Part shown: in pieces, positions 1-64,000 of the stretch
Layout: every line of letters begins with the position of its first letter
Position numbering within the stretch: position 1 is the stretch's first letter
IMG/VR virus record: IMGVR_UViG_3300045256_000050
Location: 1-64,000 of that record
Strand: one strand, 5' to 3'
DNA: 64,000 nucleotides
The notes under the pieces: model-generated
What the model saw: the letters and a program-made list of their open reading frames with translations, nothing else
What the model was told of the DNA's origin: nothing
The model's database searches: none
Position numbers and translations under genes: made by a program

Positions 1-1
1 C

Positions 2-157
2 CGAATGCTCCAAGAACGCACGGCGGCTATCCTCGGCCTCAAGACGCCTACAAGCGTCATGGTCAGCGAAACAATCGAGTCCTACGAAGATGCGGAGTTG
101 AAAGAGTTCGTGTGCGTGCCGTCCGATAAGGCCGAATACAGAGAGGATCAAAAGTGA
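2..157 (+). CDS. Partial hypothetical protein (3' end)
   Basis: Open frame from the window edge to TGA at 155-157. Confidence 0.5.
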   Translation, partial: RMLQERTAAILGLKTPTSVMVSETIESYEDAELKEFVCVPSDKAEYREDQK

Positions 158-164
158 GTACCCG

Positions 165-305
165 ATGCGCTCTAAACGCCCTCGCAAGTTTATTAACATG
201 CGGGGAGCGTTCACCATCGGGTTACTAACAAACACCCCGGCACTGTACATCCTGGCGGCAGTGGCGGCACTGTCCGCCTACCTTTCGATGCGAAAGCATC
301 TCTGA
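165..305 (+). CDS. Small membrane protein (46 aa)
   Basis: ATG at 165, hydrophobic C-terminal half, stop is the TGA of the repeat at 303. Confidence 0.55.
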   Translation: MRSKRPRKFINMRGAFTIGLLTNTPALYILAAVAALSAYLSMRKHL

Positions 306-321
306 CACCGACTGGAGAGCC

Positions 322-507
322 ATGAAGGACGCACAAACCATCCACGACATCACCCGGTACATCACCCGGACACACGACCTGAGCGACAGCGATAAGCTCG
401 CCGTCGCCCTGGAACTAATCGAGTCCATCCCCAGAGCCTTCGAGTTCGAGGACGGGCTGCGGAAGGCGGTGGAGCGGGAACGCCTGACACCGGCTGGACA
501 AGCGTAA
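322..507 (+). CDS. Hypothetical protein
   Basis: GGAG RBS; reads through the repeat and stops at its TAA (LTPAGQA*). Confidence 0.75.
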   Translation: MKDAQTIHDITRYITRTHDLSDSDKLAVALELIESIPRAFEFEDGLRKAVERERLTPAGQA

Positions 508-526
508 GAAGGGCACAAAGGAATCA

Positions 527-698
527 CACCACGGTCCTCGGGCACGACCCGTAGGATAGAACCTCAGCCATCAGGACGCACGCCAAGCGGCCTGTGAGGG
601 TTCGCATACCACCGCAAAGCCACCGGGCAATGCGGCCGTGCGTCCACAAGGGGCGACCGGGCGATTTAACCAAGAGGTATGGCAACCGTGCCGTGGTG
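527..698 (+). ncRNA. Candidate structured ncRNA
   Basis: Nested helices CACCACGG 527-534/CCGTGGTG 691-698 and GGACGCACG 574-582/CGTGCGTCC 637-645; crossing pair CATACC 605-610/GGTATG 676-681; no convincing ORF. Confidence 0.45.
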
Positions 699-705
699 CG
701 TTATC

Positions 706-775
706 ATCGCAGTGTCAGTATTCGGTAACGGCCCTCTGTCGGAGGGAGTAGCGGGTTCGATCCCCGCCTGCGATG
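706..775 (+). tRNA. tRNA-Asp(GTC), atypical D-arm, no encoded CCA
   Basis: Acceptor ATCGCAG/CTGCGAT, anticodon loop CTGTCGG, T-arm GCGGG-TTCGATC-CCCGC, discriminator G. Confidence 0.65.
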
Positions 776-935
776 CTCAGTGAATAAGGTTTCCTACGGA
801 CCCCGAAGGGGATTCACGCCCGTAGGTGTAAAGGTTACACGGTGAAAATCCGTGATGTGACGCTACCCCTGTTCACTGAATACACAACTGACACCCACTG
901 GAAGAACGTCACCCACAACCCCACGGAGAAACGGA

Positions 936-1211
936 ATGCTCACCCTCGTCGGTCGTCTGCTCGGTCTGTTCGTCCTGCTCCTCGGCCTCGGCCTGCTCGT
1001 CGGCGGCGTCTACCTCGGCATCTGGGAGATGCTGGTCGGTGGCATCATCGACATCATCAACCAAGTGAAAGCCCCGTCCACCGACGCCGGGACCGTGGCG
1101 TGGGCCATCGTCAAAATCATCTTCTTCGAGCTACCCATCGTCGTCGGGTTCTGGCTCGGCATCATCCTCATGACGTTCGGCGGCACCGCCCTGTTCCACA
1201 AGTCCCGCTAA
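936..1211 (+). CDS. Membrane protein (2-3 TM segments)
   Basis: GGAG RBS, long hydrophobic segments. Confidence 0.8.
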   Translation: MLTLVGRLLGLFVLLLGLGLLVGGVYLGIWEMLVGGIIDIINQVKAPSTDAGTVAWAIVKIIFFELPIVVGFWLGIILMTFGGTALFHKSR

Positions 1212-1220
1212 AACCCACAC

Positions 1221-1250
1221 CCACAACCCCGGCTAAAACCGGGGTTGTGG
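1221..1250 (+). terminator. GC-rich hairpin (terminator or processing signal)
   Basis: CCACAACCCCGG-ctaaaa-CCGGGGTTGTGG; no U-tract. Confidence 0.45.
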
Positions 1251-1306
1251 AACTCCTGACACCCACTGTAGCAGCGTAACAACCGCCTAACCAACGAGTC
1301 ACACAC

Positions 1307-1732
1307 ATGACCACGATTACCACGGCCGACTACGCTGCACTGAAGGCGAAAATCGACGCCTACCACAACTCCATGAGAACCCTGTTCCCCAACCAGAACG
1401 GGTTCACCCCCGAACAAATCAAGCAAATCGTCAAGCACGCCCGCATCGACCGGGAACCGACCAACGACGAACGGAGCAAGGTCGAAACCTACGAGTTCTG
1501 CCACAACCCGCCGGATCGGTACTTCCTCTACATCAACGAGAACGACAAGACGGCAACCACCTGGACCGGCGAAATCCTCGGCACCGTCTACCTCGGACAC
1601 GCCTACCGGGATAACTTCGGCGGCAAGCGGCGTAGCGTCACCGTCCGGGCCGTCAACGGCTACACCTACCACGGCACCTACTTCTGCTCCACCGGGAACT
1701 ACGCCCGGATCAAGCGGAGCAAAGCCGCCTGA
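1307..1732 (+). CDS. Hypothetical phage protein
   Basis: Lies between repeats; stop is the repeat TGA. Confidence 0.85.
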   Translation: MTTITTADYAALKAKIDAYHNSMRTLFPNQNGFTPEQIKQIVKHARIDREPTNDERSKVETYEFCHNPPDRYFLYINENDKTATTWTGEILGTVYLGHAYRDNFGGKRRSVTVRAVNGYTYHGTYFCSTGNYARIKRSKAA

Positions 1733-1776
1733 CACCGACCGGGGAAGCGTAACAACCGCCTAACCAAGAGAAACAC

Positions 1777-2022
1777 ATGAAGAAAGCTCCGAAGCTCACC
1801 CCGGAACAACTGGCGAAGGCCGTCGCCCAAACCTACGCCTACCTCGAAGGTGACACCGGCAAGGTACACGGCAGCTACGACGGCGGCGGCTGGATCACCG
1901 TCACCGGACACAACCTCCCCGCCCACCCCGATCTGAGGGACAAGTACCCGAACGGGTGGAGCATGATGGAACGCATCCGCACCAGTGAGGCACGTCAGCG
2001 GCTCATCGAAGCCTGCCGCTGA
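1777..2022 (+). CDS. Hypothetical protein
   Basis: Lies between repeats; stop is the repeat TGA. Confidence 0.8.
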   Translation: MKKAPKLTPEQLAKAVAQTYAYLEGDTGKVHGSYDGGGWITVTGHNLPAHPDLRDKYPNGWSMMERIRTSEARQRLIEACR

Positions 2023-2061
2023 CACCGGCTGCCGAAGCGTAACAACCCACACGAGACACAC

Positions 2062-2391
2062 ATGGACCCGATCAAGGCCCAACTGGAACAAGCCGGGTAC
2101 ACCAACGTCGTCGCCATTCGCAAAGGGCGATGGTACACGGCGACCAAGAACAACGACCCGTGTGCCATCCTCTACCAGCACGACAACGCATGGCACTGGT
2201 TCCACGCCGTTCACCAAGCAACCGCCAGCGGTAGCTCCGCAAGCCAAGCGGCCAACGGCGGGCTGGGGGACGCAATCAGCGACGACGACGACATGAAGCA
2301 GTACAAGCGGATGATCCGCCAAACCCCGCCCGGTATCCTCGATCTGGCCGGAGTGTTCGCCGCCTACTGCCAAGTCCAGAACGACAACTGA
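2062..2391 (+). CDS. Hypothetical protein
   Basis: Lies between repeats; stop is the repeat TGA. Confidence 0.8.
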   Translation: MDPIKAQLEQAGYTNVVAIRKGRWYTATKNNDPCAILYQHDNAWHWFHAVHQATASGSSASQAANGGLGDAISDDDDMKQYKRMIRQTPPGILDLAGVFAAYCQVQNDN

Positions 2392-2407
2392 CACCGACTG
2401 GAGGGGC

Positions 2408-2530
2408 ATGAAAGTCACACTGCTCGCCGCAATGCTCGGACCGCCAGCATTCCTCGCAATGCTGGCCTACCTGCAAAGCCTCCTGACACCGACTGCAACG
2501 GCACAACCCAACCCCAAAGGAACACGATGA
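2408..2530 (+). CDS. Small hydrophobic peptide (40 aa)
   Basis: GGAGG RBS, ATG at 2408, reads through the repeat, ATGA overlap with the next gene. Confidence 0.45.
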   Translation: MKVTLLAAMLGPPAFLAMLAYLQSLLTPTATAQPNPKGTR

Positions 2531-2808
2531 AGGCCACCAACGAAGGCACCGGGCACAACCGCACCATCCGCCTCACCGGACTGCCCGGCACCAACGGCAC
2601 CCTGACGGAACTGACAATCACCGTCAACTACACCAACACCCCCAACGACGGCAGTACGCTCGACAAGGCCGTCACCCTGGATAGCGTCGTCATCCCGGAA
2701 CTGCTCCGGGCCATCAACGCCACCGGGCAACTCGACACGTTCTTCTCCGGCCTCAAGCCCAACACCGGGGACGCCTTCAAGCCCGAAACCGACGCCCGGC
2801 CGGGCTAA
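2527..2808 (+). CDS. Hypothetical protein
   Basis: AAGGA RBS, protein-like composition. Confidence 0.8.
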   Translation: MKATNEGTGHNRTIRLTGLPGTNGTLTELTITVNYTNTPNDGSTLDKAVTLDSVVIPELLRAINATGQLDTFFSGLKPNTGDAFKPETDARPG

Positions 2809-2817
2809 AGTCAACCT

Positions 2818-2890
2818 GTCGCATTCGTCTAGCGGTCTAGGACACTGCCCTTTCAAGGCAGTAACACGGGTTCGAGTCCCGTATGCGACA
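2818..2890 (+). tRNA. tRNA-Glu(TTC), no encoded CCA
   Basis: Full cloverleaf: acceptor GTCGCAT/ATGCGAC, D-arm GTCTAGCGGTCTAGGAC, anticodon arm CTGCC-CTTTCAA-GGCAG, T-arm ACGGG-TTCGAGT-CCCGT. Confidence 0.93.
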
Positions 2891-2912
2891 CTAATAACAA
2901 CCGGAGCGAACC

Positions 2913-3110
2913 ATGAAGTGTGCCAGAACAGCGTGCCAAACCCCACTAGACGGCGAGCAACACATCGCCATCTGGAACGAACCGAGTACCGGCCAACCCC
3001 GGCTATACTGCGTGTTCTGCGGCATGAAAATCATCCGGGGCAACGAACACGATACCCTCAAGCTACAACACGAACTCCGGGAACCCCTGACACCGACTGA
3101 CGAAGCGTAA
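2913..3110 (+). CDS. Small Zn-finger-like protein
   Basis: CxxxxC and CxxC motifs; ends in the repeat (LTPTDEA*). Confidence 0.75.
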   Translation: MKCARTACQTPLDGEQHIAIWNEPSTGQPRLYCVFCGMKIIRGNEHDTLKLQHELREPLTPTDEA

Positions 3111-3136
3111 CCAACACCCCACCGAAGGACACGAAG

Positions 3137-3856
3137 ATGCTCACGTTCAGCAAGGCCAGTGAGTTCATCAGCAAGGGCCGCAAGAAGACGGAGCGGAAGC
3201 TGGCGGGTAGCACGGTCGCCCGCATCGTGGACGACAACACCATCGCCGTCAAGCTGTACGACACGGACATCGTTCTCATCCACCGGAACGGGAACTACAC
3301 CCTCAATACCGGCGGCTGGCGGACCGTCACCACGAAAGAACGGATCAACGAGTACACCCCCGCCCGCCTGTACCAAGAGAAAGGCAACTGGTACATCGGT
3401 GACACCGAGTTCACTGAGGGAATGGTGGTCGATTCCACCGGGAAGATCGTCAAGGGCGGCAACGTCCGGGCCGCTAAGAAGCGGACGAAACTCATGGCCG
3501 ACGTGAAGCGGTACATCAACGGGTTCGCCGCACAAGCCGTCAAGAACGGGGGACTGGAAAAGCCCGGCAGCGGGGATTGCCTCATCTGCCAAATCGGGTG
3601 CCAACACCCCCAACAGGACAACCCGGAAAGCCACGTCCTAGACCACATTCGGGAAAACTACTACGTCCCGAGTCTGCTGGTACTGGCTATCCGCCACCGC
3701 AACCCGAACGAGTCCGCCGTGCCTATCGTCTGGGGCATCTGCGACCGGGAAGTGAAGGAAGGCAATACCAAGTACCTGAAAACGGTACTCCGGGCATACT
3801 TCCGCAAGATCATGCCGAAGCTGACGCAAGCCGTGACACCGACTGTGGCAGCGTAA
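3137..3856 (+). CDS. Hypothetical phage protein
   Basis: AAGGA RBS; ends in the repeat (VTPTVAA*). Confidence 0.85.
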   Translation: MLTFSKASEFISKGRKKTERKLAGSTVARIVDDNTIAVKLYDTDIVLIHRNGNYTLNTGGWRTVTTKERINEYTPARLYQEKGNWYIGDTEFTEGMVVDSTGKIVKGGNVRAAKKRTKLMADVKRYINGFAAQAVKNGGLEKPGSGDCLICQIGCQHPQQDNPESHVLDHIRENYYVPSLLVLAIRHRNPNESAVPIVWGICDREVKEGNTKYLKTVLRAYFRKIMPKLTQAVTPTVAA

Positions 3857-3886
3857 CAACAACACACCCCAACAAAGGGTAACACG

Positions 3887-4381
3887 ATGGGCCGCACGAT
3901 GCAACGGATTCGGAACAAGCCGGGCAGCACACACCAAGCCCGGCGACACTTCCACAAGTGTTCCCGAATCGGGAACATCATCAAAGTGGAAGCCGTCCGG
4001 TACACCGCCATGTTCCTCAGTCAAGACAAAACCCACCGCTACCCGATTACTAACGAAGTCATCCGGGTAACGGGCACACACGGCACCGTCCGACTACACG
4101 GCCTCTGCTGGGGCTACGGCGGAACCGGACCGTCCGCCCTCCGGGACTTGCTACTCTTCCTCGGACTAAAGGAAGGGCACGCCCGGCTCGCAGCGTTCAA
4201 CACCCACCGACGGCAACACTCGCAAATCGGGGTAGACTGGACCCTGGAGTTCAACACGACCGACGGGCTAGGCCGACCGGGGTACGTCGTCCTGACACCG
4301 GCCGAAGGGGAGAAGCGGGGCTGGCAACGGTCAGAGGCTCTGGTCGAGCTACCCCCCGTCACCCTACTCGGCAGGGAGTAA
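3887..4381 (+). CDS. Hypothetical phage protein (WGYGGTGP motif)
   Basis: ORF follows a repeat and RBS. Confidence 0.75.
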   Translation: MGRTMQRIRNKPGSTHQARRHFHKCSRIGNIIKVEAVRYTAMFLSQDKTHRYPITNEVIRVTGTHGTVRLHGLCWGYGGTGPSALRDLLLFLGLKEGHARLAAFNTHRRQHSQIGVDWTLEFNTTDGLGRPGYVVLTPAEGEKRGWQRSEALVELPPVTLLGRE

Positions 4382-4382
4382 G

Positions 4383-4601
4383 ATGGACCCGACGTGCGGC
4401 ACACTCGCCCGGATGATCTTCAACATGGTGCGGGACGACTACGACCCCCGCCCCACCATCTACCGATGCGTCATGCTCATATCCCCCGAACACCGGCGGG
4501 ACGTGGCTAAGGCTATGGCCGACGACTTCCGACGCCATAGCCGGGAAGATAAGGAAATCGGTTCCCACGTCATCATCGGCTGGCTCGCCGGTATTAACTG
4601 A
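4383..4601 (+). CDS. Hypothetical protein
   Basis: GGGAG RBS, coupled to the upstream gene. Confidence 0.65.
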   Translation: MDPTCGTLARMIFNMVRDDYDPRPTIYRCVMLISPEHRRDVAKAMADDFRRHSREDKEIGSHVIIGWLAGIN

Positions 4602-4876
4602 GGATACGGCTAATAATCACCCGGTTATTAGCCGACCTGACACCGGCTGGTGAGGGGCAGGACAGTAAGCAGCAACCGCCCAAAACGACACGAATTGCCA
4701 CGATTGTAACTTGACAACCGTTCCGCCCTGGAAGGCCACTGGAAAATGTCAAGTTACAGACGGGATGCTGGCAAGCTGTCAGGAAGGGTAAGATGGGCGG
4801 TCTAAGGCCCGCCGACTGTCTCGTTGCCACGCACGCACACGCACGAGAGTTGATTAAGAAACATTACTCAACGTGC
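4602..4876. other. Candidate replication origin region
   Basis: Non-coding; inverted repeats CGGCTAATAA/TTATTAGCCG (about 4607-4634) and TGTAACTTGACA 4705-4716/TGTCAAGTTACA 4747-4758; C-rich to G-rich skew switch. Confidence 0.45.
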
Positions 4877-4926
4877 TGACACCGGCTGTCGTGGTGTTAA
4901 GAAACAACCAACCGGGGTAGAGTAAC

Positions 4927-5559
4927 ATGCGTCAAGCGAAGGTGAACCTGTACTCGGTGAACGAACTGACGGGCAAGGCGAAGGACAAGGCAATCGAAGC
5001 CGGTCGGGAGTGGCATAACGCCACGTTCGATTCGGCCGAGATGACGGAACAACTGAAGGAGTACGCCCACGAGAAGCACGGCGTCAAGGCCGACGACGTG
5101 AACTGGTCGATTTCCTTCAGTCAAGGCGACGGTGTGGCGTTCTACGGCACCATCGACCTAGACGAACTGGCGAAGAAGCACGAGAACGTCAAGAAGCTGG
5201 TGGACGCCGCCGCCGAGATCGACGTGACCCTGAGCGTCACCAGTGAGGGGCGGAACAACCGCTATCACCACTGGAACAGCATGAGTGTGACGGCCGAGCA
5301 TGACACCGGCTATCGGTACAGTGAGAGGTTCGCCGACGACGACGAGACGCCGCTGATGGAGAAGGCGGACAAGCTCGCCACGGAGCTACAGGAAGCGGTC
5401 GCCGAGATTCTGAAGGCGGCAAGCCGTGACACCCATAGCTGGGGCGAGAAGTGCGTCCTGGCCGACAGTGAGGATTCGGCCATCGTGGAACTGCTGGAAG
5501 AGAACGAGTGGGAGTTCGACGTGAACGGGAAGCCGTTCGGCCACCCGGAAGCGGAGTAG
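4927..5559 (+). CDS. Conserved-looking acidic phage protein
   Basis: N-terminal 'LYSVNELTGKAKDKAIE' and C-terminal 'NEWEFDVNG' patterns resemble a widespread phage/plasmid hypothetical family. Confidence 0.85.
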   Translation: MRQAKVNLYSVNELTGKAKDKAIEAGREWHNATFDSAEMTEQLKEYAHEKHGVKADDVNWSISFSQGDGVAFYGTIDLDELAKKHENVKKLVDAAAEIDVTLSVTSEGRNNRYHHWNSMSVTAEHDTGYRYSERFADDDETPLMEKADKLATELQEAVAEILKAASRDTHSWGEKCVLADSEDSAIVELLEENEWEFDVNGKPFGHPEAE

Positions 5560-5739
5560 TGTACAAACAACCATCCCCCGGAGCGGCAATCTCCGGGGGA
5601 TGGTGCGGCAAGTGGCAGAACAGGCAGTCAACGGGGAGTTGACAACTACACTTTAACCGCCAAACGCCCCGTGTCAACTTTTCCCGGAATCTGACACCGG
5701 ATGTCGGGGAGCAACGACAACCCAAGAGAGGGTCAGACG

Positions 5740-6111
5740 ATGTTCTGGGGCAGCATTCAAGAGCGGGAGCAGTGGGAGTACGAAGCGGGCATGGCGAACG
5801 AGTGGCAGAACGCCTTCGCCGTGTCGCAGATGGAACGCAAGCCCGACGACCGGGCGGCGGCTGAGGAACTGGTTTCTCTCGGCCGTTACGTCGTGGTGCG
5901 TGAGGGGGTGGTTTTCTGCCCCCGGACCGACGCCAGCATGGGCACCGCCGTCTACATGCTGGGGGACTTCGAGACGCACGACGAAGCCCTGGAGATGGCA
6001 CGGGAAGAGGGCCGGGACGACGACGGGGATTCGTGGGTGCGGGTGATGACGCCGACGCCGGTAATCCTCAACCCGCCGACCCCGCTAAACCCGTCGGATA
6101 TCCCGTTCTGA
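5740..6111 (+). CDS. Hypothetical protein with an SSB-like DIPF C-terminus
   Basis: CCCAAGAGAGGG RBS module, ATG at 5740; stop is the repeat TGA. Confidence 0.8.
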   Translation: MFWGSIQEREQWEYEAGMANEWQNAFAVSQMERKPDDRAAAEELVSLGRYVVVREGVVFCPRTDASMGTAVYMLGDFETHDEALEMAREEGRDDDGDSWVRVMTPTPVILNPPTPLNPSDIPF

Positions 6112-6167
6112 CACCGACTGCAAGAGGGCGGGGCAACTTGCCCCGCCTAACCAACTCAAGGTGACTG

Positions 6168-6668
6168 ATGCACGCTTCCAAGCTGGCCGAACTGACTGCC
6201 GAAGTGAACGCCGTGAATCTGGCGAACGGGTACGCCAACGAGTTGTTGCCGCCGCTGCTGGAGTTCTTCACCCCGCTGGTCGGGCAGAAGATCGTCAAGG
6301 CGGACGGCTCGCTCTTGGCGAAGCTGGAGAGCAAGCTGCCGAAGTTCCCGGCGGTGACGGGTCGGCCGGGGCAACACCCGCACGCCACGGTGATGACCTA
6401 CCGGCACCGCAGCGACTACTCGCTCGCCTGGACGGTCAAGGTGTGTTGGCCGATCCCGCCGCACACCTGCACCTACTACGAGCGGACGCTGTACGTCGGG
6501 GACATGAGCGGCGACGTGCTGAAGGAGATGACGAAGCACCGGGAGCCGTGGAAAACGGACTACACGGTCGAGGCCGCTGTCGCCGCAATCGAGAAGTACG
6601 AAGCGGCGAAGAAGGCGGCGGACGACGCCCGTTCGGCGTGCTGGCCGTTCGAGAAGTTCATCCGGTAA
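6168..6668 (+). CDS. Hypothetical protein
   Basis: AAGGTG RBS after a repeat. Confidence 0.8.
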   Translation: MHASKLAELTAEVNAVNLANGYANELLPPLLEFFTPLVGQKIVKADGSLLAKLESKLPKFPAVTGRPGQHPHATVMTYRHRSDYSLAWTVKVCWPIPPHTCTYYERTLYVGDMSGDVLKEMTKHREPWKTDYTVEAAVAAIEKYEAAKKAADDARSACWPFEKFIR

Positions 6669-6783
6669 GGTGGTGGGAATTTGAGGCGGGGACTTAAACC
6701 CGCCTCTTTCCCAACGCAACATAACAAACATTATCGGACGTTGACACCGGCTGGAGCGGCGTAACCTTCACTGAGGACACGAG

Positions 6784-6972
6784 ATGAGCCTGCCAGTACG
6801 GGACGACGTGAAGACGGTTCAGTACCACCGTAACCCGACGCCGAGCGAAGTGCGGTTCGGCCACGGGGCCATTCACTACCGGGACTTCCCCAAAGAGGAA
6901 GTCATGAAGCCGGACGGCACGCTGAAAAAGTGGTTCGTGGCGAAGGACGACGGGCTGAGGTACTACCGCTGA
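6784..6972 (+). CDS. Hypothetical protein
   Basis: CACTGAGG RBS module; stop is the repeat TGA. Confidence 0.8.
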   Translation: MSLPVRDDVKTVQYHRNPTPSEVRFGHGAIHYRDFPKEEVMKPDGTLKKWFVAKDDGLRYYR

Positions 6973-7016
6973 CACCGGCTGTCGAGACGTAACCAACACC
7001 CAATAAAGGGACTGAC

Positions 7017-7325
7017 ATGAGCGTCCGCTACCGTCGCATCTCGAAGGCTGAGGCCCGCAAGCTGTTCAATCAGGGGAACCACCCGATCTTCCTCTGTCCG
7101 TGCAAGTTCCGCCCGGAGGGGCCGTTCAGCATGGCTGCGATGGTAGCGGGGCGTGAGTACCTGGAGAAAGCGAAGGGGTACGAGAAGCACAAGGATAGCC
7201 CGGTGTGGGCCGGGACTGTCGAGGCGACGGCGTGGAACCTGATGTACGACAACTGGAAGTTCTACAACGCCACCTACGAAACCGGCTACTACGCCCACTA
7301 CTACGTCCAAGAGGACGTTGGCTGA
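7017..7325 (+). CDS. Hypothetical protein
   Basis: Lies between repeats; stop is the repeat TGA. Confidence 0.8.
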   Translation: MSVRYRRISKAEARKLFNQGNHPIFLCPCKFRPEGPFSMAAMVAGREYLEKAKGYEKHKDSPVWAGTVEATAWNLMYDNWKFYNATYETGYYAHYYVQEDVG

Positions 7326-7371
7326 CACCGGCTGCAAGAGAGCGAACGACACACCCAACCTGGAGAGAGTG

Positions 7372-7650
7372 ATGGCGAAGGCGATCAAGGCGAGCGACAA
7401 GCCCCTGGTGCTGACGGCGGTGCGGGGCTACCGCAAGGAGTTGTTCCACAAGGCCCGCAGCGGGGTGTACACCTTCCGGGTGTACGGCAGCGGCAAGGAG
7501 TGGTTCATCGCCATCGACACGGGGTCGAAGGTGGTGCGGCTGACGAGCGGCAAGGTGTTCGGCAAGAAGTCCACGGCCATCGGGTTCGTGTTCGCCCGGT
7601 ACGGCCAGAAGGCCACCGAGTTCCGGGCGGCGGCGAAGCTGGCGGCGTGA
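7372..7650 (+). CDS. Basic hypothetical protein
   Basis: GGAG RBS, start moved to ATG 7372; followed by a GC hairpin at about 7657-7705. Confidence 0.75.
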   Translation: MAKAIKASDKPLVLTAVRGYRKELFHKARSGVYTFRVYGSGKEWFIAIDTGSKVVRLTSGKVFGKKSTAIGFVFARYGQKATEFRAAAKLAA

Positions 7651-7761
7651 TACAAGCCCGGCCCGCTACCCGGAGAAACATCGAGAGTCACGGTAGCGGG
7701 CCGGGTGAGTGACACCGGCTGAAGGGGTGTGAGTGAGACACACCCCTTCACTGAGGCCAGC

Positions 7762-8160
7762 ATGTTCCGCAAGTTCCAGACGCTAGTGCCGGACGGCAAG
7801 TATCTCAAGCACGTTTACGACGTGCCGAAGGAGGCCGGGTTCTACGTCCTGAAGTACAAGGAAGGGCACGAAGAACGGGTCTACCTGGACACGCCGAAGC
7901 ATCACCACAGCGAAGTCTACAGCTACCCGGCGACGTACTTCAACTACCGAGACAAGCCGGACTGCGGGATGGACATGGGCCAGTATGTGTGGGTGAACAG
8001 CTACACCACGCACGGCCCGGTCGAGTGGCGTCGGATGGAACCGAAGGAGGCGTTAGAGTTCTCCTGTGCCCTGTTCCGGTTCGGTCGTCCGTCGTGGGCA
8101 CATCCGCACGGCCGCAAACCGCTGACTCTGGCAGACGTGACACCGGCTGAAGTGGCGTAA
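7762..8160 (+). CDS. Hypothetical protein
   Basis: CACTGAGG RBS; ends in the repeat (VTPAEVA*). Confidence 0.8.
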   Translation: MFRKFQTLVPDGKYLKHVYDVPKEAGFYVLKYKEGHEERVYLDTPKHHHSEVYSYPATYFNYRDKPDCGMDMGQYVWVNSYTTHGPVEWRRMEPKEALEFSCALFRFGRPSWAHPHGRKPLTLADVTPAEVA

Positions 8161-8189
8161 CGAACACCAACCCAAGAGAGGGGACGACG

Positions 8190-8591
8190 ATGAGCCGGAG
8201 CTACAACGCTTTCAACCACAAGGCTTGGGCTGAGGCGGGGCTGAAGGACTACGGGGACTTCGCCGACATGGTGGAGTTCGTGAACCAGACGGAGTACGGC
8301 GACGGGCAGTTGGAAGGCGAGTGGTACTACTGCGACGACGAAACCCGGACGATCTACACCGGGACGTTCGGCAACTACAACTCGCCGGGGGCGGACAGCT
8401 ACACCAACGCCGACGTGTACGACGAGGACGAGATCGACGAGTACAACGCCGAAAAGGCGAAGCTCGAAGCTCAGGACGAGTACAGCGACGAGCAGCACGA
8501 AATCTGGGACGCCGAAGACGAAGAGGGTGAGGACGGCGACGAGGACGGTGACACCGGCAGTGAGTGGGCAGAGAGGCCGATGGGACCGTAA
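8190..8591 (+). CDS. Highly acidic protein (possible DNA mimic)
   Basis: Very D/E-rich with aromatic residues. Confidence 0.8.
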   Translation: MSRSYNAFNHKAWAEAGLKDYGDFADMVEFVNQTEYGDGQLEGEWYYCDDETRTIYTGTFGNYNSPGADSYTNADVYDEDEIDEYNAEKAKLEAQDEYSDEQHEIWDAEDEEGEDGDEDGDTGSEWAERPMGP

Positions 8592-8606
8592 CCAAGAGGG
8601 GCTACG

Positions 8607-8813
8607 ATGCGGGTGTTAGCGAAGACGTTCGGCTGGTTGCTCGTGAGCGGTGCGATCATCTTCACGAGCAACCTGTACAGCGGAGTGGAGTGGAGAACCG
8701 CCCTTTACGGGGCGGCGGTGGCGAAGATCGGGACGACCATCGCCTACTTCCTGTACGAAGTCGCCTTCGAGAAGGGTTGGAAGAAGAAGGTGACACCGAC
8801 TGTCGAGACGTAA
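8607..8813 (+). CDS. Small membrane protein (DUF2061-like)
   Basis: R-x-L-A-K-T-x-x-W start, two hydrophobic segments, Y-F-L-Y-E end. Confidence 0.7.
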   Translation: MRVLAKTFGWLLVSGAIIFTSNLYSGVEWRTALYGAAVAKIGTTIAYFLYEVAFEKGWKKKVTPTVET

Positions 8814-8837
8814 CGACAACCCAAGAGAGGGAAGACG

Positions 8838-9269
8838 ATGGGCAAGATGGTGCTGAAGGCCGGGACCAAGCGGGCCATCCACGTCTACACGAAGGTGCTG
8901 GTGGAGCGGATGAAGGAGGACAAGGGCCAGATGCTCTGGCTCGTCCGCTCCTCGCTCCACGACTACAAGAAGGCGATCATCTGTCGCCGGGTGGAGTGGA
9001 ACGGGCCGTGCAGCGGTGAGGACTTGTTCGGCAAGGCGTTGCCGGGCACGGGTGGGCGGGGCGTGGCGATCCTGTTCACTGAGGCCGAGTTGACCCTGCA
9101 CTTCGACGGGGACAAGGCCGAGATCATCGACATGGACGACGACGCCAAGCCCGCCGAGAAGAAGCCCGAACCGCCGCCGGTGGTGGTGAAGGTGGAGAAG
9201 CCCGATCCCCGCCCGGTTCGGCCGGGGGTGCGGATCATCAACCGGCGGACGCTTCAGCCGGTTGGTTAA
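8838..9269 (+). CDS. Hypothetical protein
   Basis: CCCAAGAGAGGG RBS module. Confidence 0.8.
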   Translation: MGKMVLKAGTKRAIHVYTKVLVERMKEDKGQMLWLVRSSLHDYKKAIICRRVEWNGPCSGEDLFGKALPGTGGRGVAILFTEAELTLHFDGDKAEIIDMDDDAKPAEKKPEPPPVVVKVEKPDPRPVRPGVRIINRRTLQPVG

Positions 9270-9388
9270 CAGCAAACTGAGGGGAGCGGGGGCCGTCCCC
9301 CGCTCTCTGACACCGACTGTCGTGGTGTGGTGGTGAGTCGAGTACCGGGGCGAATGAAAGCCCCAAACCCAACCTGAGAGGGATTCGC

Positions 9389-9730
9389 ATGAGCAGCAAC
9401 GCCGTGGCCGGGAAGTACGTCAACGTCCGCATCGAGGGGGCGACCGACGCCGACGTGTTCGCCGCCGCCGACCAGATGGGGGTGTGGACCCCGCCGAACG
9501 TCAAGGTGTACGACAAGCGGGACAACACCGGGGTGTTCATCTACGGCCGGAAGTACCTCGCCCAGACGGCGACGGTGCCCGCCCCGGCCCCGCAGCGGGT
9601 GCAGCCCCGGACGGTGAGCCGCCAGCGGCCCCCGGTCGTCCACGCCCCGACGGGCCGGGGCTACATCGACGACGCCGACGAGCGGGAGTGGGAGAACGCC
9701 ACGGGGCGGGACGGCCGACCGGCCTTCTGA
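9389..9730 (+). CDS. Hypothetical protein
   Basis: Stop is the repeat TGA. Confidence 0.75.
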   Translation: MSSNAVAGKYVNVRIEGATDADVFAAADQMGVWTPPNVKVYDKRDNTGVFIYGRKYLAQTATVPAPAPQRVQPRTVSRQRPPVVHAPTGRGYIDDADEREWENATGRDGRPAF

Positions 9731-9791
9731 CACCAACTGGTGAGGGGCGGGGAGATGATCCCCGCCCCTTCTTCTTTCACTGAGGACACAC

Positions 9792-10103
9792 ATGCGTCGG
9801 ATGCTGCTGGTTGGTGCGGTGCTGGGGCTGGCGAGCATGGGCCGGGCGGATGACAAGATCGTGGTGAAGGACAACAAGGGCACGACGATCATCATCAACG
9901 GGCCGGTGATCGTGAGCGGCAACAACAACATCGTGCAAATCGGCTCGGGCAACAAGGTGATCGTGAACAGCCCCGGAGCGGTGCAGAAGGGCACGAAGAA
10001 TGCCCCGTCCCGTGCTGGCTCCGTGTCAAAGCCGTGTGACGAGCAGGCCCAACGGCACGAGCAGCAGGTCGCCGCCTGGATGGCGATGATGGGCAAGCGG
10101 TGA
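9792..10103 (+). CDS. Secreted protein with short G-N-N-x-V/I beta repeats
   Basis: Signal-peptide-like N-terminus (MRRMLLVGAVLGLASMGRA); stop is the repeat TGA. Confidence 0.8.
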   Translation: MRRMLLVGAVLGLASMGRADDKIVVKDNKGTTIIINGPVIVSGNNNIVQIGSGNKVIVNSPGAVQKGTKNAPSRAGSVSKPCDEQAQRHEQQVAAWMAMMGKR

Positions 10104-10146
10104 CACCCCCTGACGAGGCGTCCTAGAACCCCCGGAGATCGAGAGC

Positions 10147-10416
10147 GTGGCAGGCAAGACGAAGACCAACAAGGTTCATTACATCCCGTCGTCGGAAGTG
10201 TTCGACGGCCGTCCGTTCGCCAAGCAGGCGTTGGAGGACAGCGGGCTGTACACCTACGGCGAGAATGACATCTCGCTGGTGAGCCGTGACAAGCTTATCG
10301 AAGGACTCGAAGGGCTGGACATCGAGGACGACGACGTGCAAGAAGAGGTAGACGGGGCTGTCGAGTACCTGCAAGGACTGCCCGCAACGATCTACATCGA
10401 CCTTGAGGACATGTGA
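10147..10416 (+). CDS. Acidic hypothetical protein
   Basis: GTG start; stop is the repeat TGA. Confidence 0.75.
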   Translation: MAGKTKTNKVHYIPSSEVFDGRPFAKQALEDSGLYTYGENDISLVSRDKLIEGLEGLDIEDDDVQEEVDGAVEYLQGLPATIYIDLEDM

Positions 10417-10473
10417 CACCGGCTGTCGAAGCGTAACGAAGACCACAACACACTACCCAAGAGAGGGGCGACG

Positions 10474-10770
10474 ATGAACAAGATGCCGAAGATCAGCAGC
10501 TACGGCCCGTACAGCGGCAACTACGGGACGCACTGCATGCAGGTGGAGATCGGGAGCGTCACGCTGTACTTCAGCTACCAGACGCTCATCGCCTTCAGCA
10601 CCCCGGAGGGCCGGGTGGTGAGCAAGAACTGCTGGGGGCCGACGACCGGGAAGCACCTGAACAGCATCGACGGGGGCGACAAGAAGTCCCGGCTGGACCG
10701 GGACGAGTTCGAGGCCAAGTGGAAGGAAGTCGCCGAGCGGTTCAACGTCGAACCCGCCCTGACCATCTGA
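10474..10770 (+). CDS. Hypothetical phage protein
   Basis: 'FSYQTLIAF...TTGKHLN' motif typical of a widespread phage ORFan family; stop is the repeat TGA. Confidence 0.85.
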   Translation: MNKMPKISSYGPYSGNYGTHCMQVEIGSVTLYFSYQTLIAFSTPEGRVVSKNCWGPTTGKHLNSIDGGDKKSRLDRDEFEAKWKEVAERFNVEPALTI

Positions 10771-10822
10771 CACCATCTGTAACCGGGGCGGGGAATCACC
10801 CCCGCCCCTCAACCCTGGAGAG

Positions 10823-11026
10823 ATGAACGTGTTCCCGGCTGTCACCGAAGCGACTCACAAGGAACTGGCCCAACTACGCTACGCCCAGAAGGTAGCGGGG
10901 GCGTGGCTCGCAAACGAAGTCGCCGATACCGACCACTACGGGCGGCGTAAGTCGGTGGTGGAGATGAGCAAGGCCGACAAGCGGGCGAAGAAGCTACAGA
11001 AGAAGCTCGCCCGACGGGCAGCCTGA
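10823..11026 (+). CDS. Hypothetical protein
   Basis: GGAG RBS; stop is the repeat TGA. Confidence 0.75.
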   Translation: MNVFPAVTEATHKELAQLRYAQKVAGAWLANEVADTDHYGRRKSVVEMSKADKRAKKLQKKLARRAA

Positions 11027-11080
11027 CACCGACCGCTAGGGGGCGAGGACGACTCGCCCCCTTCACTCACTGAGGCGACG

Positions 11081-11332
11081 ATGGAAAGCCACTACGAGAT
11101 CAACGTCAGCAAGTGCGAGAACCCCGGCACGAAGATCGGGACGCCCCGCTACAAACACTTCTTCGCCACGGCCCCCCGCAGCATCAAGAGCAAGCACGAG
11201 TTGCGGGTGTTGCTCGACGAGTTCAAGGCGAAGTTCCCGGAACCCGAGTACCTGATTACGGCGACGTACAACGAGTGCATCGGGTACAGCGTGGACACGA
11301 GCGACGAGCGGCTGACGGTGGACAAGTCCTGA
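11081..11332 (+). CDS. Hypothetical protein
   Basis: CACTGAGG RBS; stop is the repeat TGA. Confidence 0.8.
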   Translation: MESHYEINVSKCENPGTKIGTPRYKHFFATAPRSIKSKHELRVLLDEFKAKFPEPEYLITATYNECIGYSVDTSDERLTVDKS

Positions 11333-11365
11333 CACCGGCTGTCGGGGCACCAACGAGGACAACCG

Positions 11366-11728
11366 ATGAGCTTCCTGACCAAGCGGGCCGACAGCTACGC
11401 CAAAGTCGCCGAGAACTACCGGCGGCTCGAAGGGGTGTGCATCAAGTTCGGGCTGGTGCCCAAGAGCGGCGACCTGTTCACTGAGGAAAGCTGGCCGATC
11501 CCCGTCCATGAGGACGACCGGCCGCTGGAATACTGGCCGAGTGAACGGGTGGGCAGCGTGCTGTTGACGAAGCCGGGCACGTTCCCGGAACACGTCGCAG
11601 CGGTGCGGGTGAACGCTGACGGCTACTACGGCCACGTCATCGGGGCGGGTGGCAATCACGACCTGTACGCAAGCGACCTGGAGCATCTGCTGCAACGGGC
11701 CGGGCTGACACCGGCTGCCGGGGTGTAA
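11366..11728 (+). CDS. Hypothetical protein
   Basis: GAGGA RBS; ends in the repeat (LTPAAGV*). Confidence 0.8.
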   Translation: MSFLTKRADSYAKVAENYRRLEGVCIKFGLVPKSGDLFTEESWPIPVHEDDRPLEYWPSERVGSVLLTKPGTFPEHVAAVRVNADGYYGHVIGAGGNHDLYASDLEHLLQRAGLTPAAGV

Positions 11729-11744
11729 CCAAGAGGACAACGAG

Positions 11745-12041
11745 ATGCCAGTGATCGTGAAGTACGACAACGGGTTCGACACGAAGCTGCTCAAGGCTGA
11801 CAAGCTCGAAGCTCTGGTCAGCCAGCACGGTTCGCCGACGTTCGACACGGCACGCAACCTGTGGGTGTTCGCCGACGGCACCACCTACCTGTTCAAGAAC
11901 CCGTTCCCCGGCGACCGGCGGACCGTGACCGGGTTCTCGGTGGTGCCCTGGACGGACGGCGACCGTGACCTGCGAGAGAAGCTGAGCCGCCCCGACCCGA
12001 TCCGGCGGTGCTGCTGGTGCCGCTGCTACCACTACAACTGA
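11745..12041 (+). CDS. Hypothetical protein with a Cys-rich C-terminus
   Basis: GAGGA RBS; stop is the repeat TGA. Confidence 0.75.
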   Translation: MPVIVKYDNGFDTKLLKADKLEALVSQHGSPTFDTARNLWVFADGTTYLFKNPFPGDRRTVTGFSVVPWTDGDRDLREKLSRPDPIRRCCWCRCYHYN

Positions 12042-12066
12042 CACCGGCTGCTGAGGCGTGGAGGAC

Positions 12067-12250
12067 AGCATGGTAAACGCAAGAGACGGGCCGGGTTGAG
12101 TGACGGTCGTCATTCAACAATACTCTGTGTGGGAGACTGAGCATGACCCGTGCAAGGCCACCGCCGGTATAACTCAACCTGTCGCATACCGGATTCGCAC
12201 CGAAGGCAACCTGCGAGCCACGAACCCACCGGAAAGGAGCGTGTACCATG
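12067..12250 (+). ncRNA. Candidate structured ncRNA occupying a cassette slot
   Basis: Closing helix CATGGTAAACGC (about 12068-12079)/GCGTGTACCATG (12239-12250); inner helix GGGTTGAGT/ACTCAACCT; alternative CCGGTAT/ATACCGG; no good ORF. Confidence 0.5.
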
Positions 12251-12359
12251 AAGCGGTCGTAACCCTTACCTCATGATGATCGGCCGGGGCGGGGAGGAGA
12301 CTAACCCGCCCCCTTCTGACACCGACTGTCGAAGCGTAACAACACCAGAGGACGGGACG

Positions 12360-12557
12360 ATGGACACGAGCAAGCTGAGCGGCTGGCAGCGTCAGGTTCG
12401 GCAGAACATCCGCAACGCCTTCCTCACCGCCACCCGTGCGGAGTTGGAGAAGGCGTTGAGCAACTACCCCGATGACTTCAGTAAGGAGTGCATCCGGGAG
12501 ATCATCGCCGAGTGCGATGCGGCCGGGGTGGACAATGCCGGTAAGCGGCCTGCCTGA
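12360..12557 (+). CDS. Hypothetical protein
   Basis: GAGGA RBS, ATG at 12360; stop is the repeat TGA. Confidence 0.75.
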   Translation: MDTSKLSGWQRQVRQNIRNAFLTATRAELEKALSNYPDDFSKECIREIIAECDAAGVDNAGKRPA

Positions 12558-12604
12558 CACCGGCTGTCGGGGTGTGAGACGGACAACCCAAGAGAGGGAA
12601 GACG

Positions 12605-13141
12605 ATGCAGATTGTCAACGGCAAGCTCGTGCTGGGCAAGAAGAACTGCAACTGCGGCGACGGCACCGTGTCCACCCGAGTGACCTGCAAGTCGTGCAAC
12701 GGCAGCGGGCGGGGCAAGCGGGGCGGGGCGAGGGGGTGCAAACCGTGCTACGGCAACGGCACCACCTACGACCACGACAAGCGGAGCGTGTGCCCGCAGT
12801 GCAACGGCAACTTCAAGGATCACGACGACGAAGATACCTGCGACTACCTTCCCGCCGGGGTGTTCGCCGGGTTCACCTTCCGGGTCTACTACGGCGGGCA
12901 GATGACCATCGGTGAGGCGTTGATGGGGCTGGGCTGTGTGTTCTCGTGTGGCGACTACGGGGCCGCATGGAAGGAACGCAACGACGAGAAGTTGATCGCC
13001 GACGTGCGACAGCACAGCGGGGTGCAAGCCACGAAGGTTGTCGATAAGGACAACAACGTGGCCGACCACATCGGGATTTTCGTGACGCCGAGCGGGTACA
13101 CGGTGAAGCCGGTGTTCGTGACACCGGCTGTCGGGGTGTGA
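12605..13141 (+). CDS. DnaJ-type zinc-finger (CxxCxGxG repeats) protein
   Basis: CNCGDG, CKSCNGSG, CKPCYGNG, CPQCNG motifs; ends in the repeat (VTPAVGV*). Confidence 0.85.
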   Translation: MQIVNGKLVLGKKNCNCGDGTVSTRVTCKSCNGSGRGKRGGARGCKPCYGNGTTYDHDKRSVCPQCNGNFKDHDDEDTCDYLPAGVFAGFTFRVYYGGQMTIGEALMGLGCVFSCGDYGAAWKERNDEKLIADVRQHSGVQATKVVDKDNNVADHIGIFVTPSGYTVKPVFVTPAVGV

Positions 13142-13200
13142 TAGGGACGGACAACGGGGGCGAGCAACACCGCTCGCCCCTCACCTTCACTGAGGCGACG

Positions 13201-13446
13201 ATGACCCCGACGAAGCACAACATCATCATCGACGGCGACGTTTCGGCGAGCGACCTGATCGACTCGTGGAACAACGGGAACAAGAGCTACGTTCTGGACA
13301 AGTTGGAGAACGACCACGCCGGGCTGACGGCTCTGGTTCTCGTGAGCGGGGCGACCGACAAGCGGCTGAGTCTCGCCGCCTGCAACGAGATCACCAACAA
13401 GCTGATCGACCGGCGGCGGGAGATGATGCTTCGGGCCGAGCGGTGA
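13201..13446 (+). CDS. Hypothetical protein
   Basis: CACTGAGG RBS, ATG at 13201; stop is the repeat TGA. Confidence 0.8.
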   Translation: MTPTKHNIIIDGDVSASDLIDSWNNGNKSYVLDKLENDHAGLTALVLVSGATDKRLSLAACNEITNKLIDRRREMMLRAER

Positions 13447-13482
13447 CACCGGCTGTCGTCGTGTAACCAAGAGGACACGACG

Positions 13483-13758
13483 ATGGTCAAGCTCAACGCT
13501 CGCACCCGGATGTTGGTCAACGACGCTCTGCACGACATGTGCAAGCGTCGTCACCGCTCGATCCCCCTGTCCGACATCACTTCGCTGCTCGCCACCCACG
13601 GGCTGAAGATTGAGGAATGTATCCTCACCGGCCGGGTCGGCAACGCACAGATTGACGTGCTGACCACCGACGGGCAGGACGTGAATAGCTGGCTGGTGCT
13701 GTCGTGGATGAAGGGCGACATCGACCACCAGTGGGAAGTGAACGCCTACCTGTCCTGA
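13483..13758 (+). CDS. Hypothetical protein
   Basis: GAGGA RBS; stop is the repeat TGA. Confidence 0.8.
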   Translation: MVKLNARTRMLVNDALHDMCKRRHRSIPLSDITSLLATHGLKIEECILTGRVGNAQIDVLTTDGQDVNSWLVLSWMKGDIDHQWEVNAYLS

Positions 13759-13814
13759 CACCGGCTGCTAGGGGGCGAGGAAGACACTCGCCCCCTTCAC
13801 TGAGGACAACGCTC

Positions 13815-14039
13815 ATGACGATTCAGGCTCCCGCCCCGTTCCACGACGGCACGTTCGTCCTGCACAAGATCGAACTCAACGGGCACAAGTATTCCGCATG
13901 GTTCGGCAAGGACGGGGTTGTGTTCTCGGCCGAGCGGTTCAGCCGGGACAATCAGAAGACGTTCAACGTCCCGCTCAACCGTCAGAAGAACGTGGCCGAG
14001 CAGTTGACCAAGATCGGCAAGCGGTACACGGGCCGCTGA
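13815..14039 (+). CDS. Hypothetical protein
   Basis: CACTGAGG RBS, ATG at 13815; stop is the repeat TGA. Confidence 0.8.
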   Translation: MTIQAPAPFHDGTFVLHKIELNGHKYSAWFGKDGVVFSAERFSRDNQKTFNVPLNRQKNVAEQLTKIGKRYTGR

Positions 14040-14084
14040 CACCGGCTGTCGAAGTGTAAGAAACCCACACACTGAGGACGAACG

Positions 14085-14312
14085 ATGTACGCTCTGCTCG
14101 CCGAGTTCCGCCGGGGCAACAAGTACAACATCACCCTCAAGACGGGCAACGACGTGGCGAAGCTGGCCGACCTGGGGTGGATCGTGTTCGACGACCCGGC
14201 GGTGCTGGTCGCCGAGATGGAGAGCGGCAAGAAGATGCTCAACATGAAGTACGAGAAACGGGAGCAGATCATCGCCTACCTCCGGGCGATGACACCGGCT
14301 GTGGCGGTGTAA
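14085..14312 (+). CDS. Hypothetical protein
   Basis: CACTGAGG RBS; ends in the repeat (MTPAVAV*). Confidence 0.8.
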   Translation: MYALLAEFRRGNKYNITLKTGNDVAKLADLGWIVFDDPAVLVAEMESGKKMLNMKYEKREQIIAYLRAMTPAVAV

Positions 14313-14335
14313 GGCAACCCAAGAGAGGGACGACG

Positions 14336-14605
14336 ATGGCCTACCGCCTGACGCTGACGAAGGGTGAGCGGGATGCGATTGACTGGATCGGTCATCGCTA
14401 CCGCCACGGCGACGAGTTCTATCGCCTGCTGATGGAATGCACGGCGACCCCGGACGACGCCGATTGGGACGACGAGCGGGATATCGAGTACACGATCCCC
14501 GAACACGTCGCCTGGACGATGGGCGAGATCATCGACGAAGGGCTGGACTGCTTCGCCGACGAACTGTGCAGCAAGCTCCGGGCCTTCCGCAACCGCATCG
14601 TGTGA
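14336..14605 (+). CDS. Acidic hypothetical protein
   Basis: CCCAAGAGAGGG RBS, ATG at 14336; stop is the repeat TGA. Confidence 0.8.
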   Translation: MAYRLTLTKGERDAIDWIGHRYRHGDEFYRLLMECTATPDDADWDDERDIEYTIPEHVAWTMGEIIDEGLDCFADELCSKLRAFRNRIV

Positions 14606-14662
14606 CACCGGCTGCTAGGGGGCGAGGACAACCCTCGCCCCTCACCTTCACCGAGAGAAGAC

Positions 14663-14920
14663 ATGAACCGCACCCCGAGCATCCTGTCCGGCCTCCGCAC
14701 CGCCACCGTCGCCCCGGTCGCCCCGGTCAACGTGAGCCACAAGCGGGTTGACCTGTTCAACAGCATGTGCAACGGCACCGAGATCACGATCATGTCCCGG
14801 CCCGACGGCAAGTACCACACGGGCATCGTGACCAGCATCGCCCGTGAGGACGGCAGCGGGTACAAGTTCCTGGTCCGCCTGCACAACAGCCCGACGATCC
14901 ACTACGTCGTGATGATGTGA
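14663..14920 (+). CDS. Hypothetical protein
   Basis: Stop is the repeat TGA. Confidence 0.8.
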   Translation: MNRTPSILSGLRTATVAPVAPVNVSHKRVDLFNSMCNGTEITIMSRPDGKYHTGIVTSIAREDGSGYKFLVRLHNSPTIHYVVMM

Positions 14921-14966
14921 CACCGGCTGACGGGGCGTAACGATCACCCGCACTGAGGACACGACG

Positions 14967-15161
14967 ATGGCGAAGAAGATGCACACGACGGCCCCCATCA
15001 AGGACAAGGGGGCCGAGTTGTTCGCTCCGATCAAGCTCAGCGTTGGGCTGGGCCGGGTCGGGCACCAGCAGCACACCGGCGGCACCGGGTTCCACAACAG
15101 CCGGAAGCGGGCTGGCAACCGCTCGCAGCAGACCCGCAAGGCGGTCGCCGAGTACGCCTGA
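14967..15161 (+). CDS. Small basic protein
   Basis: CACTGAGG RBS; stop is the repeat TGA. Confidence 0.8.
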   Translation: MAKKMHTTAPIKDKGAELFAPIKLSVGLGRVGHQQHTGGTGFHNSRKRAGNRSQQTRKAVAEYA

Positions 15162-15197
15162 CACCGCCTGTGGTGGTGTAAGAAACCCAAGAGAGGG

Positions 15198-15452
15198 ATG
15201 CAGATGAGTCGTGAACGCTCGCTGGTTCGTGCGATCCGTGAAGTCAAGGTGCGGAAGCACCACCGTGACCTTGCCAAGCTGATCGCCGACCAGATGGACC
15301 CCGAGAACGTCGGGATCGACGGCCGACCGATCTACCGCAACGTCCACGTCGCTCGCCGCCACCTGCTGATCGACTGGCAGAAGTCGTTCCGCAAGCGTCG
15401 GTGCCGACGGTGTGCCCGGCGAGTCGCCAAGTGCGAACTCCGGGCTGCGTGA
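15198..15452 (+). CDS. Arg-rich small protein
   Basis: CCCAAGAGAGGG RBS; stop is the repeat TGA. Confidence 0.75.
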   Translation: MQMSRERSLVRAIREVKVRKHHRDLAKLIADQMDPENVGIDGRPIYRNVHVARRHLLIDWQKSFRKRRCRRCARRVAKCELRAA

Positions 15453-15528
15453 CACCGGCTGTAGGGGTGTGAGAGGGGCGGGCGAGTGACCCGCCCCTGA
15501 CCTGCGACCTTCACTGAGGACACGACAC

Positions 15529-15942
15529 ATGGCGACCCGGCTCTACCCGCACACGAAGAACACCGTCATCATCGAGAAGCTGCTGGGCGTGCCCGAAGGC
15601 ACGGCCCTCCGGCACGCCGCCCTCAACGAGCCGTTCAAGCAGGCGAAGGCCAAGCTCAACGAGGGGTTCGCCGACCTGACGCTGGAGCAGCAGGCCGAGC
15701 GGCGGCGGGAGTACATGCGACTGGACGAGGCCGAGTGGGACGCCAACAACTCCAGCGAGGAGATCGCCAAGTACGACGGGTTCTTAACCTTCGGGTGGGG
15801 CCGGGTGGTGCATCGGCACTGCTCCGAGCCGAGCGGCTACACCAACGACCCGGTGCTGGTCGCCCAAATCCTCCGGGCACAGGGGGTGACGCTCCCGCCC
15901 GACGTGAAGATCGAAGACCTGGAAGGGCTGGGGTGGTGCTGA
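15529..15942 (+). CDS. Hypothetical protein
   Basis: CACTGAGG RBS; stop is the repeat TGA. Confidence 0.8.
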   Translation: MATRLYPHTKNTVIIEKLLGVPEGTALRHAALNEPFKQAKAKLNEGFADLTLEQQAERRREYMRLDEAEWDANNSSEEIAKYDGFLTFGWGRVVHRHCSEPSGYTNDPVLVAQILRAQGVTLPPDVKIEDLEGLGWC

Positions 15943-16009
15943 CACCGGCTGTAGGGGTGTGAGAGGGGCGGACGAGTGAGCCGCCCCCACACCCAAGAGA
16001 GGGAACACG

Positions 16010-16342
16010 ATGGCGACCCGCAACCGCTGGAACAAGTGGAACATCCGGGCCAAGCTGAAGACCGACTTCAAGTGGTGCCGCCGGGCACTGATCGTGCTGT
16101 ACCAGCGGCAGACCGCTGACGAGCAGTCGGCCACCCGGACCAAGCACGACAACGACCGGGGCTTCAACCAGCCCGACGCCCGGCGGGGCAGCGAACTCGC
16201 CCGCAAGGCCATGACGCCGGTGCTGTTCGAGCCGTGGGAAGTGATCGAGGCCCGCAAGCTCCTGATGAAGTACGCCGGGCAACTCGCCCGGATCGCCAAC
16301 GAGAAGGAGCGGGCGGCGAAGGCCCGGCCGGTGACGGTGTGA
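16010..16342 (+). CDS. Conserved phage hypothetical protein
   Basis: 'RALIVLYQRQTADEQ...N.RGF..PDA...KYAGQL' motif seen in many phage proteins; stop is the repeat TGA. Confidence 0.85.
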   Translation: MATRNRWNKWNIRAKLKTDFKWCRRALIVLYQRQTADEQSATRTKHDNDRGFNQPDARRGSELARKAMTPVLFEPWEVIEARKLLMKYAGQLARIANEKERAAKARPVTV

Positions 16343-16424
16343 CACCGGCTGAGGGGGTGTGAGAGAGACGGACAACGGGGCGGGTGAGTGACCCGCCCCT
16401 CACCTTCACTGAGGACAGACGACG

Positions 16425-16619
16425 ATGCCGACCTTCGGACTCAAGCACAACATCGGCAGCAACACGACCACCGCCGGGAAGTTCGACAGCAGCGGCCTGA
16501 CCTACCTCGGCATGCTGAGCGGTGAGAAGGAGATCAAGTGGACGACGATGACCCTGGCGGCGGGCATCTACCACATGTACACGAACGGCAGCGAGATGTA
16601 CCTGTTCCCGGAGCAGTGA
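16425..16619 (+). CDS. Hypothetical protein
   Basis: CACTGAGG RBS; stop is the repeat TGA. Confidence 0.8.
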   Translation: MPTFGLKHNIGSNTTTAGKFDSSGLTYLGMLSGEKEIKWTTMTLAAGIYHMYTNGSEMYLFPEQ

Positions 16620-16687
16620 CACCGGCTGAGGGGGTGTGAGAGAGGGGCGGGCGAGTGACCCGCCCCCTTCACTAAGGAGCATCGCAC

Positions 16688-16870
16688 ATGTCGAAGTACA
16701 ACGTCCGCCGCCTGAACCACCTGCTCGCCAAGCACACCGCCTTCCGCTCGCTCGCCGACCTGCTCACGAGCGTGGCCGGTGGCTACACCCCGACGATCAT
16801 CTGCCGCACCTGCCAGCACGGCGAACTCGTCCGCCTGCTCCGGGACAACGGGGTGGCTGTCCGGGTCTGA
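16688..16870 (+). CDS. Hypothetical protein
   Basis: AAGGAG RBS; stop is the repeat TGA. Confidence 0.75.
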   Translation: MSKYNVRRLNHLLAKHTAFRSLADLLTSVAGGYTPTIICRTCQHGELVRLLRDNGVAVRV

Positions 16871-16916
16871 CACCGGCTGAGGGGGTGTAACGAGGACACA
16901 ACGGAGGACGCAAGAC

Positions 16917-17402
16917 ATGGCGACGAAGACCAAGACGGCCACGGTCCCGACGACGACGGTGCTGGACGAGACGAAGGCCGGTCGCAAGCGGGCGACGAAG
17001 GCCAAGCCGGTGACGGGTCACACCGGCAAGCAGAAGATGGCCCTGGTGCTGGGCGGGGCCGCAACGTTCGTCCTGGCCCTGAGCGTCTGGGAAGTGACGA
17101 CGGCCCTGACGACGCTCACGAAGATGCCCCTGGTGATCGCCGCACTGATGGCGGTGGGGATCGACGTGGTGATGGTGCTGTGCGAGATGGCGGTGATCGC
17201 CGCCCCCGACACGGACGCCGCCCGGTGGGGTAAGCGGTACGTCGGAACGACGGTCGGCCTCAGCATGTTACTCAACGGGCTGGCCGCTACGCAGCACGCC
17301 GAGGGGATGTGGTGGCTGCTCGCTGCCCCGGTCGGTGCGATCATGCCGGTGCTGGTCTACATGGCCTTCCGGGTGGCGGGCAGCCTGTACGTTAACAAGT
17401 GA
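16917..17402 (+). CDS. Four-TM membrane protein (DUF2637/SpdA-like)
   Basis: Four hydrophobic helices, 'GID' and 'LSMLLNG' motifs; last gene of the array. Confidence 0.8.
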   Translation: MATKTKTATVPTTTVLDETKAGRKRATKAKPVTGHTGKQKMALVLGGAATFVLALSVWEVTTALTTLTKMPLVIAALMAVGIDVVMVLCEMAVIAAPDTDAARWGKRYVGTTVGLSMLLNGLAATQHAEGMWWLLAAPVGAIMPVLVYMAFRVAGSLYVNK

Positions 17403-17421
17403 CACCCTGCGAGTTGAGTAA

Positions 17422-17456
17422 CAACAGCCCGCACTCGGCGGGCTGTTGCATTTTTT
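17422..17456 (+). terminator. Rho-independent terminator closing the array
   Basis: CAACAGCCCGC-actcg-GCGGGCTGTTG followed by a T-tract. Confidence 0.8.
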
Positions 17457-17619
17457 GTTTCTAAACAATTTCGGGCCGATGTTACAAAAAAAGTACCCAG
17501 GGGCAGGCTGCCCTGCGGATACCGCACCACCCTTTCTTTATATGTCGAAGTCCAAAAATTCCGCCGCCCAGGATTTTACCCCCGGCCGCTTAGGACTCGT
17601 TATTAACCGTACTTAGGAC

Positions 17620-17934
17620 ATGGCTGAGACAGACAACAAGCGGACGGTTGCCGCAACCTTATTCAACTGGAAAGCTGCTGACTACCCCGATCAGGCCGAA
17701 CCCGGCCAGACGTGGCGGATTGCGGAGGGGCATTTGGGCTTCGCTTGCCCCGGCTGTGGCCGGTGGGGAGCGATCCGGGTGGGAAGTCCGAAGCCTGCCG
17801 AAAGCCCGTCCTGGGGCATCCTAGAAGGTTCTACGGACGATCCGACGACGTTATCCCTGACGCCCTCGATCAACTGCGTGGGGTGTTGTGGCTGGCACGG
17901 GTATTTGACGAAGGGTATTTACAGGTCTTGCTAA
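17620..17934 (+). CDS. DUF6527-like protein
   Basis: CPGCG ... LSLTPSI ... CGWHGYL motif pattern. Confidence 0.7.
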   Translation: MAETDNKRTVAATLFNWKAADYPDQAEPGQTWRIAEGHLGFACPGCGRWGAIRVGSPKPAESPSWGILEGSTDDPTTLSLTPSINCVGCCGWHGYLTKGIYRSC

Positions 17935-17944
17935 TAGATAAGAC

Positions 17945-19945
17945 ATGTCACTGAACCCCGTAGAAATCGAATTCCGCAAGCCGGGCAGCTTCGGCTACAA
18001 CCAAGCCCTCGCCCGTTTGCTCGGCGACTCCTTCCGCCCCAACCAGATTAGCAATTCGTTGCCACAAGTCTTGAACGGGGCGGGAGGCGGTGGAGGAGGC
18101 GGTGGAAACCCGTTCTTCAGTAACTTCGTGGCGACCTATGACTTGCCGAACGGGATCGCCCATCTGACGTGGGAGAATCCGACGACGCCCATCGACGGGT
18201 TGCGACTGGAGTGCAGCGACTCGACCGAGTACCAGACGACGGACTACTCGGACACGAGTCTGACTTCGCTCGACATCCCGATCAACCTAAACGTGTACGA
18301 CAGCAACTCGCTCACTTGGCACCTGTGCAGTCTGGTGGGCGGCGATCTCGGGACTTGCATTGACAGCGAGATGTTCTTCGCCCCGGCCCCAGAGTTCGTG
18401 AAGGCGGGGTACGACCCGGATTCGTTTGCTATTAACATCGGGTGGACGTACCCGATTGACACGTCGTATGTGAAGTATTGGGAAATCCGGGAGGACTCGC
18501 TGTTCTACAACCAGCAGGTGTTCTCGGGGACGTTCGCCTCCTTCTCGGCGGACCCGCAGTGGGTCGGGCAGACGCTCAACTTCTACGTCATTGCGTACAT
18601 GGCTTCGGGCCGCATCCTGTACAGTCAGCCGGGCTTCGCCAACCCTGTGACCCTGGGCAGCCTGAACCCGGTGGTGCTGGGGGTAGAGGCCCACTGGAAC
18701 CCGGACACGGGCAACGCCGACCTGTCGTGGCTGGACATGCGGAATTACGGCACGTTCGACGAGTACGAGTTGAGTTCCAACACCGACGGCCACTACGTCA
18801 ACCAGACGACGCCGAAAGACCAGACTTCGTTGAGCATCCCGCTGAACATCTCCGACTACACGAGCCAGATGATAATCTGGACGTTCAAGACGCTGACGAC
18901 GGGCAACGGGTTCAGCGGGGACGCCTTCGCCTACATGTACTGGACGCCGCAGATTCAAAACCTGACGGCCAACTTCGTCGAGGGGGACGGCACCTACATC
19001 CAGTTGAACTGGAGTTACCCGTACACCGACGTGTCGCTGATCGACCACCTGCACGTTACGGAAACGACGTTCGGGATCGAGTTCGACATCACGGACCTGA
19101 ACAGCACCGGGTACGCCCTGAACTTCGACGAGGCGTGGCGTAACAGCACGATGAACTTCCAAATCCAGTCCATCGGGACGACGCCGGGCTGGGTGAGCGA
19201 CTACGCCGTGGCGTCGGTCAGCATCCCGCCTGCTAATATCAACTACGGCAACAACCCCGGCATTATTAACAGCCTGACGCTGGAGGAGAACACCCCGGCT
19301 CAGTTGTCCTCCATCTCGCCGCACTCGGTCGTGATGGACGGGTTCAACCTGATTGCGATCACGTTCAACGACCAGGGGTTGTTCAACAAGCGGGGTTCGA
19401 TAGCGTTGTGGTTCAACGCCGCCACGATGGGCGACATCTTCGGGTACGGGTTGTTCAGCACGGCGTACAATGCGAGCGGCGGTATCAACCTGGGGCTGAC
19501 GAGCAGCGGCGACATCGTGTACGGACAGGCGGTGGGCGAGTTGATGGTGACTTACGACTACGACGGGTTGGACTTGTTGTCCAACTGGCACCACGTCGTC
19601 CTGACGTGGGATCAGTTCAACGTCGAGGGGACGAATTTCAACACCTACAACCTGTTCATCGACGGGGTGCAGGTGGTCAGCGACGGGCAGGTGATCGGCG
19701 AGGTTGAGCTTGAGAACAACTTCCCGGTGATCGGGGCGGCGAGCGGCGGGCTGAGCGTCTTCCAGGGGAACATCGATCAGGTCATCTACTCGATGAACAC
19801 GTTCTACGGGGCGCAGGTGACGGACATCTACAACGGGTCGTTCGTGCCGGGGAACGAGGAGCGGGTGGTGTACACGTTCGAGGGCGACCAGGACGGGGCG
19901 AATCAGATCATCGACCACTCCGTCAACTACAGTCCGCCGAGCTAA
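17945..19945 (+). CDS. Virion-associated protein with Ig/FN3-like repeats and a C-terminal LamG/ConA-like lectin domain
   Basis: 'WHHVVLTWD...LFIDGV...FQGNIDQV' LamG signature; acidic and beta-rich. Confidence 0.85.
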   Translation: MSLNPVEIEFRKPGSFGYNQALARLLGDSFRPNQISNSLPQVLNGAGGGGGGGGNPFFSNFVATYDLPNGIAHLTWENPTTPIDGLRLECSDSTEYQTTDYSDTSLTSLDIPINLNVYDSNSLTWHLCSLVGGDLGTCIDSEMFFAPAPEFVKAGYDPDSFAINIGWTYPIDTSYVKYWEIREDSLFYNQQVFSGTFASFSADPQWVGQTLNFYVIAYMASGRILYSQPGFANPVTLGSLNPVVLGVEAHWNPDTGNADLSWLDMRNYGTFDEYELSSNTDGHYVNQTTPKDQTSLSIPLNISDYTSQMIIWTFKTLTTGNGFSGDAFAYMYWTPQIQNLTANFVEGDGTYIQLNWSYPYTDVSLIDHLHVTETTFGIEFDITDLNSTGYALNFDEAWRNSTMNFQIQSIGTTPGWVSDYAVASVSIPPANINYGNNPGIINSLTLEENTPAQLSSISPHSVVMDGFNLIAITFNDQGLFNKRGSIALWFNAATMGDIFGYGLFSTAYNASGGINLGLTSSGDIVYGQAVGELMVTYDYDGLDLLSNWHHVVLTWDQFNVEGTNFNTYNLFIDGVQVVSDGQVIGEVELENNFPVIGAASGGLSVFQGNIDQVIYSMNTFYGAQVTDIYNGSFVPGNEERVVYTFEGDQDGANQIIDHSVNYSPPS

Positions 19946-19949
19946 AACA

Positions 19950-19979
19950 AAACAGCCCAGGATTTCTCCTGGGCTGTTT
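19950..19979. terminator. Bidirectional terminator hairpin
   Basis: AAACAGCCCAGG-atttct-CCTGGGCTGTTT between convergent genes. Confidence 0.7.
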
Positions 19980-20075
19980 GCGGGGGCAAGACGGTTTCCC
20001 GTCGCCGATCCACCACCCAATGAGACAGCATTGGGACTGCACACGCATCTTATTACGAACTCGGCCGGTGTCAAG

Positions 20076-20375
20076 TCACTTCGAGGCCGAGATGTTCATT
20101 TCTTTGGCCTTAAGCTCCGTAAGAAATTTGATGAGCCGGTCAACGTCGGCCGCACCTGCTTCCGTGCTAGAGTACCGGGTCATCTGGACGAGTTCCTGAA
20201 TGACGGCCCAGCCGAGGGACGAGAGCGGGCTGTCGGGGGAACCCAGGAAGGTGTTGGTCTTGATCGGGACTTCGAGGACGGTCCGGCCGTTGTGCTTCAC
20301 CCCCGTGGAGTAGAGGCGGATGAAGACCTTTACGTCTTCGGCTTGTTGCAAGGCGGGACTGGATTGCGTGGACAT
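20076..20375 (-). CDS. Hypothetical protein
   Basis: GGAG RBS; part of a minus-strand run. Confidence 0.7.
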   Translation of the reverse strand: MSTQSSPALQQAEDVKVFIRLYSTGVKHNGRTVLEVPIKTNTFLGSPDSPLSSLGWAVIQELVQMTRYSSTEAGAADVDRLIKFLTELKAKEMNISASK

Positions 20376-20548
20376 CCGTGTCTCCTGTTTGTGACGAAAA
20401 GCGTGTCGTGAATGGCGACGACGCAGTGGATTATCATACCGACAACCCAGAGGGCCATCAAGCCCATGAAGATGAAGAACAGCCCCGTCATGACGAGTGC
20501 GGCGGGCATCGCCATGAGCAGGGCGATGGAGAAGACGAACTCAGCCAT
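20330..20548 (-). CDS. Small membrane protein
   Basis: Hydrophobic, coupled to the upstream gene. Confidence 0.6.
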   Translation of the reverse strand: MAEFVFSIALLMAMPAALVMTGLFFIFMGLMALWVVGMIIHCVVAIHDTLFVTNRRHGCPRNPVPPCNKPKT

Positions 20549-21122
20549 CCTTCTTAACCCACTTCCCGTTCACCCAATTCCCCATCTCCCACCGGCCCTC
20601 GACCCGCCGCACCCGGAAGAGGCAGTATTTACGAGGAAGGAAGGCGGCGTACTTGGGGGTGCCGCTTCGGGGGTCGTTGAACTTGCGGATTTGGCAGCCG
20701 TCGAACACGGTGCTGGTGAAGAGGCTGGGCTTCCCGGCGGCGACCCACTCCTGGTGGACCGCTGTCGTGATCTCCCGCACCCGCTTGCCCCGGAAGACGG
20801 CGATCTCGTCTTCCTCGTCGTTCAGTAAAGAGATGAAGTCGGCCTTGCAGGTTTCCGGGTGGTCACGGCCCTTCTTCCATTCGGTGCCGTCCCGGTTCTC
20901 GTACAGGTCTTGCAGCAGGTCGCCCTTGCCGCTCTTTTGGTTCGGGTCACGGGCCTTCATTTGCCACGACGCCCGATCCCTCCAGCCGTCGATTCCCAGG
21001 AGGATGTCTTCCTCCTGGGAGGCTTTCTCAATGCCCAGGGCCGAGCGGACCACCCGCTCCCGCCGCTCGGCCCCGTCGGCGATGCGTTCTTCTATGTCTT
21101 TGTCGGCGGTGAATTCAGCCAT
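20541..21122 (-). CDS. Hypothetical protein, possible PD-(D/E)xK nuclease fold
   Basis: 'EDILLGIDGW...WQMKAR' pattern. Confidence 0.7.
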   Translation of the reverse strand: MAEFTADKDIEERIADGAERRERVVRSALGIEKASQEEDILLGIDGWRDRASWQMKARDPNQKSGKGDLLQDLYENRDGTEWKKGRDHPETCKADFISLLNDEEDEIAVFRGKRVREITTAVHQEWVAAGKPSLFTSTVFDGCQIRKFNDPRSGTPKYAAFLPRKYCLFRVRRVEGRWEMGNWVNGKWVKKDG

Positions 21123-21139
21123 CCGTGGCCGTCCTTCCT

Positions 21140-21802
21140 TCAGATTGGGTTGTGTGAGGCCGAGAACTCCGTGGAGGGCGGCGGAATGACGAGGGCGTTC
21201 AGCTTCTCTTCCGCCTCCCGCTTCCAGGCTTCGATCTGGGCGGGGTCTTTACTGATGGGCGAGCAGACTTTGGCGTAGGTGGAGTCTTCGTAGGTGGCGA
21301 AGGCGTGTGCCCCGGCGTTCTTCATCTTCCGTCGGATGATGAAGTCCACGCCCTGAAGCTCGTCGAGGGCGGATGTCGGCCGCTTGTAGCGGGTCCACCA
21401 CCGCTTGAGGCGAGCGAGGAAGTGCCACCACTTCGGCTCGGGGGGAGGGCAGGGGTGCGTGACCCACCCCTCAAGGATGGTCTGGTAGAGCCACTTGGAG
21501 GCGGCGAGGATGCGGACTCCCTGTTCCGGGTGTGCCCGGTCGATCATGGCGATGAAGTGCTTCTCGATGGGCCGGAGGGCACGGGCGAACTCGTTGTAGT
21601 CCCGCCGGGACTTCTCGGTGGCGGCGTTCTCGGCGTCCTTGTAGAAGACGTTCCGCAGGTCGCAGATGGGGCAGGGGATTTTGTTCTTGAAGGCGGTGCA
21701 GGAGTATTGTTTGTTTTTGAGGGTGTGGATGGAGTGGGAGACGGGCTGGACCGGGATGAAGCGGACGACGGCGGGACTGTTGTTGTCGATGGTGAAGATC
21801 AT
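21140..21802 (-). CDS. T4 gp32-like ssDNA-binding protein (Zn-binding)
   Basis: 'VRFIP...H...YSC...CPICD...GVDFII' pattern of gp32-like proteins. Confidence 0.7.
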   Translation of the reverse strand: MIFTIDNNSPAVVRFIPVQPVSHSIHTLKNKQYSCTAFKNKIPCPICDLRNVFYKDAENAATEKSRRDYNEFARALRPIEKHFIAMIDRAHPEQGVRILAASKWLYQTILEGWVTHPCPPPEPKWWHFLARLKRWWTRYKRPTSALDELQGVDFIIRRKMKNAGAHAFATYEDSTYAKVCSPISKDPAQIEAWKREAEEKLNALVIPPPSTEFSASHNPI

Positions 21803-21914
21803 GTATGGAGTCCTTATTCGCCCCTGGGGCGATTGGGGTGATTCCGTTGTTACGTTAAGGGTCGGCTGCGGGCGGTTTTGTTAGTAGGTTATTGGTCTGG
21901 TGTCCCTCCATCAG

Positions 21915-22205
21915 TTAGAGGTTCATGAAAACCGGATCACGGAGTTCGACGGGGATTTCGACCTTGTGGAGAACGGTGAAGTCTTTGATGAACAACTTCC
22001 TCACGTCCATTTCCACAATCGAGTCCTTCTTTTGTGGCGGGGTGTTCTCCTGGTTCAAGCTCGTCTCGGTCGCCACGAACATGATGTGCGGGCGTTGGCT
22101 GCTGAAGCCGATGACGGCCTGGAAGTCGCCTTCGGGAGCTTTCCAGAGGACGTGCATGCCAGACTTGTGCATCGACTTCAGCCAGTCCACTTGTTCGTCT
22201 TGCAT
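21915..22205 (-). CDS. Hypothetical protein
   Basis: GGAG RBS. Confidence 0.7.
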   Translation of the reverse strand: MQDEQVDWLKSMHKSGMHVLWKAPEGDFQAVIGFSSQRPHIMFVATETSLNQENTPPQKKDSIVEMDVRKLFIKDFTVLHKVEIPVELRDPVFMNL

Positions 22206-22250
22206 TAGTGCAACTCTCCGTGTCAGCCCCGTGTCTTTCTCGTGTGCGTC

Positions 22251-22514
22251 TTACACTTGAGCGATGACGGGGGTGTGAGGAGTAACATACCTCGTGTATG
22301 TCTTGCCGTCAACCGTCCGCCGCAGCCGGACCCGCTTGCGGTCCTTCGTGGTGTCCATGTGGGCCTCGCTCCACACGATCTTGCTGTTTGGGAGCGAAAA
22401 GGCGGTGGTCTTGGTGTGGCCCAGGGCGACCTTAACCGCCGTTGAGTTCACGGATGAAGTTGCTGATGGAGTCGTCGGGGTCGTAATCGTCGGCATCGTC
22501 ACGAACATGTCCAT
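22251..22514 (-). CDS. Hypothetical protein (start uncertain)
   Basis: Fills the gap in the minus-strand run. Confidence 0.5.
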   Translation of the reverse strand: MDMFVTMPTITTPTTPSATSSVNSTAVKVALGHTKTTAFSLPNSKIVWSEAHMDTTKDRKRVRLRRTVDGKTYTRYVTPHTPVIAQV

Positions 22515-22773
22515 CGGGAGTCTCCTTTCGCATTTCGCACATGATCCGGTAGAACTCGTCCCACGCCTTGTCCTGCCGGTGTTCAGACGAGGCGTTGTTA
22601 CAGAAGCCGTTCTTGTCGAAGCTGGCGATGACGTAGCCCTCGCCGCCGGGGAACTTCTTGTAGTCTTCCTCCCGGACCAGGATCAGGGCTTCCGCCCCGT
22701 GGAAGAAGTTGGCGAGCCGGTCGCCGAGGCCGATGTGCTGGATTTCCAGGTCGGCGTTGTACTTGTACTTCAT
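22432..22773 (-). CDS. Hypothetical protein
   Basis: Start MKYKYNAD at 22773, ATGA overlap. Confidence 0.7.
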   Translation of the reverse strand: MKYKYNADLEIQHIGLGDRLANFFHGAEALILVREEDYKKFPGGEGYVIASFDKNGFCNNASSEHRQDKAWDEFYRIMCEMRKETPDGHVRDDADDYDPDDSISNFIRELNGG

Positions 22774-23102
22774 GGCTTCCCTACGGCGTAAGCCCTCCAG
22801 GGGAACGACCAGCCAATCTCGCCGTGCCACCAGAGGATGTGGTAGTAGAACCGCCCCGGCCGCTTCTTGATGCAGAGGCCGGTGGACTCCCGGCTGACCG
22901 TGACCCGGAGCGAGTGTCCGTAATAGTAGAACCACGTTCCCGGATTGAATAGGGTGGACATCGTGGCCTTCATCAATCCCCAGAACCAGTTGACTTGGAC
23001 GTGTTCGCCGCCACGGTAGACCGTCTTGGTACGGAGGCCGCTGAGCAGCACGGTGCGAACGCTGTCGTCGCAGGGGGTCTTCTTGTAGAGCCAGCGGAAC
23101 AT
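22770..23102 (-). CDS. Hypothetical protein
   Basis: Start MFRWLY at 23102, coupled to neighbours. Confidence 0.65.
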   Translation of the reverse strand: MFRWLYKKTPCDDSVRTVLLSGLRTKTVYRGGEHVQVNWFWGLMKATMSTLFNPGTWFYYYGHSLRVTVSRESTGLCIKKRPGRFYYHILWWHGEIGWSFPWRAYAVGKP

Positions 23103-23103
23103 T

Positions 23104-23346
23104 TCAGAACTCCATCGCCGGGCCGCACAGGGAGCGGCGGTTCGTGTCCGGGTGAATGACTTCGATCCACTCCTGCCGCTCAACGCTCTTGTCGAGCAAG
23201 CGGTTCGGCAGCTTCGCCCCTTCGGCCCGGCCGAACTCTTCTGCCTCGTCTTGGGTCGGGAAGTGAGCGACGTAGATGTCCGGCCCGTGGTTCCAGGTCT
23301 TGATGACGATGTAGAAGCCTTGCTTTCGTAAAGCCTGGATGTCCAC
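23104..23346 (-). CDS. Hypothetical protein
   Basis: GAGGA RBS, GTG start. Confidence 0.7.
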   Translation of the reverse strand: MDIQALRKQGFYIVIKTWNHGPDIYVAHFPTQDEAEEFGRAEGAKLPNRLLDKSVERQEWIEVIHPDTNRRSLCGPAMEF

Positions 23347-23365
23347 CGATTGTCCTCGCTATTAG

Positions 23366-23379
23366 TCTACATACTGGTA
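23366..23379 (+). promoter_or_regulatory. Candidate phage late promoter TCTACATACTGGTA
   Basis: Identical 14-mer at 35184-35197; TANATA core recurs just upstream of many structural-type genes. Confidence 0.5.
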
Positions 23380-24428
23380 TGACTCTGCCATGCCAATTTT
23401 TCCGCTGCAAAAAGAGCGGCTACATCTATTGCGTCGAGGGCAAGATACGCACGGCACCCTCGGACCGCCGTGCGTATCTTGCCGCCGTAACGGTCTGCCA
23501 ACTGTTCACGCCAAGTCCGGTTCGTGGCGTTGGCGGCTCGTATCGTACTGGCCGAGGCGGTGCGGTCCTTGCGGGGTCGGCTAATGTCTCCATTGTACCA
23601 GGAGATGCGGGGGATGTAATCTCGGAAGTGGCACTCGGCGGTGGGGAGGTTTCAGGACAGGCGTTAAGAACTGTTAACTACCGCCTCACTCCGACGGGTG
23701 GTGAGTTGGCGGCTGGGCAGGCGTTAAGAACTGTTAACTATCGAATCACTCCGACGGGCGGCGGGTTGGTGGCGGGTCAGGCTCCGAACTCCGTGGATTC
23801 GGCAAGTTCGGCTCCGGCGTTGACTGGCTTCAGTGTATCTCAGTTGCCGCAGGACGGTAGCGGGTTCGAGTACACCTGGGACGTGGTGCCCGGCTGGTAC
23901 ATGCACTTCCAGCCGAAACTCAACGGCGTGGACTTCTTTGATGAGTATGCGATTTGGGACGACACGACGGTGCCGCCCGTCTCTGACAGTTGGGGAGAGG
24001 AAATCTCGCCTGGGAACTTTGGCCCTGGGGACTTCGTGTATGGAAATACCTATTACTTCCGTGCCCGCAACCAGGACACGTCTTACAGTCCGCCGTCGCC
24101 GACTCAGTTCAGCCCGTGGGTGGACTACAGCTTTGTTTGCAACACCGTCCCGGACTTCGTTCGTGGCTTCGGTGTGACGAACCAGACTACCCAGCAGATA
24201 TTCCGGTTGGACTGGACGACGGCTCAACCGAACCTGACGATCAACATCTACCTGGAAGTTAACGGGGGTGGGTTCAATCAAATCCTTTCGGTGCCCGGCA
24301 CCAAGCCGATTGACTATGATGCCGGTGCGCCTTTCTTGGTCGGCACGACGTTGCGGTTCGAGGCCGAGTTCACTGACGGCGTAACAACCAGCAGCTTCCG
24401 TAACGGCCAGACCATCACCGTTACTTAA
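23379..24428 (+). CDS. Putative virion protein with 20-aa internal repeats and FN3-like domains
   Basis: GQALRTVNYRxTPTGG repeated; 'YYFRARN' FN3-like motif. Confidence 0.75.
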   Translation: MTLPCQFFRCKKSGYIYCVEGKIRTAPSDRRAYLAAVTVCQLFTPSPVRGVGGSYRTGRGGAVLAGSANVSIVPGDAGDVISEVALGGGEVSGQALRTVNYRLTPTGGELAAGQALRTVNYRITPTGGGLVAGQAPNSVDSASSAPALTGFSVSQLPQDGSGFEYTWDVVPGWYMHFQPKLNGVDFFDEYAIWDDTTVPPVSDSWGEEISPGNFGPGDFVYGNTYYFRARNQDTSYSPPSPTQFSPWVDYSFVCNTVPDFVRGFGVTNQTTQQIFRLDWTTAQPNLTINIYLEVNGGGFNQILSVPGTKPIDYDAGAPFLVGTTLRFEAEFTDGVTTSSFRNGQTITVT

Positions 24429-24651
24429 CCCTGAGTCCTGACCGTTCGGGCTTGCTCAACCAGCCCATGCCGTCGAGTAGGCAGGCGGTGTGCCGGATGC
24501 TCTCGGCCACCTTCGTGTCGTGTTGGGCGTCGAGGACGAGGTTGCAGAGGATGTTGGCGAGTTCGCCTTTGCGTGCCGCTTCCTCCAGCTTGATGCCGAA
24601 CAGAAGCTCGATCTCGTTCATGGTTTGCAGGATGCGGGGAGTGTACGACAT
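24421..24651 (-). CDS. Hypothetical protein
   Basis: GGAG RBS. Confidence 0.7.
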   Translation of the reverse strand: MSYTPRILQTMNEIELLFGIKLEEAARKGELANILCNLVLDAQHDTKVAESIRHTACLLDGMGWLSKPERSGLRVK

Positions 24652-24860
24652 AGCATCTCCAGGTGAAGGTACTCACGATGACCAACGCACTGCTTCTCAG
24701 GATCGGGCTGCTCCCACTGCATCCCGACCTGCCCGCCAGGGATTGAGTGACACCCGATGGGGATGTCCTTGCTTCCGCCGCCGTTCTCGATTGTCTCTAC
24801 CCATTCGCCGCTGCCGTCGTACAACGGGGACTCTCGGTTGAAGGGGCAGGTCTTACACAT
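24618..24860 (-). CDS. Cys-rich protein (DUF6283-like)
   Basis: CKTCPF...CHS...CVG motif. Confidence 0.55.
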   Translation of the reverse strand: MCKTCPFNRESPLYDGSGEWVETIENGGGSKDIPIGCHSIPGGQVGMQWEQPDPEKQCVGHREYLHLEMLCRTLPASCKP

Positions 24861-25489
24861 GGCTCGTTCAGACACAGCACTTGCTCCGGGTTGGGGAACT
24901 CGGACTCCAGTTGCTCGGTGTACCGCTGGTAGCCGTCCGCAGTCGGGTCGTACTTCCGCTGCACCTGGACGTGTAGGTGTGGGAACCAGTTGCCGTTGTG
25001 CGGGTAGCTGCCGACTTCGCCGAGCATGTGCCCCTTCTCGTAGCTGCGACCGACGAAGCCGTAGGCGTTCCACAGGTGGGCGAAGGTGACGAACAGGGTG
25101 CCCGTCTCGAAGGTGCCCATCTGGAAGATCATGCGGGTGCCCCAGCCGCCGGTGCGGTCCGGGTCTTCTTCCATTAAGATGAGGCGTCCCGGACCGGGTA
25201 GGTAGACGGGCGTGTCGGGCGGGACGTTGTAGTCCACGCCGACGTGGATCGTGTGGCCGGGCTTTTGGTAGTGACCCCGCCAGAGCCACATCCGGTCTTC
25301 CATCCAGCCGCCGTAGGAGAAGTCGATCCCGTCACGGGCGTGGAGTCCCTTGACCCAGGTTTCACAGGTCTTGGGATCGAGGAGTGGGTTGGTGAACAGG
25401 TTGGTGTTCTGCTGCGACTCTTCGTCGAGGTTCAGGTGCTTCCACTTGCGGTCTTTGTACTGAGGGAACAGTAGGTGGTGCAGCATCAT
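24797..25489 (-). CDS. M23-family metallopeptidase
   Basis: HVGVD and PHLH zinc-binding motifs. Confidence 0.85.
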   Translation of the reverse strand: MMLHHLLFPQYKDRKWKHLNLDEESQQNTNLFTNPLLDPKTCETWVKGLHARDGIDFSYGGWMEDRMWLWRGHYQKPGHTIHVGVDYNVPPDTPVYLPGPGRLILMEEDPDRTGGWGTRMIFQMGTFETGTLFVTFAHLWNAYGFVGRSYEKGHMLGEVGSYPHNGNWFPHLHVQVQRKYDPTADGYQRYTEQLESEFPNPEQVLCLNEPCVRPAPSTESPRCTTAAANG

Positions 25490-25520
25490 TACCTCGTGTC
25501 AAGTTACGTCAAGTTACATT

Positions 25521-25694
25521 TTACCCGCTGACTCGTCGGCCGTAATTTGAGGCACCGACTCGGAGTAGGATTTCCCGGTAGACCTTCGTCCAGTCGGGGC
25601 GGGTGTTCTCTTTGAGGAAGGCGTCGAGGCCAAAGCCGTACTGTTTACAGAGGGCCACGCAGTCTTGGCGGGTCTTGGGTTGGGTCTTGCTCAT
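25521..25694 (-). CDS. Small hypothetical protein (57 aa)
   Basis: Open frame MSKTQPKTRQDC..., TATATA upstream. Confidence 0.5.
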   Translation of the reverse strand: MSKTQPKTRQDCVALCKQYGFGLDAFLKENTRPDWTKVYREILLRVGASNYGRRVSG

Positions 25695-25698
25695 GCCC

Positions 25699-25866
25699 TT
25701 ATATATCGGGCACGTCGGGGTTGTCTAATGTGGGCAACGGCCCCTTACCGCTGAGTAAGCGGTAGAGGCCGTAGAAGTAGTATACCGCCTGGAAGCCGAT
25801 TGTAACGAGGAGCGGCAGCAGATTGCCGTCGAGGGAGGCGAGCCAAGCGGACCAGGGGAACGGCAT
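25699..25866 (-). CDS. Small membrane protein (55 aa)
   Basis: TGATG coupling with the upstream gene; hydrophobic. Confidence 0.5.
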   Translation of the reverse strand: MPFPWSAWLASLDGNLLPLLVTIGFQAVYYFYGLYRLLSGKGPLPTLDNPDVPDI

Positions 25867-26054
25867 CACTGGCCCCAGAGCTTCGTGTCTTGGTGGACAA
25901 AGCCGTCGGTCACGATGACGCTGAGGTTCACGTCATCGTCCTTCGTCGTGTCCACCACGTTCAGGCCGAACGAGCGGAGGACGGCGTTGAACTTGTCGAT
26001 GATGGCGAGGGCGTCATCGTCGTAGTTGATAATAATCTTGTGTGCTTGAGCCAC
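25866..26054 (-). CDS. Hypothetical protein
   Basis: GAGGA RBS, GTG start. Confidence 0.65.
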   Translation of the reverse strand: MAQAHKIIINYDDDALAIIDKFNAVLRSFGLNVVDTTKDDDVNLSVIVTDGFVHQDTKLWGQ

Positions 26055-26241
26055 TGTAGTTCCTCATGCGTAGCGGCTCGGTCTGGTTGGCACCGAGCCA
26101 GGACTTTGCGACAATGATGAACGTCCACACGAACATCACGATGCAGAGGATCGGCCAGACGAGCAGCCAGTCGTTGAAGTCCATGTTCGCTCTCCTGAAA
26201 GGGCGAAACTTGTTCTACCACCGGCTGCCGTCTGGGGCAAG

Positions 26242-28188
26242 TTATTTCTTGTGTTTGCAGCCCGGCAGGTGGCCCTGCAAGAACAGGTTCGGGCACTTGC
26301 ACTCGTCCGTGGCGTCGGCGATCTGCTCGATGGCGGCGATGCCACGAGTGTCGATGGTCACTTCGCCGAGGACTTCCACGTCCTTCCCCTTGTAGCCCTC
26401 GCAGTAGTCGATGATGACCGTCGGCGACTTGCTGCGGTCCGCCCGGCCGACCATCTGTGCGATATCGGCCTGGGTCGGTTCGACGTGCTTGCCGTCGATG
26501 ATGTTCAACCCCTTCTCCAGCGGAATCTTCGTCTTCAGGGCTTCGGCCGGGACCACCTTCGTCGGGCTGTTCGCCGGGTAGTGTTCCGGCATGACGATGG
26601 GCTGCACGCCGGGCGGCAGGTTCGTCAGTTCGCCGAACTTGACATCGTGCCACTTCACGACCGGCTCGGCCAGGATGTCGTACATCGACCCGGCGGCTTC
26701 CGGCTTGTTCTTCAGGAACTCGTCGAAGACCGGGAAGCCGGTGTGCGACTTCCTCTCGATGACGCCATCATCCTTGCCCTTCCAGGTCATGAGTCGGGTG
26801 ATGTCGCCCATGACGACTCGGGCGTGGCCCGGCCCGTCGGTGAACTCCACGAGGATGTCGCCGCCCAGGAATTCCTTTGTGATCTTACCCTTCCGGTCCT
26901 TGTACTCCATGCCGTCGGCGAAGTACGTTACTTCGTCGTTCAGCTTCGGCATGTTCGGCCGGTTGGTGATCGCCAGCTTGAAGGCGTCAAACCCGCACGG
27001 TTCTTCGTGAGCGGCTTGGTTGTCGAGCATCACGAACACCCAATCGTCCTTCTTCTTGCCGACGCTGACGACGGTGCCCTCCTGCCCCTTGCTCGACCCG
27101 TGCCGCAGGATCACCCGGTCGTATCGCTGGAACTCCGTCGCTACAGGGAGTTTCGTAACTTGACATTCGTGACAAGTTACGGACTTCATCATGTAGTTGC
27201 AGAGGTTGATGGCGAACCGCTTCGGGCCGAAGGCGGGCCACGTCTTGCCGTCGTCGATGGCGGCGATCTGGCCGTGTTCGCCCTTGTGTTCGCCGTTGAG
27301 GATTTCGACGTAATCCCCGACGGCGTAGAGGTTACGTTCCCTGATCTCCCCGCCTCGCAGCTTCTCCATGTACTCCAGGCTGGCGGGAAGCGGCTCCTGC
27401 ATCAGCTTGACGGTTCGCATGTACTCCTTCTTCATCACCGGATGGATGCCTTCACTGACGCCGTGCATGACCCGGAACTGCTGGCTTTCCGGGGACGGCT
27501 TGACGCAGGTGACGGTCTTGGCTTCCGGGATGTCCAGAAGGTCGGCCATGTCGGCACACGCCTTCTGCATCGCCTCCTTGCGTGCCTCCGTGGCCTTCTT
27601 CATATAGATGCTGTCGCCTTCGTGGAAGACGAAGTATTCCTGCGGTTCCAGGGGGTTCGGCTTGGTGAAGAGATTGCAGATGGTCAGCCACGCCTCTTCG
27701 ATGCGGAACGGCCATGCGTCCTTGCCGCTGTGAATGGAGAGGGCGGTGAACTGCCGCTTGTACGCCTCGATCTTCTTCTCTTGCTTCTTGCAGATCGCCT
27801 TGCGGATGGCGTCACATTGTTCTTCGAGGAAGCCGACTTCGACGAGCATCTGGTTGGCTTCGGCGACTTCCTTCGTCCGCTCCATCACCTTGTCCATGAC
27901 GCCGAGGCGGTGCCGCAGGGTTTCCCGGCCTGCGATGGGCGGGAGGAAGCGGATGGTCTGCCCCTTCAGGTTGTTGATGTCGAACATCTTCTTGTCAACG
28001 ACCTTGCCGTCTTCACCAATGACAGTGGGTTCGGCGACGGCATCGGCAGCCTCGACGGCTTCGCCGTAGGCCCGCTTGATGTCGGACATGGGGATGCTGG
28101 TTGTTTTCTTGGGGTCGTCGTTCATGTATGTCTCCCGGTGAGCGTTGAGCCAGAGGGCACGAGCCGCAGCGTATGAGTAGTGAGTCAT
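26242..28188 (-). CDS. Large multidomain protein with tandem KOW/SH3-like motifs
   Basis: 'VGDYVEILNGEHKGEHGQI', 'DRVILRHGSSKGQEGTVV' and a third similar unit; start moved to 28188 (ATGA overlap). Confidence 0.8.
   Translation of the reverse strand: MTHYSYAAARALWLNAHRETYMNDDPKKTTSIPMSDIKRAYGEAVEAADAVAEPTVIGEDGKVVDKKMFDINNLKGQTIRFLPPIAGRETLRHRLGVMDKVMERTKEVAEANQMLVEVGFLEEQCDAIRKAICKKQEKKIEAYKRQFTALSIHSGKDAWPFRIEEAWLTICNLFTKPNPLEPQEYFVFHEGDSIYMKKATEARKEAMQKACADMADLLDIPEAKTVTCVKPSPESQQFRVMHGVSEGIHPVMKKEYMRTVKLMQEPLPASLEYMEKLRGGEIRERNLYAVGDYVEILNGEHKGEHGQIAAIDDGKTWPAFGPKRFAINLCNYMMKSVTCHECQVTKLPVATEFQRYDRVILRHGSSKGQEGTVVSVGKKKDDWVFVMLDNQAAHEEPCGFDAFKLAITNRPNMPKLNDEVTYFADGMEYKDRKGKITKEFLGGDILVEFTDGPGHARVVMGDITRLMTWKGKDDGVIERKSHTGFPVFDEFLKNKPEAAGSMYDILAEPVVKWHDVKFGELTNLPPGVQPIVMPEHYPANSPTKVVPAEALKTKIPLEKGLNIIDGKHVEPTQADIAQMVGRADRSKSPTVIIDYCEGYKGKDVEVLGEVTIDTRGIAAIEQIADATDECKCPNLFLQGHLPGCKHKK
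27150..27166. repeat. Dispersed motif GTTTCGTAACTTGACA, copy 1
   Basis: Exact copies at 51823-51838 and, reverse-complemented, at 30845-30860. Confidence 0.85.
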
Positions 28189-28421
28189 GTGCGGTACTTG
28201 GCGTACTTCTTCTGGATGTAGGGGTCGTGCGGGAACTCTTCGAGCATCCTCAGCCCGGCCCGCCTGTCCAAGCGGTGTAACAGGAAGCAGGCCGGGGTGA
28301 GGAGTGCGACGACGGCGAGGAAGTAGAGGATCGGGAGGAAGCTGAGCTTGACGATGGACAACATCAGCACGAAGCCGATGACGAGCCAGCCGTTCAGGTT
28401 CGGTCCTTCCACGATCTTCAT
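28185..28421 (-). CDS. Small membrane protein
   Basis: Two hydrophobic segments. Confidence 0.7.
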   Translation of the reverse strand: MKIVEGPNLNGWLVIGFVLMLSIVKLSFLPILYFLAVVALLTPACFLLHRLDRRAGLRMLEEFPHDPYIQKKYAKYRT

Positions 28422-28424
28422 GAC

Positions 28425-28871
28425 TCACTCGCTTTCGTAGTTCACGGCTTCAACCTCGAACGGGGCTTGGTGGTAGCCGTAGTGCAGAACTTGTTCCAGG
28501 TAGAGGGCCAGGAACGTCATCATGTCGCCCACCCTTTCGACCTGAAGGACGTGCCCGAGTTCGTGGCGAATGAGCCGGGGCGTTTCGTGTCCTTCAGTAA
28601 TCAGGATGCCGTACCCGAGGGTAAGTCCGGCAGCCATCTCGATGTCGAGCAGGTCTTTACTCAGTAGCTCCAGCCCTTCCGGCGGTGGGGGCATCTGTGC
28701 TACAGTTAGCACACGAACGAGATCGGGGCGTAGGATTCCGATTTTGGACGCAAACGCAGTCTCGTCCGGGGTGAGTTCTCTGCCGTGGGCGAGGACGTTG
28801 GCTCGGTTGGCCTCGGCCCAGGGTATGACGGCAGGCAGAATCTCACTCAGCGGCAGCGGGTTCGACGGCAT
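28425..28871 (-). CDS. HExxH metallopeptidase-like protein (DUF4157-like)
   Basis: 'GLTLGYGI...LIRHELGHVLQ...PFEVEA'. Confidence 0.8.
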   Translation of the reverse strand: MPSNPLPLSEILPAVIPWAEANRANVLAHGRELTPDETAFASKIGILRPDLVRVLTVAQMPPPPEGLELLSKDLLDIEMAAGLTLGYGILITEGHETPRLIRHELGHVLQVERVGDMMTFLALYLEQVLHYGYHQAPFEVEAVNYESE

Positions 28872-29181
28872 CGGTCTTCTCCTCCACAGTGGCGTCCGGG
28901 GGAGCGGTTGTGGGCGTGGGGGTGGCGGCGGGCTTGTCCTCTTTGCCCGAGGACAATTCTACCAACCAACCGATCTTGTTGCCGCTGAACTTGGCCGGAA
29001 TGTTGGTCGGCAGGGTGGCGAGCTTGGTGATCTCGCTCCACGGGATGACCGGGAGCTTCCGCTTGCCCTTGTGGAAGGCGACACCGGCCTCGGACACGGT
29101 GACGCACACGTCACCCTTGCACCCGTTGATGTCTTCGACCGTCAGTTCCCGCACAACGGGCTTGGTGAGCTTGGTTGCCAT
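28843..29181 (-). CDS. Hypothetical protein
   Basis: GAGGAG RBS; first gene after the promoter. Confidence 0.8.
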   Translation of the reverse strand: MATKLTKPVVRELTVEDINGCKGDVCVTVSEAGVAFHKGKRKLPVIPWSEITKLATLPTNIPAKFSGNKIGWLVELSSGKEDKPAATPTPTTAPPDATVEEKTDAVEPAAAE

Positions 29182-29219
29182 TTCTCTCCTCGTGTGGTTA
29201 GTGCCGTCTAGGCAGGGTT

Positions 29220-29248
29220 AAGATACAGCCCACTCCCGCTGGTGTCAA
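29220..29248 (-). promoter_or_regulatory. Sigma70-type promoter
   Basis: Minus strand TTGACA-N17-TATCTT upstream of the leftward operon. Confidence 0.65.
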
Positions 29249-29343
29249 ATCAAACCGCCCGGTTCAGGGCTGACCTGAATGGGTTTTCGTCACAAACAAC
29301 ACCCGCTGAGGCTAGATATTAGGAGTTCGTATTGGAGAAACAA

Positions 29344-29766
29344 ATGCGGGATTTCAATGAGTTCCTTATCGAGAACGACCAGCGGGTGTTCAACGAGATT
29401 TTCGGCAAGATCGCCGGTGCCCTGGGGATGGGCGGGCCGGAGTGGGTCGGCTACCTGAAGAAGCTGTCGGCCACCCCGGAGGGTCCGGTCGCCCAGCAGA
29501 TGCTCAAGATGTTCACTAAAGGCGTGGACCCGAAGGATTACATGTGGGTCAAGCAGAATCAGAACGACGTGTTCCGCTTCCTCCAGAAGCACCGGAACAA
29601 CCTGGAAGGGATGGGTGTGAACGTAGACGGGTTGATTAAGAAGCTGGGAATCTACGACCCGACCGACTTGGCGATCAAGCAGTCCGGCAATGCTGGCTGG
29701 CTCGGCAACCGGAACGTTTCGGCTCACGACAACCACGCCACGGCGAACGTCAAGAGCCTTCGCTAA
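29344..29766 (+). CDS. Hypothetical protein with a capsid-targeting-like N-terminus
   Basis: GGAG RBS; MRDFNEFLIE start. Confidence 0.75.
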   Translation: MRDFNEFLIENDQRVFNEIFGKIAGALGMGGPEWVGYLKKLSATPEGPVAQQMLKMFTKGVDPKDYMWVKQNQNDVFRFLQKHRNNLEGMGVNVDGLIKKLGIYDPTDLAIKQSGNAGWLGNRNVSAHDNHATANVKSLR

Positions 29767-30101
29767 AACCCGTCTCTCTTCCAATTCACCTTTGGCCTAC
29801 AAGTCCTCTCCCAGAAGTACCAACACGTCCGGGCGAGGGCTTGTATGTTTTCCGGCAGTTCTTCGAGCAGGAAGCGGATGTGGTTGATGAGGGTGCAGGG
29901 CCACTCCTGGCAAATCTCCTCGTTCCGCAGGTAGCAGATCAGGACGCCGGGGGTGACGGGTTCGTATTCACCAAAGTCATTCGCCCAGATCGGGCTGTCG
30001 TGCTGGATGGGGTCTTCGACGCCGCCCCAGATCGACCGAACGAGTAGTTGTTCGGGGGTGGTCAGGTCGCAGGAAAAGTCGGGGTGGATCGCTGTGCGCA
30101 T
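29763..30101 (-). CDS. Hypothetical protein
   Basis: Convergent ORF with plausible composition. Confidence 0.65.
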   Translation of the reverse strand: MRTAIHPDFSCDLTTPEQLLVRSIWGGVEDPIQHDSPIWANDFGEYEPVTPGVLICYLRNEEICQEWPCTLINHIRFLLEELPENIQALARTCWYFWERTCRPKVNWKRDGF

Positions 30102-30528
30102 ACCAGGGGCCGTAAGGTGAAAGACAACAGATCATAGTAAAGACTAAATCTCTATCTGTTATAATAGAGAGCGCCCGGTAGGGCGCAGCCTCGACTATGA
30201 CCCATGCACTCAGTAAAGTGCGCATGGCGTCGTACTTCCACAGTCAAGTGGTTTTAAGTAGCTGTTGTGTTTGGGTTTCCAAACCTTCTCCGCTGCACGC
30301 TACCCCGATTGACTAGGCGTGCATTTACGGCATTAAGGGGTGCGGAGTCGGAATACCTCCACCCGGCGATTGGGTCTGAGTCGTCTGGTTACAACTACCC
30401 TGGTCCCCGAAGGGTCGCTAAGGTTTTTCTTCGCCCACCCCCTGGCGGCTACTCGGCCGGGGCTTCGGGCGCACAGTTCCCAGACATCTTAAACAACAAA
30501 TCGGCCCCGTCAACACTACTTTCAAAAT

Positions 30529-31008
30529 ATGCTGACCCAACTCACCGAAAACCACGTTGACGCCGTTCTGGGCATCTGCCAGCAGTGCTACCCCAACCCC
30601 GAGTATTGGGAGACTCGCACCAACGTCATGACTAAGCTGCACAACTACTCGCCGGGCTGCATCGGGTGGGAGGAGGACGGCAAGCTCGTCGCTTACTACC
30701 TGTTCTGGCCGTGGAACAAGGTCCGCTCCTACCCGCTCGACCGGGAGGACTGCTGGCTCAACAACCAGCAGCCGACGGTCATGTACAGCCACGACATCTG
30801 CATACTTCCATCATACCGTGGAAAAGGAATTGCGCAAGAGCTTTTGTCAAGTTACGAAACCCAGGCGAGGGAACTCGGCCTGCGGGTCGGCGTAGGTACT
30901 GCCGTGCGTGGGACTTGGGTGTTGTGGAAGAGATGGGGCTGGGAGCCGGTCGAGCGGGTGAACTACGGCCCGGAAGAGGCGTGGCTAATTTTGAAGTTTC
31001 TCTCTTGA
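30529..31008 (+). CDS. GNAT-family acetyltransferase
   Basis: Motif A 'ICILPSYRGKGIAQELL' and C-terminal 'WKRWGW'. Confidence 0.85.
   Translation: MLTQLTENHVDAVLGICQQCYPNPEYWETRTNVMTKLHNYSPGCIGWEEDGKLVAYYLFWPWNKVRSYPLDREDCWLNNQQPTVMYSHDICILPSYRGKGIAQELLSSYETQARELGLRVGVGTAVRGTWVLWKRWGWEPVERVNYGPEEAWLILKFLS
30845..30860. repeat. Dispersed motif TGTCAAGTTACGAAAC, copy 2
   Basis: Reverse complement of the 27150 and 51823 copies. Confidence 0.85.
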
Positions 31009-31076
31009 CTTCTTGTTACGCTTCTGGTTTATTACACAACTCAAGTTGAAAGTAACGAAACACAAGGAAGTGTAAC

Positions 31077-31811
31077 ATGGCAAAGCTGAACCAGATCATC
31101 GCCGTCGTCAACGGCAAGAAGACCAAGACCCAGAAGCAGGTCACGGACGTTTACCACAACCTCCAGAAGCCGACCTTGTTCGAGGGCATCTCCCGGACCT
31201 ACCGCCCGTCCGACGAGGACGGCGAGACGTTCCCGCCGGAAAAGAAGCTCGTTCAGTACAAGGTGCAGGACGCCGTTCGGGAAGTCCGTGAGGCTCTTAC
31301 GGAACTCTGGGACGTGACCGCAACCCAGGATTGGGCGAACTGCAAGGCCGTCGCCGACGTGAAGGTGGACGGGAAGGTTCTGTTGCTCAAGGTGCCGGTG
31401 ACTCACCTGCTGTTCCTTGAGAAGCAGTTGACCGACCTGCACACGTTCGTGTCCAAGCTGCCGACGCTCGACTCGGCCGAAAAGTGGAACTTCTCCCAGG
31501 AGGCCGACGCCTTCCAGTCCGAGGAGTCCCGCACGAACAAGACCAAGAAGGTCATGCGGAACCACGTCAAGGCTGCGGCCACGGACAAGCACCCGGCCCA
31601 GGTCGATGTCTATACTGAGGACGTGAAGGTGGGCGAGTGGGCCACGATCAAGTTCTCGGGTGCGATCCAGGTCAAGAAGAAGAACGAGATGCTGGAGCGG
31701 GTCGCCAAGCTCCAAGAGGCGGTCAAGTTCGCCCGTGAAGAGGCGAACAACCTTGAGGTCGAAAACCAGTCCGTCGCCGCCCCGGTGCTGGACTTCGTGT
31801 TCGGCAAGTAA
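31077..31811 (+). CDS. Conserved helical hypothetical protein (MAKLNQIIAV family)
   Basis: Strong resemblance to a bacterial conserved family (...ISRTYRP...LLFLEKQL...HPAQV...VKFAREEAN). Confidence 0.9.
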   Translation: MAKLNQIIAVVNGKKTKTQKQVTDVYHNLQKPTLFEGISRTYRPSDEDGETFPPEKKLVQYKVQDAVREVREALTELWDVTATQDWANCKAVADVKVDGKVLLLKVPVTHLLFLEKQLTDLHTFVSKLPTLDSAEKWNFSQEADAFQSEESRTNKTKKVMRNHVKAAATDKHPAQVDVYTEDVKVGEWATIKFSGAIQVKKKNEMLERVAKLQEAVKFAREEANNLEVENQSVAAPVLDFVFGK

Positions 31812-31837
31812 GGCCAGAACAAAATTTGTGACCCAAA

Positions 31838-31874
31838 AACACCCCAGCCGTTGACCCTTGTCCGGCTGGGGTGT
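31838..31874 (+). terminator. Hairpin, possible terminator
   Basis: ACACCCCAGCCG...CGGCTGGGGTGT. Confidence 0.5.
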
Positions 31875-31936
31875 ATCGTTATGAGAACACTCGATGACTA
31901 TCTCGCCCCCGCCATAACGCACTTTGGGTTCCGAAG

Positions 31937-33070
31937 ATGTGGGATGTTTTCACGGATGTCTCTGGGTTCGTTCCTCGCCGAGTCTGCGGTGCCTGGACGA
32001 ACGAGTTGATCGCACTGCATAACGTCTCTGACATTCTGATCGGGGTTTCATATCTCCTCATCCCCCTGTTCATCTGGAAATTCGTCCGGGCGAAACCGGG
32101 GATGAAGTTCTCCCTGATCTTCTACGCCTTCTGTGACTTCATCGTGTCGTGCGGCCTGACACACTTCATGGATGTGGCCCTCTTCTACTGGCCCAACTAC
32201 AGGCTGGCCGGGATCATCAAGCTGGTCTGCGGGGTTGTTTCCTTCAGTACAGTCATCCTGCTGTTCAGAATGTACCCACTCGCCGTCAAGATGATCCAGA
32301 CGCCGAGGGAGATACGGGAGAGGACCGAGACGCTATCCCAGAAGAACGACGCCCTGGAGAAGCAGAACGGGCATCTTGTCTTCGAACAAAAAGCGAAGGA
32401 CGACTTCCTGGCGATCCTCGGCCACGAACTCCGCAACCCACTCGCCGCCGTTTTCAACGCAAAACAACTTCTGGAACGGGACTCGGCCAAGAGCCGGGAA
32501 CTCGGGATGAAGATACTGGAGAACCAGATCGACCACCTGAACCGGCTGGTGGACGACATCATCAACGTCGCTCGTGCCGTCCAGGGTCGGCTGGAGTTGA
32601 GGCAGGACAAAACGTGTGCCCGTCAGATCATCGAGCGGGCGATGGAACTCGCCGCAGCCACCATCAAGAAGCACAAGTGCGTGGTGAGTGTCGAACAACC
32701 GCCGGAAGACCTGTGCTTTGTTGCCGATGAGATGCGCATGGCTCAGGTTGTGAGCAACCTGCTTACCAATGCTGCGAAGTATGGGCACGAAGGCGGCAAA
32801 ATCGAAGTTACTGTTACCTGCGAGGGTGGTATACTCCACCTATCAGTTCGAGATTACGGCATCGGCATCGGGCCGGAGAAGCTGGACACCATCTTCGGAC
32901 TCTGTGTCCGAACGGAACGTGCTGCCAAGAAGGCGGACGGTATGGGCGTCGGACTGGCGATGGTCCGGGCGATTGTCGAGCTTCATGGCGGTCATGTCAG
33001 TGCTAAGAGCAACGGCGTCGAGCAAGGGGCTGAGTTCCTGGTCACGATACCAATCACGGAGGTAGCATGA
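31937..33070 (+). CDS. Sensor histidine kinase with an ethylene-receptor-like 3-TM input domain
   Basis: H-box HELRNPL, N-box NLLTNAAKY, G1 DYGIGI, G2 GMGVGL; N-terminal SDILIGVSYLLIP...FIVSCGLTH resembles the ETR1 ligand-binding domain. Confidence 0.9.
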   Translation: MWDVFTDVSGFVPRRVCGAWTNELIALHNVSDILIGVSYLLIPLFIWKFVRAKPGMKFSLIFYAFCDFIVSCGLTHFMDVALFYWPNYRLAGIIKLVCGVVSFSTVILLFRMYPLAVKMIQTPREIRERTETLSQKNDALEKQNGHLVFEQKAKDDFLAILGHELRNPLAAVFNAKQLLERDSAKSRELGMKILENQIDHLNRLVDDIINVARAVQGRLELRQDKTCARQIIERAMELAAATIKKHKCVVSVEQPPEDLCFVADEMRMAQVVSNLLTNAAKYGHEGGKIEVTVTCEGGILHLSVRDYGIGIGPEKLDTIFGLCVRTERAAKKADGMGVGLAMVRAIVELHGGHVSAKSNGVEQGAEFLVTIPITEVA

Positions 33071-33408
33071 ACATCGTCCTTGTAGAAGACCACGACGACA
33101 TCGCCGACTCCAGCATGATGCTTCTCGATATGCTCGGGCATCAAGTCACGAGGGTGAAGACGGGCCTGGAAGCTGTGGAGTTGGCGAAGTCGGTGGTGCC
33201 TGACTGCTTCATCGTGGACATTGGCCTTCCCGACATCCCCGGCACCGAGGTTTGTAAGCGAATCCGCTGCCAGCCCGCTCATTACAAAACGCTGATGGTG
33301 GCGGTGAGCGGCTACGACATCAGCAACGAGGCGAAGGAGATCGGCTTCGATCAGGCGTTCAAGAAACCCGTCGATTACACCCGTCTCTTCCCGGCCGTCA
33401 CGAACTAA
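33067..33408 (+). CDS. Single-domain response regulator (CheY-like)
   Basis: VEDHDD, DIGLPD, SGY and KPV receiver motifs; ATGA overlap with the kinase. Confidence 0.92.
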   Translation: MNIVLVEDHDDIADSSMMLLDMLGHQVTRVKTGLEAVELAKSVVPDCFIVDIGLPDIPGTEVCKRIRCQPAHYKTLMVAVSGYDISNEAKEIGFDQAFKKPVDYTRLFPAVTN

Positions 33409-33412
33409 ACGA

Positions 33413-33447
33413 AAGAACCCCCGGTGATGCCGGGGGTTCTTCCTTTT
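33413..33447. terminator. Bidirectional terminator
   Basis: AAGAACCCCCGG-tgatg-CCGGGGGTTCTT between convergent genes. Confidence 0.75.
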
Positions 33448-33458
33448 GGGAACTCCGC

Positions 33459-34406
33459 TTACCGCCTGCTGCCCTGGTAGCGACGGCGGCGGGGTTGCTG
33501 CTCCTGCTCGTCGTCACCGCCTCGGCTGCGGTTGCTGGAGCGACGGCCGTTGTTGTCGTTCTCCTCGTCGTCCTCGTTGCGGCGGGAGCGGCGGTTGTCC
33601 TGCTCGTCGTCCTGCTGGCGGCGACGGCCCTGCTGCTGGCCGTTCTCGCTGCGGCCGTACCGCTGCTGCCACGTCTCCCGCCCGCCCCGGACGAAGTTCC
33701 CGTCGTCGTCCTTGCGGCGGCGGCTGTGGGCACCCGTCTCCGGGTCGGCCTCTTGTTCCTCTTGCTGCTGCTGCCGCCGCTGCTCGTACCGCTGTTCGTC
33801 GTCCGAGATCGTCTCGTCGATCTCGTTGCCGAACTTGCGAACCCTCCCCCGCCCGTCGTAGCCGTGCCGCATGTGGCGGGCGTCGGACAGGGCTTCCGTC
33901 TCGTTCTCCTTCAGGCGGCGGTCGTTCTCCTCGTCCCGGACCCGGCCCCGGCCGTCGTAGCCGTTGCGCATCTCACGGGCGTCCTTGATGGCCTGCGTCT
34001 CGTGGCCCTTGAGCCGGTGGTCCCACTGGTCATCTTCTTCCCGATCCTGGGAACGGGACTGCCCACGGTTGGAGGACGCCGCCCGACGCTGCTGTTGCCC
34101 TTCGTCCTGCTGGCGGCTGCGGGACTGGTTGCCGCCCTGGTTGCGGCTGGTGCCCCGCCGCTGGTGGTCCCGCTCCATCTCCTCCATCATCTCGTAGGTG
34201 TCCTCGAAGCACTCCTGCACTTCGGTGACGCCCTCGAAGTCCACGTCCGGGAAGTTGTCGAGGATGTCGAGGATTTCGTCCGGGGCACGGTTGTCCTGGG
34301 CGATCTCGAACAGGTCTTCCGTGCCACAGGGGTACTTGGCACCCCGGAGGTAGCGTTGGAGTTCGATGGGGGAGATGCCCGACTTGCCCTTGCTGCGAGT
34401 TGCCAT
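33459..34406 (-). CDS. DUF2795-domain protein with a hydrophilic repetitive tail
   Basis: 'SPIELQRYLRGAKYP...A.DN.A' DUF2795 pattern; duplicated 33-aa unit ending GYDGRGRVR. Confidence 0.8.
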   Translation of the reverse strand: MATRSKGKSGISPIELQRYLRGAKYPCGTEDLFEIAQDNRAPDEILDILDNFPDVDFEGVTEVQECFEDTYEMMEEMERDHQRRGTSRNQGGNQSRSRQQDEGQQQRRAASSNRGQSRSQDREEDDQWDHRLKGHETQAIKDAREMRNGYDGRGRVRDEENDRRLKENETEALSDARHMRHGYDGRGRVRKFGNEIDETISDDEQRYEQRRQQQQEEQEADPETGAHSRRRKDDDGNFVRGGRETWQQRYGRSENGQQQGRRRQQDDEQDNRRSRRNEDDEENDNNGRRSSNRSRGGDDEQEQQPRRRRYQGSRR

Positions 34407-34623
34407 GCCTTGCTCCTAGAGAGGTTTGCTGGGCGGGCGACGAGGAAAAGGTGTTGCAGCTACCGTGCCAGTACACCATTTGTTCCCGAGAAGTAAAATC
34501 CGCCTCTCCGTCAAAATGAGCAGCGAACTTCCCACTTTGGGGACGGGAATTTCTATTCCAAAACAAACCCCGTTTTGTTAATCTACACGTCGGTCCTCTT
34601 ACACCACAAAGGCAGGGACGCCA

Positions 34624-35121
34624 ATGAACCCGACGGACGTTGACTACTTGAAGATGGCCTACGAAGCGGCACGCCGCAGCCCCGACCCCTCCACCCAGAA
34701 CGGGGCCGTGATCCCCTACGAGGCGTGCGGCCAGATCAATGCCCTCAGTGCATGCAACGAGTTCCCGGAGAACGTGGAGTTGACTGAGGAAAGGCTGGTC
34801 CGCCCCCTGAAGTACAACTTCATCGAACACGCCGAGCGGAACGTGATCTACCTCGGAGCCAAGTACGGCATCGCCCTGGCCGGGAAGACGATGTACGTCC
34901 CGTGGTTCGCCTGCTCGGACTGTGCCCGTGGGATCATCTGTTCGGGAATCAAGCGGGTGTGCGGCCACAAGCGGATGCTCGACGCCACCCCGCCCCACTG
35001 GAAAGAGTCCATCGCCCACGCCATGACCATGCTGAAAGAGGCGGGCATCGAGATGGACTTGATCGAGGAGAAGCTGAACATCGAACCCATCAAGTTCAAC
35101 GGCGAACTGTGGGTGCCTTAA
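34624..35121 (+). CDS. dCMP deaminase
   Basis: SPDPSTQNGAV, HAERN and CSDC zinc motifs. Confidence 0.9.
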   Translation: MNPTDVDYLKMAYEAARRSPDPSTQNGAVIPYEACGQINALSACNEFPENVELTEERLVRPLKYNFIEHAERNVIYLGAKYGIALAGKTMYVPWFACSDCARGIICSGIKRVCGHKRMLDATPPHWKESIAHAMTMLKEAGIEMDLIEEKLNIEPIKFNGELWVP

Positions 35122-35220
35122 TAATCGGTTAATAACGCAGGAAAGAAATCTCGGCCGGGCCAGGGTAGCCCGGCCGTCTTTTTTCTACATACTGGTAGGC
35201 CACCAACCAGTGAGAGGAGT

Positions 35221-36048
35221 ATGCTTCGTGAAACCTTCAAAGCCAACCGCAAGTGGATTCTCTTCACCTACACGGTAATGCTCGCCGAGTTCGCCCTGTT
35301 CGCCATGATGCCCTGGCTGTTGGGGATGGCGGTGGACGGGCTGCTCGAAAAGAACCACAACAACTTCTACCTGTACGGCGGGTTGAGCGTGGTGGGCCTC
35401 GTGGTCGGCATCCTACGCCGCCAGATGGACACCCGAGTGTTCATGGGGATTTGGAAGAGGCAGGCCGTCGAAACGATTGACGGGATGCAGAAGCGGGAGG
35501 TAGAGGGGGCGAGAATTATTAGCCGCTACCGGCTGGTGGGCACATTCGCAGACTTCTTCGAGACGACCGTCCCGACTGCCGTTGGGGCGGTCGTTGACAT
35601 TGGTGTGGCCTTCTTCATGCTGTTCGCCGCCCTGGAGTGGGGCGGGCTGGTGCCCTTCCTGACGGCCCTGGTGGCGATGGTGGTGTACTATCTCGTAGCG
35701 AAGCGTATTCTGGTTATCGACCGGACCCTGCAAAAACTTAAGGAAAAAACCGATGAAAAAATCCTTGAATCCGGGGAGAGCGTGGAGCCGGAGTTCGATG
35801 GGATGCGGAAGGAGTGGGTCCGTCGGAGCGATATGGAGGCACTGTCCTGGGGGTTGAACGATCTCTTCTGGGTGGTCTGTGAAGTGTTCACGGTGTACTG
35901 GTTGCTGGACGGCGGGGAGAGCGTGGGCACGGTGATGGCGGCGATTGTGTATGTGGACCGCCTGTTCAGCCGGACGAGCATGCTGGCCGGGTACTTCAAC
36001 CACCAGCAGGAGATCAAGATGGTCAAGGAAGTGCTGGAAGAGGACTAA
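35221..36048 (+). CDS. ABC transporter six-TM membrane domain protein (no ATPase domain)
   Basis: 'PWLLGMAVDGLL...RRQMDTRVF' ABC_membrane_3-like pattern. Confidence 0.75.
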   Translation: MLRETFKANRKWILFTYTVMLAEFALFAMMPWLLGMAVDGLLEKNHNNFYLYGGLSVVGLVVGILRRQMDTRVFMGIWKRQAVETIDGMQKREVEGARIISRYRLVGTFADFFETTVPTAVGAVVDIGVAFFMLFAALEWGGLVPFLTALVAMVVYYLVAKRILVIDRTLQKLKEKTDEKILESGESVEPEFDGMRKEWVRRSDMEALSWGLNDLFWVVCEVFTVYWLLDGGESVGTVMAAIVYVDRLFSRTSMLAGYFNHQQEIKMVKEVLEED

Positions 36049-36057
36049 TATAACAGG

Positions 36058-37032
36058 ATGGAGCGGTTTGCGAACAATCTCAGAACTACCGTCAATCAGA
36101 TCGGCGGCATCAACAATAGCTCGAACCCGGTGACTTTCACCGTGGCCGATGCTACCGGGTTCCCGTCGTCCGGCAACTTCCGAATCATCATCGACAGCGA
36201 GATCATGCTGGTGACTTCCGTCTCCGGCAACAACTTCACCGCCACCCGTGCCCAGGAGGGGACGGTGATCGCCAAGCACGACCACACCGCCCCGGTCTAC
36301 CACCTGTTCACTGCGGGGGCGTTGACGGCGGCTTGCTCGGATACCGTCCAGAGCGGGCAGTACGCCCAACTCCCGGCCAGCCCCGAGCGGGGGCGACTGT
36401 ACGTCCCGAACAACGACCAGGACTGGCAGGTGGGTCAGGCGTCGGGGTGGATGCCGGTCGGGCCGATGATTAAGATGACGTACCCGGACAACAGCCTGTA
36501 CTCCTGGGTGAACCAGGGCAGTACGACGATCACGCAGAACGGGCACCACATCATCATGACCGGGGATAACCACACGTTCGGCACCCGGTACGCCCGGATG
36601 AAGACGGCCCTGACGCCGCCGTTCCGGTACACGCTGATCTTCACCGCCAACGTCGAGAACATCTTCACCCGGAACTCGGCCTGTGGGATTATCCAGCGGG
36701 AGTCCAGTACCGGGAAGTGTATTACCATCGAGCAGTCCTACGGGGTGAACTTCCTGCGGTTCGGCGTGTTGTATTTCAACACCGTCACGAGCTTTAACAG
36801 CATGCTCTACGGGTGGACGGATTACCCGCACCCGAAGTTCATGCGGTTCCTCCAGGTTCACGACGACGGGACGAACGTGAACTACAACCTGTCCTACGAC
36901 GGCATCTTCTACGAAACCATCTACAGCCGGGGGCGGACGACCCTGATTACGGCCGACCAGATCGGCTTTGAACTCGGGGAAACGGTGGACGGCCTGAACA
37001 AGATGATCGTCTGGAGTATCGAAGAGGGCTAA
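36058..37032 (+). CDS. Tail fibre/receptor-binding-like protein, paralog 1
   Basis: N-terminal 'FPSSGNFRIIIDSEIMLVTSVSGNNFTATRAQEGT' virion-attachment-like module. Confidence 0.75.
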   Translation: MERFANNLRTTVNQIGGINNSSNPVTFTVADATGFPSSGNFRIIIDSEIMLVTSVSGNNFTATRAQEGTVIAKHDHTAPVYHLFTAGALTAACSDTVQSGQYAQLPASPERGRLYVPNNDQDWQVGQASGWMPVGPMIKMTYPDNSLYSWVNQGSTTITQNGHHIIMTGDNHTFGTRYARMKTALTPPFRYTLIFTANVENIFTRNSACGIIQRESSTGKCITIEQSYGVNFLRFGVLYFNTVTSFNSMLYGWTDYPHPKFMRFLQVHDDGTNVNYNLSYDGIFYETIYSRGRTTLITADQIGFELGETVDGLNKMIVWSIEEG

Positions 37033-37997
37033 TGGAAAGATTCACTAATAATGCGTTCACGACCCTGGCCGGTGCCATCGACGAGAGTACGACCCCCGTC
37101 ACCTTCGCCGTCGCCAGTGCGTCCGCATTTCCCACGGCAGGCAACTTCCGCATTGTGGTTGATAGTGAAATCCTCCTGGTGACTTCCGTCTCGGGGAACA
37201 ACTTCACTGCGACGAGGGGTGCGGAAGGCAGCCCGATCCAGGCCCATGCGGTCGGGGCCGGGGTGCGGCACGTCTTCACTGCGGGGGTGTTGACACAAGT
37301 CCTCGCCGACAACATCACCACCGGGCCGTATGCGAGTCTGCCGTCCTCTGCGGGGCGAGCGGGCCGGATGTACGTTCCGACCGACGAATATGTGGTTATG
37401 GTGAGCGACGGGTCGAACTGGCTTCGGTACGGCCCCATCTATCCGGTGACACGGCCGAACTTCTCCGGGGCGACTCAGGTTAACTTCTCGGGCACGACGT
37501 ACAGCCAGACGGCGTTCGGTGCCCAGATTGTCCAGGTGGGCGGGGCTGGAGGTACGAGGCGTGGGGTGTTCAAGAGTACGATCACCGCCCCGTACAAGAT
37601 CACCATGATTTACAGTCAGACGGGTTCGCTGCCGGGGGATACCCGGACGGCGGGTTTGGCTATCCGGGATTCGGCGACCGGGAAGTTGGTCACGTTCGAG
37701 ATAGCGATGGCGTTCGGGGCTTGCGGCGTTCACCAGTGGAACTCGCCCACGTCGTTCAACAACTCACCGCTGGGCTGGGGTTCGATTGAGTACACGGCGG
37801 GGTGGATCAAGTTCCTCCAGATTCACGACGACGGGACGAACCACAGGTTCAACTTCTCGGCGGACGGTATTTATTGGGACACGCTTTACACCCAGAGCAA
37901 GACGGCGTGGCTGGCAACCCCCGACCAGTACGGGTTCATTGTGGGCGAGGGGTCGGCGACGACGAACGTCCTGAGCTTTAAGGAGGAGAGTGCGTAA
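37032..37997 (+). CDS. Tail fibre/receptor-binding-like protein, paralog 2
   Basis: Same N-terminal module and HDDG(T/A)N C-terminal motif. Confidence 0.75.
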   Translation: MERFTNNAFTTLAGAIDESTTPVTFAVASASAFPTAGNFRIVVDSEILLVTSVSGNNFTATRGAEGSPIQAHAVGAGVRHVFTAGVLTQVLADNITTGPYASLPSSAGRAGRMYVPTDEYVVMVSDGSNWLRYGPIYPVTRPNFSGATQVNFSGTTYSQTAFGAQIVQVGGAGGTRRGVFKSTITAPYKITMIYSQTGSLPGDTRTAGLAIRDSATGKLVTFEIAMAFGACGVHQWNSPTSFNNSPLGWGSIEYTAGWIKFLQIHDDGTNHRFNFSADGIYWDTLYTQSKTAWLATPDQYGFIVGEGSATTNVLSFKEESA

Positions 37998-38971
37998 TGG
38001 CCGTTGAAGTGTTTGGTAACAACGCAGTCTCGTACCTGACGGCTGCCCTGGATAGCTCGACCGACCCGGCACCGATCTCCGTTCACAACGGTTCGGTGTT
38101 CCCGAGGAGTGGGAACTTTCGCATCCAGATCGACAGTGAAATCCTCCTGGTGACATCCGTCTCCGGGAACACGTTCACCGCCAGCCGTGCCCAGGAGGGG
38201 ACGCAGATCGTCGCTCACGAGAACGGATCGACCGTCAAGCACATCTTCACGGCCGGAGGATTGAATAAGGCGTTGGACGAGTCCGTTGTCGTCAGCAGCT
38301 ACTCTGCCTTGCCGTCTGCCGGGAGGGCGGGACGGGTTGCCTTCACTAGCGACGACCGGGTGATGTTGTTCAGTGACGGGTCGAACTGGTTGCCTTATGG
38401 CCCGTTCACCCGGTTCTACCCGCCGGTGCTGTCGGACTTAACCTGGGTCAACCAGGGGGCGTCGAGAACGGCTACCCAGCTTGGCACGGTGTTCAACATA
38501 AACAGCACGTTGCCGAACGGCAGTTCGAACCGAGGGGGTTTGGTGAAGACGGCCCTCACGCCCCCGTTCAAGCTGACGATCTGCTACACCATTAACAAGC
38601 GGGTGATGGCCGAGAGCTTCTTTTCGGGCGGGATCATGGAGTACGAGTCGTCGTCCGGGAAGTTCATCACCTGGGAGCAGGGCACGTTCAACTTCATCAA
38701 CATCGGGGTTCACACCTGGAACAACGGCACTTCGTTCGCCGGGACGATCTACGGGTGGGCACCCTACGACGAGCCGACGTACCTGCGGTTCATGCAGATT
38801 CACGACGACGGGGCGAACGTGAACTACAACTTCAGCTACGACGGGATCGGCTGGTACACGCAGTACAGCCGTGCCCGGACGAGCTTCATCAACGCCGACA
38901 AGTACGGGGTGATGCTGTCCGAGGGGCAGGGGAGCGTCACCGTCTTCAGTTTCAAGGAAGAGTCGGCCTAA
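37997..38971 (+). CDS. Tail fibre/receptor-binding-like protein, paralog 3
   Basis: Same architecture; shares the SFKEESA end with paralog 2. Confidence 0.75.
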   Translation: MAVEVFGNNAVSYLTAALDSSTDPAPISVHNGSVFPRSGNFRIQIDSEILLVTSVSGNTFTASRAQEGTQIVAHENGSTVKHIFTAGGLNKALDESVVVSSYSALPSAGRAGRVAFTSDDRVMLFSDGSNWLPYGPFTRFYPPVLSDLTWVNQGASRTATQLGTVFNINSTLPNGSSNRGGLVKTALTPPFKLTICYTINKRVMAESFFSGGIMEYESSSGKFITWEQGTFNFINIGVHTWNNGTSFAGTIYGWAPYDEPTYLRFMQIHDDGANVNYNFSYDGIGWYTQYSRARTSFINADKYGVMLSEGQGSVTVFSFKEESA

Positions 38972-39061
38972 GCGTTAGTAAATGAATTACTAAATCCCCC
39001 TGGCGGAAGCGGGGCGAAAACGCTATTCTATTTCTGAACCCTTTCGAAAGGAAAACACCAC

Positions 39062-39406
39062 ATGGCGAAACAATCCAAGATTCTGTTGCCCGAAGGCGTA
39101 GAAGATAAGGTCGAAGATCAGGAACAGACCCAGGACGAGGAGAACGTCAAGGAAGTCGAGATCAACTACCCGGCCACCGAGCGGGACGAAGAGTGTTTCT
39201 TCCTCATGTACCACATGGGCATGGCCCCGTCCGAAGCCTATGCCCTGAAGGACGATCACCGCCGCTGGCTGATGGCCCGGTTCATCGGGCAGAAGCAGAT
39301 GGAGCGGGAGATGGTGGAGCGGAACCGCCTCGCACAAGCGGTCATGGCTAACCCGCAAGGGCCACCGGCCGGTATGGGCATACCCAATCTCAGGGTGCAA
39401 CGGTAA
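39062..39406 (+). CDS. Hypothetical protein (possible tail assembly chaperone-like)
   Basis: AAGGA RBS; 'FFLMYHMG...EAYAL....RRW' pattern. Confidence 0.7.
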   Translation: MAKQSKILLPEGVEDKVEDQEQTQDEENVKEVEINYPATERDEECFFLMYHMGMAPSEAYALKDDHRRWLMARFIGQKQMEREMVERNRLAQAVMANPQGPPAGMGIPNLRVQR

Positions 39407-40043
39407 TGTAGGTCTTCGGGAGGATTTCGGTCGCCCGTAGAAGAACCTTCATGTAGTCCGAGGACTTGCCGAACATCGAGTCCACCCGGTAGTCCTCGCC
39501 CGAGCAGTTCCCGTCGTGGCCCCAGGCCAGCAGGAAGTGTTCGTTATCCACGTTGTAGTATTGGCCGTCGGCCGGGTCCGAGAAGATCATCTGCTTCTCG
39601 GTGTAGCCGATGGCGACCATGTAGTGCCAAGTTTTCTTCCCGGACCGGACGAGTACGATCACCGGCCGGTCCTGGGATACCTCGTATTTCAACTCGTCGA
39701 AGTTGTCGTTCTTTAACGTGGCCCGGATGCCGTGCTGCTTCAGCACCCGGACGATGTAGTCCGGGGCGGTCATGCCCACTTCGTCGCCGCCGGTGCCGAA
39801 CCAGTGGGTCTTGGTCATCTGCTTGACCTGCTCGATGGTCACGTCCTGCCCGTAGTGGCGTAACACCATCGCCGTGCTGGTCGGGCCGCAGGTGATGCTG
39901 TCGGGCTGTTGTGCGGTCGGGAAGTTCGGGATGGCGTGGGCGGGCGGGTAGTCGAAGTGTTCCGGTATAGAACCGACGATTACAGCCATGACGAACAGCA
40001 CGGCCCCGAACAGGCCGAGCCATTTCTTTTTGATGGTAATCAT
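39390..40043 (-). CDS. C39-family cysteine peptidase with an N-terminal membrane anchor
   Basis: QQPDSITCGPTS catalytic Cys, WHYMV His, DPA; GAGGAG RBS before ATG 40043. Confidence 0.85.
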   Translation of the reverse strand: MITIKKKWLGLFGAVLFVMAVIVGSIPEHFDYPPAHAIPNFPTAQQPDSITCGPTSTAMVLRHYGQDVTIEQVKQMTKTHWFGTGGDEVGMTAPDYIVRVLKQHGIRATLKNDNFDELKYEVSQDRPVIVLVRSGKKTWHYMVAIGYTEKQMIFSDPADGQYYNVDNEHFLLAWGHDGNCSGEDYRVDSMFGKSSDYMKVLLRATEILPKTYITVAP

Positions 40044-40102
40044 GTTCTCCTCCTCATGAAGAACGTTTTCTGTAGTTATTCTTATTTTCCTCCTTTCCGG
40101 TG

Positions 40103-40130
40103 TTGACATTCTGTAAGAAGCGGCTATACT
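40103..40130 (+). promoter_or_regulatory. Sigma70-type promoter driving the ncRNA locus
   Basis: TTGACA-N16-TATACT. Confidence 0.7.
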
Positions 40131-40137
40131 GAGGGGC

Positions 40138-40291
40138 AGAGTGCAAGCTAAAGGTGAATCTCAAGCTAACCTGCTTGGCAATCAGTGTTGGTTCGAATCC
40201 AACTCCCGCTACTTCGCCCAAACGAGTACATAGCGGGATACCCCAATGGCAGAGGGTAAGCCGGGCTATCTCAGCCACAGACTATCACTCT
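40138..40291 (+). ncRNA. Circularly permuted tRNA-like RNA 1 (Y-RNA/YrlA-like)
   Basis: T-arm GTTGG-TTCGAAT-CCAAC, then a loop-closed acceptor-like stem TCCCGCTA/TAGCGGGA, then a D-arm containing TGG; ends pair (AGAGTG/CACTCT). Confidence 0.65.
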
Positions 40292-40314
40292 AAGCTAAAA
40301 GATTGGCAGGTGTT

Positions 40315-40468
40315 CCCTTAATCGAGTGCCAGTGTTTACAACCCTGAGATGCGTGTTCGAATCACGCCTCCCTCGCTCTCGCCCAAACTACTTACGAGGG
40401 AGTGGTCATAATGGAAATGGTACAGGGTAGATAGATTGAATAACTGGCTTAAACGGATACAGTAAGGG
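40315..40468 (+). ncRNA. Circularly permuted tRNA-like RNA 2 (Y-RNA/YrlA-like)
   Basis: T-arm GCGTG-TTCGAAT-CACGC, stem CTCCCTCG/CGAGGGAG, D-arm, ACCCTG/CAGGGT, outer stems GCCAGT/ACTGGC and CCCTTA/TAAGGG. Confidence 0.7.
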
Positions 40469-40518
40469 GACTCGCAGTAATTGTACCATGCCGTTTTCAC
40501 TACTAATGAAAATTCTCG

Positions 40519-40556
40519 GGCCAGGGGGCGGGCTATGCCTCCTGGCCTCTTTTTTT
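40519..40556 (+). terminator. Rho-independent terminator
   Basis: GGCCAGGGGGC...GCCTCCTGGCC plus a T-tract. Confidence 0.8.
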
Positions 40557-40566
40557 GAAAGCACTT

Positions 40567-40890
40567 ATGTTCGCTGAAGAAGAACTGCTCGCCACCAAGA
40601 AGCCCGCCGTGTACTGCCCGGACGGGAAGAACCAATACTTCACTTGGTTCAGGATGTACGACAACCACCCGCCGGGGTTCAGGCCGAACCTGCTGCCGGT
40701 GGAAGTGTTCGATTTGATTCGTGAACAGGAAGAACTGGATGCGACGGATGCGGAGGGGAATCCTCCCTACGCCATCGGGTTTGATACCGAGGAAGAGGCG
40801 TGGGAGGCGGCAATCACGGCCGTGCTGACCATTGCGGAGCGGAACGATCAGCGTCGTTCAGGAGATACCTCTTCCGCTTCGGCCACTTGA
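40567..40890 (+). CDS. Hypothetical protein
   Basis: Acidic ORF, ATG at 40567. Confidence 0.65.
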   Translation: MFAEEELLATKKPAVYCPDGKNQYFTWFRMYDNHPPGFRPNLLPVEVFDLIREQEELDATDAEGNPPYAIGFDTEEEAWEAAITAVLTIAERNDQRRSGDTSSASAT

Positions 40891-41314
40891 TCTTGAACGA
40901 CTTCCAGTGAATGTACTCGATCCGCTCCGGGTTCCACTCGTCGTCGAGCAGCGTAAGTACGATACTTTCTTCGTGGGCCAACAGGCCCATCGCACAGTAT
41001 TCCGGCACCAGGACGGAGTTGTTCGTGTCCAGGTCAACCGTGTAGGTGTTATTAAACGTGTCCGAGTCGTCCCGGAGATCGACGACGGCCAGGAACACCC
41101 CGCCCCGGACGACGTGGACGAGCCGCTGGCTGTTGAGCCGGTGCAGCCCCTTCACCGTGCCGCTGCCCAGGTAATCGACCGTCACCCCGACGGGGAACAT
41201 GTGTTCCATTACGGAACTGCGGTAGAGTTCGAAGGAACCGCTGTGCTGTTGTTCGACGTACTCGTGTTCGATGTAAAGCAAGTTTGCGATCTGATCGACT
41301 TCTTCCTTTTTCAT
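40814..41314 (-). CDS. dTDP-4-dehydrorhamnose 3,5-epimerase-like cupin (divergent RmlC)
   Basis: 'GTVKGLH...VVRGGVFLAVVDLRDDSDTF...VLVPEYCAMG...IKWP'. Confidence 0.75.
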   Translation of the reverse strand: MKKEEVDQIANLLYIEHEYVEQQHSGSFELYRSSVMEHMFPVGVTVDYLGSGTVKGLHRLNSQRLVHVVRGGVFLAVVDLRDDSDTFNNTYTVDLDTNNSVLVPEYCAMGLLAHEESIVLTLLDDEWNPERIEYIHWKSFKIKWPKRKRYLLNDADRSAPQWSARP

Positions 41315-41351
41315 GGCTCCCTCCATAGATAGTATAAAGGAAAAAGTCAAT

Positions 41352-42434
41352 ATGTCCAAGTCATTTACTGATTATGTTTATCGGCGACTCCTCAGTGAAG
41401 TGGAGGACGTGGGTGCCGCTACGGAAGCCCCCGCTCCTGGCGAGGACACGGTGGCCGAGAAGAAGCAAAAGGTCAAGAACGTGCAGGCGGGGTTCGCCCA
41501 GGCACGGGAAGAACTCTCGAAGATGGTGGACGCCAAGTTCGCCGAACTCGAAGGCCAACTCCAGCGGTCGTTCGGCTCGCAGCAGAAGATCAACTCCGTG
41601 GACCGGGCGAAGATCGTTCAGGTGTTAGGTAAGATCGCCGACAAGATTAACAGTTGGGGCGACAGCGACCAGGACGTTCAGTACGCCGCCCCGGCAGCGG
41701 AACAAGTGCCGACCCGTGTCCCGCCGGTCGCCGCAGAAGGCATCCGGGCGGTCAACGGGTTGCTGATCGAGGCCGAGTTGTACGTCGAGGACAACCACGG
41801 CATGAAGATTCAGTCGGTGAAGTCGTACCTGCAAAAAGTGAAGGCCGAGATCATGCAGCAGGTGGACAACACGCTGCGGGCGTTGCAGAACGACGCCGTG
41901 ATGAAGATGATGAACGACATCCACAAGAGCGTGTCCACCGTCCAGGGCATCGTCAGCGGCCAGTCGCCGTTGAACGCCACGGAGAAGATCGACGCCTACC
42001 ACAACCTACAACAGTTGGGTAACACGATTGCGATGTCGGCCGCTCCGAAGCTGAAGTTCGGCGAGCGGCTGCCGAAGTCCACCAGCCCGGTGCAGATCAT
42101 CCTCGGCGGCGGGCACGTCCTGAACTTCAACCCGTCCGACCGTGACTCGATCCAGGCGGCGATGGGCAAGTTGCGTAACCCACGGGCCGTCAAGATCAAG
42201 GTCGGTGATCGGGTCGAGACGGTGGACATCTCGAACAAGCAGCAGATGGCCGACATCATTTCCGCCGCTCAGGAGGCGATGGAGATGGGCGGGCAACAAC
42301 TGGCGGCGGCGAACAAGGTGGCGGCTCAGCCGAACGACCCGCTGAAGGCGGCTCGCCAGCCACGGAAGAAGATGTTCCCGACTCCGGCAAAGCCGTCGAT
42401 GCCGGTCGCCCTCGGGCCGGGCGTTGGTGAGTAA
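41352..42434 (+). CDS. Helical protein with a capsid-targeting-like N-terminus
   Basis: AAGGA RBS; MSKSFTDYVYRRLLSE start; TAGATA upstream. Confidence 0.8.
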   Translation: MSKSFTDYVYRRLLSEVEDVGAATEAPAPGEDTVAEKKQKVKNVQAGFAQAREELSKMVDAKFAELEGQLQRSFGSQQKINSVDRAKIVQVLGKIADKINSWGDSDQDVQYAAPAAEQVPTRVPPVAAEGIRAVNGLLIEAELYVEDNHGMKIQSVKSYLQKVKAEIMQQVDNTLRALQNDAVMKMMNDIHKSVSTVQGIVSGQSPLNATEKIDAYHNLQQLGNTIAMSAAPKLKFGERLPKSTSPVQIILGGGHVLNFNPSDRDSIQAAMGKLRNPRAVKIKVGDRVETVDISNKQQMADIISAAQEAMEMGGQQLAAANKVAAQPNDPLKAARQPRKKMFPTPAKPSMPVALGPGVGE

Positions 42435-43093
42435 TGGTTTCCATCGTTTTCTTTAACTGGAAACGCCCGGAGAACCTGACGCAGATCATAGACACGCAGT
42501 CGGCTTACGGCTGCGTGTCTGAGTTTATAGTCTTCAACAATTCTCCCGTCCCCTTCTTCCACGACAAGGCTCAGGTCTTGAACTCCACCCACGACTTCGG
42601 CCTTAAGTGCAGGTGGGCACCGGCCTGTTTCGCCACGTCCCCCATCATCTTACTCCAAGACGACGACCTGATCCTGCCCGAGATGACCATACGGATTCTG
42701 GAGGCCATGACCGTGCGTGACCCGCACCGCATCCACGGGGTCTTCGGCCGACGGATCGGTGTCGGGTACGACCGGAGGAACGCTTACGGAGCGTGCGACA
42801 TCGTGCTGAACCGTGTGTCGATGTTCCATCGGTCGGCGTTGCCGGTTATTATTCAATGTGCCAACGACTACCGGGACGCCGGGTACGAGATACCGCACAA
42901 GAACGGCGAGGACATCTTCATGTCGTATGCCGTGCGGTCCTGGCACTGGAAGCGGCCGTTCGCTTACAGGCTGCCGGTGGTCGAGTTACCGGCTGGGCAC
43001 GCTCTGTCGGACCGGCCGACGCACTTCGAGGAGAGGGTTACTATTTGTAATCAGTGTAAGGCGTTTTTCGCCGGAAGACTTCCGGCGGCATAA
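42434..43093 (+). CDS. Glycosyltransferase, GT64/EXTL2-like GT-A fold
   Basis: VFNN, QDDD and NGEDIFMS motifs. Confidence 0.75.
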   Translation: MVSIVFFNWKRPENLTQIIDTQSAYGCVSEFIVFNNSPVPFFHDKAQVLNSTHDFGLKCRWAPACFATSPIILLQDDDLILPEMTIRILEAMTVRDPHRIHGVFGRRIGVGYDRRNAYGACDIVLNRVSMFHRSALPVIIQCANDYRDAGYEIPHKNGEDIFMSYAVRSWHWKRPFAYRLPVVELPAGHALSDRPTHFEERVTICNQCKAFFAGRLPAA

Positions 43094-43111
43094 ATAGAGG
43101 AGGAGGTACTT

Positions 43112-43423
43112 ATGTTGCACCTGTTTGGTTGGTTGATTTACGGCCTGATCGTGGGCTGGATTGCAAAGAAGCTTCACCCAGGTGAAGACCCGGTAGGGTT
43201 CCTACCGACCCTGGGCATCGGCGTGGCTGGCTCTTACGTCGGTGGGTTCTTGAACTGGATGCTCGGCTACGGCGGCAGCCCGATCTCGTCGTCGGGCCTC
43301 ATCATGGGTATCATCGGCGGCGTGATCTGCTGCGTGATCTACCGCCAAGTAAAGATTCAGCAGTTCGTTAAGATTCAGGGCCGTGCGCCCCGGATGTTTG
43401 TCCCGAAAAGTGAGCAGAAATAA
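43112..43423 (+). CDS. GlsB/YeaQ/YmgE (transglycosylase-associated) membrane protein
   Basis: 'WLIYGLIVGWIAK.L.PG...TLGIGVAGSYVGG' signature. Confidence 0.88.
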   Translation: MLHLFGWLIYGLIVGWIAKKLHPGEDPVGFLPTLGIGVAGSYVGGFLNWMLGYGGSPISSSGLIMGIIGGVICCVIYRQVKIQQFVKIQGRAPRMFVPKSEQK

Positions 43424-44048
43424 GGTCTAGCATCTGCTTGCCGATTTCCGAACCCTTCAGCCCCGTCAGGTAGTTCCTGTGCGACTGGTTGAAGGGTTCT
43501 TCTTTTACCATCATCTCGGCCAGCCGGGGTAGGAACCGCATCCCCGGATACTTCTTTTTGTACGCCTCGGCGATCTCCCGTGCGTAGGCCCGCATCTCGC
43601 CCGGATCGGACAGGTAGTCCACCGGGTCTTCGTGGCTCTGGCCGGGGAAGAAGATGTGTTCCACTTCATGCTCGACGGCACTGAGCAACTTCTTCACGCC
43701 CTCGTCCGGGTTTTTGTCCACAAGCCGGGCGTTGAACGTCATGCCGGAGAACTCGCCGTTGTTGTGTTGGGTGCTGGCGGTGACGTGCGGGTCGTTAATC
43801 TGGGCAAACTGCACCGGCTTCCCCATGATCCCGTGCCCGAGTTCTTTCGGAAACAGGAGGGTGTTGCCCCGCTGTGCGTCTTTCGGCCAGACGGCTTTGA
43901 GATAGACAATAAACGGACGGCGGGCTTGATCCCTCTTGAGTTGGGAGTAAGCCTGTCGTATCATGTTGCTTAAGAAGCTGGCGACCTGCCCCGAGAGGGA
44001 CTGGTAGTCCTCGTTCAGTTTGCGAGCCAAAAACCGGGTGAATGTCAT
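43368..44048 (-). CDS. HExxH zinc-metallopeptidase-like protein with a capsid-targeting-like N-terminus
   Basis: HEVEH and 'YLSDPGEMRAY'; MTFTRFLARKLNE start. Confidence 0.75.
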   Translation of the reverse strand: MTFTRFLARKLNEDYQSLSGQVASFLSNMIRQAYSQLKRDQARRPFIVYLKAVWPKDAQRGNTLLFPKELGHGIMGKPVQFAQINDPHVTASTQHNNGEFSGMTFNARLVDKNPDEGVKKLLSAVEHEVEHIFFPGQSHEDPVDYLSDPGEMRAYAREIAEAYKKKYPGMRFLPRLAEMMVKEEPFNQSHRNYLTGLKGSEIGKQMLDLISAHFSGQTSGAHGPES

Positions 44049-44264
44049 GAATCCTCAGATGTTCTACGTCGGCGATCTCGTAGAGTGGGATACGGTTGTC
44101 GGGCCGACCAGGGGTCACATCCAAGCCGTGAAAGACGGCATGTACATCATCCACTACGGTCCCTGGGACGACGTAACCTCGTGTCCCTGCCACACCCCTC
44201 AACTCCTACGATTGATATCTAGGGGAAAGTAACGGAGTTCTGTAACTCATAAACGGAGACTAGC

Positions 44265-44894
44265 ATGGATGCGAAATGGGACGAAATCGACGCCCTGGAC
44301 TTCACTTCGGTGAAGGAGAAGCTGAAGTCGCAGAAAAGCTGGTGGTGGAAGTGGCGAAACAGCATCGACAAACTGGAGGGTGAGTACAAGCAGTTCTTGT
44401 ACTTGATCGCCACCAACCCCAGCAAGACCGTCGTGCCGTGGACGCAGCAACTCGACGACTTCTGGCACGCCCACATCCTCGATACCCGCAAGTACGAGGA
44501 GGACTGCAAGAAGATTTTCGGCCGGACGATCCACCACAACCCGCACCTACCCGTCGGGAGCTACGAGCAAAAGAAAGCGTTCAACGAAACGAAGGACATG
44601 TACCGGGCCGCTTTCGACCGGAAAAAGGGCACGGCCTACGCCGGGGATACGACGACTTCCTCGGGTGGTGATGTCGTGTTCATGCCCGTCGTGTTCTGTG
44701 GAGGCGGCTGTGCCAGTCACTCAACAACCCACTCCTCCGGCGACCACGCAGCCGCTTGCGGCACCGGCGGACACGCTGCTTCCTGTGGTGGCGGTGGAGG
44801 AGACGCAGGCGGCGGTGGCGGGGGTTGTGGTGGAGGCGGCGGTGGGTGTGGCGGCGGGGGCGGTTGCGGTGGTGGAGGGTGCGGCGGAAGCTGA
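44265..44894 (+). CDS. Glycine-rich-domain-containing (GRDP/DUF1399-like) protein with a Gly/Cys tail
   Basis: 'EYKQFLYL...DDFWHAHILDTRKY..DC...HHNP' followed by (GGGC)n. Confidence 0.85.
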   Translation: MDAKWDEIDALDFTSVKEKLKSQKSWWWKWRNSIDKLEGEYKQFLYLIATNPSKTVVPWTQQLDDFWHAHILDTRKYEEDCKKIFGRTIHHNPHLPVGSYEQKKAFNETKDMYRAAFDRKKGTAYAGDTTTSSGGDVVFMPVVFCGGGCASHSTTHSSGDHAAACGTGGHAASCGGGGGDAGGGGGGCGGGGGGCGGGGGCGGGGCGGS

Positions 44895-45055
44895 CCTTCG
44901 GGCCAAGTTCTTGCGGATCAAGGAGTCGGCGATCCGTAAGAACAACGAAGCCTGGATGATGGCGAAACACGGTCGCATCATCGCCGGGTACTGCGCCTGC
45001 TGCGGCAGGATCAGGGAACTGAACGGAATCTGCATTCACGACAAGGAGTGTTGCG

Positions 45056-45646
45056 TTGAACCAGACGGAGTACGAGACTTCACTGAAGAAGGAACTGCTC
45101 GACGTGTGCCGCCGAGTGAGCGTCGTGAGACGTGGGGAGATTACGCTGGCCTCGGGCCGAACAACTGACGTGTACTTGGACATGCGGAAGGCGATTCTCG
45201 ACGGGGCCGGTTGTGGTCTGATCGCCGAGTTGTTCCGCCTCAAAGTCGGCCAGCACTACCCCGAGCTTCAGGCGATTGGGGGCATGGGTTACGGGGCGGC
45301 ACCGCTCGTCGGTTCGTTCCTCTTCAACTGCCCGATGACGACCGGCTTCTTGGTCCGAAAAGGACAAAAGGAGTACGGGACGCAGAAGATGGTCGAAGGG
45401 GACATCAGTCCGGGGACTCGCTGCGGGCTGCTCGAAGACGTAACCACCACCGGCGGGAGCGTCCTGAGTGCGGCCATCAAGACGGCGGAAGTCACCGGGG
45501 AGCGGCCGAAGTTCGCCTTCACGGTAGTGGACCGGGGCGAGGGGGCTGTGGAGATGCTGGCCTCCCAGGGAATCACGTTGATCCCCTTGCTGACGATGGG
45601 CGAGTTGCTAGAAACTGACTTTACACCCGAACCCCGTGGGGTATAG
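45056..45646 (+). CDS. pyrE: Orotate phosphoribosyltransferase
   Basis: LASG...Y.D.R, RKGQKEYG, LEDVTTTGGS PRPP-binding loop, VDRGEG. Confidence 0.92.
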   Translation: MNQTEYETSLKKELLDVCRRVSVVRRGEITLASGRTTDVYLDMRKAILDGAGCGLIAELFRLKVGQHYPELQAIGGMGYGAAPLVGSFLFNCPMTTGFLVRKGQKEYGTQKMVEGDISPGTRCGLLEDVTTTGGSVLSAAIKTAEVTGERPKFAFTVVDRGEGAVEMLASQGITLIPLLTMGELLETDFTPEPRGV

Positions 45647-45685
45647 TGCTGTCATGCAAGTGGCCCAACCCCACGGAGGCAAAAC

Positions 45686-46240
45686 ATGCAGGTCAACGGA
45701 TACGAACTCCGGGAGGCGATGAAGCGGTGGAACACGCTCCGCAACATCGCCGCCGCCCAACACAAGGACTCGATCTTCGTCTTCGAGGGCGACGAGAACC
45801 CGTCCCTCGGCGATGTCATCAAGCGGTTCGTCGAGGCCGACAACGCCTACTCCAAGCTGCAAGAAGTGCAGCAGTGGTACAACTCGCTCGTCCAGGTCAA
45901 CTACAAGGGGCTGGACGGCAAGCCGGTCACGTCCACGCTCGCCTTCGCCGTGAAGGCCGTCGGCGGGGCGGGCCGGATCGAGAAGATGTGGCGTGACGCC
46001 TGTTCCGAGAAGCAGGATCGCTACGGCTGCTACCGTCAGGAGCGGGAGCGTGACCCGTCCAAGACCTACGCCAAGCGGGCCATTCCCATCGCCGAGGCGA
46101 TGAAGATGGCCGACCACGCCAGCAAGTACGCCATGACCCTGCGTCAAGCCATCGCCCGTGCCAACACAACCCAGGTCGAAGTGACGACCGGCAAGGGGTG
46201 CCCGATCACCCCGGAGGAACTGGAAAAGCTCCTGAGCTAA
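45686..46240 (+). CDS. Coiled-coil hypothetical protein
   Basis: GGAGG RBS; helical composition. Confidence 0.8.
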   Translation: MQVNGYELREAMKRWNTLRNIAAAQHKDSIFVFEGDENPSLGDVIKRFVEADNAYSKLQEVQQWYNSLVQVNYKGLDGKPVTSTLAFAVKAVGGAGRIEKMWRDACSEKQDRYGCYRQERERDPSKTYAKRAIPIAEAMKMADHASKYAMTLRQAIARANTTQVEVTTGKGCPITPEELEKLLS

Positions 46241-46259
46241 TCCAGGGAACCCGGCGTGA

Positions 46260-46437
46260 AGAGTAGAGACGATTACACAATTACCCTCGTAACGAAGGTG
46301 GTGGACTACTGATAGGGCTGCCGTCCGTCTCGTAGCTAAATACCCGTCAGCCGCATCCCACGGCACAGTCGGGTGATTGCAAAGGACGCCAGGGGTCGCC
46401 TACTGTAAGTCACCTGCTCGTAGCTGATCTCTACTCT
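46260..46437 (+). ncRNA. Candidate structured RNA or leader upstream of metG
   Basis: 10-bp closing helix AGAGTAGAGA/TCTCTACTCT, followed by a hairpin at 46439-46468. Confidence 0.4.
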
Positions 46438-46491
46438 CGGACCCCGGTTGGGCAACTGGCCGGGGTCCACTTTCGTACAAAGGAGGCTGCC

Positions 46492-48141
46492 GTGAACCGT
46501 TGGAACAAGTTCTACATCACCACCGCCATTGACTACCCGAACGCCCTCCCGCACAACGGCACGGCGTTCGAGAAGATCGGTGCCGACGTGCAGGCCCGGT
46601 TCCGCCGGTTCTGCGGCTTCCACCCGTTCCTCCTGATGGGGAACGACGAGAACACCGTTAAGGTGGTCAAGGCCACGCCCGAAGGGCTGACGACGCAAGA
46701 GTACGTCGATAACATGGCCGTCGCCTTCATGCACGAGTGGCAGAAGCTCGGCATCGACTACTCGGCCTTCCTCCAGACCAGCAAGGACCGGCACCGGCAG
46801 GGCGTCGAGAAGTTCATCAACGCCGTCTGGGCCAGCGGCTACATCGAGAAGCGGCCGTACACCGCCCTGTACTGCGAGGGGTGCGAGGAATTCAAGACCC
46901 CGAAGTCGCTCGACTACGCCAAGCGGTGCCCGCACCACCAGAACACCCCGGTCGTGGAAGTGACCGAGGAGAACTACTTCTTCAAGTTGTCGGCCTTCAA
47001 GGACCGGCTGCTCGACTACTACAAGAAGGCGGAAATCTTCCCGGAGGCCCGCCGCAACGAGATGCTTGACTTAGTGCAGACCGAACTGCACGACATGAGC
47101 ATCAGCCGTTCGAGCCGGGGCTGGGGCATCCCGGTGCCGTTCGACACGACGCAGACGATCTACGTCTGGTTCGACGCCCTCCTGAGCTACCTGACCGGCG
47201 TCGGGTTCGGCTGGGATTGGGGGATGTTCAAGAACCTCTGGCCCGCCGACGTGCATGTGATCGGGAAGGACATCACCCGGTTCCACTGCACCCTCTGGCC
47301 TGCGATGATTATGGCCTACAACGAGGTAGTGCAGAACCAGCACTCCATCGGCCTCGCCGAAGAACTGCCCGTGATCGACCTGCCGAAGCAGGTGTTTTCC
47401 CACGGCTTCATCTACCGGAAGAAGGGGCACGAACTCGTCCGGGAGTCGAAGACGGACGCCGAGTCGAACCTGGGGCCGCTCGTCGAGGAGTTCGGGGCCG
47501 AGGCGTACCGCTACTACTTCATGGCGAAGTGCCCGTTCGGTGCGGACGGCGAGTACAGCAGGGACCACATTCGGGAAGTGTACAACGCCGACTTGGCGAA
47601 CAACCTGGGGAACTTGGTCAACCGCTCCATCCAGATGATCGTGAAGTACGGCGGCGGGAAGTTGCCGTTCGGCAAGACGGAGAAGGTCTGGCTCGACCCG
47701 AAGACGATGACCGACTTCCGCACCGACATGGCGTTGTTCAACTACCGAGCCGCCCTGACGACCATCTGGAACATCCTGCACCGGGCGAACGAGTACATCG
47801 AGGCGAACAAGCCCTGGGAGTTGACAAAGACCGACCAGGGCAAGTGCCTGGACGTGCTGAGGGAACTCGTCGCCGCCCTGCGGATCGTGTCCCTGATGCT
47901 CAAGCCGTTCATGCCGGGGACTGCGGCCAAGATCGCCGTGGCTCTCGGTCTGAAGGACTGGCCGAACATGACCTTCGGAGACTTGGCCCGGATCGCTCAC
48001 TACAACGGAGATGGGCTGGGTGAGGTTCAAGTCGAACCCATCCAGCCGCTCTTTCCTCGTTCTGTCGCCCCGGTCCAAAAAGAACCGAAAGGACCGGGTA
48101 AGGTCAAAGGCACGCCGGGAACTGAACCGGCTGCTGGCTGA
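46492..48141 (+). CDS. metG: Methionyl-tRNA synthetase (short form) with variant signature motifs
   Basis: YITTAIDYPN, CxxCE knuckle, YVWFDAL, IGKDI.RFH, N.DLANNLGNL.NR; HIGH appears as HNGT, KMSKS as RESKT. Confidence 0.93.
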   Translation: MNRWNKFYITTAIDYPNALPHNGTAFEKIGADVQARFRRFCGFHPFLLMGNDENTVKVVKATPEGLTTQEYVDNMAVAFMHEWQKLGIDYSAFLQTSKDRHRQGVEKFINAVWASGYIEKRPYTALYCEGCEEFKTPKSLDYAKRCPHHQNTPVVEVTEENYFFKLSAFKDRLLDYYKKAEIFPEARRNEMLDLVQTELHDMSISRSSRGWGIPVPFDTTQTIYVWFDALLSYLTGVGFGWDWGMFKNLWPADVHVIGKDITRFHCTLWPAMIMAYNEVVQNQHSIGLAEELPVIDLPKQVFSHGFIYRKKGHELVRESKTDAESNLGPLVEEFGAEAYRYYFMAKCPFGADGEYSRDHIREVYNADLANNLGNLVNRSIQMIVKYGGGKLPFGKTEKVWLDPKTMTDFRTDMALFNYRAALTTIWNILHRANEYIEANKPWELTKTDQGKCLDVLRELVAALRIVSLMLKPFMPGTAAKIAVALGLKDWPNMTFGDLARIAHYNGDGLGEVQVEPIQPLFPRSVAPVQKEPKGPGKVKGTPGTEPAAG

Positions 48142-48436
48142 CCACAGCTACAGTTGCTATTGGTGCAATGCCAAGCTGGTCAACGCCGACACCATACCCC
48201 ACGAGGTTGTGGTGCGGCGTAGTCCGACGGTGTTGTACTGGCGGATCGAAACGGGCGAGATCGTCTCCTGTAAGATGGCGACGGTCGATCACCTGAAGGA
48301 GATCAGTCAGGGCGGCGGCAACGAGAGCAGCAATCTCGTTCCGTCCTGCGGAAGCTGCAACTGGCGGCGGTCGGGCGATCCCGAGAAGTTCCGTAAGAGG
48401 ATGCTGCACCATCCGTTCTACAAGGGACAGTCATGA
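48011..48436 (+). CDS. HNH endonuclease (start uncertain; overlaps the metG 3' end)
   Basis: CYWC...ATVDHL...GG.N...NLVPSCGSCN. Confidence 0.8.
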   Translation: MGWVRFKSNPSSRSFLVLSPRSKKNRKDRVRSKARRELNRLLADHSYSCYWCNAKLVNADTIPHEVVVRRSPTVLYWRIETGEIVSCKMATVDHLKEISQGGGNESSNLVPSCGSCNWRRSGDPEKFRKRMLHHPFYKGQS

Positions 48437-48633
48437 TCCGCTGGTTCCTCGGCCTCTTCAAGAAGAAGCAGAAGACGCTCGTCTGCATTCGACAGTCCCA
48501 GACGTTCCACTGGCCCGTCGGCCTGGGGGAGCAAACGCCTGGGACGTGTGCCGAGTGCGGGGCGGCGATCTTCTACGAGAAGCAGAACGAGGACTACCGG
48601 AAGATTTGCAATCGGTGCGCAGGGATGTTCTGA
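48433..48633 (+). CDS. Small Zn-ribbon protein
   Basis: CAEC and CNRC motifs; ATGA overlap. Confidence 0.7.
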   Translation: MIRWFLGLFKKKQKTLVCIRQSQTFHWPVGLGEQTPGTCAECGAAIFYEKQNEDYRKICNRCAGMF

Positions 48634-48651
48634 TTTCGCCTACATAGAAGC

Positions 48652-49305
48652 ATGTTAAGCTTCCGTGCATGGTTTGAAGTCAACTACCCGAAAGAACTCG
48701 ACGATTTCGACCCGACTGATTTCGCCGGTCGGGAAGCCTCCATTCAGCAGAGGATGAAGGAGAAGGGCGAGGACTGGTTCACCGCCGGTTCCGCCCCGAC
48801 GGACTACAAGGTCCGCCGAGCCGAAGTCATCAAAGCCTGGAACCACATCGTCAAGACCCTATTCCCCGGCGGTGAGTTCACCGGCAACCTGGACACGGGT
48901 CCGGGCAACGTGATGAACTACAGCATCAAGATGGGGCCACGGGGCGTCATCTTCTCTCTTCACGAAGACAAGTACGGCAAGAACCTGTACGCCACGGTGG
49001 ACTTCGGCTGGGACGAGATGCCCGCAGAGTTGAGCCAGAAGGACGCTGACAACGTGAGCGGCGGGGACGCCAACGTAGCCGCTAAGAGCGTTCAGCCGGG
49101 GTCCATGACTTTCATGCGTACCCTGGAGCGGTACGCTGCGGCCTGCCAGAAGTACGGCATCCGGTTCATCTTCAACGCCTCGGACGAGGGCGACACGTCA
49201 CGCCGGGTGCCGGTGTACGGGAAGGTGTTGAAGCGGGCGGGCTACGAGCCGGTGAATGTTTACCGCCGCCGTAACACATTCAAGCCAGCCGGAAGCACCT
49301 ACTGA
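48652..49305 (+). CDS. Hypothetical protein with a capsid-targeting-like N-terminus
   Basis: MLSFRAWFE start; CTACATA immediately upstream. Confidence 0.8.
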   Translation: MLSFRAWFEVNYPKELDDFDPTDFAGREASIQQRMKEKGEDWFTAGSAPTDYKVRRAEVIKAWNHIVKTLFPGGEFTGNLDTGPGNVMNYSIKMGPRGVIFSLHEDKYGKNLYATVDFGWDEMPAELSQKDADNVSGGDANVAAKSVQPGSMTFMRTLERYAAACQKYGIRFIFNASDEGDTSRRVPVYGKVLKRAGYEPVNVYRRRNTFKPAGSTY

Positions 49306-49337
49306 TCCGACGGTTATGGCTTTTCAGAAAATCCTGC

Positions 49338-49366
49338 TTGACAGCATCTCCGGCCTCTGAGATAGT
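49338..49366 (+). promoter_or_regulatory. Sigma70-type promoter
   Basis: TTGACA-N17-GATAGT. Confidence 0.5.
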
Positions 49367-49451
49367 TGGGCCACTCTACAACTTTTGTACTCGGCCCTAA
49401 CGACTCCCGTATGGAGCGGGAGCCGTCGTATCTCTAGTTGGAGGAGTACGG

Positions 49452-49721
49452 ATGGCACAGGATGTTGCGGCCAGGGACGACGACGTTGACCTGTTCGCCG
49501 ACACGGTGTTGTTTGAACCCGGCGAAGTGACGGTGGTGGACGAGAAGGCGATGGCGTTGTTACAGAAGAACCGCCGTGATCGTGTGGTGGCGACGGTCGT
49601 TCAACTGGTGATGGACATGTTCATTACGACCGGGATTCCGCCCCAATACTTCCCCGGCACGGAGCCGTTCAAGCGGCTGATGACCCAGGTTCGGGCGACG
49701 ATGATCGCCCACGACTTCTAA
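49452..49721 (+). CDS. Hypothetical protein
   Basis: GGAGGAG RBS. Confidence 0.75.
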   Translation: MAQDVAARDDDVDLFADTVLFEPGEVTVVDEKAMALLQKNRRDRVVATVVQLVMDMFITTGIPPQYFPGTEPFKRLMTQVRATMIAHDF

Positions 49722-49742
49722 TCGGTGTCCGCCCACACCGAG

Positions 49743-49775
49743 AACGGCCCGGCTGGAGTTCCAGCCGGGCCGTTT
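49743..49775. terminator. Hairpin between convergent genes
   Basis: AACGGCCCGGCTGGA/TCCAGCCGGGCCGTT. Confidence 0.65.
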
Positions 49776-49777
49776 GT

Positions 49778-50179
49778 TTACTTCTTCGGTTCGGTCAAGA
49801 TGTCCGGTACGAGCGGGACGATCCGGCTCGGTCCCAACTGCTTCTTGACGTTGTGGTACTCGTCGGCGGGAATCAGGACCGGCATGTACCCTTCGGGGTA
49901 GACGATTACCCTGTCGATCTGTCGGCCGGTGACTTTGTAGTATTCCTCCAGCCGCTTCGACGCCTCCTTCTGGGCAGGCGTGATGTCGTTCCCGTAGTAC
50001 ATCACGGTGAAGAATCCGTCGTAGTTGGCGACGGGCTTCTCGGGCATCTTCTGTGGAACGCCCTTCTCCTGAAGTTCCTTCAGTTTCTCGGGTGGGATCG
50101 GGTTCTCGAATCCCGGCTTCTCCTGCCCGAAAGCGAAAGTCAGCCCGAGTGCAAACAAACCGACGTGGACCCACTTCAT
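49778..50179 (-). CDS. Secreted hypothetical protein
   Basis: Signal peptide MKWVHVGLFALGLTFAFG; AAGGAG RBS. Confidence 0.8.
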   Translation of the reverse strand: MKWVHVGLFALGLTFAFGQEKPGFENPIPPEKLKELQEKGVPQKMPEKPVANYDGFFTVMYYGNDITPAQKEASKRLEEYYKVTGRQIDRVIVYPEGYMPVLIPADEYHNVKKQLGPSRIVPLVPDILTEPKK

Positions 50180-50198
50180 GTCTACTCCTTAGTGAAGG

Positions 50199-50672
50199 TT
50201 ACTTGGCCTTCTTCTTGGCCTTGCTCACACCGTCTGCGAACAACTCGACATCCTTCCGCCACAGACCGTGCCGCTCCACGATGGCGTTGAACTCCTCCAG
50301 GTCGTGCGGGATGATCTTCAGCTTCTTCACGCCGTCCTCGTCTTCCTCGACCCCGGCGTGACACAGTTCGTGATCGACCAGGGCCACCTTGTCCTCGTGG
50401 GACAGTTGCTCCCACACGGGCAGGGTGATCGTCATGCAGAAGAAGTCGGACGTAAAACCGTCAGCCTGATCCTCGGCAGGGGCGGCGAGGTAGGCGGGCA
50501 ACGCCCCGATCTTCCGCATGGTGCCCCATACCTGCTTGTTACCCTTGTTCGGGATTTTGTCAATGAAAACGTACTCGATCCGCACATCGACAAGATGCGG
50601 GTGGTACTCGGGGATGAGTTCTTGAGCGATTTTTTGAACATCGGGTGCAGGGGTGAACTTCTTGCCAGCCAT
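50199..50672 (-). CDS. Putative phage metallopeptidase
   Basis: 'ALVDHELCH...HDLEEF..IV.RHG.W' motif. Confidence 0.85.
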   Translation of the reverse strand: MAGKKFTPAPDVQKIAQELIPEYHPHLVDVRIEYVFIDKIPNKGNKQVWGTMRKIGALPAYLAAPAEDQADGFTSDFFCMTITLPVWEQLSHEDKVALVDHELCHAGVEEDEDGVKKLKIIPHDLEEFNAIVERHGLWRKDVELFADGVSKAKKKAK

Positions 50673-50701
50673 CTTTCGCCCTCCGTGGCGTATATAAGGT
50701 C

Positions 50702-51679
50702 ATGGACAAACGCATCGCACTTTTGGTTGTAAACCTCGCCCTGATCGTAGGAAACGTTGGTGCGTTCTTCTACCTCAAGGACAAGCACAGCCGTCGGCAC
50801 GCTGAACGGCCACCTGTTGTTCAGGTACAGCCGCCGGTCAACCCCCAGCCGGTACAGCCCACGCCGCCGCCGGAAGTCAAACCCAAGATTTCGTTTACTA
50901 TACCAAACGGGGACATGTCCTTCCAGGCCATTCGCACGCAACTCCAGACCTGGGCGAAGGAGGCTCCAAGCATTGTGGAATACGGAACTTACGGTAAGTC
51001 ACAGAACGGCACCGAGCATCCGTACATCCGGGTCGGCAAGAAGACCGGGCCGAAGGTGTTGATCCACGCCTGCATCCACGGGAACGAACACCTGTCCGCA
51101 ATGGTGGCGATGGGCGTGTTCGGTAAGATGCTCGACGCCTACATGGTCGATCCCGAGGTTACGAAACTGTTCAGCGAGCGGGACATCTATTTTGTGCCCG
51201 TGTTTTCGGTCGAGAGTTTCCAGCGGAACAGCCGTCACGACATGGGCAAAGACCCGAACCGAAACTGGAGTGACGCCCGGAACAACGACGTGCCGTCCAT
51301 TCCCTCGGTGCAGTCGATGAAGGACTTCTTCAAGGCGAACCAGTTCAAGGCCGTGATGTCGTGTCACAACTACGGCAAGGTCTACCTCTACCCGTGGGGC
51401 TACGTCCAGCAAAAAACCCCGCACGACGCCGCCTACCGCTCGATCCTGGGCGAGATGGCGAGCGTGACCGGGTACAAGTACGAGCAGCTTCTTCGTCAAT
51501 CCGCACCGCCCTACTACGGGTACGAGGCCGACTGGTACTACAAGAACGGGGCGCTCGCATTCGTGAACGAGATCGGCACCCGGTTCGAGGCCACCGGCCC
51601 GGAGATCAGGACCGAAGTCGAGAAGAACTACAAAGCGTTCATGATCTTCATCAACAAGGCTCCGGTCGCCATGCGGTAA
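50702..51679 (+). CDS. M14 zinc carboxypeptidase with an N-terminal anchor
   Basis: HGNE, DPNRNW, SCHNY, YPWG and a C-terminal catalytic E. Confidence 0.88.
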   Translation: MDKRIALLVVNLALIVGNVGAFFYLKDKHSRRHAERPPVVQVQPPVNPQPVQPTPPPEVKPKISFTIPNGDMSFQAIRTQLQTWAKEAPSIVEYGTYGKSQNGTEHPYIRVGKKTGPKVLIHACIHGNEHLSAMVAMGVFGKMLDAYMVDPEVTKLFSERDIYFVPVFSVESFQRNSRHDMGKDPNRNWSDARNNDVPSIPSVQSMKDFFKANQFKAVMSCHNYGKVYLYPWGYVQQKTPHDAAYRSILGEMASVTGYKYEQLLRQSAPPYYGYEADWYYKNGALAFVNEIGTRFEATGPEIRTEVEKNYKAFMIFINKAPVAMR

Positions 51680-51774
51680 ACGAAGGCGTCCCCGTCTTAG
51701 GAAGGACGGGGACGGAGGGGAATTGAAGTAGGACGGGATAGCGGCCTCGGAGCGTGACCCTGAACGAGTCACCT

Positions 51775-52467
51775 TCAGATAGTCTCCTCGGCCTGACGGA
51801 TGACGGGGACGGCCAGCGGGCCGTTTCGTAACTTGACATCGAACTCGTTGGTGATGTACGGCTTGCCCCAACGGTTCTTGTGCATGAAGACGGTGTGCTT
51901 GCCGTCTTCGTCTTTTTTGATCTTGAAGGCGTTGCTGGCGAAGAACATCGGGCCGTAGCCGAACGGGGCCATCTCGTTCGTCATGATGTAGGGTTCGCCC
52001 CACATGTGCATGATGACCGGCTCACGGGTCTGGACGACGCCGATGATGACCGACTGCTCACGCCAGGACTTCTGCACCAGCCGGTGCGTCAGTCGGGCCA
52101 TCACCTTCGCACGGGGCGGAAAGATGGACTCCCCTTCGGCGTTCTCGTAGCCGTAGGCGATCTCGTCCTGCATGTCGTCGTGGATTTCGAGCTTGGGCGC
52201 ACGCACGCCGAGGGCCAGTTGTTGAAGGACGTTCTCGTACTGAATGCGGTTGACGAACGCCGTCTTGCCGCTCGCCAGTCGGCCGGTGACGAGGATGAAT
52301 GAGCCGGTGTGAAGTCCGCCGCCCAGGTTGTCGTCGAATTCCGGGAACCCGGTTGGGATGCGGTCCGTCTGATAGTGTTGGGCACCGGGGTGAGCGATGG
52401 CCCGGCCGTTCAGGGCGAGGGCGGCACCGGACAGACCGAGAACCTTGAGGAAGGTGCGACGGAACAT
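51775..52467 (-). CDS. RecA/DnaB/KaiC-like P-loop ATPase with a Tat-like N-terminal signal
   Basis: MFRRTFLKVLG...AIA; IPTGFPEFDDNLGGG, GRLASGKT, KNRWG. Confidence 0.75.
   Translation of the reverse strand: MFRRTFLKVLGLSGAALALNGRAIAHPGAQHYQTDRIPTGFPEFDDNLGGGLHTGSFILVTGRLASGKTAFVNRIQYENVLQQLALGVRAPKLEIHDDMQDEIAYGYENAEGESIFPPRAKVMARLTHRLVQKSWREQSVIIGVVQTREPVIMHMWGEPYIMTNEMAPFGYGPMFFASNAFKIKKDEDGKHTVFMHKNRWGKPYITNEFDVKLRNGPLAVPVIRQAEETI
51823..51839. repeat. Dispersed motif GTTTCGTAACTTGACAT, copy 3
   Basis: 17/17 identity with 27150-27166. Confidence 0.85.
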
Positions 52468-52470
52468 GTT

Positions 52471-52725
52471 TTACCCTGCGATCTTGAGTTTGATGCCGAT
52501 CCGGCCACGTCGCCCGATCTGGATGTCTTCCAGCAGCATCGGGGTTGAGAGATAGGTCACTTGAACTGGCTCTGTTGTATCTTCGGCCCGAAAAGTCTGC
52601 AAGTGCTTTTCCTCCATGATGAGCAACACGCCGCCCGGTTCCGGGAACACGTCCAGCACGTCCGTCCGGTCGATGCTTACCACGGTTTGTCCTCGAAAAA
52701 GGAAAGCGGCGTGGGGATGAGCCAC
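52471..52725 (-). CDS. Hypothetical protein
   Basis: Fills the operon gap, GTG start. Confidence 0.6.
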   Translation of the reverse strand: MAHPHAAFLFRGQTVVSIDRTDVLDVFPEPGGVLLIMEEKHLQTFRAEDTTEPVQVTYLSTPMLLEDIQIGRRGRIGIKLKIAG

Positions 52726-52760
52726 GCCGCCATTCTATTGCCGACTTTTCGGACGTAAAC

Positions 52761-53906
52761 CTACCGGCCAGCCCCGAACCCGACTTTCCGGTCATCATTC
52801 CGGCTTCGTTCGTAGTGTTCCTTGAACGCTTTCTCCAGATTCCACTTGCCGTCGCCCAAAACCTTGTTCGTGACGAGCAGCGTGCGGATCGACTCCATCT
52901 CGGCGAAGCTGAAGTTCGTAGACCGGGAGATCAGTTTCTCCACGTCGATGTTCTCCTGAATCTCCTTCGGCCAGATGTTGACGAGCCGCCGCCGCAGGTT
53001 CTCATCCGGCCTCGGCAGCGAGATGCACTTGTCGATCCGACCCGGCCGGGTGAAAGCAGGGTCCAGGTCGCCGACCCGCTCGTTGGTCGTGAAGATACGG
53101 ACCAAGTGCGAGTCGTTGAACATCCCGTCCATCGCCGTCAGGAGCGACGTAGCCATCTTACCGTCGCCGCTCCTGCGGTTCATGTAGGTGATGTCGATGT
53201 CGTCGAAGAACGTCACCGTGTACTGATGGAACAGGTCGGTCAACTGCTGTTCCTGGTACGCCTTGTCAATGTGGGCGGCGGTGACGATCCCGAACTCGAT
53301 CCCGTGCTTGACGCACAGCCGTTGCAGGTAGCGGCAGACCATGCTCTTGCCGTTGCCCGGATCGCCGTCGAGGATGAGGCCACGCTTGATGCGGACCCCA
53401 TACTTCTCGATCTCCTTCGAGTTCATCAGGAACCCGACGGTGTTGGCGACGATATCTTCCAGAATCCCGTCGGCCAGGATCGGCGGCTGGTTGTCCTCGA
53501 ACGCCTGCTCGCACTGCCGCTGGCAGGCGAGGATGACACGGGCGGACTCGGCCTGCTTGCAGACCAGGAACCGCTCGTCGCCCCACTGCCCCCGGATGTG
53601 GACGACGGCGTAGTGGAGCGGGGCGTTGCGGCACTTGTAGAAGATGGCTCCGTAGCCGGGCTTCTTGGTGCCGTGGAGGGCGGATGCACTGATGAAAGGC
53701 AGGTCGGCGATGGGGCCGATGGTCTTAACGGGGATGTCCCGGTGCCGCCCCTCCATGTGTTCGGATGGGTAGACTCGGCTGTCGAATACTTTCAGTTGCT
53801 CGACCGAGACGTTGAAGAACTCACTTGCAATCCTGGGGAGGATTCGCTTGAGTTCCGGCCAAACCGCATTCAGGGTTTCCTGACTTGTGATTGTCGTGGT
53901 TTCCAT
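52761..53906 (-). CDS. AAA+ ATPase
   Basis: GDPGNGKS Walker A, FFDDID Walker B, TTN and DPAFTRPGRID (SRH); AAGGAGGT RBS. Confidence 0.9.
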   Translation of the reverse strand: METTTITSQETLNAVWPELKRILPRIASEFFNVSVEQLKVFDSRVYPSEHMEGRHRDIPVKTIGPIADLPFISASALHGTKKPGYGAIFYKCRNAPLHYAVVHIRGQWGDERFLVCKQAESARVILACQRQCEQAFEDNQPPILADGILEDIVANTVGFLMNSKEIEKYGVRIKRGLILDGDPGNGKSMVCRYLQRLCVKHGIEFGIVTAAHIDKAYQEQQLTDLFHQYTVTFFDDIDITYMNRRSGDGKMATSLLTAMDGMFNDSHLVRIFTTNERVGDLDPAFTRPGRIDKCISLPRPDENLRRRLVNIWPKEIQENIDVEKLISRSTNFSFAEMESIRTLLVTNKVLGDGKWNLEKAFKEHYERSRNDDRKVGFGAGR

Positions 53907-54348
53907 CGCTACCTCCTTGTAGTTGTTTTTTGGCGGCATCCCTTGCCAGCACGTCACATCGGTTGTGGATTTCGTTGTCGGCGTGTCCCTTTACTTTCTG
54001 CCATGTGACCTTGTGTTTCTCTACCAACGAGAGAAGTTTGACCCACAGGTCTTGATTCTCGACCGGCTTCCCCATCGAGGAAGTCCAGCCGTTCTTCCGC
54101 CACTTGATGTACCAGCCCTGCTTGAAGCAGTTCACGATGTAGGCGGAATCACAGTAGATCGTGAACTCGCTCGGGTCTTTGTAGTGGTCAAGACCCGAGA
54201 TGACCGCCTGGAGTTCCATGCGGTTGTTCGTCGTGTGGGGTGCGGACCCCTGAAGCACCTTCTCCTGCCCGTTCTCGATGACGATGGTCGCCCACCCACC
54301 TTGACCGGGGTTCGTCAGTGAAGAACCGTCCGTGTAAAGCTCGATCAT
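53821..54348 (-). CDS. rnhA: Ribonuclease HI
   Basis: YTDGS, TTNNRMEL, DSAY, VENQDLW, VKGH, N.RCD.LA. Confidence 0.95.
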   Translation of the reverse strand: MIELYTDGSSLTNPGQGGWATIVIENGQEKVLQGSAPHTTNNRMELQAVISGLDHYKDPSEFTIYCDSAYIVNCFKQGWYIKWRKNGWTSSMGKPVENQDLWVKLLSLVEKHKVTWQKVKGHADNEIHNRCDVLARDAAKKQLQGGSDGNHDNHKSGNPECGLAGTQANPPQDCK

Positions 54349-54575
54349 CCTTGATCTGTCCTCTCTTGGTAGTTGTTCTCTTCGAGTTCACTGAGAACGT
54401 GCCGGAGAACCAGTTCCAGGTTCCCGCCGGTCCCGTCGAACACGTCGAACTGGTTGTGGGTGATCTTTTGGCCGACGTATTTGTGTTCGGTTTTGGACCG
54501 AATCACGACGCCCACGAAAGTCTGCCGCTTGTGGAGTTCTTCGATCAGTTCTTCGGTCGTGGCAAGCTCTAGCAT
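54345..54575 (-). CDS. Hypothetical protein
   Basis: GGGAG RBS, ATGA overlap. Confidence 0.75.
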   Translation of the reverse strand: MLELATTEELIEELHKRQTFVGVVIRSKTEHKYVGQKITHNQFDVFDGTGGNLELVLRHVLSELEENNYQERTDQG

Positions 54576-54604
54576 TGGTGGCTCCCTGCCATGTTGGGTT
54601 CGGC

Positions 54605-55216
54605 TCAGCCGAACTTGTAAGTTACCGAGACGTTGACTTCGAGCGTGGGCGTGTGCAGATGGTTCGCCAGCTTGTGCTTCTTAGCATCCTTTGCCGTGAG
54701 GTAAAGGTCTAGGTGGCGGTTTTTTCGGAGCAAATCGAGGATGTAATCCTCGGGGTGCCCCAGGTGCTTTGCCATCTTTTTATACATCGTCTGGTTAAGG
54801 AATTCAAGATGCTTAACATCCTCTTTGATGTCCTCGATCTTGCCGTCCATGATGTCAGCGATGTCGTGGATCATGATGGTAGCGTCCGGGGCCATGAAGC
54901 GGTAGCCTTCGGTCCCAAACGAGAACAGGATCGCACCCGCACTCATTGCCTTCGTGCGGACGATGGTTGCGACTGGTAAACGTGCCTGTTCGATCACGTC
55001 CACCATCCCTCGGCAGCCGTAGACGCTGCCGCCGTAAGAGTCGATGATGACAGGGATTACCGGCTGGCCCGTGTTGTGGGCCTCGCTCATGTCTTCCTCA
55101 AAATCCTCGACCGCCTCCGAGTCGAACTTTGTGACCCGAACGACGACCGGCTCTTGCAGGATGTCTTCCCGGTCCTCAACAGTCAGGAGTGGATCGAGAT
55201 TGAAGATGGTGTTCAT
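54605..55216 (-). CDS. clpP: ClpP-family protease
   Basis: IDSYGGSV, AMSAG (Ser), IMIHD (His), DLYLTA. Confidence 0.85.
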   Translation of the reverse strand: MNTIFNLDPLLTVEDREDILQEPVVVRVTKFDSEAVEDFEEDMSEAHNTGQPVIPVIIDSYGGSVYGCRGMVDVIEQARLPVATIVRTKAMSAGAILFSFGTEGYRFMAPDATIMIHDIADIMDGKIEDIKEDVKHLEFLNQTMYKKMAKHLGHPEDYILDLLRKNRHLDLYLTAKDAKKHKLANHLHTPTLEVNVSVTYKFG

Positions 55217-55418
55217 TTAGTTTGGCCTTCTGCTTCTGCTTTTGGAGGTACAACATCGCACGCCGAATGCCGATTCGCACGTCGGGGTGGTGGGCGTACA
55301 GTTCACTGAAGTCGCCTTCAGTTTTTCCGTTTTCCATCAATTCGTTCAGGTCGGCTAGGAAGAGATCGATCTTCTTCCTCAATTCTTCGCTGAGTCCACG
55401 TCTTCCGTAGATTTCCAT
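55176..55418 (-). CDS. Hypothetical protein
   Basis: AGGAG RBS; sits in the operon. Confidence 0.65.
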   Translation of the reverse strand: MEIYGRRGLSEELRKKIDLFLADLNELMENGKTEGDFSELYAHHPDVRIGIRRAMLYLQKQKQKAKLNEHHLQSRSTPDC

Positions 55419-55420
55419 TG

Positions 55421-57046
55421 TTACACTACTCCTGGGATTTTTTCAAGAACGAAGTCTGGGTCTTTGTGCGGTGCGTAGTAGACGTTTACAAACTCACGCA
55501 AGTGTTCACTAATAGACTTGACCCAGATACGGCTCTGTAGGTGCTTCGTGGCGACCACGCTGGCCCACGAGTCGATGCCGATGTAGCCGCCGCACTCCTC
55601 GGCCAGCCGCCGGGCCTCACAGATGCCCACGTCCGTCTTGTTCCTTAACAGGCGGTGGTCGGGTATCTCGACGCTATCCGGCCCGATCACCACGCCCGTC
55701 ATCTTCCATCTCTCCAGCCAAGCAATCGTGTTCTCCCAATCCTGCTTGTCGAAGTTTCGGCCACGGGAGTAAGTGTTGCCGCTGGCCGGGCAGATCAACA
55801 CATACCCGCTGCCCCGCAGTTGTGTCAGGAACTCGTCCTTCTTGACGAAGCTCAACTCCTTACCGTTCTCCAAGATGTTCTGGAACTGAACCTGGATGCT
55901 GTAGTCCTCAACCTCGTGCCAGTCTTTCGGGCACAAGTCCACGCCGGTCTGCTCGAAGTGGTGGGCGAACGCCTCGGTGATCTGCCCCTTCCGGTCGAAG
56001 GCGTCGAGGTTGTGGAAGTCGCTCCAGATGGTTTCGATTTCCACGTTCGGGTGACGCTCGCCGATGAGTTGAGTCAGTTCCTTGTGGGCACGGGTGGCGA
56101 GGTAGATTTTCTTCAGTGAAGACTCGAACTTGCTCAGCATGTGCGACTTGAGAGCCAACCAGTCGCCGATGCCGCCTGTTACCACGATCTTCTCCGTGGG
56201 CGGGACGTGGTAGATGGTCGTCTTGTTGTCGATAACGGCACGGGTGCGGGTGAGGAGTTCCTGCCAGTCGTCGCAGCGGGATTGTCGTAACAGCGTGAGC
56301 GACGGATACCAGTTGCCGACCTTCCAGCGGGGGTCGTGGTAGCGGGACATCAACCCCAGCGTAGGGACGCCCATCGCCCCTGCGATGTGCAGGGCGGCGG
56401 TATCCACCGTGACCACCAAGTCCATCTGCTTAATCAACGCCGCCGTGTCGAGGAAGTTGTTCTGTTCCACGCCGTTGAGCGGGAAGTCTTCGGCGTCCCG
56501 CAGAAACCAGTTCAGGTTCGGCTGCTGTTGGATCATGAAGAATTCGGCGTTCGGCCTCAGTAAAGTCTTGAACCACTTGAGCGGGCAGGACCGTTCGAAG
56601 TTGTTGGTGTGGCTCGGGTTGCCCTCCCAGGCGATGCCGATTTTCAGCTTGTTCTCGAACCCCGCCAGCGGCCGATCCGGGGCCGTCAGGTAGTTGGCGG
56701 TGGGGATGAAGCCGAGGATGAAGGGCAGGCTCAGGGAGAGGATGTGGTAGTCGTGCGGCGGCAGGCTCTCGTCGCCTTCCTTGTCGATCCACCCGGCGAT
56801 TTTGAAGTTGTACTCGACGAGCGGACGAAGGGCGGCGTGGGCGTGGATATATAGCTCACACTCCTGCTTGAGCAGGTAAGGGATGTACCGCAGAAATTGA
56901 ATGACATCGCCACAGCCCTGTTCCCCGTAGAGGATCACTCTCTTACCTTTGAGCGGCCGGTCGCCGTTCCACCTGATGCTGTTGCAGTACAGGTAGTGGT
57001 AGTTGACCATCTTCGGGGAATTGAGCCGTAGCAGGTTGTCTTTCAT
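55421..57046 (-). CDS. Glycosyltransferase with GT9-like domain(s)
   Basis: EQGCGDVIQF, IGIAWEG, DLVVTVDTAALHIAGAMG; second domain GGIGD...YIGIDS. Confidence 0.85.
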   Translation of the reverse strand: MKDNLLRLNSPKMVNYHYLYCNSIRWNGDRPLKGKRVILYGEQGCGDVIQFLRYIPYLLKQECELYIHAHAALRPLVEYNFKIAGWIDKEGDESLPPHDYHILSLSLPFILGFIPTANYLTAPDRPLAGFENKLKIGIAWEGNPSHTNNFERSCPLKWFKTLLRPNAEFFMIQQQPNLNWFLRDAEDFPLNGVEQNNFLDTAALIKQMDLVVTVDTAALHIAGAMGVPTLGLMSRYHDPRWKVGNWYPSLTLLRQSRCDDWQELLTRTRAVIDNKTTIYHVPPTEKIVVTGGIGDWLALKSHMLSKFESSLKKIYLATRAHKELTQLIGERHPNVEIETIWSDFHNLDAFDRKGQITEAFAHHFEQTGVDLCPKDWHEVEDYSIQVQFQNILENGKELSFVKKDEFLTQLRGSGYVLICPASGNTYSRGRNFDKQDWENTIAWLERWKMTGVVIGPDSVEIPDHRLLRNKTDVGICEARRLAEECGGYIGIDSWASVVATKHLQSRIWVKSISEHLREFVNVYYAPHKDPDFVLEKIPGVV

Positions 57047-57095
57047 AATTTCCTGTTTTGCCGCATAGATAAGATACTCACTATAGGAGAGCGAT

Positions 57096-57347
57096 ATGGC
57101 CGTAAAAGATTTCTACGAATGGTGCAAGGAAAACAACCTTGACCTGAGCCTCGAAGCCACTCACAAGGAGCCGGTTCGTGGCATGAAGAAGGCACCGAAC
57201 AAGGACAAGTTCAACGGTCCTCGTGACCAGCGTGACGACCTGTCCGCCGACTACAAGGGCCACGTTGCCATGAACGGCACCGTCGAGCCGTACAAGGTCG
57301 TTGCTAAGGGCAAGGGCGGTAAGGCCGTTGCTCCGGTTGCTGGCTAA
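57096..57347 (+). CDS. Small protein with a capsid-targeting-like N-terminus
   Basis: AGGAG RBS; MAVKDFYEWCKE; TAGATA upstream. Confidence 0.75.
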   Translation: MAVKDFYEWCKENNLDLSLEATHKEPVRGMKKAPNKDKFNGPRDQRDDLSADYKGHVAMNGTVEPYKVVAKGKGGKAVAPVAG

Positions 57348-57354
57348 GGTGTGA

Positions 57355-58146
57355 TTGATGAAGAAGTGGCTCTGTGCGTTAGCACTGGTGCTGGCGGCTA
57401 CGGCCTCCGGCGTACTGCTTCTTAGTCGTCTTGCTGATGTACAGCAGCAGGTGGCTGAGCCGGAGCCGATTCGCACATTCCCTGCACTCAATTTAGAGCC
57501 GTTCCAGGTTCTATACGCTAACGAGCGGTTGACCGAGTACACCGCAGCGTACACCAGTCAGGACGGCGAAGAGGAAGTAAAAGACATTCAGTGCCCGATC
57601 CCCATGAAGGATCGGGTCTTCAATAAGACTGGTATTCAATGTGTGTATGCTTCAACTGAGATGATCGGGAGATGGGCCGAGGAACCGAAGCTCATGAACC
57701 CGCCTCTCACCAGTAGACCTGAATGTAAAAGCTACTCTTCGCCTTCCCGACTGGCGCAAGTTCTCAACAGTCTCAAAGTCAAATACGAACAGAGTTACGG
57801 TAAGCGTGACGAGGGCCGTGCCCTGATCCGAAAGGCAATGGCCGAGGGCCGTGGCTGCCTGTGGGGCGTGCCCGGTCACGCAATGGTCATCGTCCATTGG
57901 GACGAGGCTAAGAACGTATTCAAGTGGGTGGACAACTCCGACCGTTCACTGAAGGTACAGACCGGAACCATCCAGCAGTTCGAGCGGCGGTGGGACAGTT
58001 GGATTTGCGTGGTTTACGCAGACAACGACATCATCCCGCAGAAGATGAACAAGACCACCCTGCCGAATCAAATCCCCATCAAGGACCGGAATGGCGTTCA
58101 GGGCAAGTACCCGAACGACTACATCCCGTCCCCGCAGAAGAAGTAA
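57355..58146 (+). CDS. Membrane-anchored papain/C39-like cysteine peptidase
   Basis: QCVYAS (Cys), GHAMV (His), VDNS. Confidence 0.7.
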   Translation: MMKKWLCALALVLAATASGVLLLSRLADVQQQVAEPEPIRTFPALNLEPFQVLYANERLTEYTAAYTSQDGEEEVKDIQCPIPMKDRVFNKTGIQCVYASTEMIGRWAEEPKLMNPPLTSRPECKSYSSPSRLAQVLNSLKVKYEQSYGKRDEGRALIRKAMAEGRGCLWGVPGHAMVIVHWDEAKNVFKWVDNSDRSLKVQTGTIQQFERRWDSWICVVYADNDIIPQKMNKTTLPNQIPIKDRNGVQGKYPNDYIPSPQKK

Positions 58147-59070
58147 TCAAGCGTTTGCCACGAGTTCCACGGACGTGATCCGGTTGATGCCGGTTGCGGA
58201 CTCGAACCGTACTCGCATGAAGTTAATCTCCAGCCGGTCGAACGCCGTGACCGGAGTCCATGTCCACTCCACCACCGAGTACGAACCTGTCGTGGCCGAC
58301 GAGAACGATTGGCTGCGTGGCGTGAAGCCCGGAGCTTCCACGACGAGGCTGGCCCCGATGAGGGCCGGGGCCGACGTGTTCTTCACGCAGATACGGAGCG
58401 TGACCGAACTGTAAGATTGCGGCGTGCCGTCCGGGAGAACGTCGAAGGCGAACTCCTGGGTGGTGTTCGTGTCGTCGTAGATGTAGCTGCCGTCGCCGTC
58501 GTTGGCGTCCACGGGCGTGCGAATCTTCTCCCACTTGTGGCCCATCGCCGGGACACGCTTCCAGCCGGTGCCGGGGGCGGTGATGATGTTCGCCCCCAGG
58601 TCGTCGTTGGGCCGCAGGGTGAACGGCGGGCCGAGGAGGAAGTCCCGGACATCCGTGATGTTCTGGATGGCCCGCAGGGCGGTGCGGGAGTGACGGCCCG
58701 GATTGAGGGTCATCCGCTCGGCGATGTCGTAGAGTTCGTCCACAGCGTTGACGTTGAGCCATGTGGCACTCGTGTTCATGGCGAGGTACGGGACGCTGTT
58801 ACGATAAATCTGTAGGTTGTAGACGTTATCGTTGTTCATGACCGTCTGGCTGAGCCGGTATTCCCAGAGGACTTGTGGGCGGTACGGGTCGGTGCAGATG
58901 GTCAGGTCACGCTCGTAGGCGTAGTATTCCCCTGGCGCAACGAGCGACCAGTTGACGCCGAAGAGTTCGGTCTTCATGATGAGTTCCCGGACCAGCATCT
59001 CGTTGTACAGGAAGTCGAGTTCCTTCTTGTTGTTCTGGTCGATGGGAAGACTAGGAATTCTTTGGCTCAT
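58147..59070 (-). CDS. Hypothetical, probable virion protein
   Basis: Long ORF with a beta-rich C-terminal domain. Confidence 0.75.
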   Translation of the reverse strand: MSQRIPSLPIDQNNKKELDFLYNEMLVRELIMKTELFGVNWSLVAPGEYYAYERDLTICTDPYRPQVLWEYRLSQTVMNNDNVYNLQIYRNSVPYLAMNTSATWLNVNAVDELYDIAERMTLNPGRHSRTALRAIQNITDVRDFLLGPPFTLRPNDDLGANIITAPGTGWKRVPAMGHKWEKIRTPVDANDGDGSYIYDDTNTTQEFAFDVLPDGTPQSYSSVTLRICVKNTSAPALIGASLVVEAPGFTPRSQSFSSATTGSYSVVEWTWTPVTAFDRLEINFMRVRFESATGINRITSVELVANA

Positions 59071-59365
59071 ATATCATTTCTCTCAGGAAGATTCGGTAAC
59101 ACTTGCTGTACGCCTGCCCCCAGGCGGCACCGTGGGTGTAGTTCCCCGGCTTGTCCCAGGCCAGGACGTGTGCCATCTCGTGAATTAGCGTCTCTAGGGC
59201 AAGTTCTTCGGAAAGGTCTTTACTGATGCGGATGCGAAATGTGCCGTCTTCGAGCTTCAGGCAGTCGCCGTGGCAGTCTTGGGGAACACGCACCCGTCTG
59301 ACCGAGAATGTATACTCGGGCAAACACCGCCGGTACATGTTTACGACCTTCCTAAATTGCCCCAT
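59051..59365 (-). CDS. SprT-like HExxH metalloprotein
   Basis: LIHEMAHV...HGAAW. Confidence 0.8.
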   Translation of the reverse strand: MGQFRKVVNMYRRCLPEYTFSVRRVRVPQDCHGDCLKLEDGTFRIRISKDLSEELALETLIHEMAHVLAWDKPGNYTHGAAWGQAYSKCYRIFLREMIYEPKNS

Positions 59366-59403
59366 GAGAGGTATTTAGGAAGGTCGTGATGGGAAATCAG
59401 AAG

Positions 59404-60054
59404 TTACAGCTTAACGTGGTAGACCTTGACTAATAACGGGTCCAGTTCGGCTTGGAGTTCACCGAACGAGACGACGTGTTCGTCCCGGTCTTCCCAGATG
59501 TGAATCTCTTCCAGGTCCGTCCAGAGGGCAACGAACTGGTCGATAATCCACTTCTTCCACGGGAAGGTTTCCTGTGGCTTCGGACCTTTTGCCAGCTTAA
59601 TAGCCGGACCGTCGTTCCCGAGGAGGAACAACTGTACCTTCGGATCGACCCACCGGAAAGTACCGTTACCGACCTTCTCGACCTGGGCGAGCTTCCCGTC
59701 GTGGATGACCCGGTAGACTTGCTGGGCAAGCCCAGCGTGTCGGCCGGTCATGATGACGGTCGCCCGTTCGGGGTCGGCGGCGGACTTCCTCAATGCCTCC
59801 ACGGTTTCCGTGATGAACCACTCCGGCGTCAGCGGGTCCGGGCAGAGCGGCGGTTGCATCGTCTCCGCACGCCCGTACCAGCCCTGCCGCATCGGAATGA
59901 ACTTCCCGTGCTTTGCCGACAGTTCCTTCGACAAGCTCTTGGAGATTGCCCAGGGGATGCCGGTAGCCTTCTCGTATTGCTTACGAGTTTCGGGGGTATC
60001 GACGGGGTTCTTCCACAGAGTCCCGTCGAGATCGAAGATGTCTAAGTATTTCAT
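59404..60054 (-). CDS. HAD-superfamily phosphatase (Swiss-Army-Knife RNA-repair-like HAD)
   Basis: FDLDGTL, MTGR, WKK and WEDR motifs. Confidence 0.8.
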   Translation of the reverse strand: MKYLDIFDLDGTLWKNPVDTPETRKQYEKATGIPWAISKSLSKELSAKHGKFIPMRQGWYGRAETMQPPLCPDPLTPEWFITETVEALRKSAADPERATVIMTGRHAGLAQQVYRVIHDGKLAQVEKVGNGTFRWVDPKVQLFLLGNDGPAIKLAKGPKPQETFPWKKWIIDQFVALWTDLEEIHIWEDRDEHVVSFGELQAELDPLLVKVYHVKL

Positions 60055-60105
60055 GACGGCACCCGTGGTCATCGAGGTTTTAGCTCAATATACCACGGGC
60101 GTCGG

Positions 60106-61626
60106 TTATTGTAAAGACTTCCGCAGGAGCGACCGGAACATTTGCAGTTCCATCTCCCGCTTCTTCTGAGTTGCGTCTTCAGTGCGGAGTTGACCGGAGA
60201 ACGGGTCTTTGAGGGACGCAAAGGCGTCGGTCACTTCACCGTTACCGTTGATCGGCTCGACTCTTGGGGAGTTGAGGTAGGCCACGAATGCGTCGGCCAA
60301 GCTGTCGGGTTTGCCGCCGACCTTCGTCAACCACGCCCGAATCTTTCGGGTCGGAACGCCCGAAGTCATGATGGCGTCCGTCATTTCGGCGAGCGAGTTA
60401 GCGTCCACTTCCGGGGACAGGCCCAGGGTCTTCACCAAAACAACGATCTTCTTCACGTCTTCCGGGCGGACGCCTTCGAGTTGTCGGACGATCACGCCTT
60501 CCGGCAACTTCTGCATCATCCACGCAATCGGGGCGTGGCGGTCGCCGATCTCCCGCAGGCCGCTCGGCATCTCCATGTTCAGGTCGCCGCCCACTTCTGG
60601 TGGGAACAGGTGATCCGTAACACCGAGAACGCTCAGGAGCTTCAGGAACTTCCGGGGGTCGATGTCCTCGTAGCCCATGCCCTTCATGAACTCGTCCATA
60701 GCGGCCTTTCGGTCCACCTTAGCGAGCAGCGGGGCAGCCTTGCGGATCATCTCGGTTTCTTCGTCGCTGATGGACGCCGGATCGCCGTAGCGGGCCATCA
60801 TCCGGGCGAACCGGAGGATACGCATCGGGTCTTCACTGAACTTGGCGTCGAACCCGCCGATGGGCGAGATACGACCGGCCTTCAGGTGGTGGAGTCCGCC
60901 GAAGAAGTCGCTCAGTTCCTTGTTCGGGCCGTTGTCGTTGCCGAGCAACAGGTACATCGAGTTGATGGTGAAGTCACGGCCAGCCGCATCGTCTGCGTGC
61001 GTGCCGTTCATGATGTCGCCCTCTTTGCTCCGGGTGAACACGCTCAGGTCGAACTCGTCGTTGCGAACCTTAACACCGAAGCTGTACGGACGACCGCCGG
61101 AGTCCTTCTTCTTCACCCAGAACACCTGCTGAGCGGCCGGTTGTTCGCCGCCGAGTCCGCCCGCCTGCATGGACGAGTTCGGGCCGTTGTCCGGCTGGCC
61201 GTTCTCGCCGATGAACTTGAACTTGTTCTGGGTGAGGATGTGGTACACTTCGTCGGGGCTGGCGTCCGTCACCAGTTCGATGTGACGGGGCTTGCGGCCC
61301 GTCAGGTGGTCACGGAGCGCACCGCCGGTCAGGTACAGTTTCTTGCTGCCCACCTTGACCGGCTTGTCCTCGCCCGTCTTCGGGTCTTTGCTCCAGCCCC
61401 AATTCGCACTCTTCTTGAAAGCTCGCACGAGCGGTGCGAGATTCTTGTTCTTCCCGAAGTGTTCGGAGTTCGTGTCGTCGGAAACGGTAAAAGGCGGCAG
61501 GTCGTTGCCGTCGCCCAGGGAGATTCGTGAAGTCAACGGCTCCTCGCCAGCACCACCGGCACTGCCGAGGCCGTTTCTCGCCTTCTGTTCTTCGACGAAT
61601 TCCCGGAATGTTCTCTTCTTTAGCAT
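60106..61626 (-). CDS. CCA-adding enzyme/poly(A) polymerase family protein with a substituted catalytic DxD
   Basis: GGALRDHL, RDFTINSM, EDPMRILR; the DxD position reads H-I-E. Confidence 0.85.
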   Translation of the reverse strand: MLKKRTFREFVEEQKARNGLGSAGGAGEEPLTSRISLGDGNDLPPFTVSDDTNSEHFGKNKNLAPLVRAFKKSANWGWSKDPKTGEDKPVKVGSKKLYLTGGALRDHLTGRKPRHIELVTDASPDEVYHILTQNKFKFIGENGQPDNGPNSSMQAGGLGGEQPAAQQVFWVKKKDSGGRPYSFGVKVRNDEFDLSVFTRSKEGDIMNGTHADDAAGRDFTINSMYLLLGNDNGPNKELSDFFGGLHHLKAGRISPIGGFDAKFSEDPMRILRFARMMARYGDPASISDEETEMIRKAAPLLAKVDRKAAMDEFMKGMGYEDIDPRKFLKLLSVLGVTDHLFPPEVGGDLNMEMPSGLREIGDRHAPIAWMMQKLPEGVIVRQLEGVRPEDVKKIVVLVKTLGLSPEVDANSLAEMTDAIMTSGVPTRKIRAWLTKVGGKPDSLADAFVAYLNSPRVEPINGNGEVTDAFASLKDPFSGQLRTEDATQKKREMELQMFRSLLRKSLQ

Positions 61627-61676
61627 AACTATGACTCCACCTTCCTTTATTCTAGTTATGAGCCACGCACTCAATC

Positions 61677-62078
61677 TTAGGGAACCGAAGGCGGGTTCAG
61701 ACCGAGTTTGTATAGTACGAAAGCGGCGATGACGATCCAGCAGAGTTGGATTACGAAGCCCCAGATCGACGCCCACCGGCCTTCGTTGCCTTTGGAAGTG
61801 TGTTCGAGGGCCATGAGCCGCTTATCAATCTCGTTCAACTTGTCTGCGTGCGCAGCGACTTCGGTGAACACGGCGTTCGTGTTCCTCGACTCCAGCACCA
61901 CGATCCGCTGGACTGTTTCGTTGTAGAGCTTGTTAAGGGTTTCCAAGCGGGTGTCCTGCTCGACCTGCTTAGTCTGGATAGACTTGACCCGCTCGTCGAT
62001 CCGAGTGCTGAGTTCAAACAGCTTTTGGATGTTCTCCGACGCTTGGGTCAATATCTGCATTTGTAGGTCTTCACGCAT
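61677..62078 (-). CDS. Coiled-coil protein with a C-terminal TM segment
   Basis: Heptad pattern and hydrophobic tail. Confidence 0.8.
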   Translation of the reverse strand: MREDLQMQILTQASENIQKLFELSTRIDERVKSIQTKQVEQDTRLETLNKLYNETVQRIVVLESRNTNAVFTEVAAHADKLNEIDKRLMALEHTSKGNEGRWASIWGFVIQLCWIVIAAFVLYKLGLNPPSVP

Positions 62079-62131
62079 GGTATTCCCCTAATATGTGGCT
62101 TCGCAGCTATATACCATTAACAGGAGCAAAG

Positions 62132-62641
62132 ATGGCAGAAACCAAGCAAGAAGTTAAGGTTGAGGAAGTGGATGAGGACGTGTTCGCCATCCCGACGGCC
62201 GAAGTTATGGAAGACATGGGCGAGATCATGCCGACCATGAACGTCAACCCGTCCCTCCCCGCCCCGCAGCAAGAAGAGAAGTGCATCGTAGAAGACGAGA
62301 AGATTCTGGGCCTCTACGACGAGATTCTGGTCAACTGTCGAGACGACCGAAAGCAATGTGACGAAATCCTCGTTCAGTTAATCAACATGGTGCTGAACGA
62401 CGGTGACGCCTCCAGTGCGACGAAGGAGGCGATGGTCAACGTCCTCAAGGCGAAGACCGACGTGAGTGACAAGATGGCGAAGGTCGCCGATCTGATGACT
62501 CGTATTAAGCTCAAGGACAAGGACACGTTCCCACGCTACCTCGCCGCTCACCAGCACAACAACGTGACGATTGAGAGTAACAACACGAAGCGTGACATCC
62601 TCAAGGCACTTCAGACCGCAAAGAAAAAGGGTGGCAAATGA
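62132..62641 (+). CDS. Hypothetical protein (possibly terminase-small-subunit-like)
   Basis: AGGAG RBS; helical core then 'NNVTI...RDILK' tail; family not confirmed. Confidence 0.75.
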   Translation: MAETKQEVKVEEVDEDVFAIPTAEVMEDMGEIMPTMNVNPSLPAPQQEEKCIVEDEKILGLYDEILVNCRDDRKQCDEILVQLINMVLNDGDASSATKEAMVNVLKAKTDVSDKMAKVADLMTRIKLKDKDTFPRYLAAHQHNNVTIESNNTKRDILKALQTAKKKGGK

Positions 62642-63924
62642 CAAACAGAATCAATGAGATGTACTGGCTCGCCGAAATGGACATTCCGGCCGCAGGTGGT
62701 CAGCCCGACCCCGGTGCCGGTGGTCCGCCCACGTCGATGCCGGGCGGGCCGGGCGACCCGATGGCTCAGAACCCAGGCCAGTTGCCGCCGCAAGGTGGCG
62801 GCTCGCCCGTCCCACAGCAAGAGCCGATGGAAGAACCGGACGCCCCGGACATGCCGGACATGGGCGAAGACGTGAACTTCGAGACATGGAAGAAGGAGTA
62901 CATGAAGGCGTCCGTCAAGGGCGACCCGAACGTGCTGCTCGACATGATTGGTCAGGTGCGTGACAAGGAACTCGACCCGAACCCCCGTAAGTTCGTGGAA
63001 GACAACCTCCAGGTCTGTTTCCTCCGTCAGCACCAAGACTTCCTCATCCCGTCGAAGAAGCTCCGCACGATGGTCAAGGATCAACTCGACCGGACGGCCC
63101 CTGGTACTTCACTGATTCAATACTTGACACAGGTACTCGACGAGTCCCCGCTGGTCGCACAAATCCTCCTGAAGCTCCCGAACACGGGCGGCGGCAAGGG
63201 TGACTACCACCGGAAGTTCCTGGCGGCGATGCTCGGGGCCGTTCAGGTCGGTAGCGGTGCTGGCAACGAAGACTTGGTTTACAACGAGAAGGATTACAGC
63301 ATCCTGGTCAGCACCCGGTTCAACACCCGCTGGGGTGACGTGAACCTGGGCCGCTGGTCGATGAAGGAAGACGACGCTCAGCGGTACTTGAAGCCCGCCG
63401 AACTGCAACGCCTCGAAGGCGGCAGCCCGGAGGAGCGTGACGTTCTGCGTCGGCGTGTCGTGATGGAATCCATCTCCGAGACGTTCAAGCTGCGGGCGTA
63501 TTTGATTAACGCCGTGTCGGACGACGGCACCATCGGCCACCTGGGACTCGACCTGGGGAACTGCCTGCGTGCCGCCTACACCGACGGCAAGCTCGTGGTG
63601 CGGACGAAGGACAGTGACGCCCGGAGTGCGTTCATTGACGAAGAGGGTCAGGTCGTGCCGATCCCGGACATGAACATCTACTACGTCAAGCAGGCCGAAG
63701 ACATGGACGAGAAGGGCCAGCAGGACACGGAAGAGATCGAGTTCATCGCCTACCGGGACGGGAACCTGTACCTGACCGCCCAGCCGGACGTGTTGAAGGA
63801 AGCCGCCAGCACCTTGCAGGGGTTGGTGTACAAAGAGACGCCGTTCCAGGGCAACCCGACCGATCTGGTTCGGATCAGCCGGTGCGTGCCGTCGGCAGCA
63901 GAAGTCCTCATGAAGCAGTGCTAA
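62638..63924 (+). CDS. Hypothetical protein with a Pro/Gly/acidic N-terminus, probable head protein
   Basis: 428-aa ORF, ATGA overlap. Confidence 0.8.
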   Translation: MTNRINEMYWLAEMDIPAAGGQPDPGAGGPPTSMPGGPGDPMAQNPGQLPPQGGGSPVPQQEPMEEPDAPDMPDMGEDVNFETWKKEYMKASVKGDPNVLLDMIGQVRDKELDPNPRKFVEDNLQVCFLRQHQDFLIPSKKLRTMVKDQLDRTAPGTSLIQYLTQVLDESPLVAQILLKLPNTGGGKGDYHRKFLAAMLGAVQVGSGAGNEDLVYNEKDYSILVSTRFNTRWGDVNLGRWSMKEDDAQRYLKPAELQRLEGGSPEERDVLRRRVVMESISETFKLRAYLINAVSDDGTIGHLGLDLGNCLRAAYTDGKLVVRTKDSDARSAFIDEEGQVVPIPDMNIYYVKQAEDMDEKGQQDTEEIEFIAYRDGNLYLTAQPDVLKEAASTLQGLVYKETPFQGNPTDLVRISRCVPSAAEVLMKQC

Positions 63925-64000
63925 CCTATGGCAAGTAGTGACAGCCGCAAGGCGACGGAAGATTTAGTGAAGGGCTTTAAGGATGTGTTCTCTCGGTACA

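What the first reader, a model, noticed from the sequence alone, without database searches (positions are those of the whole stretch)
165..17456. A 17-kb gene-cassette-like array: about 46 unrelated small genes delimited by about 47 copies of one 23-bp palindromic site
Seen: nearly every gene boundary from 303 to 17400 carries TGACAC-CGRCTG-N5-GYGTRA, always on the + strand, at spacings of about 95-815 bp. The outer hexamers form an imperfect inverted repeat (TGACAC versus GTGTAA/GTGTGA/GCGTAA; a perfect match would be GTGTCA) around an 11-bp asymmetric core. The units between repeats are mostly single unrelated ORFs. The run ends at a strong terminator (17422), and the motif is essentially absent from the other 46 kb. 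Known: inverted arms around an asymmetric core are the layout of site-specific recombination sites and of dimeric protein operators. One-gene-per-repeat arrays are known from integrons (attC), pdif modules, and the promoter/stem-loop cassettes (PeSL) that shuffle ORFans in T4-like phages. This motif matches none of those consensuses. Inference: a phage-borne cassette system for acquiring and shuffling early or host-takeover genes, or alternatively a dedicated promoter/operator repeated in front of every early gene. The array probably continues beyond the left edge of the window.
Basis: partly seen in the sequence, partly recalled or inferred. Interest (0 to 1): 0.92.

Follow-up and report, generated by a model that had tools for sequence, protein, structure and literature searches.

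The report
Repeated gene-junction signal in a huge phage
A huge phage (about half a megabase) puts the same 12-letter signal in front of nearly every gene in a block of more than 33 kb of tiny orphan genes; it is most likely a phage-specific promoter, and gene-sized swaps between related phages begin and end at it.

Summary
The window holds 45 clear and 2 degenerate copies of the motif between 303 and 16890. All lie on the + strand at gene junctions, and there are none elsewhere in the 245-kb record. The conserved unit is an asymmetric 12-mer, TGACACCGRCTG, with a weaker tail. It is not a true 23-bp palindrome. Neighbouring contigs extend the array at least 16 kb to the left (72 copies in 33.7 kb).

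The phage has a T4-type capsid module and is only about 48% assembled. Related huge phages carry homologous blocks with the same or a GC-adapted core: TGATACCAACTAG in a 35% GC genome (about 110 copies over 93 kb), and GGACACCCGATA in another. There the core also precedes tRNA genes, the first gene after a divergent intergenic region, and a conserved sigma-factor gene. No sigma-70-type promoter and no tyrosine or serine recombinase is present.

Best reading (about 0.5): a compact phage-specific promoter, one per gene, whose TGA also closes the upstream ORF. Near relatives from sludge, soil and another metagenome show gene-sized replacements and insertions that end at the motif. This resembles T4 PeSL cassettes and fits homologous exchange, not an integron. 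An RNA-level signal is not excluded. No transcript 5' ends were available.

The parts
1..17456 (+). Window part of a one-directional block of about 46 small genes (40-239 aa). The whole known block runs from 16,082 bp left of the window to 17,456.
   Evidence: My gene calls agree with the JGI calls returned. There is no paralogy.
303..16890 (+). 45 copies of the junction motif (core TGACACCGRCTG plus tail). Starts: 303, 485, 889, 1257, 1730, 2020, 2389, 2484, 3088, 3834, 4293, 4638, 4877, 5301, 5692, 6109, 6742, 6970, 7323, 7710, 8138, 8549, 8791, 9308, 9728, 10414, 11024, 11330, 11706, 12039, 12317, 12555, 13119, 13444, 13756, 14037, 14290, 14603, 14918, 15159, 15450, 15940, 16340, 16617, 16868. 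Each is 23 bp long.
   Evidence: The TGA at motif positions 1-3 is the stop codon of the upstream gene in 24 of 45 copies. The TAA or TGA at positions 21-23 is the stop in 8 of 45. The next ATG usually lies 36-64 nt after motif position 1. Copies at 2484, 4293, 5301 and 8549 lie inside called genes.
303..325 (+). First copy in the window. The Shine-Dalgarno GGAG and the ATG of gene 322-507 lie inside the motif tail. The copy at 2389 is built the same way.
   Evidence: These two copies cannot supply a normal leader for the very next gene.
7710..7732 (+). Copy whose tail is the 5' arm of a strong hairpin that closes about 20 nt downstream.
   Evidence: Fold (-25.9 kcal/mol).
9728..9770 (+). Motif copy followed at once by a G+C-rich hairpin with a T-rich tail. 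This is the only terminator-like site inside the array on the + strand.
10101..10123 (+). Degenerate copy (TGACACCCCCTG...) at the end of gene 9792-10103.
   Evidence: 19.1 bits in the matrix scan.
10768..10790 (+). Degenerate copy (TGACACCATCTG...) at the end of gene 10474-10770, followed by a hairpin.
   Evidence: Sequence printed.
16868..16890 (+). Last copy, 49 nt before the last gene of the block (16917-17402).
17422..17448 (+). Intrinsic terminator that closes the block: 11-bp stem, then a T run.
2818..2891 (+). tRNA-Glu (UUC) inside the block, placed straight after gene 2527-2808 with no motif of its own.
508..888 (+). Unit with no ORF between two motif copies. It is strongly folded and contains a tRNA-like T-arm.
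   Evidence: There is no Rfam or ARAGORN match.
12042..12316 (+). Second unit with no convincing ORF. Part of it (12233-12340) is conserved in two relatives.

Best explanation
The repeat is a compact, strand-specific expression signal. It stands in front of nearly every gene of a one-directional block of more than 33 kb of small, mostly orphan genes. The phage is huge (about 0.5 Mb) and has a T4-type capsid module.

Most probably it is a phage-specific promoter. Host RNA polymerase, guided by a phage-encoded specificity factor, would recognise the 12-nt core (here TGACACCGRCTG; clade consensus GAYACC-N-R-M-T-R). Transcription would start in the purine-rich stretch a few bases downstream, at about motif positions 14-20. 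The prime candidate for the specificity factor is the sigma-70-family protein conserved at the head of the homologous block in relatives. Each small gene would then get its own short leader, sometimes beginning with a stabilising hairpin.

Two side effects follow. The core starts with TGA and the tail often holds TAA or TGA, so the signal also closes upstream reading frames, which lets genes be packed end to end. The same 25-50 bp recurs at every junction, so it is also where gene-sized replacements and insertions between related phages begin and end. That exchange would be by homologous recombination, as proposed for T4 PeSL cassettes, and not by a dedicated recombinase.

Shown here: the anatomy, the confinement to one block, the conservation across the clade, the placement before tRNA genes and first-in-block genes, the lack of sigma-70 promoters and of recombinases, and the mosaic relatives.
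For: 1. The motif is confined to one block and strictly oriented: 72 copies on the + strand and 0 on the - strand in 33.7 kb, and none in the other 228 kb.

2. The block has no sigma-70-type promoters beyond chance (2 found, 2.5 expected). It has only two + strand terminator-like sites in 18 kb. The motif is therefore the only recurring candidate to drive more than 90 genes.

3. The same core occurs in the homologous blocks of relatives with very different base composition.
- TGACACC[C/G]RCTG in L363, L368, L213, L180 and L244 (58-68% GC).
- T[G/A]ATACCAACTAG in G004 (35% GC, MCP 84% identical, about 110 same-strand copies within 265-359 kb).
- GATACCAACTA, CATACCRACTA and GGACACCCGATA in L378-L381.
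A signal kept across hosts this different points to a phage-encoded reader.

4. In G004 the core lies 28 nt before tRNA-Lys (between two tRNA genes) and 34 nt before tRNA-Glu. It also precedes units with no ORF. It is therefore not a translation signal.

5. In G004, L378 and L379 a copy lies 45-65 nt before the first gene after a divergent intergenic region. No co-directional gene ends there.

6. In the AT-rich relatives some genes carry plain TTGACN-N17-TAnAAT promoters and others carry the motif, at the same distance from the ATG. The two look like alternatives for one role.

7. A sigma-70-family gene is conserved at the head of the block in G004 and L378-L381. None of the four genomes searched has an RNA polymerase beta-prime gene.

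8. Where a hairpin follows the motif, it starts right after the core. This fits transcripts that begin with a 5' stem-loop.

9. There is precedent for short single-element promoters read by phage sigma factors: phiEco32 gp36, AATGTA centred at -11.5 (PMC12276001).

10. Exchange at the motif.
- A 4.3-kb contig from a sludge metagenome is colinear with the window at 90-99% identity. Three segments are replaced or inserted, and their ends fall at motif copies 12317, 13444, 14290, 14603 and 15159.
- Contig L215 joins different neighbours, with the switch inside a motif.
Against: - No transcript 5' ends exist for this phage. No RNA run holds it.
The only sigma-like gene found here is gp55-like, and that type is also present in relatives that lack the motif.
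- The motif has no recognisable -35/-10 geometry.
- In two copies (303, 2389) the ribosome site and ATG lie inside the motif tail. A start downstream of the core could not serve the next gene there.
- The candidate sigma gene itself carries the motif, so its first expression needs another route.
- In G004 many motif copies are followed by a hairpin plus a T-rich stretch that looks like a terminator. Hairpins lie either just before or just after the motif. Both facts fit an RNA processing or stability signal equally well.
- Breakpoints at the motif are partly expected anyway, because every intergenic space is little more than the motif. Breakpoints also occur inside genes.
Confidence: 0.5

Rival explanations
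1. The motif acts in the RNA. The block would be transcribed as long polycistronic RNA. The 12-nt sequence would be bound or cut by a phage-encoded (or host) RNA-binding protein or endonuclease. Alternatively it would modulate the adjacent hairpins (termination, anti-termination or stability). Either way the result would be gene-sized, hairpin-protected messages.
For: - The motif always lies on the transcribed strand.
- Strong hairpins lie directly after (15-32%) or directly before (8-17%) the motif.
- In G004 many hairpins are followed by T-rich tracts like terminators, with no room for a promoter before the next ATG.
- Copies 303 and 2389 keep the ribosome site inside the motif, so the motif must be transcribed there.
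Against: - It needs transcripts of 30-100 kb from promoters that were not found.
- A processing site between two tRNA genes is not needed.
- The first copy of the block in three lineages stands in a divergent intergenic region, where a promoter is required.
- Most copies have no hairpin at all.
- There is no Rfam match and no covariation.
Confidence: 0.22
2. The motif is an operator or roadblock. A phage DNA-binding protein would bind the asymmetric sites and stop or silence transcription of the block at a set time, like the stoperators of Cluster A mycobacteriophages.
For: - It is an asymmetric site of 12-13 bp, in one orientation relative to transcription, with many copies in short intergenic spaces next to stop and start codons. 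This geometry matches stoperators (comparison from my own knowledge of phage L5).
- Some partial dyad symmetry exists.
Against: - One site per gene is far more than a block needs.
- The sites are confined to one block rather than spread over the genome.
- No repressor or lysogeny gene was seen, and no integrase.
- This reading leaves the block without promoters.
Confidence: 0.1
3. The motif is a site-specific recombination site. It would be the target of a dedicated recombinase that excises and inserts single-gene cassettes, as in integrons or pdif modules.
For: - One motif per gene, all in one orientation, with unrelated ORFs between.
- Replaced and inserted gene-sized segments in near relatives end at motif copies.
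- GC-rich genes flanked by the resident AT-type motif in G004.
Against: - No tyrosine or serine recombinase in 245 kb here or in the 91%-complete G004.
- Gene order is largely conserved in L363 and L368.
- The site is a 12-nt asymmetric core without the paired binding arms of known sites.
- Breakpoints also fall inside genes and beside the junction motif.
- The motif also precedes conserved core genes and tRNA genes.
Confidence: 0.05
4. The motif is a translation signal: a stop-codon context that promotes termination and re-initiation at the next start codon.
For: - The motif always begins with TGA (TGA or TAA in G004). It is the stop of the upstream gene in 24 of 45 copies.
Against: - 13 copies follow genes that ended earlier or follow no gene.
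- The motif precedes tRNA genes and units with no ORF.
- In L381 the core is shifted 4 nt away from the TGA.
Confidence: 0.03

Closest known systems
PeSL cassettes (promoter-early stem-loop) of T4-type phages (Arbiol et al. 2010, PMC2839356; Comeau et al. 2014, PMC4122927)
   Same: A conserved regulatory element recurs between small orphan genes in hyperplastic, one-directional regions. It is followed by a Shine-Dalgarno site and a start codon, and hairpins are often attached. Insertions, deletions and replacements between close relatives end at the element (searches compared).
   Different: PeSLs are built on host sigma-70 promoters (-35, N17, -10) with the stem-loop just upstream. Here the element is a 12-nt non-sigma-70 core. 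Hairpins are optional and lie on either side. The density is one per gene over 33-100 kb. The core is conserved across phages whose genomes range from 33% to 68% GC.
Short single-element promoters read by phage sigma factors (T4 late promoter with gp55; phiEco32 gp36 promoters, AATGTA at -11.5, PMC12276001)
   Same: A short conserved element with no -35 partner, specific to one block or class of phage genes. Sigma-family genes are present in the phage clade.
   Different: The sequence is unrelated.
Stoperators of Cluster A mycobacteriophages (L5 gp71 sites; from my own knowledge)
   Same: Asymmetric sites of 13-14 bp, many copies, one orientation relative to transcription, in short intergenic gaps near stop and start codons.
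   Different: Stoperators are spread over the whole genome of temperate phages and bind the immunity repressor. Here the sites are confined to one block, no repressor or integrase is seen, and the density is much higher.
Integron cassette arrays (attC sites and IntI)
   Same: One repeat per gene, same orientation, unrelated ORFs, and gene-sized turnover.
   Different: There is no integrase. There is no attC-type folded site. Gene order is largely inherited. The repeat also precedes core genes and tRNA genes.

Membership tests
Integron | IntI-type tyrosine recombinase encoded next to the array | tested here: not met
   PF00589 gives no match in the 245-kb record or in the 91%-complete relative G004. 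PF00239 gives none either. The record here is only 48% complete.
Integron | attC site: 57-141 bp imperfect inverted repeat with paired R/L boxes, folding as a single strand | tested here: not met
   The conserved unit is a 12-nt asymmetric core. The putative arms pair in 64% of cells with no covariation.
Integron | Cassette order and content vary freely between relatives | tested here: inconclusive
   23 genes are colinear in L363. Gene-sized replacements and insertions occur in the X6 contig and in L215.
PeSL (T4-type phages) | Sigma-70-like early promoter (-35, 17-bp spacer, -10) inside the element | tested here: not met
   The scan finds 2 sites in 18 kb against 2.5 expected, and neither is at a motif. 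There is no conserved -10 at the right distance.
PeSL (T4-type phages) | Stem-loop immediately upstream of the promoter | tested here: inconclusive
   Strong hairpins lie upstream of 8% and downstream of 15% of copies here. In G004 the figures are 17% and 32%.
PeSL (T4-type phages) | Lies between orphan genes of hyperplastic regions, followed by a Shine-Dalgarno site and a start codon | tested here: met
PeSL (T4-type phages) | Indels and replacements between close relatives end at the element | tested here: met
   The pieces of X6 contig 26 end at motif copies 12317, 13444, 14290, 14603 and 15159. The switch in L215 lies inside a motif. Caveats: these are assembled contigs, L215 has low coverage, and intergenic space is nearly all motif.
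Stoperator system (Cluster A mycobacteriophages) | Asymmetric 13-14-bp sites, one orientation relative to transcription, in short intergenic gaps | tested here: met
Stoperator system (Cluster A mycobacteriophages) | Sites spread over the genome and bound by the immunity repressor of a temperate phage | tested here: not met
   The sites are confined to one block. No integrase was found. Binding cannot be tested with these tools.
Phage sigma-dependent single-element promoter | Phage-encoded sigma-family factor present | tested here: inconclusive
   A sigma gene stands at the head of the block in G004 and L378-L381. In this record only a gp55-like sigma was found, and half the genome is missing.
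Phage sigma-dependent single-element promoter | Transcripts start a fixed short distance downstream of the element | not testable with these tools
   No RNA run holds the phage.

The most novel reading that the evidence does not exclude
The core is not a promoter. It would be the recognition site of an undescribed phage machinery, conserved across a clade of huge phages, that acts at every gene junction. Two forms are possible. One is a sequence-specific RNA endonuclease or anti-terminator that turns 30-100-kb transcripts into hairpin-capped single-gene messages. The other is a recombinase of no known family that moves single-gene cassettes between phages of different biomes.
Probability: 0.15. 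Interest if true: 0.85.

Novelty: new variant of a known kind. Interest (0 to 1): 0.62.

Why it matters
Huge phages devote 30-100 kb to arrays of 100-190 tiny genes of unknown function, presumably for host take-over. How these genes are expressed and how they turn over is not known.

This locus gives a concrete handle. A 12-nt junction signal is conserved across a clade of huge phages from hot springs, soil, sludge and water, and it adapts to genome GC content while keeping GAYACC-N-R-M-T-R. I found no paper that mentions it.

If it is a promoter, three things follow:
- It defines a new phage-specific promoter class with a testable sigma candidate.
- It allows annotation of transcription units in uncultured megaphages.
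- It offers a compact orthogonal promoter part.

It also extends the PeSL idea, that regulatory repeats serve as exchange points for orphan genes, from T4 relatives to a distant huge-phage lineage. Single genes are shared at up to 99% identity between biomes.

Tried and rejected
- Nucleotide searches of the phage collection found nothing.
- The viral-contig pattern scan found only a second assembly of the same phage; the other hits were chance matches inside conserved genes.
- Searching relatives with the GC-rich core and up to 2 mismatches missed the AT-type variant. It was found only by k-mer counting.
- Sigma-70, ECF-type, MotA-box and T7-type promoter layouts were considered. They were rejected because the spacing or the second element does not fit.
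- No T7-like RNA polymerase matched, but that search rang in no control genome, so it is uninformative.
- No beta-prime gene was found.
- An RNA hairpin formed by the two motif arms is rejected. There is no Rfam family.
- A tandem-duplication origin of the genes is rejected.
- Walking further left failed at the contig end.
- RNA runs listed at 5-7% of words were not usable.
- In G006 a different repeat (TTTCCGAACCT, inverted repeat, GGTCTTCC) could be an ECF-type promoter or a terminator. I could not decide between them.
- The T-arm-containing non-coding units of the window and of G004 share little beyond the T-arm.

Full report
**What the window is**

The window is the first 64 kb of a 244,986-bp viral contig. 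CheckV rates it 48% complete. It comes from hot-spring or microbial-mat metagenomes. The contig encodes these T4-type structural proteins:
- a gp23-type major capsid protein
- a gp20-type portal with an intein
- a T4-type large terminase
- a tail sheath and baseplate parts

The window itself holds a methionyl-tRNA synthetase, a CCA-adding enzyme and a histidine kinase. The capsid protein is 80-88% identical to that of many large uncultured phage contigs of up to 533 kb. It is 75% identical to the 595-kb uncultured phage LR756511.1, and only about 30-33% identical to cultured T4-like and jumbo phages. So this is a huge phage with a T4-type capsid module, not a close T4 relative.

Yes.
- The 12-nt core with up to one mismatch gives 45 + strand copies from 303 to 16890.
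- Two more degenerate copies lie at 10101 and 10768.
- A weight matrix scanned over the 245 kb at 14 bits or more finds 45 hits in the array, none elsewhere on the + strand, and one on the - strand inside a gene.

Conservation starts abruptly at position 1.
- Positions 1-7 (TGACACC) never vary, and positions 8-12 (GRCTG) nearly never vary.
- The tail (G15, G18, Y19, G20, T21, R22, A23) is only partly kept.
- The inverted repeat is weak. Only 64% of cells pair. Pairs 2-22 and 5-19 are mostly unpaired. The left arm is invariant, so there is no covariation.

I therefore describe the element as an asymmetric 12-mer with a loose tail.

**Anatomy of the array**
- The block holds about 46 genes of 40-239 aa, all on the + strand. 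The JGI gene calls agree.
- BLASTP finds no paralogy among them. One matches a Pfam family of T4-like cyanophage proteins, and 8 of 45 match PHROG families of unknown function.
- The TGA at motif positions 1-3 is the stop codon of the upstream gene in 24 of 45 copies. The TAA or TGA at positions 21-23 is the stop in 8 more.
- The next ATG usually lies 36-64 nt after motif position 1. It lies 70-90 nt away when a G+C-rich hairpin is inserted.
- When the upstream gene ends earlier, a strong hairpin usually fills the gap just before the motif. Overall only about a fifth of copies have a strong hairpin on either side.
- The block ends at a clean intrinsic terminator at 17422-17448.
- It also holds a tRNA-Glu gene and two units without convincing ORFs.

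**The array runs off the left edge**

Exact-protein look-ups found neighbouring contigs of the same phage. They extend the block by 16,082 bp with 26 more copies and about 45 more small + strand genes. In total there are 72 copies on the + strand and none on the - strand in 33.7 kb. The head of the block was not reached.

**Relatives with the same motif**

The same core occurs at gene junctions in several places:
- short soil and freshwater contigs L213, L180 and L244 (59-68% GC)
- a 14-kb contig, L363, with 34-35 copies of TGACACC[C/G]RCTG
- L368

L363 shares 23 genes with window 4927-17402, in the same order, at 45-85% amino-acid identity. Gene-sized gains and losses lie between them.

**Relatives with a variant motif**

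K-mer counting in G004 found about 110 same-strand copies of T[G/A]ATACCAACTAG within 265-359 kb. G004 is 458,813 bp, 35% GC and 91% complete, and its capsid protein is 84% identical. The copies stand at the junctions of about 190 small genes. This is the same core written in AT-rich letters.

Three window genes have homologues in that block, in a different order.

At the conserved head of the block the order is: two leftward genes, a gene of about 500 aa, a sigma-70-family gene, an AAA ATPase, and later an RNA ligase and CsrA. There the core appears as GATACCAACTA (L379, L380), CATACCRACTA (L378) or GGACACCCGATA (L381, 61% GC). The clade consensus is GAYACC-N-R-M-T-R.

More distant relatives lack it:
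- G006 and LR756511.1 do not have it.
- G006 instead has a sigma-70-like class and a second repeat.
- A sister lineage (L364-L367) uses TAAAAGATTGTACC at every junction.

**What the context says about function**

Several contexts rule out a translation signal or a 3'-end signal of the upstream gene:
- In G004 the core lies 28 nt before tRNA-Lys, between two tRNA genes, and 34 nt before tRNA-Glu.
- It precedes units with no ORF.
- In G004, L378 and L379 it stands 45-65 nt before the first gene after a divergent intergenic region, where no co-directional gene ends.

Other points bear on a promoter role:
- In the AT-rich relatives some genes have plain sigma-70 promoters and others have the motif, at the same distance from the ATG.
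- The window block has no sigma-70 promoters beyond chance.
- The core is kept across phages with 33-68% GC, so a phage-encoded reader is the economical assumption.
- A sigma-family gene sits at the block head in five relatives.
- No RNA polymerase beta-prime gene is present.
- Where hairpins follow the motif they begin right after the core. Both lineages show a purine-rich stretch and a pyrimidine-purine step at positions 16-20.

From this I infer a start site a few bases after the core. A published precedent is the phiEco32 gp36 sigma, whose promoters are a single AATGTA element centred at -11.5 (PMC12276001).

**Mobility**

No tyrosine or serine recombinase is found in the 245 kb here or in G004. 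Even so, near relatives are mosaic.
- Laying contigs of four runs on 11001-17000 showed a 4,340-nt sludge contig that is colinear with the window. Five blocks match at 90-99% identity.
  - 1,694 nt replace window 12340-13443.
  - About 360 nt are inserted after 14313.
  - 620 nt replace 14614-15181.
  - The block ends sit at motif copies 12317, 13444, 14290, 14603 and 15159.
- Soil contigs hold single cassettes at about 90-93% identity.
- Contig L215 from another metagenome joins the end of one gene to a different neighbour, with the switch inside a motif. It has low coverage and could be chimeric.
- L219 is syntenic at 92% identity but diverges inside two genes.
- In G004 the last 10 kb of the block is 51-57% GC in a 35% GC genome, yet it carries the resident AT-type motif.
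- In the sister lineage a clean 301-bp one-gene indel lies 38 nt after a junction motif and is flanked by a 3-bp repeat. It is not in the motif.

Together this fits homologous or illegitimate exchange that uses the shared junction sequence, as proposed for T4 PeSLs (PMC4122927). It does not fit a dedicated site-specific system. One caveat applies: the intergenic space is nearly all motif, so any surviving whole-gene exchange must end near a motif.

**Verdict**

The element is most likely a phage-specific promoter that doubles as a frame-closing junction and as an exchange point for orphan genes (confidence about 0.5). The rivals are:

| Rival reading | Confidence |
|---|---|
| RNA-level processing, stability or termination-control signal | 0.22 |
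| Operator or roadblock | 0.10 |
| True recombination site | 0.05 |
| Translation signal | 0.03 |

It works like a PeSL but fails the PeSL membership test on the promoter type, and it fails the integron tests. I found no paper that mentions either core. I rate it a new variant of a known kind. It is of fair interest because it is clade-wide in huge phages and directly testable.

Noticed in passing
window 508-888: A 380-nt unit with no ORF lies between two motif copies. It is strongly folded and ends in a tRNA-like T-arm (GCGGGTTCGATCCCCGC). It has no ARAGORN or Rfam match. A unit in G004 (357403-357600) has the same T-arm but little else in common.
   Followed up: partly
window 12042-12316: A unit with no convincing ORF. 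Its last 100 nt are conserved in two relatives (76% in L215, about 89% in the sludge contig). It may be a small RNA or a decayed gene.
   Followed up: partly
window 1-4000: The leftmost part of the array has negative GC skew (-0.11 to -0.13) and very high AT skew, unlike the rest of the block. My codon model, trained on long genes, miscalled a - strand ORF there.
   Followed up: no
window 31937-33070, 46492-48141, 60106-61626: The phage encodes a histidine kinase with an ethylene-receptor-type N-terminal domain, a methionyl-tRNA synthetase and a CCA-adding enzyme.
   Followed up: no
G000 118489-121065 and 181874-183556 (outside the window): The T4-type portal gene carries an intein. A group II intron reverse transcriptase/maturase with an HNH domain is also present.
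   Followed up: no
G000 151171-151341 (- strand, outside the window): A gp55-like sigma factor (region 2 only). It is nearly identical in its core to those of G006 and LR756511.1, which implies a shared late-promoter class across the clade.
   Followed up: partly
G004 (loci L300-L304), 322-358 kb: GC content climbs from 35% to 57% along the small-gene block of a 35% GC phage. The junction motif stays the AT-type, which suggests import of genes from GC-rich relatives.
   Followed up: partly
G006 (loci L324-L350), 95-230 kb: This relative lacks the motif but has 15-43 sigma-70-like sites (TTTACAACCA, spacer, GTAnnAT). It also has 25-56 copies of TTTCCGAACCT, an inverted repeat with compensating changes, then GGTCTTCC. 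That second repeat is either an ECF-type promoter or a conserved terminator.
   Followed up: partly
L364-L367 (ENA crustacean metagenome contigs): A sister lineage (42% GC) carries about 40 copies per 14 kb of a different junction motif, TAAAAGATTGTACC. It also begins with a stop codon.
   Followed up: partly
G004 277156-278781 (L300:17156-18781): A TnpB/Cas12f-like gene sits inside the small-gene block of the relative.
   Followed up: no
window 2928-2935 and window 1-13: Independent assemblies of the same phage break at these two places. That hints at strain variation there. A second strain at lower depth is visible in the source runs.
   Followed up: partly

What the first reader, a model, noticed from the sequence alone, without database searches (positions are those of the whole stretch)
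303..17402. The repeat supplies the stop codons: genes end inside the motif in two reading frames
Seen: 27 ORFs use the first three bases of the motif (TGA) as their stop (e.g. 1732, 2022, 2391, 6111, 6972, 7325, 9730 ... 16870, 17402). Another 8 read through the motif and stop at the TAA/TGA of the right arm, so unrelated proteins share the tail xTP(A/T)xxx: LTPAGQA 507, LTPTDEA 3110, VTPTVAA 3856, VTPAEVA 8160, VTPTVET 8813, LTPAAGV 11728, VTPAVGV 13141, MTPAVAV 14312. Known: integron cassette ORFs often end within attC. Inference: this zero-distance fusion suggests coding DNA is joined precisely to the left edge of the site, and the site then terminates whatever frame arrives. A simple promoter would not need such tight registration, although genome compaction could contribute.
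Basis: partly seen in the sequence, partly recalled or inferred. Interest (0 to 1): 0.8.

Follow-up and report, generated by a model that had tools for sequence, protein, structure and literature searches.

The report
Gene stops merged into repeated promoter-like motif
In the small-gene array of an uncultivated 245-kb phage, a 23-base signal sits at almost every gene junction and begins with TGA, so most genes have lost their own stop codon and use the signal's; related phages show this is small-deletion compaction against a conserved regulatory signal, not integron-like joining.

Summary
There are 47 same-strand copies of TGACACCGRCTGnnGnGGYGTRA, all in 303-17400. 27 genes stop at its TGA. 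8 read through to the TRA at motif bases 21-23 and end in xTP(A/T)xxx.

The integron-like reading does not hold:
- Frame use is 27/9/1, not uniform (p = 6e-7).
- In 18 of 38 orthologous junctions in related phage contigs the stop-to-motif offset differs (0, +3, +4, +8, -20, +41). The last residue is often the same, and the relative's gene has its own stop just before the motif.
- One homologous lineage (L205) has an unfused layout: stop, GC hairpin with a T-rich tail, motif, Shine-Dalgarno sequence, ATG.
- TGA is invariant also where it stops nothing. The TAA-containing right arm TGTAAC is conserved also in the lineage where no gene reaches it.

Best reading: a per-gene promoter-type unit (motif, movable hairpin, ribosome-binding module), like the PeSL cassettes of T4-type phages but not sigma-70-like. 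The left half is lineage-specific. Stops merged with it by micro-deletion. Promoter activity itself is inferred; no RNA run was listed. This is a new variant of a known kind, of moderate interest.

The parts
165..17448 (+). Array of about 46 small same-strand genes (40-239 aa, no paralogues, almost no family matches) with the motif at nearly every junction. It starts at or before the contig start and ends at a strong terminator.
   Evidence: window coordinate = contig coordinate of IMGVR_UViG_3300045256_000050
303..325 (+). Motif copy; TGA is the stop of 165-305; left half only, then GGAG and ATG 322
485..507 (+). Motif copy read through in frame 2; TAA 505-507 stops 322-507 (tail LTPAGQA)
889..911 (+). 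Free-standing copy after non-coding 508-888; precedes 936-1211
1257..1279 (+). Copy after own stop (TAA 1209-1211) and hairpin about 1222-1249
1730..1752 (+). Copy; TGA stops 1307-1732
2020..2042 (+). Copy; TGA stops 1777-2022
2389..2411 (+). Copy; TGA stops 2062-2391; left half only, then GGAGGGG and ATG 2408
2484..2506 (+). Copy inside small ORF 2408-2530 (frame 2, ...LLTPTAT...); right half lacks a stop
3088..3110 (+). Copy read in frame 2; TAA stops 2913-3110 (LTPTDEA)
3834..3856 (+). Copy read in frame 2; TAA stops 3137-3856 (VTPTVAA). In the protein family, homology ends just before the tail.
4293..4315 (+). Weak copy (12 bits) inside gene 3887-4381
4638..4660 (+). Copy after own stop (TGA 4599-4601) and hairpin about 4607-4634
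4877..4899 (+). Free-standing copy in non-coding 4602-4926; precedes 4927-5559
5692..5714 (+). Copy after TAG 5557-5559 and hairpin 5570-5604; precedes 5740-6111
6109..6131 (+). Copy; TGA stops 5740-6111; GC hairpin follows
6742..6764 (+). Copy after TAA 6666-6668 and a hairpin; precedes 6784
6970..6992 (+). Copy; TGA stops 6784-6972
7323..7345 (+). Copy; TGA stops 7017-7325
7710..7732 (+). Copy after TGA 7648-7650 and a long hairpin; precedes 7762
8138..8160 (+). Copy read in frame 2; TAA stops 7762-8160 (VTPAEVA)
8549..8571 (+). Degenerate copy (CTG changed to CAG) read in frame 1 inside 8190-8591. Conserved as coding sequence in L198 and L199. The gene stops at a right-half-like CGTAAC at 8586-8591.
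8791..8813 (+). Copy read in frame 2; TAA stops 8607-8813 (VTPTVET)
9308..9330 (+). Copy directly after hairpin about 9284-9307; own stop TAA 9267-9269. Orthologues have offset 0 (L198) and +6 (L199).
9728..9750 (+). Copy; TGA stops 9389-9730; hairpin 9742-9770 with a T-rich tail follows. Orthologues carry their own stop plus 1 nt.
10101..10123 (+). Copy; TGA stops 9792-10103 (the L198 orthologue has its own TAA plus 5 nt)
10414..10436 (+). Copy; TGA stops 10147-10416
10768..10790 (+). Copy; TGA stops 10474-10770; hairpin follows
11024..11046 (+). Copy; TGA stops 10829-11026; hairpin follows
11330..11352 (+). Copy; TGA stops 11081-11332
11706..11728 (+). Copy read in frame 2; TAA stops 11366-11728 (LTPAAGV)
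12039..12061 (+). Copy; TGA stops 11745-12041 (the L199 orthologue has TGA-TGACACC)
12317..12339 (+). Copy directly after a hairpin in non-coding 12042-12316
12555..12577 (+). Copy; TGA stops 12360-12557
13119..13141 (+). Copy read in frame 2; TGA 13139-13141 stops 12605-13141 (VTPAVGV). Orthologues end PVFKS* and PVFAKQ* at the motif TGA. Distant homologues run 30-45 aa further.
13444..13466 (+). Copy; TGA stops 13201-13446
13756..13778 (+). Copy (left half plus hairpin); TGA stops 13483-13758
14037..14059 (+). Copy; TGA stops 13815-14039. The L199 orthologue is shifted to frame 2 by a 4-nt insertion. In L201 the motif is deleted and the two genes are fused.
14290..14312 (+). Copy read in frame 2; TAA stops 14085-14312 (MTPAVAV). 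In L199 this copy has decayed into coding sequence and a second copy follows.
14603..14625 (+). Copy; TGA stops 14336-14605; hairpin follows
14918..14940 (+). Copy; TGA stops 14663-14920
15159..15181 (+). Copy; TGA stops 14967-15161
15450..15472 (+). Copy; TGA stops 15204-15452; hairpin follows
15940..15962 (+). Copy; TGA stops 15529-15942 (the L199 orthologue has the same ...GLGWC, then TGA-TGACACC); hairpin follows
16340..16362 (+). Copy; TGA stops 16010-16342. The protein is full length, about 10 aa longer than its Xanthomonas jumbo-phage homologues. Hairpin follows.
16617..16639 (+). Copy; TGA stops 16425-16619; hairpin follows
16868..16890 (+). Copy; TGA stops 16688-16870
17400..17421 (+). 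Degenerate last copy (TGACACCCTGCG); TGA stops 16917-17402
17422..17458 (+). Strong intrinsic-terminator-like hairpin with a T run that closes the array

Best explanation
The repeat is the core of a per-gene regulatory unit: a 23-base motif, a GC hairpin that can lie on either side of it, and one of two conserved ribosome-binding modules. It most likely acts as a promoter read by a lineage-specific factor, either a phage RNA polymerase or a sigma-like or activator protein. Every small early-type gene would then be its own transcription unit. The motif is under strong sequence constraint and its first three bases are TGA; a TRA lies at bases 21-23. The spacer between a gene's own stop and the motif is dispensable, and small deletions remove it. 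A deletion that fuses the ORF to the motif is tolerated if the frame meets TGA (no extension) or TRA (a 7-aa TP(A/T) tail). It is mostly not tolerated in the third frame. Once fused, the junction cannot erode further, so fused states accumulate. Shown: the counts, the sharp left edge of the motif, the lability of orthologous junctions, the unfused architecture in a homologous lineage, and conservation of the in-motif stops where they are not used as stops. Inferred: promoter activity, the deletion ratchet, and a role for recombination between copies in swapping genes.
For: - Sharp left edge. Across 107 copies, information content is 2 bits from T1 on; upstream there is only codon periodicity. 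TGA precedes 108 of 119 CACCNNCYG anchors, including copies that follow hairpins and stop nothing.
- Selection acts on specific positions. At 34 orthologous junctions the left half is 90% identical and the variable motif positions 38%, against 71% for coding DNA.
- Junctions are labile. 18 of 38 orthologous pairs differ in offset (0, +3, +4, +6, +8, -20, +41), often with the same last residue. Offsets in relatives are 0 x29, -20 x10, +3 x5, +4 x4, then a short tail.
- Frames are 27/9/1.
- Order of elements. In the window, 6 junctions read stop, hairpin, motif. In L205 (16 kb, 46 copies of ATTACAGCTGTACCAAT..TGTAAC) every junction reads TAA, GC hairpin with a T-rich tail, AT-rich stretch, motif, AACCCTGGAGG, ATG. 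There the stop-to-core distance is 28-76 nt and the core-to-start distance 41-52 nt. A gene that follows a terminator needs a promoter, and the motif is the only conserved element in that gap.
- The right half TGTAAC is shared by all three lineages. The left half is lineage-specific: TGACACCGRCTG, TGAGACACCGGACAAC, or CAGCTGTACCAAT.
- In hairpin-less window units the motif-to-start distance is 36-53 nt.
- Array proteins with homologues elsewhere are full length; the tails are additions.
- The phage prefers TAA outside the array.
- PeSL cassettes of T4-type phages have the same layout, from the stop codon of the upstream gene through promoter and movable stem-loop to Shine-Dalgarno sequence and ATG, in regions rich in ORFans (PMC2839356, PMC4122927).
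Against: - No transcript data: no RNA run was listed.
- The motif does not fit a sigma-70 -35/-10 pair. TGACA to TAAC is spaced about 15 nt, the -10-like part lacks the final T, and the consensus scan finds no more sites than in shuffles.
- About 19 window copies lack the right half. In two of them (303, 2389) the ATG lies only 19 nt after the motif start, so the left half must have a role of its own, or these copies are not promoters.
- Where a hairpin follows the motif, a promoter would fire into it.
- Among the larger proteins of the 64-kb window, the 25 of 34 Pfam families shown include no RNA polymerase or sigma gene. The other 181 kb of the genome were not examined.
- In L202, 37 of 48 genes have the stop exactly abutting the core. 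That is tighter than in L198/L199 and could indicate a functional coupling beyond compaction.
Confidence: 0.6

Rival explanations
1. Integron-like cassette system: a site-specific recombinase joins incoming coding DNA exactly at the left edge of the site, and the site supplies the stop.
For: 35 zero-spacer junctions. Gene content differs between relatives by whole gene-plus-motif units. In a related contig of run X6, 7 of the 8 homology-piece boundaries within the contig lie in intergenic units.
Against: Frames are strongly non-uniform. Orthologues share C-termini but have their own stops 3-8 nt upstream, or are shifted by 4-nt indels. A homologous lineage is unfused. The site is 23 nt long, not a 57-141 bp imperfect palindrome with R/L boxes. 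Each gene has its own Shine-Dalgarno module and promoter-like unit. Among the larger window proteins, the Pfam families shown include no recombinase.
Confidence: 0.04
2. Operator or roadblock sites (stoperator-like): a phage DNA-binding protein binds the asymmetric left half at every junction to shut off or time the early array. The true promoter element is the shared right half.
For: Many asymmetric sites in one orientation relative to transcription, and a lineage-specific consensus, as described for Cluster A stoperators (PMC6550527). The left half is conserved even where the right half is absent. The left half varies between lineages while the right half is constant.
Against: Density of one per gene, confined to 17 kb; the strict GGCTG form of the motif matched nowhere else in the 245-kb contig. 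No repressor was identified. In L205 the motif is the only candidate promoter between terminator and gene.
Confidence: 0.15
3. RNA-level signal: a site in the polycistronic early transcript for a sequence-specific endoribonuclease, an RNA-binding regulator or translational coupling. It must stay free of translating ribosomes, so stops abut it.
For: Strict strand specificity. Tight association with the end of the upstream ORF. The adjacent hairpins could protect processed ends. L202 junctions abut the core very tightly.
Against: There is no conserved RNA pairing: the left half is invariant, and base 19 is C in 43 copies and T in 46, so the only possible 5-bp stem has an A-C mismatch in about 40% of copies with no compensation. 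Eight genes translate straight through the left half. Copies lie downstream of terminator-like hairpins. Some junctions have no motif at all (2530/2527, 4381/4383).
Confidence: 0.12
4. Selected translational insulator: the unit has been shaped to close reading frames so that newly captured or truncated ORFs are terminated before the next ribosome-binding site.
For: Stops in two frames in the window form. A third (CTGA) is present when base 13 is A and is used by two L198 genes ending ...DTN* and ...DTD*. The commonest L202 version, TGAGACACCGGACAACCTGATGTGAGAG, closes all three frames within 25 nt. TGA is replaced only by TAA at three L202 junctions.
Against: The right-half TAA is equally conserved in L205, where no ORF reaches it. 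TGA is kept in copies that stop nothing. Frame 1 is usually open in the window.
Confidence: 0.08

Closest known systems
PeSL (promoter-early stem-loop) regulatory cassettes of T4-type phages (Arbiol et al. 2010, PMC2839356; Comeau et al. 2014, PMC4122927)
   Same: A repeated composite intergenic unit in an ORFan-rich plastic region. As drawn in that paper's figure legend, the unit runs from the stop codon of the upstream gene through promoter and stem-loop to Shine-Dalgarno sequence and start codon. The stem-loop position is variable relative to the promoter. About 50 copies per genome. The consensus differs between phage lineages. Gene gain and loss between relatives occur beside the units.
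   Different: The motif here is not sigma-70-like and is GC-rich. Its first three bases are themselves the stop of 27 genes, and 8 genes translate through it. Copies are denser, about one per 370 bp in a single 17-kb one-strand array. Promoter and terminator activity and mini-circles are untested here.
Stoperators of Cluster A mycobacteriophages (PMC6550527; PMC9283540 is listed but was not read)
   Same: Numerous short asymmetric sites, predominantly in one orientation relative to transcription, with a lineage-specific consensus.
   Different: Stoperators are 13 bp, about 20-35 per genome, spread over the genome, and bound by an identified immunity repressor. Here there is one site per gene junction in one array, and no repressor is known.
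Promoters of single-subunit phage RNA polymerases (T7, T3, SP6, K11), from general knowledge
   Same: A contiguous element of about 23 nt, with a lineage-specific upstream part and a shared downstream part, repeated before many genes on one strand and sometimes overlapping the end of the upstream gene.
   Different: No such polymerase was seen in the 64 kb examined. The upstream AT-rich part is absent. The resemblance of TGACAC to the SP6 promoter core is only a hexamer.
Integron attC sites
   Same: ORFs often end inside the site. Arrays of small, unrelated, same-strand genes.
   Different: attC sites are 57-141 bp imperfect palindromes that differ between cassettes and need an IntI integrase. 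Integron cassettes usually lack their own promoter. None of this holds here.

Membership tests
Integron gene cassettes / attC | Imperfect inverted repeat of 57-141 bp with R''-L''/L'-R' boxes (RYYYAAC ... GTTRRRY) | tested here: not met
   The conserved unit is 23 nt with an invariant asymmetric left half. There is only a weak 5-bp complementarity, with an A-C mismatch in about 40% of copies.
Integron gene cassettes / attC | Adjacent IntI-type integrase with attI and Pc | tested here: inconclusive
   The array proteins have no such Pfam match. Among the 47 larger non-array window proteins, the 25 of 34 families shown include no recombinase. The remaining 181 kb of the genome were not examined.
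Integron gene cassettes / attC | Cassette boundaries at one fixed crossover point | tested here: not met
   Orthologous junctions differ by 1-8-nt indels and frame switches in 18 of 38 pairs.
PeSL-type regulatory cassettes | Repeated composite intergenic motif concentrated in a plastic, ORFan-rich region, just upstream of ORFans | tested here: met
   47 copies in 17 kb, none in 18-64 kb. 45 array proteins with almost no family hits and no paralogues.
PeSL-type regulatory cassettes | Sigma-70-type -35/-10 pair with about 17-nt spacing | tested here: not met
   The consensus scan finds 2 sites against 2.5 in shuffles, none at the motif. Spacing from TGACA to TAAC is about 15 nt.
PeSL-type regulatory cassettes | Stable GC stem-loop at a variable position relative to the promoter part | tested here: met
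   Hairpins of -15 to -28 kcal/mol lie directly before the motif at about 6 junctions and after it at about 14. In L205 they are always before it.
PeSL-type regulatory cassettes | Shine-Dalgarno sequence and start codon at the 3' end of the unit | tested here: met
   The modules CCCAAGAGAGGGAnGACGATG and TTCACTGAGGACACGACGATG; start codon 36-53 nt from the motif start where no hairpin intervenes.
PeSL-type regulatory cassettes | Indels and replacements between relatives bounded by the units | tested here: inconclusive
   Whole gene-plus-motif presence/absence differences among the window, L198 and L199. The homology pieces of a contig in run X6 mostly end in intergenic units. Divergence is too high for base-level breakpoints, and short repeat matches inflate the joint counts.
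PeSL-type regulatory cassettes | Demonstrated promoter and terminator activity | not testable with these tools
   No RNA run was listed.
Stoperators | Many asymmetric sites in one orientation relative to transcription | tested here: met
   All copies lie on the coding strand.
Stoperators | Cognate immunity repressor; sites spread over both genome arms | tested here: not met
   Sites are confined to 303-17400. The strict motif form matched nowhere else in the 245-kb contig. No repressor-like family appears among those shown for the window proteins.
Single-subunit phage RNA polymerase promoters | Phage-encoded T7-like RNA polymerase | tested here: inconclusive
   None among the Pfam families shown for the window's larger proteins. 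Three quarters of the genome were not examined.

The most novel reading that the evidence does not exclude
The unit is a new kind of portable gene-expression cassette for a so far unknown phage transcription system. Its recognition sequence has been shaped to close reading frames (two frames in this phage, all three in the commonest L202 form). Any ORF fragment recombined in between two copies would then be terminated and expressed at once. That would make it a gene-capture and gene-birth device for ORFan arrays in a widespread family of jumbo phages.
Probability: 0.1. Interest if true: 0.7.

Novelty: new variant of a known kind. Interest (0 to 1): 0.4.

Why it matters
The work turns an apparent integron-in-a-phage into a worked example of how a constrained regulatory motif that contains stop triplets absorbs the stop codons of neighbouring genes and adds a common 7-residue tail to unrelated proteins. 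Annotators should expect both effects in compact phage genomes.

It also shows that PeSL-like one-gene regulatory cassettes exist outside T4-type phages. They occur in a previously undescribed family of large phages found in runs labelled hot-spring mat, soil, sludge and others. The motifs are not sigma-70-like, and their left half changes with lineage.

That points to a phage-specific transcription or regulatory factor still to be identified. The arrays offer dozens of natural promoter variants per genome for testing it.

Tried and rejected
- Near-identity search of the first 20 kb against GenBank phages: no match.
- Motif scans of IMG/VR returned only the window's own contig and an identical 80-kb contig as multi-copy hits.
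- The 666-aa protein next to the array has no relatives in IMG/VR or in the 5.8-billion-protein set.
- The metagenome motif scan gave only two short related contigs.
- RNA runs: none was listed, so transcript ends could not be mapped.
- RNA hairpin between the two halves: rejected. There is no covariation and a frequent A-C mismatch.
- Sigma-70 promoter: rejected as a literal fit. An ECF-type fit (TGAAAC-N16-CGTA, recalled from memory) was rejected because the spacing here is 12 nt.
- Paralogy or duplication of the array genes: none at E < 0.01.
- Rfam on 1-20 kb: only tRNA-Glu.
- Most joints reported when reads were laid have sides of 23-39 nt and are repeat cross-matches. They were not used as evidence of cassette excision.
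- The TGA of L202 sits 2 nt further from the core, and I first took this as independent evidence for a selected stop. It is more simply a GA insertion (CTGA-GA-CACC), so the TGA is ancestral to both lineages.

Full report
**What the window is**

The window equals bases 1-64000 of a 244,986-bp IMG/VR viral contig, IMGVR_UViG_3300045256_000050. An 80-kb contig from a second sample is 100% identical. DNA runs that hold it are labelled hot-spring or microbial-mat metagenomes.
- The rest of the window encodes tail-fibre-like paralogues, a phage metallopeptidase, Met-tRNA synthetase, a CCA-adding-type enzyme, and a histidine kinase with a receiver protein. This is a large phage.
- It has no near relative among GenBank phages.

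**Check of the observation**

- CTGACACC occurs 30 times against 3.1 expected, only on the + strand and only in 302-16874.
- A weight matrix of TGACACCGRCTGnnGnGGYGTRA finds 46 copies on +, none on -, and none beyond 16868. A degenerate copy lies at 17400.
- GC3-based gene calls give about 46 same-strand genes of 40-239 aa.
- For each copy I found the coding frame that runs into it. 27 genes stop at the motif's TGA. 8 read xTG-ACA-CCG-RCT... and stop at the TRA of bases 21-23.
- Of the other 12 copies, 8 lie beyond a separate stop, mostly just after a GC hairpin. One follows a non-coding stretch. Three lie inside ORFs: 2484, and the weak or degenerate 4293 and 8549.
- The chance of 27 of 46 stops at one exact offset is about 3e-36.
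- Outside the array the phage prefers TAA (26 of 45 stops; TGA 15). Inside it TGA makes up 32 of 46.

**Anatomy of the unit**

- Each intergenic unit has three parts: the motif, an optional GC hairpin, and one of two conserved ribosome-binding modules, CCCAAGAGAGGGAnGACG-ATG or TTCACTGAGGACACGACG-ATG.
- Without a hairpin, the start codon lies 36-53 nt from the motif start. With a hairpin it lies 57-85 nt away.
- The hairpin lies just before the motif at about 6 junctions, giving the order stop, hairpin, motif. It lies after the motif at about 14.
- About 19 copies have only the left half. In two of them (303, 2389) it runs straight into GGAG and an ATG at +19.
- A strong terminator at 17422-17448 closes the array.
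- The 45 array proteins tested have no paralogues and almost no Pfam or PHROG matches.

**Relatives**

The motif scan of metagenomes gave two short contigs of a relative. L074 is 92% identical to 13648-14537 with the motifs conserved. L073 carries the same motifs around different genes.

Homologues of two array proteins led to longer arrays:
- L198, L199/L200 and L201 carry the same TGACACC motif at nearly every junction.
- L202/L203 carry cTGA-GACACCGGACAAC-nnnn-TGT(A/G)A about 50 times in 17 kb.
- L205/L206 carry ATTAC-AGCTGTACCAAT-TAGGT-TGTAAC 46 times in 16 kb.
- L204 has no dense repeat.

The right half TGTAAC is common to all three motif types. GACACCGG lies at the same distance from it in the window and in L202. 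The left half is lineage-specific.

Runs labelled soil and sludge hold mosaic relatives whose pieces are 83-99% identical to the window.

**Why genes end in the motif**

1. *The left edge is sharp.* Across 107 copies the information content is 2 bits from T1 on. Upstream there is only codon periodicity. TGA precedes 108 of 119 CACCNNCYG anchors, including copies that stop nothing.
2. *The motif is kept by selection on particular positions, not by recent copying.* At 34 orthologous junctions the left half is 90% identical and the variable motif positions only 38%, against 71% for coding DNA.
3. *The junction is labile.* In the relatives the distance from stop to motif is 0 (29 genes), -20 (10), +3 (5), +4 (4), +6, +8, +10, -10 and a few longer. 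Of 38 orthologous pairs, 18 differ in offset, often with the same last residue:
   - ...GLGWC|TGA(motif) in the window against ...GLGWC-TGA-TGACACC in L199.
   - ...PAF|TGA against ...PPF-TAA-C-TGACACC (L198) and ...GPF-TGA-G-TGACACC (L199).
   - ...MGKR|TGA against ...MGKK-TAA-AGCCC-TGACACC (L198).
   - ...RYTGR|TGA against ...RYTGRTVTPAGVA*, after a 4-nt insertion in L199.
   - A junction with a hairpin between stop and motif in the window (+41) against 0 (L198) and +6 (L199).
   - The 178-aa family ends PVF-VTPAVGV (window), PVF-VTPTVGA (L201), PVFKS| (L198) and PVFAKQ| (L199). Distant homologues run 30-45 residues further.
4. *Frames are 27/9/1, not uniform* (p = 5.7e-7). Frame 1 is open unless base 13 is A. 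Two L198 genes use that CTGA. One window gene (8190-8591) reads through a copy in frame 1, and that copy has since decayed.
5. *Proteins with outside homologues are full length.* The 239-aa family aligns up to residue 231-234, just before the tail. The 110-aa protein is about 10 aa longer than its Xanthomonas jumbo-phage homologues.
6. *L205 shows the unfused state.* The order is TAA, hairpin with a T-rich tail, AT-rich stretch, motif, AACCCTGGAGG, ATG. The stop-to-core distance is 28-76 nt and the core-to-start distance 41-52 nt. Its right half still contains TAA although no ORF reaches it.

Together these results show that the in-motif stops are intrinsic parts of a recognition sequence. They are used opportunistically once small deletions remove a gene's own stop and the spacer. 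Fused states cannot erode further, so they accumulate.

**What the motif does (inferred)**

- In L205 every gene is followed by a terminator-like hairpin. The motif is the only conserved element before the next ribosome-binding site, so a promoter role is the simplest reading.
- The window's unit shares the right half, the distance to the start codon and homologous neighbouring genes. It also sits right after hairpins at several junctions.
- A left half that varies by lineage with a shared right half points to a recognition factor that evolves with the lineage.
- The layout matches the PeSL cassettes of T4-type phages: stop codon, promoter, movable stem-loop, Shine-Dalgarno sequence and start codon, about 50 per genome, in plastic regions rich in ORFans. 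Those cassettes were shown to act as promoters and terminators and were proposed to mediate modular shuffling (PMC2839356 and PMC4122927).
- Here gene content differs between relatives by whole gene-plus-motif units. Identity jumps between adjacent genes, for example 85% next to 49%. Seven of the eight within-contig homology-piece boundaries of a contig in run X6 lie in intergenic units. Base-level breakpoints could not be obtained.

Against a literal promoter call:
- No sigma-70 fit.
- Left-half-only copies exist.
- No transcript data.
- No polymerase or sigma gene among the families shown for the 64 kb examined.

**Rivals**

- A stoperator-like operator (PMC6550527).
- An RNA-level processing or coupling site.
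- A selected frame-closing insulator. The commonest L202 version closes all three frames.
- The integron-like model, which the junction data contradict.

**Verdict**

The attC-like mechanism is not supported. The best explanation is a PeSL-like, promoter-type unit that is not sigma-70-like, whose stop triplets have absorbed the gene ends through compaction. This is a new variant of a known kind, of moderate interest.

Noticed in passing
window 508-935, especially 705-779: A 428-nt non-coding stretch after motif 485 holds a tRNA-like cloverleaf: an 8-bp acceptor stem CATCGCAG/CTGCGATG, a T-arm GCGGGTTCGATCCCCGC, a possible GTC anticodon and a poor D-arm. Neither ARAGORN nor Rfam calls it. The folding z-score is only -1.1.
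   Followed up: partly
window 2818-2891: A tRNA-Glu(TTC) gene inside the array, with no motif of its own.
   Followed up: yes
window 12042-12316 (mini-ORF 12248-12262; conserved string 12076-12093): A non-coding segment between two motif copies that is conserved in L073, L198 and L199 (AACGCAAGAGACGGGCCG). It has a strong Shine-Dalgarno sequence, a 4-codon ORF (MKRS) and then a GC hairpin. It may be a leader or small RNA. The ORF 12100-12276 has low GC3 and is probably not a gene.
   Followed up: partly
window 4705-4758: A perfect 12-bp inverted repeat, TGTAACTTGACA ... TGTCAAGTTACA, containing TTGACA, in the 325-nt gap before gene 4927-5559. It looks like an operator or a host-type promoter and is unlike the array motif.
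   Followed up: no
window 31937-33408: A phage-encoded histidine kinase with an ethylene-receptor-like N-terminal domain (ETR1_N, HisKA, HATPase_c), followed by a stand-alone receiver protein.
   Followed up: partly
window 46492-48141 and 60106-61776: Methionyl-tRNA synthetase and a PolyA_pol-head (CCA-adding type) enzyme. A HAD 'Swiss Army Knife RNA repair' domain family also matches one window protein. These are translation- and RNA-repair-related genes in a jumbo phage.
   Followed up: partly
window 36058-38971: Three tandem paralogous genes of about 322 aa, tail-fibre-like.
   Followed up: partly
L201 2077-2568 against window 13815-14312: In one relative a deletion removed the motif and the ribosome-binding module. 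The two neighbouring genes are fused into one 163-aa ORF. An assembly error is not excluded.
   Followed up: partly
L199 10700-10750 against window 14290-14312: An old motif copy has decayed into coding sequence (RTMTLLAPV*). Its right-half TGA is now the first triplet of a second, intact copy, so two copies lie in tandem 20 nt apart.
   Followed up: partly
L202 11288-17241: About 20 neighbouring copies are identical over about 30 nt (TGAGACACCGGACAACCTGATGTGAGAG) and close all three reading frames. Neighbouring copies in the window are also more alike than distant ones (AGCGTAAC type in 1257-3834, GGTGTGAGAG type in 15450-16617). This suggests local homogenisation or promoter subclasses.
   Followed up: no
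runs X5 and X6 laid on window 11000-16999: Runs labelled soil and bioreactor-sludge metagenomes hold contigs 83-99% identical to parts of this hot-spring phage array, arranged as a mosaic. Either the phage family is widespread or the sample labels are unreliable.
   Followed up: partly
L074 (reverse strand) last 120 nt against window 14537 onward: Homology to the window (92%) stops abruptly inside gene 14336-14605, not at a motif. This is either recombination within a gene or a chimeric low-coverage contig.
   Followed up: no
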